From: Eledone cirrhosa
Taxonomy: Eukaryota
Direction of reading: 5' to 3'
Length of the DNA: 64,000 bases
NCBI GenBank assembly: GCA_964016885.1
Contig: OZ024746.1
Location: 18,166,001-18,230,000, forward strand
The notes under the pieces are model-generated. The model ran no database searches. It was not told the DNA's origin and saw nothing but the letters and a program-made list of their open reading frames with translations. Below, in pieces: positions 1-64,000 of this stretch; position 1 is the first letter of the stretch; the number at the start of each line of letters is the position of its first letter. Position numbers and translations under genes: made by a program.

Positions 1-261
1 TTGCTTAAACAGAGGCACTAATTCTACATCCGCACCCTGTATAGGTTTGTAAATATTGTGTTTGTATACATAGTTACATATATATATGTGTATATATATA
101 TATATAAATAATGTGTGTGTGTGTGTGTATAAATATTGTGTGTGTGTGTGTGTATATAAATATATATATGTGTGTGTGTAAAAGGTAAACAGAAATAACA
201 CGATCAGTACAGTATATGGAAGGGATATATTAGGTTAACGCTTGATATCGCAGGAAGAGGG

Positions 262-298
262 TCTTAACGTTTCGGACCGCTAGTCCTTCATCAGAAGA
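262..298 (-). ncRNA. Minimal type I hammerhead ribozyme motif (Penelope-like element type)
   Basis: Minus strand reads UCUU-CUGAUGA-A-GGAC(UAGCG)GUCC-GAA-ACGU-U-AAGA. It has the CUGAUGA and GAAA core, a 4-bp stem II, a palindromic ACGU stem III and a 4-bp stem I (UCUU/AAGA). Confidence 0.6.
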
Positions 299-406
299 AA
301 GAATGAGAAATAAGATATATTGAGGGGACGGGCGGGATGGAATTGGAAAAAATGTCTTTAGATAAAAATAACAGGTCCATTCATGTTGAAATCTTGTGTG
401 TGTGTG

Positions 407-451
<45 letters not shown>

Positions 452-2226
452 CAAAGGGGTATATATATATAATTAGACATAGTCACAGATACATATATGA
501 GTTTGGCAGCCTTTCACGGTGTGGCTCAATATAATCATTAATCAAAGATAATCATTAATCAGAGCTATATATAAAATTGCAAGTCTGAAGAACTATTAGA
601 TAAAATATATACAGTATTTCCTCAACCAAATAAAAAAAATCATTTAAACGAGGCTATAAGTTTAAAATATAATTATGAAGAAATAATAGACAAATGATAC
701 AGATTATCTTCCACGATGTACAGCCATATGACATTTATTTAATTATTTCTTTTAGCCTGTAGAAATTGACTAGGCAAATAGTTAACTACACTGAGTTAGG
801 ATATATATATATATATATATATATATAAGGAATATCAATGGTGACTGTTCACTTTAAAGCTCCACCCCCAACACGGCTTATCTAAACAGTGTTATCTATG
901 TTTTGATACCCCTCCCTGTTCCAATATTGGGGAAATTTTGAAGTAATCAATCACCATTAATAATTATTATATCAACTGTGTATACTGTATATGTCTTTAA
1001 CTTAGTGCATGTTTTGTGTGTTTATCATATAAATCCCTGAACCAAGTATTGGTGCAACAGGTATAGCCATGGAGATAAGAATAGGTGCTAGCTGTCCATA
1101 TGGTTAAGAAACTGATTTTGTTCCCACATGATCTTAGCTGCAATCCTACCTTGATGAAACCTGGGGAGAAGTGTCTTTCAATATAGTCTCCTGTCGGTTG
1201 GTTTTGCCTGTAAAAACTGTCCAGTGATTCTTTAAAGTTATTTTACTAAATCGCTCCAAATATTTTGATTATTTGAAAATCATACATAGGCAATGTCTTT
1301 CATTAGAAATATGGTAATGAAAGGGGAAACCCACTGCCATTATGGCTTTACACTTCATTCCAGTATTCCCCTGACTTAATAATAGTAACCAGTAGAGTGA
1401 GCTACATTACATTTTCAAAGAGGCAATCATAAACCTGGTCTTTCTTCATAATTTCCTCATAATTAATTTCAACAACTCTGGTATGTTTCACTGCTCTCTT
1501 ATGGAATTGCTGTTATATTTCTAGTAAACTAAATTAATTGCTACTTGCTTTAGATCACATCCAACTGGAAAATCAACCCTCATCCCACTGCCACCCCACC
1601 TCTTCACGTATTTCTTTCTGCTTGCGTCATTCCTTTATTGCTGTCTTCTTATGTTATACAAATTACAGTAATGTCCAATATAACATATCACAGTCAGTCT
1701 AAAATATTCCCAGATTTCCCAGTATTAGTAGTAGAAGATTATTAGGTCACTGTTGAAAGATATAAATAACAGCGGTAGCAGCTGTTGGTTATACTGTGCC
1801 CCACCTTCAAGGAAGTTGTTTAGATATTTATTTATTCATACTTGATTTGGTAGTTGTATTTTCTTAGAGTTTTCTTCTTCTTTTTCTCCCCCCCCCCCTC
1901 CTCATCCTCCACAGTACCATTGGGCAACAAGGAACCTACATTCTACATGGTTGTAATCCATGTCATGAGCTTGCACTCCGACCAGGTCCATGTTTGCCAG
2001 GTCTTCTTCCACAGATATCATCCATACATTCACACAAACACACAAACATTCACACAAGACACACACATTGTGTGACAGACGGATGGAAGTTGGCCAAATT
2101 TATATATAGATTTATTTAATTATATAACTTATTTTATTATATATCACCATCATCATTTAACATCCATCTTCCATGTTAGCATGGATTAATGTTTATTTTT
2201 TTTGTTTTTGTTTTTTAAAACTTTAG

Positions 2227-31749
<29,523 letters not shown>

Positions 31750-32006
31750 TAGAGACACTTTGGTAAAAATCCTATCTATATGTATGTCATTGAAACTGTG
31801 ACTGGAAGATTAACATGTTTGACTGGTGTCAGCAGTTCAAACCTGGTTGTACTCTATAGACAAGTTAGTTACATTCTTTTGCTTGCCTCAGTCTACTGTG
31901 CTGAAAATGAATACCACTCCTATTTATGACCAGTTATTACTACAGGGCCTAACGACCATGCCCAGCACAAGTCCCAGGCTTGGCTGGTTCTGAATGGCTC
32001 TGTCAG

Positions 32007-32206
32007 NNNNNNNNNNNNNNNNNNNNNNNNNNNNNNNNNNNNNNNNNNNNNNNNNNNNNNNNNNNNNNNNNNNNNNNNNNNNNNNNNNNNNNNNNNNNNN
32101 NNNNNNNNNNNNNNNNNNNNNNNNNNNNNNNNNNNNNNNNNNNNNNNNNNNNNNNNNNNNNNNNNNNNNNNNNNNNNNNNNNNNNNNNNNNNNNNNNNNN
32201 NNNNNN
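32007..32206. other. Assembly gap (200 N)
   Basis: Run of N; the round length suggests an arbitrary scaffold spacer. Confidence 0.99.
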
Positions 32207-33597
32207 AGGATCAAAATAAAATGTAAACAAAAAAAATCTGATAGCAACAACATCAAACATGTTTCTGTTAGAATTAGAAACATGGTTAAAAATTGTTCTG
32301 GAGTGCTTTTGGTAACTCAATAGACATCCTTCTCCTCGTCATCATTACCATTTAACATCCACTTTCCCTGCTAGCAAGGGTTGGACCAAGTCAGTACTGA
32401 AGTGGAGCTACTGACCCCCCAGACAGAGGGGTTTGCATCCCACTTATTTATGCTCATATCAAGTGCAGAGGAGAAGTTGTGTCTTTTGACACAAACTGAA
32501 GGGTCCTCCTAACCCTTTGTTTGACAAGGTTTCTACAGTTGGAAGTCTTTCTTTTACACCAACAACTTTACAACATGTACTGGGTGGTTTTATTGTGTAG
32601 ATCACCAACACTAGGGAGCTGTCATGTCTTTGACACAATTGAAGGATCCTCCAGTCCTTTATTTTTTTGGCACGTTTTCTACAGCTGGAAGCCCCTTTCA
32701 GATATTACACTCAATAACGATTAATAAACTACTGTAATTCATCAACTTTTTATAATCTATCTTGCTTGGTTTTTAATCAATAACACTGATGGTGGTAGAT
32801 TGGCAGAATCAATAGATCAGATAAAATGCCAATGTGCTATTTGTTCTGGCTCTTTATATTCTGAGTTCAAGTCCCACTGAGGTCAACTTTGCCTTTCTTC
32901 CTTCTGGAGTTGATAAAATAAAATACCAGTCAAGTACTGGGACTGATTTAATCAACTTTGCCCTTCAACCAAATTTTCTGGCCTTGTGCCACCTAAATTA
33001 GAAATCAATCTACAGCATTATACTAGGAAAGGGGGCTTCACAATACTACTGAAGTGTTACTGGGACTTTAATGTGATAACAATAAACCCATTGCCTTTAT
33101 TAATATCACCTTTTTAGAGCAATACCATGTTCCCTAAATGGCTGTAGACTTTACTTTAGAAACAACTAAAGCTCAAGACATAGTTTATAAAATGAATTAG
33201 TTGAATTTATATCCTAACTTTAAATATAAAAATCTTTCAATCCTTTTGGAACTCAAAACATTTTTCAATGTAGTTATAACATTATTAATTAATAATAATA
33301 AATTAATAATTAATAACTGATAAATTTCAGAAAGCCAGTACAATGTGGTAGAAATATATAAAGGGTAAAGGATGACAAATAAAACAAAGTAATGTTTTTT
33401 ATCTAGTATACCGGCTTTCCAAAACTGAAACTTATCAGTCATCATCTTCATCTGTTTTTCTATGCTTATATTTATTAGTAATATTTATATGAGTTGGTTT
33501 ATGTACAAATTTGACTTCTCTTTTATCCCCTGCTGTGTGTGTGTATGTGTGAACATATTTATTTTATTATATTCTGCTTGATTCTGATTCTCAATAG

Positions 33598-33716
33598 CCA
33601 ATTCTCTTCAATCCGATGACACTGGTTTCAGTTCTCTGACATTGACTGAGAGAGTGGCAACTCTACAGAGACAGGTGGAACAAATGGTGGTTTTAGTTAA
33701 TTCTATTCAGACCCAG
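33598..33716 (+). CDS. Mosaic gene exon A, coiled coil (LTERVATLQRQVEQMVVLVNSIQTQ)
   Basis: tag acceptor, gtacag donor; heptad pattern; phase 0 join to the next exon. Confidence 0.7.
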
Positions 33717-36700
33717 GTACAGTTGTTATATTTTCATATTAGTTTGATTTACTTTTAGCTAAACATCCTTGATTTTCTTTCTTTTTTTATATTTTGTTTT
33801 CATGCACGTTGTCAAACACAAACATACAATTTTGGCAATGTTTATATATATATGTGGGGTTCCTATGAATGTTTCTCAGAGATTGGGAGGCTTATGTGGG
33901 GTTCCTATAAGATATTGGAAGGTCTATTGTACCCAGAGGTATAACTAAGTAAAATATTGCCTATGGTAAGCAGTGAAATTGCACCCCTGTCCAAACATCT
34001 GACATCCATCTTTCAGCTCAAAAATACCAATTGTGTATGGGCTTAATAATTTATATAAATGGTTTAATTACCCAGCCACCATAGTGTTCTTATCCATGAT
34101 AATCAAAGACAGATCATACATCTGAAGAAGTTTCTGTTTTTTTTCTCTCTATGACGATAGCTTCTCTGACTTTAATAGAAAGTTCTCCTAGTCCAAGTGG
34201 TACCCATGACACGTGCCATGCTTGCCATACCCTAGTTATGCCTCTGCTTGTACCACCGTAGTTATGCCTCTGCTTGTACCACCGTAGTTATTACAATTTT
34301 GATGCATTATTCAGGATTACTTGTTATATTATAAGATTTCTATATGTTGTTATATATTGTAACTGAAATTACAATAATAAATTGTATTACAATAAATATT
34401 GTACCTTCATGATTATTATGCAAATCTATTTAAATACTAATGTGATTTACATATTGAGCATGCCAAATCTGATGGAAAAACACGCAAAAATGGGAACAAA
34501 ACAAAACTCTCATAAATGTCTTATATTTTGTGTTAAATTTGTTCTTCTAATTCTATTTAGAACATGAAGATGAAGGAGCGTATTGAACAGCTGGAAACTT
34601 GTGAATGTATCCCAAAATGTACTTACAGTGGTAAAACATTTGGTAATAAAGAGATATGGCAACCAGACACTTGTACTCGTTGTCATTGTCAGGTATGTAG
34701 ATTAAAACATTCTAGCTTAAGACTCAACATTTCACAACATTTTAACCTTTAAATCTGTTGTTAGTGTTATACTACAAGCCAATCCAATCCAGGGCTTTCT
34801 CACTCCTGGTGGAAGAACACCTCCCTGGTTAACCTCCACCACTTTCCATTTGGTTTTGGTCATATCAGGGGTGTAGTCGTACTCACCATACTCGGCCAAT
34901 TGTGAGTTGGTGAGACTATTTAAACTATAGTTGGGGTGACAAGTTGACTCTGAAGAGGTTATCCACTGCTTTTAACAGCTTTTGTTTTTTGTACTGTTGG
35001 GGTTTCACTTACTCTCCTCACCAGACCAGGGTCTGGTGGGGTAGATGGTTTAGTTGCCAACCACTTGACCAGCAAGCAGGTAGGTTGCACTCTGGGCAAT
35101 TTTGGAAGTCATTGATTTAAAATATGATTTCTAATTTAGACACAAGGCCAACAATTTGGAGAGAGGGGAAAGTCAATTAAGTCCACCCCATTGTGTTACT
35201 GGTACTTTATTTTATCAACCCCGTAAGAATGAAAGGTAAACTAACCTTGGTAGGATTTGAACTCAGAATATAAAGGGATGTTAATTAACAACTGTAGAAT
35301 ACAATCTTGAAAAATTGTTTTGTTCTTTCCTAATATAATTTATTAATTAAATATCCAGTCCCATTTATTTTTAGGTGTGTTGACTAATGACATAATGTTT
35401 GCATTATTTTATTAGGAAGGAAAACCTGAATGCAAAGTTAGAGCTGATATTCCTGGCTGTTCGGGTAAGGTTTTCTACGTATTGTATCCTTCTAGAAAAA
35501 ATTTTAAAATGCAAAATAAATGATTTGAAAGAAATATGAAAACAAATCATTATTTTTTTTCTCTTTGGTTAAATTCAAATAAGTAATTATTATATTTAAT
35601 GAAGTTGTAACAATCTTAGCTGGCAGGGGAGATTTTTACTTTCTTTAGTTTTCATCTGCAATGAGAACTTGCTGAAACCTTTTATGGAAAATATATTAAG
35701 GGTCAAAACACTTACTTGAGGGAGGTTTCTTCTCTGAAGACCTTCAGCTGTCCGACTCTCCTGAGAGTTTCTTACCACTTAACACAAGATTTAATGCTTA
35801 TAATTATATTCTGAAGGTGGATGTTAATGTAGTATTTGAATACAAGTGCTGGAGGAGCTACAACCAACTGTTACTCTCATAGTCTCTCTCATAAATAGTT
35901 TCTTCATTACTAATAGTCAAGCGTCCAAAACTAGCAGATATTCTTCTTTTCAACCTTTTAATCTTGCTTCATCATTTCATCATCATTTCATTTTATGCCC
36001 GCTTTTTCCCTGCTTGCAAGGGTGGGACGGGAACTGATTCTGGCTTGATTTCTACAGCTGGATGCCCTTCCTAACACCAACCTCATTTACAGAGAGTGCT
36101 GGGTGCTTTTTTACTGTGGCACCTCCATGACCACTTTGCAGTGGAATGATAGGGACCCCAGTCCCTATCATCTCATTTCTACAGCTGAGTAAACTGGAGC
36201 AATGTGAAATAAAGTGTCTTGCTCAAGGAAACAACACATCACCCGGTCTGAGAATTGAACTCACAACCTTTCGATTGCAAGGCCAATGCTTTAATCACTA
36301 AGCCATCTTGCTTATTTCAATGAATTGTAAATATACACATTCCACCGTAAAAGCATTGATCTGACTTAATGATTTAGGAATGTCTGCAGTCTTAGTGGTA
36401 AAAATATTTCTAATAATAATTTGGGATGGTATGGTCCTGTAACTTCTGATGGTGCCATGTTGACATAGGGCATTTCTTGGGCTTTTTAAGCTTGGAGAAA
36501 TCTAATGACTCTACCAATTCGTCTATATTTGGGATATCTTATATCATAAGCTTGAAAGGAGAAAAATGAGACATTGTTTAGCTCCAAATCAGCCCTGATT
36601 GAGCAGACATATAATTAAAGGTGTTACATCTGTGATTATTACATCTTTTTGTATATAAGGGACTACATTGTCCAGATGTGTTAGTTCTTATTTAAAATAA

Positions 36701-39049
36701 CCAAGTCTAATATAAAGATGTAGTTGTCCAGTTGTTGGCTGGAGATGTTACACATGCTAGACACATACTTGCATGAAAGATGGGAGGGCAACTGACCTAA
36801 TTGAGCAGTTGAATATTAAAGGTGTCAGCTGATATATGTTGGCATTAAAGGCATCTGCTGAGGTGAGCTTAGATGGACATAGAATTCTGTTGGCTGATGA
36901 GTGTCATGTATTAACAGTGAGTAACATGGCCATGGAAGATATGGTAAAAAGTAGTGAAATCAGATGTAAGAATGTTGACATTACAGATGAGGTGGAGCAA
37001 GATCTTTTCAAGCCATGTTAAAGTTAAAGTCTGTTCTAAGCTGAAGGCTCATTAGGCCAATGCCTATCCCTGGTTTCCTTGGTATTAAGTGACTGAGAGT
37101 ACAAGACTCTCCCAAGCCTGGACGTCAGTCTATTTCAGGTTTAAACCCTCAGCTATTGCTGGTACTCATCTCAGCTGAGTGTACTGGAGCAATGTGAAAT
37201 AAAGTGTTTTGCTCAAGAACATAACTCAGCATCCTGTCCAGGAATTGATCCAATGACATTACGATTGTATGAAGGCACATGGCTTAGTGGTTAGAGCATT
37301 GGGCTTGCAATCGAAAGGTTGTGAGTTTAATCCTTGGACTGGGTGATGTGTTGTTTCCTTGAGCAAGACATTTTATTTTACATTGCTCCAGTTTACTCAG
37401 CTGTAGAAATGAGATGATAGGACTGGGGTCCCTATCATTCCACTGCAAAGTGGTCGTGGAGGTGCCATGGCAAGAAAGCACCCAGCCCACACTGTAAAGT
37501 GGTCGTGTAGGCGCCACAGAAAAAAAGCACCCAGCACTCACTGTAAATGAGGTTGGTGTTAGGAAGTGCATCCAGCTGTAGAAATCAAGCCAGAATCAGT
37601 TCCCGTATGAGCAAGACAAGGTCAGCTGATCGGATACTGCCCACAACAGGACAACCCGTCTTACCCATGCTAGCATGGAAGAATGGACGTAAAACGGTGA
37701 TGATGATGTCAAGCATCCTAACCATTAGACCATGCCAGCATAAAAGATGGGCAATATTGATAGGATAAACATTTGAATTAAGAAACCCAGTTTTAGATAC
37801 TTTCTGCTAAGATGTTAAGAGTTAATGGAGAATTCATGTGATCCATTGAAATAGTGATTTCTATTATGTAAAATAGTAGAATTAAAAGTGTACATGTAAA
37901 CTGAATGGGTGCCAAAACTACCTGGAGACATCCTAGTGAGAAAACTAATATAGCAACTGTAATGAGGTTATTACAGGCTCTGTGGGTGTAGCTAGTGACA
38001 TTTGCTAACAGGGAAAACAGAAGTTAAACCGTGGTGGTGGTGGTGGTGGTGGTGGTGTAAACTTTTATATACATAGAATAAGCAATATATATAAACATTT
38101 TCAACTAGAAAGCTAGTTGCTCACTCTTATCCTAATCTTATTTTATTTGTAGAGCCATGTAGCAGTTCACCTTGTAAACATGGGGGATCATGTGTTGAAG
38201 ATAAAACAGATGGTACATTTAAATGTCTATGTACAGTACCTTTTAGTGGTGCTCTCTGTGAAACTTGGATCAATCCTTCTGTTTGGCCTTCTGACCCTGG
38301 TTACTGTCATCAAACACATGAAGCATATTACTTTGACCGTAATAAAAACCAGTGCCTTATGTTTAATTACACAGGTAAGTAATATTTTTATTGTTATGTT
38401 ATGATATGATATGGTATGATATGATATGGTATGGGCCCATAACTCCTGCTGGACTCATAGGAGCATCCTAATGACAGACATACAGCATTTCTTGGGCATT
38501 TTAAGCATGGCAGAACCCATCTCTCTCCAAGCTTGACTACAGCAGATTTCTTCCAGAGAAGGGTAGAAAGTAAGAAAAAGGAGGTGAGAAAGAAATATTG
38601 AGGAAGAATTGATCCCAGTACTTGACTGGTACTTTATTTATCAACCTCAAAAAGATAAAAGGCAAAGTTGACTTTATTGGGATTTGAACTCAGAGCCGAA
38701 ACAAATACCACAAAACATTCTATCCAACGTTTTAATGACTCTGCCAATTTGATATACAAATTAATTAATGCATAATTTTTCTCAATGTATACACCTCCCA
38801 GTTTCAAACATAACTATGACACTGTCAGCAAAATTTTATTTACTCTATTAGTCATGCCCCCTTTCTTAGATCTAACTTTCCTATTTAATTACATTCTTAA
38901 TCTAATCCAAAATAGATTATATTTTTTTTTATAAATTAGCATTCCAAGGACCATAGTTAACTCATTCCCAAATCATTGAATATATAGATTTTATTATATT
39001 TTACAAATGTATGCACATGCATGTATGTGCAAACACACACACACTCAGA

Positions 39050-39121
<72 letters not shown>

Positions 39122-42100
39122 TGTATTATATTTAGGTTTAAAATTTATATCAATTATGTTTCTCAATATATATGTAAAAAATATTAATAGTTTCTTAATT
39201 GATATATACCCTTTATATACATATATATATATAAAAATGAAATTATTGTGTACAGTGTTAAGGTGCACTACAACTCATCAAAGGTGCATGTATAGTACAT
39301 AGAATAATGTACAAATGTCAGGAAAACTTATATTTATATATATATATTCCATGTGTAAATTACTTTCCAGGTTGCGGTGGTAATGTCAACAATTTCCAAT
39401 CATTGGAAGAATGTCAGAAAAACACCCTGTTTGGAGCTTGCTGTACTTACCAATATTCCATAACAAGAGAAGACATAATAAATGGGAGACAGTCTGTACA
39501 AAAAAATTGTCAGGTTTGTTGACTAAAATCATACAAATATTAACTATAGTTTTAACTATGCTTATCAGTAACAATGTTATATTATACAGTCTAATAGCAT
39601 TGCTATCAATGTACTCAGGCTTATGAAGGTAAATCTAATCCACATGTCACCACCAACATAAATGAAACTAAGGGACAGTCTGCATATTCCATTGTGTTGT
39701 GTTGAAAAGTAGTGAAGAGTGAACATCAGATTAGATTTGATGTAAGATTTGTGAAAGAGTTAGATATTTTACATATTTCATCATCATCAATTAATGTCCA
39801 TTTTCCACGCTAGCATGGGTTAGACGAGTTGTCCCATTTGAGGCATGTTGGGTCAGGTGTCCGTGTCTTATTCATATCTTACTGTAATATTACTACACTT
39901 ATCTATGTTTGAGGAAATAAGTTTTGGATCTCCCCCCCCCCCAAAAAAAAAGTATATATATTTATGTCCAACCCATGCAAGCATGGAAAAGTGGACGTAA
40001 AAATGACGATGATGATGATATACATAATGTCCTATTTATTCTCTTCATTTATTTTTTTGGACACTTTTCCTCAACTACATCACAATTTAGTACACTCTCT
40101 CGCAATCCAGAATACTTCCTGCCTTTGGGCTTCATGTTATAGGACATGTGCAAACTTCTTCTTTGCTTCTGGCCTCTCTTCTAGCTATCTGGTATTGATC
40201 CCTGTTTCTCTATCTGGTATTGCTCCCTGTCTCCCTATCTGGTATTGCTCCCTGTCTCTCTATCTGGTATTGCTCCCTGTCTCTCTATCTGGTATTGCTC
40301 CCTGTCTCCCTTTTTCCTCAGTCTCTCCAGGCTTATCTTTTTGTTTTTATGACTCTATCTACCTTCCCCCACCATGTCACCCTCCATCTTATTGGGACCT
40401 TGTTCCAGCTGTAAACCTAATTTGTGGCTTCCAGCAGGTTGTCCCATAGAAATACCCAGTATATATATAATTATACTAAACATCATTTTAAAGATATATT
40501 TGTAACTGCTTTTTAAACTGAGACTGCTATTATTTAGATTGTATTATATAACCAATGCTGGTGGATTGTGTATCATATAACCAATGCTGGTGGATTGTGT
40601 ATGTATAATAGTTTATTATTTTTAATTCATTTCCAGGTCATGAGTGTTTCTGCTTGTAGAAAACTCCACAAACATTCAGTTAAACCTTATAGAGAAGAAG
40701 AAGTTGTAGGATTCCATCCAGGATTAAGTTGTCAAGATGCTAGATGTCCACGTCCACTTAATAATTCAAAGACGCTTATTGACCAGGAGGAATCTTGTCA
40801 TGTCTTTGGACATGGTAAAATTAAAGTTGGCCAGGAAATTATGATAGGTTGTAGAAACTGCATCTGCATGCCTAGCGAAAAATTGAAGTGCAAGTAAGTG
40901 GCAAAGGAGAGTTTATAATTAATTGATCTTTGAGATAATATATCATCATCATCATCGTTTAACGTCCATGTTCCACGCTTGCATGGGTTTGTATATATAT
41001 ATATATATCATCATCATCATCATCATCACCGTTTTACGTCCGTTCTTCCACGCTAGCATGGGTTAGACGGGTTGTCCTGTTGTGGGCAGTGTCTGGTCGG
41101 CTGACCATGCCTTGCTCATACAGGAACTGATCTGGCTTGATTTCTACAGCTGGATGCCCTTCCTAACACCAACCTCATTTACAGTGAGTGCTGGGTGCTT
41201 TTTCGTGGCGCCTACACGTCCACTTTACAGTGTGGGCTGGGTGCTTTTTTGCCGTGGCACCTCCACGACCACCTTGCGGTGGGGGGGGGGGGCATATTGT
41301 TTATATGCTTCAGCATGTACCCATGGGAGGTCGGGTACCCTGTATTACTGCGTGACGCCAGAAGTCACGGTCGTGTGTCATTGACTTTGAGAGGTGTAGT
41401 TGGGTAAGGTCGGCTCTTATCACCTCATCCCAAGTCATCTTGGGTCTCCCCACTCCGCGGTTTCCATCAACTTCTAGTGCTCTGCACCTTTTTATGCAGC
41501 TGTCATCCTTCATACGCATCACATGTCCATACCAGCGTAACCGCCTCTCCTGCACGCAGCATTTGATTCCTCTTATGCTCAGTCTCTCTCTCAATTCATT
41601 TATGCTTTGTCGTTCACGTATATTACTGTTACACATCCATCGGAGCATGCAGGCTTCGTTTCTCTCTAATCTACGTAAGTCTTCCACCTTCAGCGCCCAG
41701 GTCTCACTACCATGCAACATCGCTGTTCGGATACACGCATCATACAGTCTGCCTTTCATTCTGAGGGAGAAGCCTTTTGCAGCTAGCAGTGGTAGTAGTT
41801 CCCTAAACTTCTTCCATCCCGTTCTTACCCTAGTTATTGTACTTTCTGAGCACCCACCTCCGTTGCTAATTCGGTCACCTAGGTAGCAGAAGCTGTCTAC
41901 TGTTTCTACAGGGCCCTCCCAGAGATTGGTGGTACTTGTTTCCTGTGGCTGTTTGCTTGCTGTTTCAGCACAGCTGCTGCATGTGAATCCTACATTCTTA
42001 ATTAAGCTTCCTGAGATCCCGCTACATCTCTTGTGTACCCATTGTTTGCATTTGGGGCAAAGAATGGAGTTCCTACCTACACCTTTCCTACATACTGAGC

Positions 42101-45100
42101 AAGGCCATTTCCCTGAGGGGATCTGGGTTCTGTTTTCTCGTCTACTTATAAGGACCTTAGTCTTTGTCATGTTGACTTTGAGGCCCTTTCTCTCTAGTCC
42201 CTGCTTCCAGGTTTGGAATTTATTCTCTAGTTCTACCATAGATTCAGCTATGAGTGCGAGGTCATCAGCATACAGGAGTTCCCATGGGCATCCGGTCTTA
42301 AACTCCTCCGTTATTGCCTGCAGGACTATGATGAACAGGAGAGGGCTAAGAACAGAGCCCTGGTGGACCCCAACCTGTACGCTAAATTCCTCGCTATACT
42401 CATTGCCAATCCTAACTTTGCTGACTGCTCCCCTATACATGGCTTGTACCGCTTTCACAAGCCATTCATCTACTCCTAGTTTTCTAAGAGCCCACCAGAT
42501 TACTGCACGTGGAACTCTGTCAAAGGCTTCTCAAGGTCGACAAATGCCAAGTAGAGTGGCTTACTTTTAGCTAGGTACTTTTCCTGTAATTGCCTCACAA
42601 GGAAGAGCGCATCAGTGGTGCCTTTCCCTGGAACAAACCCAAATTGCATCTCGTCTATATTCACCCGGTCCCTAATCAGCTGTGCTATAACTCTTTCTGT
42701 TACTTTCATGACCTGGTCCATCAACTTTATACCTCTATAGTTTCCTCTATCTAGTGCATCGCCTTTACCTTTGTAGCAGTTGACAATGATGCTACTGCAC
42801 CAATCTTTTGGTATGGCCCCCTCTAGTATTACCTGGTTAACGATACGTGTGGTTATAGTGTGACCTACAGACCCAGATGCCTTCAGCATCTCGGCAGCTA
42901 TACCCGATGGACCGGTTGCCTTCCCTATCTTCATATCTCTGATTGCCTTACTTACTACGCTGCCGCTGACTTGTACTGCTGGTCCCTCTATAGGGTCTAC
43001 GTGGGGTAGGGTCTCTTCTTCCCATGCATTCTCCTCATTTAGTAATCTATCATAATGACTCTTCCATGCATCTTTCTTCTCAGCACTTGTGAGGGCAAGC
43101 TCACCTTTATCATTCCGGATACACTTCTCTCCAATGACATCACAACTATCTCTGACACACTGCCTCGCAATCTTGAATACCTCCTGTTTCTGGTCCTCAC
43201 GTTGTAAAACATGCTTGAATTTTCTATCCTCTGCTTCCCTCCTAGCTAAGTATACTTGTCGCCTAGCTTCCCTCTTGGTCTCTATGTAATGTACCCTGCT
43301 CCCCCCGTTCTTCCATTCTTTCCATGCCTGTCTCTTGGCCTTGACTGCTTCATCTACCTTATTGTTCCACCACCAAGTCACTCTCCTCCTGCTTGAGGTC
43401 TTACTCCAGCCACAAACCTCATCCGTCGCCTCTAGTAAGTTATTTTTTAGGAACTCCCAGTTCTCTTCTACGTTAAATGTCTCTATCTGTTCTTCTTTAC
43501 TGTCGTAGGCGTTGAGTAAAATATCTTTAAATCTGTTACTGGTTGAGGGGACTTTCAGCTTCCAGATCTTTCTTCTCCAGGTTGGCCTCTGTTTCAGGGC
43601 TCGTCTAGTTCTGACCGTGAGGTCGCTGACAACTAAGCTATGTTGGGATGTACATTCCTCACTAGGGAAGGCTTTTGTGTTTACGACCGTCCATCTGTCA
43701 CGTCCTCTGATGAGAATAAAATCTAACTGACTAGAGTGCTCCCCTGATCTATAGGTGATCAGGTGGTTGTCGGGTTTTTTAAAGTTTGTGTTACATATCG
43801 ACATGTCATTGGCGTCGCAGAATTCTAGAAGTCTGAATCCTTCCTCATTCCTTGTGCCAACTCCATGGCCTCCATGTACTCTATTGAAGCCGTCGCAGTG
43901 TTTACCTACGTGTCCGTTAAAATCTCCTGCAATGATTAGGAAGTCCTTGTCGTCTGTTAGAGCAGTAGTGTGTATTAGGGACTCGTAAAACCTATCCTTA
44001 AGTTCGTCTGGCAGCCCCGATTGGGGTGCGTAAGCTGATATTATTGTGGTAATTGTCTTATTCAGGACTAGTCTGAGTTTAATGATTCTTGCATTTACCC
44101 TGTACACTGAGATTACTTTATCTACCCACTTGTCAGCTAATAGTATACCTACACCACCCATCCCATCGTCATTTCCCACCCAGAAAAATTTGTAGCACTG
44201 GCTTTTTCCTACAAGGACTCTAGCAGACCCTCCTCTCCATCTAGTCTCTTGCACACAGCATACATCAACTTCCTTTCGCTCTAGCATTTCTACGATTTCT
44301 CCTGCTCTTCCTTTCATTGAGCCTACATTGATGGTACCAACTCGGAGTTTTGGGCATTTGTCGACACTCGTAGGGGAGGGTCTCTGGGTTGGCGCTTCAC
44401 GTGGGTGCTTGGTAGCTCGCAGATTCATATTTCATATATATATATAATTATTTCTGAAGACAGCATATATATGTGTAAAATGTTTACATAGATCTATATG
44501 ATATACATACCAACACACACATATATATCCTAGAAACGATCGTAAAATGATGAAATTTTTAATATAAGGAACTGTTTCTTTGTTTTTATTCATTGTTTTT
44601 ATTAATTTATATATATATATATATATATATATATGAGGGTCGTCTAAAAAGTTCATAGGCTGACCAATTTACTCTCGTGGAATAACCAAATGAGGTTTAC
44701 TTTTCAACATAGTCCCTGGAAAGAAACAATGCATGCGAGATTTCACAACTCTAGTATCACTCCGTCATAGTTAGCCTATAATAATGGTTTCTGATTTAGG
44801 CACAAGGCCATTAAGTCAACTCCAGTGCATTACTGGTACTTTATTTTGTCGACCCTGTAAGGATGAAAGGCAAAGCTAGTTTTGGCAGGATTTGAACTTA
44901 GAACGTAAAAGGATGTAACTATATGCTGTTAAGCATATTGTTCGATGCTCTACTGATTCTGCTAAAAAAAAAATTAAGATAACAACAGAAGAAATAACTA
45001 ATATACTTTAGAAAATATGGCAATTGATATTTGGTTAAATAAAATATAAAGGGATAACTTATATATGCCTCTTAGAAATAAAGCTTTTTTTATTGGAATT

Positions 45101-48100
45101 AAATATTTTAAAAAAGTGTGACTTTAGAATTTCATTTCTTACATAAACCTTTGGAGATTAAATGAAAATTTGTAAAATTGTTCTGAAACATTTTAGGAAA
45201 ATAGCCAAAAGAATATTGAAGAAGATTTAACTACTGATAAGGAATATAACTCAAGGAATATGTGTGTGTGTGTGGGGTGGGGGGTGGGGGGGATATTTGC
45301 CATCTAAACATAATGTGTTGATTAGTTGCCTCAGCTTATAAATGGGCTTTGGATTTTTGCCTATTTCTCAGACATAAAATCAGAAGGAGGGGGGCGTTTA
45401 TATTCAAGTATATATGTTAATTTTTTTTTGGGGGGGGGGGGGGGGGCAGCTTCAAAATTTTATTGATTTGTTTCTTTTGTAAATAATTTATTAAATTTTC
45501 TTAATTAATTATATAAATAATGAAAAAAAGGGGGAAGGTGTAAATGAGGACAGATCTGGCTGTATAGGAAAGGACTATAAATGCCATAAAGGGAAAGAGC
45601 AAGGACAATTATGTCACAGAAGAAAAAGAGGATAGAGGAGCAGTCTACTGCTTACTGTAGCTTGTTTTATTGAAGTTAGGGGCTAAAATACTTGCTTAAG
45701 GGAATTTTTTTTCTCTGAAGACCTACTATCAAGCTCTGGGAGGTTCTAACTTATCACTTTACTTTTTTTTATAGATGTACGAACTTAACTCTTCGCAAAG
45801 AAATTCGAGATTTCACATGGGAAGAGATGACCAAATTCCAGCAGGCTGTTTCCCAGCTTCGTTTGTCAGGTATTGACAATATTTGGAATAAATACCGTGA
45901 CCTCTATATGGTTCATGGCATGCATTCACATGGTGGAGTTTTCTATCTTCCTTGGCATCGGCAGTTTTTACATCTAGTTGAATTGCAGCTCCAAGACATT
46001 GACTGTGGTGTTACATTACCATATTTTGACTTTACCACCGATGCTGCTAACTTCTCAGAAGCCATTATTTGGCAACCAAATTTTTTTGGAGGAGATGGTT
46101 GGGGTTGGTGTGTTCCAGATCACCCTTTTGGGGACAGGTTCGTATATTTAATGTTGATTTTTCTCACTACCATTAAAATGTTTTGAATGAATTTTATGTA
46201 AAGAATTGTTGAGAATTTTCTATACGTTATGTATGTGTGTGTCATCATCATCATCATCTGTTGTCAGAGACCGGTCAGTACTCAAGCAAACCCTCTGACC
46301 TCCAAGTCGGCTGGGGGCTTGACATACGATCCTGGGCTCTACTTAGCACATTTTATCATAGCACTAACACTAGGAACATTGTCATGTCTTTGACATAGCT
46401 GAAGGGTTTTCCTGAGCCTTTGTTTGGTTATACTTTTCCTATCACCAACCATTTATCATGTAGTTCAACACTAGAATGGTTGTTGGGCCCCTGATACAAC
46501 TAGTCTTTTTTACCCTTTTTGCATGGTTTCTACAGGGAATAATTTTCTTTGAGCTCCTTTGACAAATGAAGTAATCCATTTGAAAATACTCACCATTTTG
46601 CATGTCAAAAATAACATTTCATCTTCAATATTTAGGAGAGAAAAACTACACTGTTCAAATAATGTTTTAAGTTAAAACTTTTTCTGTATTAAGGACTGTG
46701 GCAAGATGAAAAATAACACTTTAGGATTTTATCTGATTAAGGGCAACTAATATTTCTCATTAGACTCTTTTAGATTATTTCATTTTAATTTAAACAAGTA
46801 TTAGAGGGAGGTTGTGATGCTCCTTGTGGTGTGTGACTAATTGGCATTTTTCACTTTGATCGTGTTTTTTGTGAATTATGTTTATAAGGTTCCATGAATT
46901 CTATTTTTATGTGAAACATCATGATTATAATATATTTTTTTTTATTTTGAATTTATATTTTTATGTGTTATATTTATAAGATTTTTAAAAAATTAAACAA
47001 TTTGTTTTTAACAGTAATGCTTGGAAACCATGTTTGAAAAGGAATTTCAGCAGTATTGTACAGGTACCGACAATGCTTGATGTTGCTGCTGCTATCAGCA
47101 AAAAAGATTTTATGGAAATGAGTGAACTTTTGGAAACATTTGCTGCATATATTCATTCGTTTGTTGGTGGTGATATGTCTACAACAACAAGTGCTTATGA
47201 TCCTGTCTTCTACATCATTCACACATACATTGATCGTTTATATACCACCTGGCAAAAAATTGGCCACAACAAGTTTAAATTCCCAGCAGCATATGGAAAT
47301 ATCCCTATGGTCCCATTCAATATTGCACCACTGAATGTCCTTGATCTAGAAAATGACCTTTGTGTGACCTATGTTCCTCTGAGCAAAGGTCGACCATGTA
47401 ACAAGAGTTCACATATGCACGTGTCTGAGTTGAGTGTTGCTGAGAAAAATCCTAATATTCATGTGAAAATCATAAGTAGTTCTGGTTATAATCAGTTTGG
47501 TTATGATCCACAAGGCTTTGATCGAAGAGGCTATAATAAATTTGGCTACAACTATCATGGTAAGTGGTTGTATTTTCATTTCTTTACATCTAATATAAAT
47601 CTTTTAAATTCCAGCTAAAGCACAGATTGTAATAATAATAGATTGGCCCCGTTTTTTTTTAGGTTTCTACATTTTCTTTAAGATACTTCTGTAGAAGACT
47701 TGCGCAGATTAAAAAGAAACGAAGCCTGCATGCTCCGATGGATGTGTAATAGTAATATATGTGAACGACAAAGCATAAACGAATTGAGAGAGAGACTGAG
47801 CATAAGAGGAATCAAATGCTGTGTGCAGGAGAGGAGGTTGCGTTGGTATGGACATGTGATGCATATGAAGGATGACAGGTGCATAAAAAGGTGCAGAGCA
47901 CTAGAAGTCGATGGAAGCTGCGGAGTGGGGAGACACAAGAAGACCTGGGATGAGGGGACAAAAACCGACCTTACCCAATTACACCTCTCAAAGGCGATGA
48001 CAGATGACCGTGATCTCTGGTGTCACGCAGTAATACAGAAGACCCGACTTCCTACAGGAACAAACTGAAGCATATAGACAATACCCCCCCCCCCCTCCCT

Positions 48101-51100
48101 CCCACTGCAAAGTGGTCGTGGAGGTGCCACAGCAATAAAGCACCCAGCCCACACTGTAAAGTGGACGTGTGGGTGCCACGGAAAAAAGGCACCCAGCACT
48201 CACTGTAAATGAGATTGGTGTTAGGAAGGGCATCCAGCTGTAAAAATCATGCCAGAATCAGTTCCTGTATGAGCAAGACAAGGTCAGCCGACTGGACACT
48301 GCCCACAACAGGACAACCCGTCTAACCCATGCTAGCGTGGAAGAACGGACGTAAGACAGTAATGATGATGATGATGCTACATGCTGTTTCTCTTTCATTA
48401 AAATGCAAATTGTATTCATACTTACTTACCTCTAGCATTTCTCAGATGAATTTGTGTTTAAGTACATATAAGTTTGAAGGCTTTGAACACAGTTGTGTAT
48501 GGTAATTTGGAAGTCATTGGCATAAGATGATGTGTATACATTGTAAAGAGGTGAAAAGGGGTTGTGTATGTATAGGTCCTGCATGATAGCATTGTAAAGA
48601 GGTGAAGAGGTGTGCGAGTATTGGTCCTGCATGATTGGTCCATCTAGAAGATTTATTGAATGACAGTATTCATAGTTTTGAGTGTAACTTATAATTATTG
48701 AATAAATAAGTTTATCACAGAAGATATCAACTTTTCATTGTGTGATATCATTTATTTTATTTACGCAGGTGTTAACCGAGAAGGATTTGATACAGAGGGT
48801 TATGATTTAGAAGGATATAACAGGTATGGATTTGATCATGATGGTTATGATAGAAAAGGTTTCAATGTATCTGGCATGGATCGTAATGGCAATTTGGAGA
48901 CTTCTCGCATTTTTACCAAACAAGACTTACAACAAAAACACTGCTTAAACAGGAAAGGTTAGTATTGATTACATAAAGAATTATGGGAAAATATTAGTAT
49001 TTCCTGGATATTTCATGAAAAAAATTACATGATAAAAGCATTCAGTACACACTGTAAAGTGGTTGGTTATAGGAAGGGCATCCAGCTGTAATCTTGCCAA
49101 ACAAAGGGCTGGGAAGACCTTTCTGTTGAGTCAATGACATGCCAACCTCTCCCTGTGCATTCGATGGAATATGAGACTGTACATAATCGAGACACAGATC
49201 CCTGGCCTGTCAGAGATATCAGTGACTCCACTTCAGTACTGACTCGGCCTGTGAAGACCTGTCCAACCCTTGCTAGTAGGGAAAGTGGACATTAAAACAA
49301 TGACAACAACGATGATTAAGAAAATATATGATATATTACACACAAGTCGCAATACATGTAAAATATCATTTCTAGGAATTAGAGAACCAAAGATAAACTT
49401 CACTAGATTTTTATTGTTTTGTTTTCTTTCTTTTCAGGTCTCACTAAAGATGGATATGATCGCTATGGTTACAATATTTTTGGATATGATATAGATAGCT
49501 GTAATTACTCCTTTAACGGACCATTTACAACACTGCTAACACACCGTGTTTGGGAAATTCTTCATACCCAATCCTATGAATTTCTTGTAACTTTGACTAA
49601 AACTTGTCAACCTTTGAAACAACTTCCAGATATTTGGTACAACCAATTTTGGATGAAACTACCTGAAGAATTCGTTGTAGGTAAGTATTTATTTCATCTT
49701 TTGTTTTATTATTTTACTTATTTATTTATTATTATTTGTTTATTTTATTTATTTTTTGCTCATCATCATCATCATCATCATCACCGTTTAACGCCCATTT
49801 TTCCATGCTAGCATGAGTTGTGAATACATATTAAGTTACACATGTAATCAATGGTTCTCAACTGTGTGAATTTCTAGATGCTCCCTTTAGTCCATCATGG
49901 CTTACTAGCTCTATACGGACATTTAGATTAATTGAATAAATTAATAAAGTTGATCTCCAACTTGCACTTGCTTGATAGGTTTGGTGCCGAGTGCTGCATG
50001 GCTGGGATGAGAATCAGTGCTCCGAAAACATTCATCCTCTCATGGAAGCTTGCATAGTGCACTCTACATGTGAATGGAGTTCCACTGAAACAGGTGGCAA
50101 GGTTCAAATATCTCGGGGCTCTTCACGAGTGATGGAATGCAGAAATCTAAATTAAGTGCAAGTCAGAGATCAACTTTATTTATTTATTTATTTAATTAAT
50201 TTAAGTGTCTGTATAGAGCTAGTAATAGCTGGGAGTTTAACCTGTGATGGACTGGCGTCCTGTCCAGGAGAGAGTCTTATACTCTCAGTTGCTTCACATC
50301 AACTGGAAACTGGGATAATCACTGGCCTGATGAGACTGGGCTTGAGACATACTTTAGATATACATATTACTTCATAAACAATATTGCTTTATAATCTGTA
50401 CAATATATGTTTTGAATAAGCAAAGAACACTGGTTTCCTTTTAGTCATTACTACTTTAACAAAGTTTGTTTTTATCAGATTTGATCAAGTCAGATGTCCC
50501 TCTCCAGCAAGAAAATGATGCCTTCTCACAGAGAATTTGCTTTCCAATCGAACCTTATGTATCTCCATGTCCTTGTAATAGAGTTACAACATGTAGAAAT
50601 AACCTTTGTTTGGATGCTGAGTGTCCAAGTTATCCACAAGCCAATTGTTATGTTGATGTTTGTAATGAATGCTCACCAGTTTGGTATTTAAAAGGAAAAG
50701 TTGTTAACTGTGAAACTGTCAGAGGTAAGTTATACAATTTATTCTTGACCATACAACTCTTAAAATAAATTAAGAATAATTTTACAGTTTTACAATTTTA
50801 GATTAGTCATTTTTTAATAAAATATTTGGCCACAACATCATTACTGTTTAACATCCAGTTTCCATACTAGCATCGGTTAGAAGAGTTGTCCCATTTGAAA
50901 CAAGCGAGGTCAGGTGACCATGTCTTGTACATACAGAACTGTTTCTGGCTTGGTTTCTAGGGCTGGATGCCCTTCCTAATGCCAACCAGTGTGTGCTAGG
51001 TGCTTTTTTGTCATGGCACCCAAATGACCACTTTACAGTGTGGGGCCCACTGGTTCTTGAAATATATTTAGAATACTGGGGATAGCTCAGGATCTGTTGG

Positions 51101-54100
51101 ACAGCTGAAAACTAATGATGGCGATGAATTTTATTCTATCATTAGAAAACAATTCAACAATGAAGATTTAAAAAAAAAAAATTTTTTTTTTTTATTTTTT
51201 TTTTTATTTTAGTATACTCTATGACATTAACACTATTTTCCTTGACTGTGGCAGAGAGACTAATGCATTCATAGACACCCTATACAGAGCTTGTAATAGT
51301 GATACAGCAATCTGTGATTCAAAAGTAGTGTATTTTATTCACAGAGTAAAAGTAATTTTGTTATACTATGGATGGGTCATGCTGTCAATAAAAACACATG
51401 ATTTCACTTGAATTTATTATCATTGGTTTCATTCTATGTTATATAACAATCTCAAATTCCAAATATTTTATTGTAAAGTACATTGTGGGAAAGTCCTTCA
51501 ACAGTTATTCTGCTTCAATTTAAGTATCTATTTGTTCATGTTTTTATGTGATCTATTGACCTATCTATGCTTATGTGATGTGCTAAATTCAAAACATTTT
51601 CTCTCGACACATATTTTGCTCAGAATTGAACATGTAATCCCTCTCATTCAATTGGGTATTTATCATACCCACATAAGTGCCACCCCTACATCCATTCTCA
51701 CTACATAATGGAACATATCAGACACCTCTTAAAACACCTGCATGTCTGACAAAACGCACAGTCACATGACTGCAATCTCGTCCCCACCCAACCTCTATTT
51801 ATAGTTATGCTATTTAATATGCCTTTTGTCTACAGTCAATGACTTCTGACTCAGACAGTCATATTGGTGGTCTCTCCTCTCAGGAGAGGCTTAACTTGAC
51901 AGCCAGTTTTACTCATTTCCATTTACCTTTAATAACAATTTGTTTGTTGCAGGTGTTTATATTTTCCTTTCTTATTCCTTATAGATTATTGTCATCCAAA
52001 TCCATGTCAACACGGTGCTACATGTATCCATTCAGTGTGGCCTACAGAACCTTGGTTAGTTTCCTGTAAATGTCCACCAGGTTATGAAGGGAAACATTGC
52101 CAGTACAAATCAAAAGAAATCTGTTACCTTCCTCTAGAAAAAGGTAAGTTATTTTTTTAGGTTTATTTTTCTCCATTGCTCTATTTTCGATACATCTAAA
52201 AAAATTTGAATACTATCAAATATTTTAATTTTTTAAATTTATATTTTCTTGTATCTATTTATGGTTATGTGATTAAAGTGTTCATTTTAGAATTCCTGTT
52301 TCTGATTCAATTTCATTGCAAAGAACCTGAGATCAATATCTTTTACTGTAGTCTCAGAGTACCCAAGCTTTGTGGGTAAAATTGGGTAGCTGAAAATTGT
52401 ACAGAATCCAGTTGGGTGTACATTAGGGTGCCCAAGCATTGTGGGTGAAATTGGGTAGATGTAAATTGTGTTATATCTTGTTGGGTGGACATGACCAAAA
52501 CAGTTGAGGTCAACCAGGGAGAGGTTCCTCCAACAGAAGGGAGAAGGCCCTGGATTGGATTAGATTGGAATAAATAGATATAAAAAATAAACTTGAAATA
52601 TATTTTTATTATTACAGGTTCCTGCTCAAGAAATGTGAGCCGTTGGTACTATGACTTCCAACAGTTAAAGTGTCTTCAATTTGATTATTCTGGTTGTGGT
52701 GGAAATGCCAACTTATTTGATTCCATTGAAGATTGTCAGCAAAAATGTGTTGTTGGTGCTTGTTGTTATAGACAACAACTTAACACAGGAGTTACCATTG
52801 GCTTTGGTTCTGATGGCTTTGATAGGTAAGACTAATTACTTAACTGTTTCATCATCATCAACATCATGTTTGTTACTGAAATTAGAGTAGAATAGACTTA
52901 AGACTCCACAGTTAGTCACTGTCTCAGTTTTAACATATATATGGCTTGCATTCTTTACGATCTGAGTTCAAATCCCGCCGAGGTTGACTTTGCCTTTCAT
53001 CCTTACGGGGTCGATAAAATAAAGTACCAGTAATGCACTGGGTAATTGCTGGCCTTGTGCCTAAAGTAGAAACAATTATTGACTATTCTAAAATAAAGTA
53101 CCAGTAATGCACTGGATAATTGCTGACCTTGTGCCTAAAGTAGAAACAATTGACTATTCTCAGTCAAAAGCTCATTAGGCTGGTACTTATCTCTGGTTTG
53201 CTTGGCCCTAAAGTACAAGACTTCCTGGACAGGACACTAGTTTATCTCAAGATTAACTCCCCAGCTACTCCTGGTACTCATCTCAGCTGACTGTACTGTA
53301 GCAACATGAAATAAACTATTTTGTTCAAGAATACAATGCCGTCTAGGAATCACACTGATGACATCACAATCCTACGTCAAGCACCCTAACTCAGAGAGCA
53401 GAGAGCCCAAACAAATATCGCAAAGCATTCTATGCAATGTTCTAACGACTCTGCCAATTCACCACACTATACAACTATATAACCTCACCTAAAACATTGT
53501 TTTTACACCTATCCAAAAAAATTTTAAATAATAACCTTTCTACAAAAATGTTGACTTTCAGGTATGGGTTTAATGATAAAGGACATAACCAGCTAAGAAA
53601 GATGTTCAATGCAAAAACTGGAATGAAAATGGGTGTCAACAGATTCAAGAAAAGTGGATATGATTGGCAAGGTTTGTGACTTTATTATATATATATGTAA
53701 ACCCAATGAAATTATTTTCTAAGATTTCATTATCATGTTTTTTTGCAATGATGATCCTGAATTTTATTTAAGAAAAGTTTTATATTTATTTCTCACCTTT
53801 ATAAAGATATTTCAAAGTGGTAAGTATATTGTAAGATCATCGGATAATATATTGATATTGTGTATGAGATATTGATCATGAACAATTTTATGATAATTAA
53901 AAGATTAATCAATAATATGGTCGTTTTGGTGCCATGATAAAAAGCACCCAGTCCACTCTGTAAAGTGGTTCTTTTGGTGCCACTATAAAAAGCACGCAGT
54001 CCACTCTGTAAAGTGGTTCTTTTGGTGCCACTATAAAAAGTACCTAGTCCACACTGTCAAGAAGTTGTTTTGGTGCCAAGATAAAAATCGACCCCAGTAC

Positions 54101-57100
54101 GTTGCTGGTGCTTTATTTTATTGACCCCTTAGTGAAAGGCAAAGCTAACCTTGGCAGAATTTGAACGCAGAATGTAAGGCCTATTGTCCGACGCTCTACT
54201 TATTCTACTACCAATCCACCATCCTCAATACAAAATAATATTTTCTCTGATATAGGTTATGACAAAACCGGATTTAACTCTGTTGGTTATAACAGAATGG
54301 GTTACAATTCTGAAGGTTATGATCCGTTTGGGTTCAACATGACAGGGTACAGCAGAGAAGGTGAGTTTGATGGTATGATCGACTATAATGATGATGGCTA
54401 TGATCAAGAAGGATATAACAGGTGAGATATTTCATTGGTTGAATTATTTTCAGTGAGAAATATCATTACTTTTAATATCATCGATTTTAAAGAATAAAGC
54501 ACTTACAATGTTTTGGGTTTTTTTTCTAACTTTGGCTCAAGAATATAAATTTCTAGTAGAATGGTATATATAGGTAATTGAAGTGACTCCAATATATTAC
54601 TGGTACTGGCAGGATTTGTAAATCAGAATGTAAGGAGATGTAATTAATGGTATGGTAGGGTCCCATAACTCCTGATGGAGTTGTAAGGACGTATGGCATT
54701 TCTTGGGCATTTTAAACCTGGTAGAGCCCATCTTCTCTCCAGGTCTGAACACAGCAGATTTCTTCCAGAGAAGGATAGAAAGTGAGAGAAAGGAATATAT
54801 TTTTAATCAATGAAAGGAATAAATATTATTTTCATCACTGATCACGTATTTTTGTATATTATTGACTTTTATAATGTTAGTGTTTAACTTGGAGGAGCAA
54901 ATAAATATGTGGTAGAATGGGCTCATGTGAAATAAAATTGTTATAAATAAATTTAGCAAGTCCATTCTTTTTTTCTTTTTATAGAGCTGGCTTCAATTGT
55001 GAAGGAATTAACCGAAAAGGTTTGGATATCTTTGAACGATATGCTGGCTTTAAGTACACTTGCATAGAAAGTACAAGAAGAAGATGTCAACGCATGGAAA
55101 CTGAAGATAATATTGAAATTATTAGATTTTCCCCAGGAAAAAAATGCAAAGATATCGTTTGTAAACCAAACTGTTTGTGTTGGTTTAATAACCAATTCCA
55201 CAGGATGTTGGATAATTTCAATGTTGGTTGTGAGAAATTTCAATGTCATTTGGGAGGCTTTTCAGAAATGAATTCTTGCCAAAAACATTTTCAGCGGAAA
55301 GAGATTCGTGATATGAGTTTTGAGGAAATGAAACGCTATCAACTTGTTATCCAAAATCTACAACACGAAAAAAGAAATGGCAAATCTATATGGTATGAAT
55401 TTGCTGAAATATATTCAGAGTATATTCCTCAATTTTCAGGAAATCCTATATTTCTACCATGGCATCGGTATTTTCTGTTTATGGTTGAAAAGTCAATGCA
55501 AGATATTGAATGTGGTGTTGTCATTCCATACTATGACTGGACTCTTGATGTAGGTGTCTTGAATAAATCTGTTATTTGGTCATCAAAATATTTTGGCAGT
55601 AATGGAGAGAATGGAACAGGCTGTGTTAGATATCATCCATTTAAGTCTTATCACCCGCCATATTGGGCTCCTTGTCTCCGTAGACGATTCAATTCCTCAA
55701 TACATCTTCCAGACGCCATTCATGTTTTTCTGGCTTTACAGGAAAGTACATTTCATGACTTTTCTGCTTACATGGAATCAGTGTTACATCTTTTCCAGAT
55801 GTGGGTTGGAGGTCATATGAATTCACCTCTTAGTGCATATGACCCTCTGTTCTATTCACATATAGCCTTCATTGATAAATTGTGGGATGATTGGCAGAGG
55901 AATCAGAAAAAAGGTTTGCTAAAGTTTCCTCCTAATTTCCGATATATTCCTATGGAACCTTTCAAGGTTTCCCCTGATGATGTACTAGATTGCAAAAAAC
56001 AAATGTGTATCACCTATTTGGATTTACCATTTGGATCACCATGTAACCAGACAAAATTGAAGACTTATGGATATGACAGTAATAGTTATAATCGTCATGG
56101 TTTTGATAAAAATGGTTATGATAAAGATGGATTTAATATACATGGAATAAACATTGATGGCTATATTGATCTTAGAGGAATATATAACAATGATGGATTT
56201 GACAAAGAAGGCTTTTCTAGACAAGGTTATGATAGTATGGGCTATGACCGACATCTCTTTTACAGAGATGGTTACAATTCTGATGGTTTTGATGCTACTG
56301 GATATGATAGATCTGGTCATAATAGATATGGTTTCAGCAGAATCAAGTCAAATATTTATGGAGAACACATGTCTACATTTAGAAAGAATGAATTCAATGA
56401 ACTTGGATTAAATAATTTGGGTTTTAATAACAAAGGATTTGACATTTTTGGTTTCAACAAAGATGGCTTCAACCGCTTTGGTTGTAATTTTTATTCCAAT
56501 GGACCATTTTATATAATAATGTACCAGTCTCTTAAAAATAAACTTACTGAGATAAAATCTATGCAATCTTTGATAAATATACCAAGGCTGTGTCCTCAAG
56601 TGTCACAGTTTCCTCAGTGGATGTATAAAGTTTATTGGCTGAGCCGTCAAAAAAACATTCCTGAGGTTTTAGCCATTATGGCTTTGGACAGGCTTAAAAA
56701 TCCATTTTCATTTGAAGATGTCTTTGATAAACTTTGGATTCCTCTGATTCCAGATCAAAGGTAAACATTTAATTATTTTTTTATTAATTTTTTTTTTTTA
56801 ATTAATTTGGTATGTGATTATTGATAGTTATTGTTATTTATAGTATATATGAGTCAGATCAGGCTTCTGCCTGCTACTGGTACCATGTAATCCAGTACAA
56901 CCTGCTTTGTGGTTGGTGATTAAACCTGCTCCTCCACCAAACCAGGGTCTAGTGGAGGAGGGTAAGTTGAACCCCCAGCAACAGGGTTGTTAAAAGGGTG
57001 GATGAACTCCTCAGTCAACAGCCATCCACCCCAACTATGGGTTAAATAGCCTCACCAAACTGCAATTGGCCAAGCGTGGTGAGTACAGCTATACCCCTGA

Positions 57101-60100
57101 CATGACCAAACCAAATAGAAAGTAGTGGAAGTCAACTAGGGAGGGGTTCCTCCAACAGAAGTGAGAAGGCCCTGGATTGAATTTGAAAGTGTAATAACCA
57201 TTTAGCATGGTTAAGAAATTCACTTCGCAATCATCCCACAGCATGTCATCTTGGGCAAGTGTCATTCACCATAGTCTTAGATCAACCCATATCTTGTGAG
57301 GAAGTTTATCAGATGGACTGTTCCTGTAATTCAAAGAGTCAGCTTTGTCACACAGTGTCATGCTGAATCTCCCGAGTTGTACTTGTTTGTTGTAGCATGA
57401 AGTGATGTTACCACGGGGAAGATGGTTTTCCCATACCACATAAACAAGACACCACTCATTTTTGTTTTTATTTATAACGTAATTTACTTTGAAATCATGT
57501 GCAGCAATAAACAACGAAAAAAGAATATATGTATTGTGTCATGTGGGCAAGTATATCAATATCTGACCTGTGTTGGTAAAATGTTCTCAACTAGCGATCC
57601 CAGCAAGACTGCCTAGCGAGTGTGTGACTGTGTATATGGCTGCACTGCAAGGCTGAAACAACAAATTGTCCTTCTGAAAGTCGAAAAGCAGACTCTTTTA
57701 AGATGGGAAAATTATCTATCATTCTTCCTGCATACGATTGGTGTTGTTAATCCTACAACCAGAGAACGTTATCTAAGTTATGAAGCTCTGAGGTCGTAGG
57801 CCAGTTTTAAGGTGGTTGTGTATGGCAGACTAAGAAAAACCATCATGGGAAGATGCTGAGATTTCACTAAATATATATATATATAGTGAAGGCACATGGC
57901 TTAGTGGTTAGAACATTGGGCTTGCAATCGAAAGTTCAATTCTCGGACCGGGTGATGAGTTGTTACCTTGAGCAAGACACTTTATTTCACATTGCTCCAG
58001 TTTACTCAGCTGTAGAAATGAGATGATAGGACTGGGGTCCCTATCATTCCACTGCAAAGTGGTCATGGAGGTGCCATGGCAAAAAAGCACCCAGCCCCCC
58101 ACACTGTAAAAGTGGACGTGTAGGCGCCACGGAAAAAAAGCACCCAGCATTCACTGTAAATGAGGTTGGTGTTAAGAAGGGCATCCAGCTGTAGAAATCA
58201 AGTCAGAATCAGTTCCTGTATGAGGAAGACAAGGTCAGCCGACCGGACACTGCCCACAACAGGACAACCCGTCTAACCCATGCTAGCTTGGAAGAACGGA
58301 CGTAAAACGATGATGATGATGTGTATATATATGATCTTATTTTTAGGAGATTTGAGTATTTAAAAGAAGCATCAACATTGTTTAACTATAAAAAATAGTC
58401 TTATAAGTTATACCCTGAATATGGAAAATCTTTTGTACAGTACTGATGTCATGTTTGACTGATTAATGATAAAATGAAACTGACAAAGAATGTTTACTCT
58501 CAACAAATCCACATGTCTAAATTTGGTGGGGTGTGACAGTACTAAAAATGAATGAAATTATAATTAAGAGAAAAATGAAATTAAAGCAATTATTTTCATT
58601 AATAATTATGTTGTACTTTTCAGGTTTTGTTTGGAAACAAACTTTTTCTCCAAATGTCCACTTGGTCATGCTCCAGTAAAATGTTCATCAGATTTATGCT
58701 TCAATACAATCTGTCCTGGTAATAGCTATTCATTTTTTATCATTTCTTTTTTAAGTCAGCATTTTATTTCAAAATATTGTCCTTTATAACATTTCAATTT
58801 CCAATTTTGAAAATACCTCATATAACTTTAACTTAAGATTTGCTATATTCATATATTTTACATATATATATATATATATATATATATAAAGAGAATGTTG
58901 TCATTGTTTGCTTGAAGCATTGTGAAATATGAAATGTTGTAGTTAGGAAGCTACTACATTGTAAATATTAAGGCAACAAAACTGGGAGAAGATGAAGAAT
59001 AAAAGAAAAGAATCAGAGATAATGTTACTTTAGAAATATTTACGAACTCCCATATATTTCGGATGTACCATCCATTATCAAGGTGATTGTACTTGGTGAT
59101 AAATTTCAAAGTGAAACAATAAAGCATTACATGAAAATGTCTAACTCTTGTAAGTGTCCCCTGACCACCATCAAGCGATCATACAAACCTCCTCCTCCTT
59201 TCAGGCCCAGAAAAAGAGCAAGACAGCCATGAAACCCTTTTCCTATCAGGTCCAGAATTTAAGAGTTGCTACTATCCATGCTGGCATGATGAAAGGTAGG
59301 TGTGGAGAGATTGTGCAGATGCTAGAGCAGAGGCGTGTAGATGTATGCTGTGTGCAAGAAATAAGATGGAGAAGAGCTTCAGTCAGACTCATCACAGACA
59401 AGGAACATAGGTACAAATTTTCTGTGTGGGTAGCAGTGGTGGTGTGGGTGGTGTGGGTAGCAGTGGTGGTGTGGGTGGTGTAGGAATAATATTAACAGAG
59501 AAATGAGTAGACCAGGTAACTGAGATAGTTAGAATGTGCAATAGGATAATTAAATTTAGACTTTCCTTGAACACATCAATAGCTATTATAATCTTTGCAT
59601 ATGCTTCACAGGCTAGACTTGGAGGTGAACAAAAGAACCACATTGATGACAAACAATGGTGACCTCCTTATTGTGGCTGGGGATTTCAATGGATATGTTC
59701 GGCAAAACTGTAATGGCTTGTCCAGTGTAGATGGAGGCCATTGATATGATACAAGAAATTAAGAGAGATCAAGGGTCCTGGGTTTTTTGTGATGCATGTG
59801 ATTTAACACTAATTTCAGGAAACTAGCTAGCCACCTGATTACTTAACAATCAGAAGAGACAGGCAAGCCCAATAGATTTCATTTTTACCAGGAAACAAGA
59901 TAGATGAATGGTAATATATGCCAAGTCCTTCCCTGGTGAAGAATGTACCTCCCAACACAGATTAGTTATCAGTGACTTTAGGATAAGAATCTGATGTGGA
60001 GAAGAATGCCATAGAAGGTGAAAGAATTCTCACTTGGCAACAAATTCAGAGAAATCCTACAATATTAAAGAAGAGGAAACAGAGTCCTATAATATAGAGG

Positions 60101-62288
60101 AAAATTGAGAATTCCTAAAAGACTGCTTGCTGAAGGTCATGGATCAGGTCTGTGGCTGGGTCAAGGTCCTTGCAAGACAGAAAGTGACATGATGGTGGTG
60201 GAATAAGAGGGTAGCCAACCATAAAAGAAAAAAGATAGGCTTAAAAAGACTGGAAAAAAGGAGGAAGCAGAGTGCAATACAAGCTAGACATTAGGTATAC
60301 TTAACAGCAGGGAGAAAGAGAAAAGGAGTTTGCACATGTTCTATGTGAGATTCAGAGGCATGAAGTGTTCTAGATTGTGAGGCAGAATGTTTGAGAAAAT
60401 CGAGGCATTGAGGAAAAATGTATTTAAAATGACAGTGGAATACTTTCCCTGACTAATGCCAAAAAGAAAAAGGCACAGAAGACTTATTACAAGTGATCGT
60501 TGAACAAAGAGAATAAATAGGAGAGTGAGGGTCTACTCTAAACAGAAGCAACTGGGGGACCAGTCATAAAAGTTGATGGCATTACATTAGACAAAGAGGT
60601 TAAGGACATAATGCCATGGAAGGAAGTTGGTGGAATGATAAGGTAATGCCATAAAAACCAAAAGACAAGCCTGGAGGAGAGACTGAAAGAATAGATAGCT
60701 AGAAAGGAGGTGAGGTGCCAGGTATACCTAGCAAGGGGGAAAAGATATTTACACAGGTTCTGCATTGTGAAGATCAGAGGCATGAAGTATTCCAGATTGC
60801 AAAACAGTATACTAAAGAGAATCATGATGTGGTTTAGGAAAAGTGTGTCCAAAATGATAATGGAGGACTTGTTCTGTCTGACCCCCCCCCCTCCTGCCAC
60901 ACACAAAAATAGAGGCGTAGAAGACTTATGAGAGATTACTGAATGAAGAGAATAAATGGGACAGTGAAGGCCCACTCCATGTAGAACTAGCCAAAAAAGT
61001 TGACAGCAGTGAGATAGATAAAGCAATTAAGAATATGAAGGTAGGAAGGAAGCCGAGCTGCTAAACACTCTGATATGGTAGGTTACAAGCTACTCAGGGA
61101 AACTATAACCCACCCAGAACTTCTACCTATGCTTCTTGTCTCTCCATCTTGTCTCTTGTACACAGCACACATCAACACATCTCTGCTGTAGCATCTCCAC
61201 AATCTCCCTGGACCTACGTTTCATCGTGCTGACATTGATGTGTGTGTGTATTTGTGTGTTTTTTTTTTTTTTGTGTGCATATCAAAGAATAAATTTGAAG
61301 ATAGCTTTACAAAGATAGAAGATGTGTTAACTAACCTAGATCAAAGTGATGTTTTTTCTGGGATACTTTAAACTCCCTAACTTCCAATGATCTAAAGGAA
61401 TGTCCACTACTGAGCAAAGACAATCAGAATCCCTGCTAGAGGTTACAAGAATGTTGTTCATGAAACTAGTAGTACTACATCCAACATGAGAGAATTAAAG
61501 AATAAATCACCTAGGAAGATTTCCATCTTGTTTGTTTTTCCTGAGATTTATTTCATTTACCACAATTATGAGCAAGATCAAATACTATTCATAATTTTAA
61601 TGCTGCTTGCAATATCTGATTTTATCACATCCATAAATTTTAAAGAATTGATTGATTATTAATCTTCATCATCATCATTGTCATCATCATCACCATCATC
61701 ATAATCACCACCACCACCACCACCATCATCATCACCAACACCAACAACAACACCAACAACACCAACAACACCAACAACACCAACAACACCAACAACACCA
61801 ACAACACCAACAACACCAACAACACCAACAACACCAACAACACCAACACCAACAACACCAACACCAACAACACCAACACCAACAACACCAACACCAACAA
61901 CACCAACACCAACAACACCAACACCAACAACACCAACACCAACAACACCAACACCAACAACACCAACACCAACAACACCAACAACACCACCACCAACAAC
62001 ACCACCAACAACACCACCAACAACACCACCAACAACACCACCACCACCAACACCACCACCAACACCACCACCAACACCACCACCAACACCACCACCAACA
62101 CCACCACCACCACCACCACCACCACCACCAACACCACCACCAACACCACCACCAACACCACCACCAACACCACCACCAACACCACCACCAACACCACCAC
62201 CAACACCACCACCAACAACACCACCAACAACACCACCAACAACACCACCAACAACACCACCAACAACACCACCAACAACAACACCACC

Positions 62289-62320
<32 letters not shown>

Positions 62321-63654
62321 CACCAACACCACTTTTTCTATACTGGCATAAATTGTAGAAGTCTTTTTGAGGCAATATTCTATGACTGAATATGCTCTTC
62401 CTAATGCCAACCCGTAGTTATTTTTAATTATCATACTTTTTACACTGGTCTTTACTCATTGAATTGCTAAGCTGCAGGACACAAACAATTGTCACTGAAT
62501 GCTTTTTGTTGTTGTTTTTATGTTAACATAAAGACATACATTGAGACAAACATAATCATACACAGACACATATCCGTAGACATATATATGTGTGTGTGTG
62601 TATGTATATATATATTTATAAGAAAGCTTGCCAAATAAAGAAATTGATAGTTAAAACTATTACCCGAAATGCATGTGTGTATCTGCGTGTGTGTGTGTAT
62701 CTATATGTGTGTATGTGTTTTCTAAATTTTGTAAAAGAGGCACAGGAAGAAATTTTTATCTGGGATCAATTTTCAACATTAATTAAATTAAAATAAATTA
62801 AAATGTTTTGTTATTTCTAATATTTTTCTAAATTCTCAAAATTTCTTTTTTATTTGTAGGTGTATCAGATGTAATATGCCAACTGAACTATTGTGGAACA
62901 TGTACAGTGGAATGGTATAATGCTCACTCTGGTGAAGTTCAAGAATGTCAAGGTAATAGCTTTCTGAAATTGGGAAAATTGTTTAAAGCAATTTAATAAA
63001 TTTCAAATATAATATGATTTGCATATGTTGAGAAATAAACTTTACATTAAATTTATATATTCTATATAAGGATACAATGAGTCGTAGGAACATCAGATAG
63101 AAAGCTTTGCAGTATTCATTTTGGTTCTCTGCTCTCTGAGTTCAAATCCCGCCAAGGTTAACTTTGTCTTTCATTCTTTTGAAATTTCTAAAACTGTTTA
63201 GAACTGGTATTGTACTAGTTTTGATTCTTTCACTATATCTCTTTCTCACTTCCTCTCTCTATCCTTCTTTGGAAGAAATTTGCCATATTCAGACCTGGAG
63301 AGGTTTTTAAATGCCCTAGAAACCCCATCTATCAACTACGACTCTCTCAGGAGTTATGGGACCATACTGCATACAATGTTAGATTAAGGAATCCTCTGAT
63401 TGATATATTCAGCCATTGCAATACTTGTAGAAATAATAGAATTATGTTCCCTGTAATTATTACCTACAAGAATTAATAGTAATAAAAATAAATTTACACA
63501 AAAAAAAACTATGCTTCAAATATATGTGAATAGATCATCTTTATGCCAGTCTCTATTTTGATGAATCTTTCCAGGTTGTAAAGATGAATACAATCGGCAT
63601 AAACCTGAAAGATCATCATGGATCAACTCTGAGTGCCAAAATTGTACATGTCAG
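33598..63654 (+). CDS. Large mosaic, probably secreted protein: coiled coil-VWC-2x[EGF-Kunitz-GACC-VWC-like-tyrosinase-like-GYD repeats-Cys-rich]-VWC; partial gene span, 19 exons
   Basis: All 19 exons have AG/GT ends and mutually compatible phases and total 5195 nt of open frame. Recognisable EGF, Kunitz (YxGCGGNxNxF), VWC and tyrosinase (RKEIR, LPWHR, PY.D, VGG.M, DP.F) motifs. Confidence 0.88.
34561..34692 (+). CDS. Mosaic gene exon B, coiled coil end plus VWC-like (ERIEQLETCEC...WQPDTCTRCHCQ)
   Basis: WxPDxCxxCxC VWC motif; tttag acceptor, gtatgt donor. Confidence 0.88.
35416..35464 (+). CDS. Mosaic gene exon C (EGKPECKVRADIPGCS)
   Basis: ttag acceptor, gtaagg donor; completes the VWC GxxxC motif and bridges phase 0 to phase 1. 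Confidence 0.75.
35971..36306 (-). mobile_element. tRNA-head SINE with RTE-derived tail (internally deleted copy)
   Basis: Reverse complement of the 37271-37708 family. Confidence 0.85.
37271..37708 (+). mobile_element. Full-length tRNA-derived SINE with RTE 3' tail and (GAT)n end
   Basis: Head ggcacatggcttagtggttagagcattgggcttgcaatc...; the 3' approximately 270 nt match the LINE 3' UTR at 41008-41280. Confidence 0.88.
38153..38374 (+). CDS. Mosaic gene exon D, EGF1 plus N-half of Kunitz 1
   Basis: PCSSSPCKHGGSC...FKCLC...FSGALCE, then PSDPGYC...YYFD....CLMFNYTG. Confidence 0.92.
39371..39513 (+). CDS. Mosaic gene exon E, Kunitz 1 C-half plus GACC motif
   Basis: GCGGNVNNFQSLEECQKNTLFGACC. 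Confidence 0.92.
40185..40310. repeat. 25-bp tandem repeat, about 5 copies
   Basis: ctatctggtattgctccctgtctct is repeated. Confidence 0.85.
40637..40893 (+). CDS. Mosaic gene exon F, end of GACC domain plus VWC-like
   Basis: ...GFHPGLSCQDARC...SCHVFG...VGQEIMIGCRNCIC; cag acceptor, gtaagt donor. Confidence 0.85.
41008..44430 (-). mobile_element. Near-intact RTE-clade LINE (APE endonuclease + RT + PHD-like finger), with a single frameshift at about 42528
   Basis: APE motifs (TINVGS, VQETRW, AYAPQ, GDFNGHVG), RT motifs (NYRGIKL, QFGFVPG, GVHQGSVLSPLLF, LLYADDL), RRLRWYGHV and a (GAT)n tail. Confidence 0.95.
45775..46137 (+). CDS. Mosaic gene exon G, tyrosinase-like domain 1 CuA half
   Basis: RKEIRD...HGMHSHGGVFYLPWHR...LPYFDF...FFGGDG. 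Confidence 0.93.
47015..47559 (+). CDS. Mosaic gene exon H, tyrosinase-like domain 1 CuB half plus first GYD repeats
   Basis: CLKRNF...IHSFVGGDM...SAYDPVFYIIHTYIDRLY...GYNQFGYDPQGFDRRGYN. Confidence 0.93.
47690..48376 (+). mobile_element. 5'-truncated copy of the same RTE LINE
   Basis: Peptide RNEACMLRWMCNSNI.ERQSINELRERLSIRGIKCCVQERRLRWYGHV is near-identical to the 41310-42458 ORF; same 3' UTR and (GAT)n. Confidence 0.93.
48769..48957 (+). CDS. Mosaic gene exon I, G-(Y/F)-(D/N)-x-x repeats
   Basis: GVNREGFDTEGYDLEGYNRYGFDHDGYDRKGFN; phase 1-1. Confidence 0.9.
49438..49680 (+). CDS. Mosaic gene exon J, end of repeats plus linker (CNYSFNGPF...)
   Basis: Paralogous to CNFYSNGPF in exon P; cag acceptor, gtaagt donor. 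Confidence 0.9.
49902..50225. repeat. Imperfect inverted repeats of about 70 bp enclosing about 185 bp of RT-like sequence
   Basis: ttactagctctatac...gttgatctccaacttgcactt / aagtgcaagtcagagatcaac...gtatagagctagtaa. Confidence 0.75.
50479..50724 (+). CDS. Mosaic gene exon K, Cys-rich module (CRNNLCLDAECPSYPQANCYVDVCNEC..W...C)
   Basis: Paralogous to exons Q+R; cag acceptor, gtaagt donor. Confidence 0.9.
51985..52143 (+). CDS. Mosaic gene exon L, EGF2 plus start of Kunitz 2
   Basis: YCHPNPCQHGATC...CKCPPGYEGKHC...EICYLPLEKG. Confidence 0.92.
52618..52825 (+). CDS. Mosaic gene exon M, Kunitz 2 plus GACC
   Basis: GSCSRNVSRWYYD....[32 protein letters not shown]. Confidence 0.93.
53562..53671 (+). 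CDS. Mosaic gene exon N, GYD-like insert
   Basis: YGFNDKGHNQ...SGYDWQG; bridges phase 2 to phase 1. Confidence 0.82.
54256..54421 (+). CDS. Mosaic gene exon O, G-(Y/F)-(D/N)-x-x repeats
   Basis: GYDKTGFNSVGYNRMGYNSEGYDPFGFNMTGYSREG...GYDQEGYN. Confidence 0.9.
54985..56760 (+). CDS. Mosaic gene exon P (1776 nt): GACC end, VWC-like, tyrosinase-like domain 2, GYD repeats, linker
   Basis: The 580-aa ORF in the track; RKEIRD, FLPWHR, IPYYDW, WVGGHM, SAYDPLF; tag acceptor, gtaaac donor. Confidence 0.95.
56860..57180 (-). repeat. Interspersed repeat family (aatccagggccttctcac...; other copies at about 9771-9995, 30331-30745 and 34778-35090)
   Basis: Shared motifs ccccaactatgggttaaatagcctcacca and gtgagaaggccctggattg; class not determined. 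Confidence 0.65.
57888..58321 (+). mobile_element. Full-length tRNA-derived SINE with RTE tail
   Basis: Same family as 37271-37708; flanked by (TA)n. Confidence 0.88.
58624..58718 (+). CDS. Mosaic gene exon Q, Cys-rich module 2 first half (FCLETNFFSKCPLGHAPVKCSSDLCFNTICP)
   Basis: cag acceptor, gtaata donor; paralogous to exon K. Confidence 0.87.
59150..61238 (+). mobile_element. Degenerate, rearranged RTE LINE 5' half (APE region)
   Basis: LRVATIHAGMMKGRCGEIVQMLEQRRVDVCCVQEIRWR resembles the 42500-44428 N-terminus; many stops; internal duplication at about 60600-60960; short inverted piece at about 61100-61238. Confidence 0.82.
61667..62331. repeat. Compound (CAT/CAC/CAA)n trinucleotide repeat in an intron
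   Basis: CAN triplets organised into 9-, 15- and 12-nt higher-order blocks. Confidence 0.95.
62860..62952 (+). CDS. Mosaic gene exon R, Cys-rich module 2 second half (VICQLNYCGTCTVEWY...ECQ)
   Basis: tag acceptor, gtaata donor; paralogous to exon K. Confidence 0.87.
63575..63654 (+). CDS. Mosaic gene exon S, VWC start (GCKDEYNRHKPERSSWINSECQNCTCQ); gene continues beyond the window
   Basis: W...CxxCxC motif; cag acceptor, gtaaga donor. Confidence 0.85.
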
Positions 63655-64000
63655 GTAAGAAGAGTTTATTTACTTTGTTTTGATGCAATTTGAAATACAA
63701 GCTTTATTTCTAAATATATCCATATATTACCATCAACATATACTAAACATTTTGTCAGATCTTCTAGTATAGCACCTACTTAGAGGAGAAAATAGTTGAG
63801 GAAATTTGGACCAATTTTATTTGGATATTATTGGAACTAATCTAAAATTAATTGCGTACGTCATCCTTAATTTTCAGACGACTCTGTGACTCAATATTGT
63901 AGGAACTAATCTAAAATTATGTCATCTTTGGCAGTCTCTGTGACTTAATATTTGTCAACCCTATTTTCATCTCTTTCAAATATCTTTCTTCAGTCTGATT

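What the first reader, a model, noticed from the sequence alone, without database searches (positions are those of the whole stretch)
33598..63654. Giant mosaic protein coupling tandem tyrosinase-like folds to Tyr/Gly pentapeptide repeats, Kunitz, EGF and VWC modules
Seen: 19 exons splice into about 1730 uninterrupted codons. The order is coiled coil, VWC-like, then two copies of EGF-Kunitz-GACC-VWC-like-tyrosinase-like-(G-Y/F-D/N-x-x)n-linker-Cys module, then VWC, with many Cys and N-x-S/T sites. Known: type-3 copper tyrosinases oxidise Tyr to DOPA/quinone for sclerotisation and pigmentation, and Kunitz, EGF and VWC are extracellular modules. I know of no characterised protein with this architecture. 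Inference: a secreted, oligomerising matrix protein carrying an oxidase-fold domain, its own Tyr-rich potential cross-linking substrate and protease-inhibitor-type domains in one chain. Possible roles include egg coat or cement, skin or cuticle matrix, and wound sealing.
Basis: partly seen in the sequence, partly recalled or inferred. Interest (0 to 1): 0.9.

Follow-up and report, generated by a model that had tools for sequence, protein, structure and literature searches.

The report
Kielin protein carrying dead tyrosinase cassettes
This is the middle of an octopod gene for kielin/chordin-like protein, a secreted growth-factor regulator known from frogs and mammals, and here it carries two copies of an ancient ~800-residue insert whose tyrosinase-shaped cores lack the full copper-binding site, so they likely act as binding or anchoring parts rather than as enzymes.

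Summary
The 19 exons are real (1,731 codons, no stop) but are only the middle of a ~3,870-residue gene: N-terminal exons lie on an unplaced contig, and 33 more exons (VWC array, VWD, C8, TIL) follow. It is the octopod kielin/chordin-like protein (KCP), 84% identical to annotated Octopus KCP. Exons 4-18 are two copies of a phase-1/phase-1 cassette (EGF-Kunitz-GACC-FnI-like-tyrosinase fold-G[YF][DN]xx repeats-Cys module), predicted to fold as one compact body. The tyrosinase domains are the gene's best-conserved parts, yet 0 of 70 named animal copies keep six copper histidines (window: 4 and 1); 5 of 7 choanoflagellate copies, in membrane-anchored proteins, keep all six. The duplication predates the protostome-deuterostome split. 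Sharks, coelacanth, salamanders and sturgeons keep one copy; sturgeon and paddlefish isoform models differ by exactly this 892-residue cassette; 79 of 89 vertebrate KCP models listed lack it. Best reading: a BMP-modulating matrix protein with a captured, catalytically dead oxidase module, likely an anchor or scaffold. The self-cross-linking oxidase idea is not supported. The gene name is known and one paper notes the fusion in passing; I found no description of the pseudo-enzyme, its origin or its splicing.

The parts
33598..33716 (+). Exon 1 in the window: linker and first half of the coiled coil; begins in phase 1 and continues from three upstream exons (signal peptide, LamG/TSPN-like domain) on unplaced contig G000:C1088
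34561..35464 (+). Exons 2-3 (34561-34692, 35416-35464): end of coiled coil (R-I-E-Q-L-E motif) and truncated first VWC; intron 3 is phase 1, the left border of the cassette
38153..40893 (+). Exons 4-6 (38153-38374, 39371-39513, 40637-40893): cassette 1 EGF, degenerate Kunitz, GACC module, FnI/VWC-like module
45775..47559 (+). Exons 7-8 (45775-46137, 47015-47559): tyrosinase-fold domain D1 (aa 313-548), copper positions Y351/H359/H368/A471/H475/H497 = 4 of 6 His; start of repeats
48769..50724 (+). Exons 9-11 (48769-48957, 49438-49680, 50479-50724): G[YF][DN]xx repeats, helical region, Cys module; intron 11 is phase 1, the border between the two cassettes
51985..54421 (+). Exons 12-15 (51985-52143, 52618-52825, 53562-53671, 54256-54421): cassette 2 EGF, Kunitz, GACC module with an inserted repeat tract
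54985..56760 (+). Exon 16: rest of GACC module, FnI/VWC-like module, tyrosinase-fold domain D2 (about 55292-56020; copper positions Y1193/S1201/H1210/L1317/Q1321/I1343 = 1 of 6 His), repeats (about 56066-56485), helical region
58624..62952 (+). Exons 17-18 (58624-58718, 62860-62952): Cys module of cassette 2; intron 18 is phase 1, the right border of the cassette
63575..63654 (+). Exon 19: first VWC of the C-terminal array; 33 further exons follow beyond the window (to about 34 kb downstream) encoding the VWC array, VWD, C8 and TIL, ending in a stop

Best explanation
The window holds the middle of the octopod kielin/chordin-like (KCP) gene, whose product carries two tandem copies of an ancient cassette built round a tyrosinase fold that lacks the complete copper site; the protein is likely a secreted BMP/TGF-beta-ligand modulator, and the cassette likely a non-catalytic binding and anchoring module that holds it in extracellular matrix. 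Shown: exon chain, KCP backbone, copper-site loss, strong conservation of the dead domains, D1/D2 duplication older than the protostome-deuterostome split, intact sites in most choanoflagellate relatives, and vertebrate isoform models with and without the cassette. Predicted: each cassette folds as one compact body. Inferred: an intact, membrane-anchored oxidase module of a pre-animal ancestor was shuffled as a phase-1 block behind the first VWC of KCP, lost catalysis, duplicated, and was kept as an interaction surface; the VWC array binds BMP-type ligands as in vertebrate KCP; including or skipping the cassette would switch between a matrix-bound long form and a more mobile short form; the coiled coil would trimerise the chain.
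For: Backbone: the N-terminal domain of 12 invertebrate proteins matches that of 12 vertebrate KCPs (hhalign 99.7%, E 8.6e-26, 190 columns); coiled coil, half VWC, VWC array, VWD, C8, TIL in the same order; RefSeq/GenBank name the octopus, shark, coelacanth, newt, amphioxus, crinoid, brachiopod and spider proteins kielin/chordin-like. Dead site: of 70 named animal domains none has His at B1, none a full CuA or CuB trio; counts of His are 0:10, 1:14, 2:23, 3:22, 4:1; three paralogous type-3 copper domains of this genome score 6 of 6; the window's fourth His (B3 of D1) is Gln in three Octopus species and Argonauta. A review states the six His are perfectly conserved and single replacements abolish or severely cut activity (PMC11608171, passages). 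Selection: D1 91.9% and D2 90.5% identical to O. bimaculoides against 77.9% for the VWC tail and 70.9% for VWD-end; cassette 2 is 40% identical between octopus and shark over 862 aa. Fold kept: Z 26.7, rmsd 1.9 A over 231 residues to Streptomyces tyrosinase; pTM 0.87 for a whole 734-aa cassette and 0.86 for exon 16. History: D1 clade 100/99, D2 clade 98/97, each with protostomes and deuterostomes; animal copies together 96/87. Modularity: introns 3, 11 and 18 are all phase 1; Acipenser ruthenus X1 and X2 differ by one 892-aa block with these same borders, and Polyodon X1/X2 show the same junction. KCP function: secreted, augments BMP and inhibits TGF-beta signalling (PMC6750614, passages).
Against: No ligand of the cassette is known; anchoring is inferred, not tested. 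BMP modulation is shown only for vertebrate forms, and the Xenopus form lacks the cassette. The VWD alone does not settle orthology: Xenopus kielin VWD scores better against another octopod gene, a probable BMPER (159 bits), than against octopus KCP (127 bits), and the VWD tree does not separate them. Both domains keep conserved His at non-canonical places (D1: 83% and 67%; D2: 97%, 95%, 79% of rows), so a different metal site is not excluded. Splicing rests on public gene models; I saw no reads. Two of seven choanoflagellate domains are also degenerate (4 and 3 His), so loss may have happened more than once. My spacing rule scored one algal control 5 of 6 because of an insertion.
Confidence: 0.62

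Rival explanations
1. The long form is mainly a structural matrix glycoprotein (skin, cartilage, shell or egg-case matrix): the rigid cassettes and the VWC/VWD tail polymerise or bind matrix, and BMP modulation is a side role or a later speciality of the short vertebrate form.
For: Size (~3,870 aa) and mucin/VWF-like tail; kielin/chordin-like VWC proteins were the most abundant class in the Argonaut egg-case matrix (bioRxiv 2021.07.10.451900, one passage) and are listed in a sea-star skeletal proteome (PMC5460417, table passage).
Against: Those proteomic entries are VWC-only contigs or name matches, not shown to be this gene; the backbone is shared with the BMP-modulating vertebrate protein. 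This rival shares the dead-enzyme reading and differs only in the main job.
Confidence: 0.17
2. The domains are not tyrosinases but bind one metal ion (Cu or Zn) or a phenolic ligand through the remaining and new histidines, acting as a sensor, copper sink or weak redox site.
For: A3, B2 and B3 His are kept in many D1 copies and A3 and B2 in most vertebrate D2 copies; extra conserved His in MxHxMH (D1) and HPF, GGHM, SH (D2); the jawed-vertebrate D2 pattern (R/K)(N/T/C)HSHY is steady from sharks to salamanders.
Against: The remaining canonical His are lost freely: 10 of 70 domains have none, including the amphioxus D1 (its only copy in the models seen) and several bivalve D2; Tyr, Trp, Phe or Ile often fill A1 and B3.
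Confidence: 0.15
3. One reading: an active oxidase that converts its own Tyr-rich repeats to DOPA/quinone and cross-links itself into a coat or cement.
For: True tyrosinase fold next to Tyr-containing repeats; the arrangement with six His exists in 5 of 7 choanoflagellate domains, so it may describe the ancestor.
Against: 4 and 1 of 6 His in the window, 0 of 70 complete in animals; the aromatic repeat position is Tyr 22, Phe 17 times; the same repeat lies in bacterial UvrD-type helicases and large bacterial proteins without a tyrosinase domain; the repeats are predicted ordered (pLDDT mostly 70-90).
Confidence: 0.04
4. The architecture is an annotation artefact: a nested or neighbouring gene merged with KCP.
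For: No transcript was laid here; some fish and shark models give the cassette without the tail (Metynnis 1,218 aa, Chiloscyllium 1,098 aa, Osmerus 688 aa).
Against: The same insertion point and open frame recur in molluscs, a brachiopod, chelicerates, echinoderms, amphioxus, tunicates and vertebrates; borders are in phase; all octopus isoforms that have the N-terminus include both cassettes.
Confidence: 0.02

Closest known systems
Kielin/chordin-like protein (Xenopus kielin, mammalian KCP)
   Same: Signal peptide, LamG/TSPN-like domain, coiled coil, truncated first VWC, long VWC array, VWD, C8, TIL; same junction residues.
   Different: Two ~740-870-aa cassettes are inserted after the first VWC; Xenopus kielin and 79 of the 89 KCP models listed have no tyrosinase domain. 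The octopod VWD lacks the GDPH motif that other KCPs keep. No mammalian KCP row was among those listed; its cassette-free architecture is recalled, not tested.
Type-3 copper proteins (tyrosinase, catechol oxidase, molluscan haemocyanin; Pfam PF00264)
   Same: Fold (Z 26-27 to bacterial tyrosinases) and the PWHR, GGxM and DPxF motifs.
   Different: Copper His incomplete in every animal copy; embedded in a composite module; forms its own clade with choanoflagellate proteins, apart from this genome's other type-3 copper domains in a tree with few outgroups. The 2013 classification (PMC3658974, passages) requires both His triads and, in the passages seen, does not list this architecture.
Choanoflagellate Kunitz-tyrosinase membrane proteins (Salpingoeca rosetta, S. 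urceolata, Choanoeca perplexa, Hartaetosiga balthica; uncharacterised)
   Same: Kunitz-GACC-repeats-FnI-like-tyrosinase-repeats-Cys module in the same order; 30% identity over about 850 aa, E 5e-118.
   Different: Mostly six His intact, a C-terminal hydrophobic segment, Kazal domains, no KCP backbone.
BMPER / Crossveinless-2
   Same: VWC repeats plus VWD-C8-TIL tail; BMP modulator.
   Different: Five VWCs (PMC2944808, abstract start in listing), no cassette; a separate probable BMPER gene exists in this genome (L035; name from resemblance, not from a call).
Hexamerins / cryptocyanins (copper-free descendants of arthropod haemocyanin; recalled)
   Same: A type-3 copper fold kept after loss of copper histidines.
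   Different: Arthropod beta-subclass storage proteins, only weak fold matches here (Z 6-8); not part of a signalling or matrix mosaic.

Membership tests
Kielin/chordin-like protein (KCP) | Signal peptide and N-terminal LamG/TSPN-like domain | tested here: met
   Hydrophobic leader and domain exons on G000:C1088; hhalign 99.7% to vertebrate KCP N-terminus. Pfam itself gives no hit on the octopod exon and only E 0.13-0.19 Laminin_G_1 on sturgeon; the LamG label follows PMC6750614 (passage).
Kielin/chordin-like protein (KCP) | Coiled coil followed by a truncated VWC | tested here: met
   same L-E-x-C-E-C junction as Xenopus, lizard, zebrafish relative and lungfish.
Kielin/chordin-like protein (KCP) | Long VWC array then VWD, C8, TIL | tested here: met
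   33 downstream exons, open to the stop; 25 VWC stretches and one VWD in the O. vulgaris orthologue.
Kielin/chordin-like protein (KCP) | VWD phylogeny separating it from BMPER | tested here: inconclusive
   Tree groups all KCPs with the probable octopod BMPER (SH-aLRT 92); pairwise scores favour BMPER for the fast-changing octopus VWD.
Kielin/chordin-like protein (KCP) | Binds BMP and modulates BMP/TGF-beta signalling | not testable with these tools
   Known for vertebrate forms only (PMC6750614 passages; PMC10315795 abstract start in listing).
Type-3 copper oxidase (tyrosinase) | Tyrosinase four-helix fold | tested here: met
   Pfam PF00264 over cut-off; predicted models match 1wx2 at Z 26.6-26.7, rmsd 1.8-1.9 A.
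Type-3 copper oxidase (tyrosinase) | CuA triad H-(n)-H-(8)-H | tested here: not met
   D1 Y/H/H, D2 Y/S/H; 0 of 70 animal domains complete.
Type-3 copper oxidase (tyrosinase) | CuB triad H-(3)-H-(n)-H | tested here: not met
   D1 A/H/H, D2 L/Q/I; B1 is His in 0 of 70 animal domains.
Type-3 copper oxidase (tyrosinase) | Copper content and phenol oxidase activity | not testable with these tools
   Needs purified protein.
Kunitz serine-protease inhibitor | Kunitz fold with six Cys and a conserved P1 residue | tested here: inconclusive
   Fold met (Z about 10, rmsd 1.0 A). The window's first Kunitz lacks the first and last Cys; the P1 position varies (H, S, D, G, T, K) among orthologues, which argues against a conserved inhibitory role but does not exclude one.
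DOPA-type adhesive or cement precursor | Tyr-rich repeats in which Tyr is not replaceable | tested here: not met
   Tyr 22: Phe 17 at the aromatic position in the window; similar mixes in shark, newt, tunicate and bacterial copies.

The most novel reading that the evidence does not exclude
The ancestral bilaterian KCP captured a copper-oxidase surface module from a pre-animal ancestor, killed its catalysis and kept it for over 550 million years as a new class of matrix- or ligand-binding pseudo-enzyme; in vertebrates this module is a splice-controlled switch on a BMP regulator, retained in sharks, sturgeons, coelacanth and salamanders and skipped or lost in frogs, most teleosts and amniotes, so the textbook KCP is a truncated derivative whose missing half changes morphogen range.
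Probability: 0.35. Interest if true: 0.82.

Novelty: new variant of a known kind. Interest (0 to 1): 0.62.

Why it matters
KCP is studied as a BMP enhancer in kidney, heart and bone from forms that lack this cassette. If the long form is ancestral and alternately spliced, work on KCP in non-model vertebrates and invertebrates has a missing 900-1,600 residues to account for, and there is a direct test (long versus short isoform) of how a morphogen regulator is tethered. It also gives a deeply conserved alpha-type tyrosinase pseudo-enzyme with an apparently intact choanoflagellate counterpart, a clean pair for studying how an oxidase becomes a binding module, and it warns that tyrosinase counts in mollusc and other genomes include this dead member.

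Tried and rejected
Expression: the run search listed four holders, none on record as RNA; no reads were laid, so splicing in this organism is not shown by RNA. Complex prediction: no verdict, neither for a coiled-coil trimer nor for cassette with BMP2/4; trimerisation rests on a motif recalled from the coiled-coil literature and seen in 20 of 24 rows. ESM Atlas gave no usable match for the Cys module or the repeat region; Pfam has no family for the GACC module, Cys module or repeats in the window (bacterial copies hit PF25296 Decapeptide below cut-off); fold searches listed no match for the repeats, which is inconclusive as the tyrosinase domain filled the lists. The top fold hit 9pgz is an engineered tyrosinase fusion and adds nothing. 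VWD phylogeny could not separate KCP from BMPER. Fusion with the upstream HECT ligase was rejected: the KCP 5' exons lie on C1088 and join in phase. Loss of the cassette in frogs, amniotes and most teleosts is not claimed as shown: Pygocentrus and Arapaima have cassette-free models while Metynnis, Serrasalmus and a second Arapaima entry carry it, so skipping or missed annotation can look like loss. No cnidarian, sponge or insect was named among the hits I could name (20 of the 150 rows were looked up); absence is not shown. Literature: nine searches found one passing remark (PMC11667028) and no study of the cassette; the original kielin and KCP papers were not held; supplements of PMC11667028 and PMC3658974 were not read and may list these sequences. 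The scan's own findings gave nothing.
Full report
Observation. Nineteen exons between 33598 and 63654 have canonical AG/GT ends and splice to 1,731 codons without a stop. Pfam finds Tyrosinase, EGF, Kunitz and a weak VWC on the expected exons. The pentapeptide G[YF][DN] occurs 40 times against at most 8 in 1,000 shuffles. The window lies at G000:C6:18166001-18230000 of a 3.0-Gb genome; the product is 84% identical to Octopus proteins and 78% to Argonauta, so the organism is an octopod.

The gene is longer. Downstream stretches hold 33 more collinear exons for a VWC array, VWD, C8 and TIL, with an open frame to a stop about 34 kb past the window; the 52 exons on C6 give 3,556 aa, 80% identical to O. 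bimaculoides KCP (a few downstream borders were picked by score and may be off by some codons). The start is missing at the 200-N gap at 32007-32206; three exons for signal peptide and N-terminal domain lie on the unplaced contig C1088 and end in phase 1, fitting the window's first exon. The whole protein is about 3,870 aa, as in the public models (3,875-3,880 aa).

It is KCP. The N-terminal domain of 12 invertebrate proteins aligns with that of 12 vertebrate KCPs at 99.7% probability; coiled coil, truncated VWC and tail match in order, and the junction L-E-x-C-x-C is shared with Xenopus kielin. Public names agree. Against this, the VWD alone does not separate KCP from a probable BMPER in this genome. 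I take the shared N-terminus and the shared cassette with shark, coelacanth and newt KCP as decisive.

The cassette. Exons 4-11 and 12-18 are two copies of one unit: EGF, Kunitz, a GACC disulfide module, an FnI/VWC-like module, a tyrosinase fold, repeats, a helical part and a Cys module. Introns 3, 11 and 18 are all phase 1. AlphaFold2 gives pTM 0.87 for the whole first unit of O. vulgaris (734 aa, 24-row alignment) and 0.86 for window exon 16 (591 aa, 38 rows), which predicts one compact body. The core matches bacterial tyrosinase (Z 26.7, rmsd 1.9 A, 231 residues; Z 26.6), the Kunitz matches at Z about 10, the small beta module only at Z about 4. The repeats are modelled as ordered loops with periodic beta-bridges and had no listed match.

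The oxidase site is incomplete. Using the spacing H-(n)-H-(8)-H and H-(3)-H-(n)-H (PMC3658974, passages), window D1 reads Y/H/H/A/H/H and D2 Y/S/H/L/Q/I. Among 70 named animal domains (isoforms and close species included; unnamed rows left out of this count) none has B1 His or a full triad, and the window's D1 with four is the maximum. Three paralogous type-3 copper domains of the same genome score six; one algal control scored five because an insertion shifts its A2. Single His replacements abolish or severely cut activity in characterised enzymes (PMC11608171, passages). Yet D1 and D2 are the best-conserved parts of the gene among octopods (92% and 91% against 78% and 71% for the tail). Some non-canonical His are conserved, so a single-metal site remains possible; I could not measure it as coordinates were not supplied. 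The repeats use Tyr and Phe about equally and recur in bacterial helicases, which fits a structural repeat rather than a DOPA precursor.

History. The same unit, in the same order, occurs in membrane-anchored proteins of four choanoflagellate species; 5 of 7 named domains keep six His, two are degenerate. In a tree of 65 domains (four near-duplicate rows left out) the animal copies form one group (96/87) split into D1 (100/99) and D2 (98/97), each with protostomes and deuterostomes. Molluscs, Lingula, arachnids, Ptychodera and tunicates have both; the amphioxus and crinoid models have D1 only; hagfish and jawed vertebrates D2 only. Outgroups were few, so the root is not tested. Acipenser ruthenus isoforms X1 and X2, on contigs of the same length, are identical but for one 892-aa block with the borders of window exons 4-18; Polyodon shows the same pair. 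Of the best 120 rows (of 1,175), 31 FCGBP/zonadhesin rows were dropped; of 89 KCP rows 10 have the domain (sharks, rays, sturgeon, coelacanth, newt, Umbra), and 70 of the 80 with a recognisable N-terminal anchor run straight from the half VWC into the array. No mammalian row was listed. These are gene models, so skipping, missed exons and true loss cannot be told apart.

Mechanism. I read the protein as a secreted KCP whose VWC array likely binds BMP-type ligands, as reported for vertebrate KCP (PMC6750614, passages), and whose cassettes are likely dead-enzyme binding modules that anchor or organise it in matrix; inclusion or skipping would tune retention and range (0.62). Rivals: mainly structural matrix protein (0.17; kielin-like VWC proteins in Argonaut egg case and sea-star skeleton, not shown to be this gene), single-metal or phenol sensor (0.15), active self-cross-linking oxidase (0.04), merged genes (0.02).

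Novelty. The gene is annotated as KCP in public databases, and PMC11667028 (one passage) notes very long spiralian tyrosinase sequences with a kielin/chordin-like domain as outliers. Nine searches in an open-access library found no account of the cassette, its lost copper site, its choanoflagellate counterpart or its splicing; subscription papers and supplements were not seen. PMC9395347 and PMC10244343 (passages) concern other tyrosinases. Verdict: new variant of a known kind, interest 0.62.

Noticed in passing
window 2190-31700, + strand: C2-WW-HECT ubiquitin ligase gene (WWP1/Itch/Su(dx)-like by recalled resemblance; Pfam HECT at 31540-31749; other exons seen). Its last exons are missing at the N gap 32007-32206.
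   Followed up: partly
window 41313-44431, - strand: Near full-length LINE retrotransposon (endonuclease, reverse transcriptase, PHD-like finger) inside KCP intron 6, its frame broken once near 42503-42530; about 600-bp 3' fragments at 90-98% identity recur nearby and on C1088.
   Followed up: partly
window 17758-23621 and 27079-28454: Tandem arrays: 23-bp unit x255 and 43-bp unit x32, in introns of the HECT gene.
   Followed up: no
G000:C1088:11193-19696 (L033): Unplaced 20-kb contig carrying the three 5' exons of this KCP gene; it likely belongs in the gap at window 32007-32206.
   Followed up: yes
L013 (first VWD exon; G000:C6 about 18256570-18256690): Octopod KCP VWD has GNTH/GNNH/GKTH where gastropod, brachiopod and vertebrate KCPs have GDPH, the motif known (recalled) for self-cleavage.
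   Followed up: partly
L035 (G000:C26:6109191-6109643): Single-exon VWD with GDPH, probably the octopod BMPER/Crossveinless-2.
   Followed up: partly
P0011-P0052 and P0124-P0153 (database proteins): The G[YF][DN]xx repeat forms long tracts in bacterial UvrD-type helicases and in 2,000-aa proteins of Syntrophomonadaceae and relatives, with only a below-cut-off Pfam hit.
   Followed up: partly
P0017, P0117, P0338, P0344 (Salpingoeca rosetta): At least four paralogues of the Kunitz-tyrosinase protein, three on one contig; three keep six His and one has four. They look like an undescribed family of choanoflagellate surface oxidases.
   Followed up: partly

Follow-up and report, generated by a model that had tools for sequence, protein, structure and literature searches.

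Hexamerins play a storage or structural role. Together with the arthropod pseudohemocyanins/cryptocyanins, they are type-3 copper proteins in which one to five histidines have been lost (excerpt of PMC7828413). TYRP2 binds zinc with its histidine coordination kept (excerpt of PMC3658974). Vertebrate Kcp, one of the kielin/chordin-like proteins (KCPs), is secreted, augments BMP signalling and inhibits TGF-beta signalling, as stated in an excerpt of PMC6750614, and the available literature passages on frog and mammalian Kcp do not mention the tyrosinase-bearing cassette considered here. Databases already assign PF00264 to such KCPs, and long tyrosinase-domain outliers with a kielin/chordin-like domain are mentioned in passing in section 10 of PMC11667028, whose main text contains neither 'histidine' nor 'inactive'. 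Excerpts of PMC3334994, PMC10244343 and the Argonaut eggcase preprint hold no description of the fusion or of a dead domain, and we found no account of the lost ligands, the cassette or a choanoflagellate link in the literature, supplements and subscription journals aside. The 'KCP' of PMC6003135 was set aside, being a Kunitz protein and not kielin.

We analysed a 64,000-nucleotide stretch of Eledone cirrhosa DNA (hereafter the window) that encodes two tyrosinase-like domains, D1 and D2. By sequence homology, the host of D2 is a putative kielin/KCP, which the initial annotation had overlooked. As in known KCPs, the relatives have an N-terminal coil and VWC, 22-33 VWC domains and a VWD domain, but they carry in addition one or two cassettes (EGF, Kunitz, G[Y/F]D repeats and an apparently dead tyrosinase) that are missing in Xenopus and reptile models. 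D2 resembles the alpha-subclass tyrosinases (Streptomyces 1wx2, Priestia megaterium) in fold (Z 30.4, TM about 0.8) and scaffold motifs, but it has one of six ligand histidines and sits inside a giant multidomain protein. It shares the loss of copper-ligand histidines with pseudohemocyanins and hexamerins; those proteins, however, stand alone, whereas D2 is a domain in a signalling regulator, and its closest fold is not an arthropod hemocyanin-type (beta-subclass) subunit (Z 6-10 to hexamerin and arthropod hemocyanin versus 30 to tyrosinase). TYRP1 and TYRP2 likewise combine a tyrosinase fold with changed chemistry (D2 reaches Z 25.1 to TYRP1), but TYRP-like zinc enzymes keep six histidines, a pattern absent from D2. 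Choanoflagellate Kunitz-tyrosinase proteins, the top non-animal hits, share the module order in the four sequences read whole, but five of seven have six histidines, and a membrane-type end, judged by eye, takes the place of the VWC array.

A kielin/chordin-like gene with two tyrosinase cassettes

The window has the composition of AT-rich, intron-rich animal DNA, and the proteins closest to its products come from the octopod Argonauta hians. Our gene model comprises 18 exons from 34561 to 63654, all with AG/GT boundaries and together holding 1692 codons without a stop, and these exons match, in order, residues 264-1945 of the Argonauta 'kielin/chordin-like protein' (3774 aa). This 84%-identical orthologue contains, beyond its cassettes, 22 stretches of VWC and one VWD domain. 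The encoded order is a coil, VWC1, two successive units of EGF, Kunitz, linker, tyrosinase-like domain, G(Y/F)D repeats and Cys-rich end, and then the VWC array, with the following features:

33598..35464, + strand: KCP N-terminal putative coiled-coil exon (from 33598) and first VWC (34561-34692, 35416-35464)
38153..50724, + strand: cassette 1, eight exons flanked on either side by a phase-1 intron (EGF, Kunitz, linker, D1, repeats, Cys-rich end)
45775..47559, + strand: D1 (exons 45775-46137 and 47015-47559), predicted tyrosinase fold, ligand positions Y,H,H / A,H,H, four of six histidines
51985..62952, + strand: cassette 2, seven exons flanked on either side by a phase-1 intron (EGF 51985-52143, Kunitz 52618-52825, repeats, D2, repeats, Cys-rich end)
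54985..56760, + strand: D2 exon, 1776 nt (Cys-rich/VWC-like linker, D2, G[Y/F][D/N]xx repeats, helical tail)
55295..56044, + strand: D2, predicted tyrosinase fold, probably copper-less, ligand positions Y,S,H / L,Q,I
56063..56482, + strand: pentapeptide repeats (G[Y/F][D/N]xx) that follow D2, unmatched in the atlas
63575..63654, + strand: first VWC-array exon after the cassettes (tblastn to Argonauta KCP residues 1919-1945; splice sites)

The N-terminal coil and VWC1 exons are 72% identical to residues 224-307 of Argonauta KCP and homologous to this region of named KCPs; the VWC1 match (E 9e-05) falls short of the Pfam threshold, the exon being partial. The shark KCP N-terminus, used as a query, recovered named kcp proteins from lamprey to reptiles, including Xenopus. 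By eye, a hydrophobic leader starts the shark, Lingula and crinoid KCP models; the corresponding 5' exons of the window gene are out of view, and at the other end the window stops after the first VWC-array exon while the gene continues. Overall, the host architecture reads (LamG)-coil-VWC1-[EGF-Kunitz-repeats-Tyr-repeats-Cys]x1-2-VWC x22-33-VWD, in which a cassette of about 750-900 residues is inserted after the first VWC domain. Because each cassette starts and ends at a phase-1 intron, either could be duplicated or skipped in frame.

The D2 exon is bounded by AG..GT splice sites and matches Pfam Tyrosinase (E 8.9e-24), and all the motifs previously cited for D2 are present in frame on the + strand within this single exon. 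One assembled contig (X1), possibly from the source sample itself, shows 0 differences from window positions 54766-56768. Another (X3), from a run without a record as RNA, has one difference over 54983-56762 and joins this segment directly to 54254-54419, the intron being absent as in a spliced transcript. A contig from a second species (X6) has 164 differences and no gaps over 55041-56763; the 20 of these that were listed, all outside D2, fall in 18 codons (11 synonymous) and are uninformative on D2. A further run (X5) gave only short pieces of the exon. Since the X1, X3 and second-species contigs match, the D2 sequence is real and not an assembly error.

Copper-ligand positions of D2

At the type-3 copper-ligand positions, D2 has one of six histidines, and the other five are replaced:

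55412..55465, + strand: degenerate CuA site, with CuA1 Tyr46 (codon at 55412), CuA2 Ser54 (55436) and CuA3 His63 (55463, the sole canonical ligand)
55784..55864, + strand: degenerate CuB site, with CuB1 Leu170 (55784), CuB2 Gln174 (55796) and CuB3 Ile196 (55862)
CuB region, + strand: non-ligand histidines His171 (55787), His180 (55814, specific to the D2 class) and His195 (55859)

This register was obtained from a gap-free local alignment with six-His tyrosinases, from HMMER alignments to solved hemocyanin units, and from the published anchors around CuB His3, Phe at -4 and Asp at +4 (excerpt of PMC3658974). In the hemocyanin-unit alignments, where CuA1 falls outside the aligned part, Ser, Leu, Gln and Ile of D2 stand opposite the histidines of CuA2, CuB1, CuB2 and CuB3. 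In D2, each H3 position is preceded by a Phe at -4 (Phe59 and Phe192) and CuB H3 is followed by an Asp at +4 (Asp200); both CuB anchors select Ile196, not His195. Neither the CuA motif H1(n)-H2(8)-H3, as given in an excerpt of PMC3658974, nor the CuB motif H1(3)-H2(n)-H3 is present.

These results agree with the initial annotation in placing Tyr and Ser at CuA His1 and His2, Leu and Gln at CuB ligand positions, and the only clearly canonical ligand at the PWH histidine. The loss of His1 had been deduced by alignment to domain 1, which cannot demonstrate it, as D1 also has Tyr there. The FYSHI segment had been read as a CuB histidine one residue off; the loss of CuB His3 stands (Ile196), but the supposedly shifted residue is the conserved His195 of the HH motif. 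Because both anchors select Ile196, His195 is the neighbouring non-ligand histidine, which is matched beside the ligand in 95/95 non-redundant six-His tyrosinases. His171, at position CuB1+1, occurs in 2/19 non-redundant D2 sequences, so that the idea of a dicopper site rebuilt from shifted histidines, raised earlier as a possible objection, finds no support in either residue. Single His-to-Ala changes at CuA of a type-3 enzyme from a plant left one copper and no diphenolase activity (excerpt of PMC4364613); D2, with five ligands gone, would not plausibly hold a dicopper centre.

Predicted fold of D2 and of the whole exon product

An AlphaFold2 model of D2 (93 sequences) reached a pLDDT of 95.9 and a pTM of 0.93 and shows the four-helix tyrosinase fold. 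Foldseek aligned it to bacterial tyrosinases with TM 0.79-0.83, and VIA-align superposed it on the Streptomyces tyrosinase 1wx2 over 235 residues (Z 30.4, rmsd 1.9 A). The retained fold that had been proposed for D2 is borne out in these predictions, for which both folding alignments included six-His enzymes (many in A1, two in A2), favouring the tyrosinase fold. The model of the whole exon product (590 residues, 42 sequences) gave a pTM of 0.87, with pLDDT 70-93 for most repeat blocks, and suggests that D2, the linker, the repeats and the helical tail form one compact unit. Fold searches with this model returned matches to tyrosinase-type folds only. In the ESM Atlas, D2 matched generic tyrosinase clusters only, and the repeat region after it had no match. 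The G[Y/F][D/N]xx repeats occur at 56063-56482, 47484-49500 and 53562-54421 and have no Pfam or atlas match; those after D2 are nevertheless predicted to be ordered, and the repeats may bind calcium.

Ligand loss and conservation across the family

We then scored the ligand columns in related domains, the rows counted of 207 being 36 D2, 11 D1, 7 choanoflagellate-group and 130 other. In the D2 class (n = 47), 0, 1, 2 and 3 histidines were found in 4, 21, 17 and 5 sequences, respectively, class counts omitting partial domains that miss ligand columns. CuB His1 is absent from 58/58 animal domains, none of which has more than four histidines, while six are present in 110/130 other hits. Ligand loss thus scored is family-wide, and the description of D2 as a pseudoenzyme is upheld by its five replaced ligands and by the limit of three histidines in 47/47 class members.

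D1 is likewise probably defective as an enzyme. Its replaced ligands are Tyr at CuA1 and Ala at CuB1, and sequences of the D1 class (n = 11) have 0-4 of the six histidines, with Tyr at CuA1 in 11/11, CuB His1 absent in 11/11 and His at CuA2 in 4/11. All 11 have an extra histidine three residues after the CuA1 Tyr (window codon 45914-45916), on which a D1-specific metal site may be built. Another histidine often lies two residues before CuA His2.

D2 is identical to its counterparts in Argonauta, Lingula, Limulus and shark at 210/250, 125/247, 129/249 and 124/244 positions, respectively, and is at least as conserved towards Argonauta as its neighbours (EGF-Kunitz, 82/102; VWC1, 29/38). At least 90% conservation was reached in 45/252 columns, whereas in the former ligand columns (n = 19) the commonest residue accounts for 5/19 sequences at CuA2 (nine residue types) and 7/19 at CuB3 (eight types). 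This pattern argues for long-term purifying selection on the D2 scaffold while the former ligand columns drift. The earlier view that D2 is intact and not decaying is consistent with the frame, open over 18 exons, and with the identities to Argonauta and shark.

Distribution among animals

The cassette is present in the KCP of Argonauta, Lingula, Limulus, amphioxus, a crinoid, sharks, coelacanth, sturgeon and salamander. Both domains occur in Argonauta, Lingula and Ptychodera. Among the models examined, the D1 class is found in Patella, Owenia, Branchiostoma and the crinoid Anneissia, the crinoid model having D1 only, and the D2 class in Limulus, Tachypleus, Macrobrachium and vertebrates; the model from Limulus lacks its 5' part and starts with the apparent end of a first cassette. 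Full-length models of shark, coelacanth, sturgeon and salamander pass from VWC1 straight into a single D2-class cassette, and D2 therefore persists without D1. The domain is found in 11 of the 72 KCP hits to the shark N-terminus, namely in seven models from cartilaginous fish and in those of coelacanth, Huso, Prochilodus and the salamander Pleurodeles; the other 61 lack it. As far as models go, from which genomes may differ, it occurs in 0/18 reptile models and was not found in the KCP models of Xenopus, two caecilians, lungfish and lamprey. A search for short, mammal-sized KCPs returned four fish proteins and no mammal and is uninformative on mammalian absence. No cnidarian or sponge member was identified among the hits, many of which are unnamed.

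Coelacanth has models with and without the cassette; those without it lack precisely the stretch that begins with EGF and finishes where the Cys-rich segment stops. Huso and Polyodon show the same exact in-frame presence and absence, and in both comparisons the boundaries match the phase-1 introns of the window. These differences may reflect alternative splicing or annotation. In three comparisons (P0205 with P0206/P0207, P0209 with P0208, and P0036 with P0222), the same or related fish kcp appears with, without or split from its cassette, and here alternative splicing or systematic mis-annotation is possible. In database entries for teleosts the cassette often stands by itself as an uncharacterised protein or gene, and no single transcript joining the cassette to the VWC array was seen among the data analysed here.

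Phylogeny and choanoflagellate relatives

Trees were built with FastTree from 170 of 207 domains and with IQ-TREE (SH-aLRT) from 64 selected rows. The animal clade and its split into D1 and D2 classes received FastTree supports of 0.976, 0.975 and 0.978 and SH-aLRT values of 98, 98 and 87.5. Because both trees split the animal clade by class, the D1/D2 duplication would predate the protostome-deuterostome split.

The nearest non-animal relatives form a clade of seven proteins, five of them named from choanoflagellates (Salpingoeca rosetta XP_004987702, XP_004992948 and XP_004991800; S. urceolata; Hartaetosiga balthica). Six histidines are present in 5/7; the other two, both named copies, have 4/6 and 3/6, and with two choanoflagellate copies also degenerate the timing of ligand loss is uncertain. 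The four members read whole have the order Kunitz, repeats, Cys linker, tyrosinase, repeats and Cys, and by eye they end in a hydrophobic membrane-type segment, not a VWC array. This group is sister to the animal clade in FastTree (0.915), a placement not recovered in IQ-TREE, where its position is unresolved; the common architecture is stronger evidence than the trees for the link. Tyr-rich repeats flank the domain in 14/14 cassette-bearing animal and choanoflagellate-group proteins scored for repeats, and P0054 and P0055, which are not cassette proteins, have none. The choanoflagellate proteins P0048, P0051, P0052, P0056 and P0069 are large surface proteins with Kunitz domains, Tyr-rich repeats and tyrosinase, some with six histidines, for which self-cross-linking or attachment roles are speculation. 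Our literature search found no paper on choanoflagellate tyrosinases, and in an excerpt of a survey of type-3 proteins (PMC3658974) Monosiga is said to have none, Salpingoeca going unmentioned.

Proposed role of D2 and alternative explanations

We consider it probable that D2 is a non-catalytic structural or surface-binding module; within this reading, a tether role seems to us as apt to be wrong as right. An extracellular tyrosinase module with six histidines, of the kind found in choanoflagellate membrane proteins, would have been exon-shuffled into KCP, would then have lost CuB His1, and would have been duplicated into the D1 and D2 classes before the protostome-deuterostome split, the cassette later being dropped or skipped in some lineages. 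Side chains would occupy the emptied metal site, and D2 would form the rigid core of a globular head built with the repeats and the helical tail. The conserved outer surface of this head would bind a matrix or cell-surface partner, and the partner-bound head would position the BMP-binding VWC array. Such a D2 would perform no dicopper chemistry and would have no need of domain 1.

The emptied pocket might alternatively act as a non-catalytic receptor for tyrosine, DOPA or a phenolic side chain, offered by a partner or by the Tyr-rich repeats. Retention of CuA His3, the GG-x-M loop and the DP-x-F motif would suit such a receptor, as would the repeats, which flank the domain in all 14 proteins scored and are ordered in the whole-exon model, but the ex-ligand positions, with their nine and eight residue types, vary in a way unlike a conserved pocket, and we regard this explanation as unlikely. 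Slightly less likely still is a remodelled single-metal (Zn or Cu) site with a structural role or new chemistry, formed by His63/His195 or by the D2-specific His120/His180, with D1 perhaps using its extra histidine. The D2 class retains CuA His3 and His195 in 15/19 sequences each and His120 and His180 in 18/19 each, the latter two being found in only 0% and 4% of six-His enzymes (n = 95); given these conserved residues, some metal or ligand role for D2 is possible. The extra histidine present throughout the D1 class and the CuB His2 kept in D2 of shark, sturgeon, coelacanth and salamander also fit a single-metal site; against it, D2 of the window has one canonical ligand and 4/47 D2 domains have none. 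His120 (55634-55636) and His180 (55814-55816) lie outside the copper site and possibly constitute a new site.

That D2 scaffolds or regulates a catalytically active D1, as the initial annotation had suggested, now seems very improbable. Both domains share one reading frame in the window, Argonauta, Lingula and Ptychodera, and D1 keeps more histidines than D2; D1 itself, however, has only four of six, its whole class lacks CuA His1 and CuB His1, and CuA2 is His in only 4/11. Regulation of domain 1 is further disfavoured because the full-length vertebrate models have the domain-2 type alone, and the crinoid model, conversely, has D1 alone. It is hardly credible that the domain is decaying neutrally, or that a dead tyrosinase gene was joined to kielin by an error of assembly or annotation. 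The absence of the cassette from most of the KCP hits to the shark query, its frequent annotation as a separate gene in teleosts and an N gap just upstream in the window would fit such an origin, but the frame is open across 18 exons, the sequence is supported by reads and a spliced contig, identity to shark, brachiopod and horseshoe crab is about 50%, and the same insertion point recurs in independent annotations from several phyla. Conservation largely rules this explanation out.

A broader version of the structural or surface-binding module is more tentative, and we think it rather unlikely as a whole: the ancestral bilaterian kielin would have been a chimera in which a pre-animal cell-surface tyrosinase module entered a BMP regulator and was disarmed into a skippable ligand- or matrix-binding head, possibly with a His120/His180 site, that switches KCP between tethered and diffusible forms. 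Sharks, coelacanth and salamanders would have kept this head, and frogs and amniotes would have lost it. If this holds, the mammalian and Xenopus KCPs so far studied would be a truncated form. 

KCP, known from frog and mouse as a VWC/VWD protein, has a large extra module in many animals; in BMP signalling, the turning of an enzyme into a scaffold through exon shuffling can thus be put to the test. The family represents a bilaterian-wide clade of alpha-fold pseudo-tyrosinases, the dead type-3 proteins that we found described being arthropod hemocyanin derivatives. When tyrosinases of molluscs, fish and others are counted by Pfam, these domains, which are probably inactive, are among them.

Other features of the window

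A 200-N gap at 32007-32206, which may represent missing sequence or a misjoin, separates the kielin gene, whose 5' exons it removes from view, from a gene for a WW-HECT E3 ligase, which it truncates at the 3' end; the WW exon of the latter lies near 17014, and its HECT exons extend to 31698. Intronic satellites lie at 17758-23621 (23 bp x 255 copies, 95% matches) and 27079-28454 (43 bp x 32 copies). Domain 1 is preceded by an intron that contains a LINE-like element (41310-44431, - strand) encoding an endonuclease and a reverse transcriptase in two overlapping frames, with a PHD-like Cys insert, and a CAC/CAA tract occupies 61712-62332.
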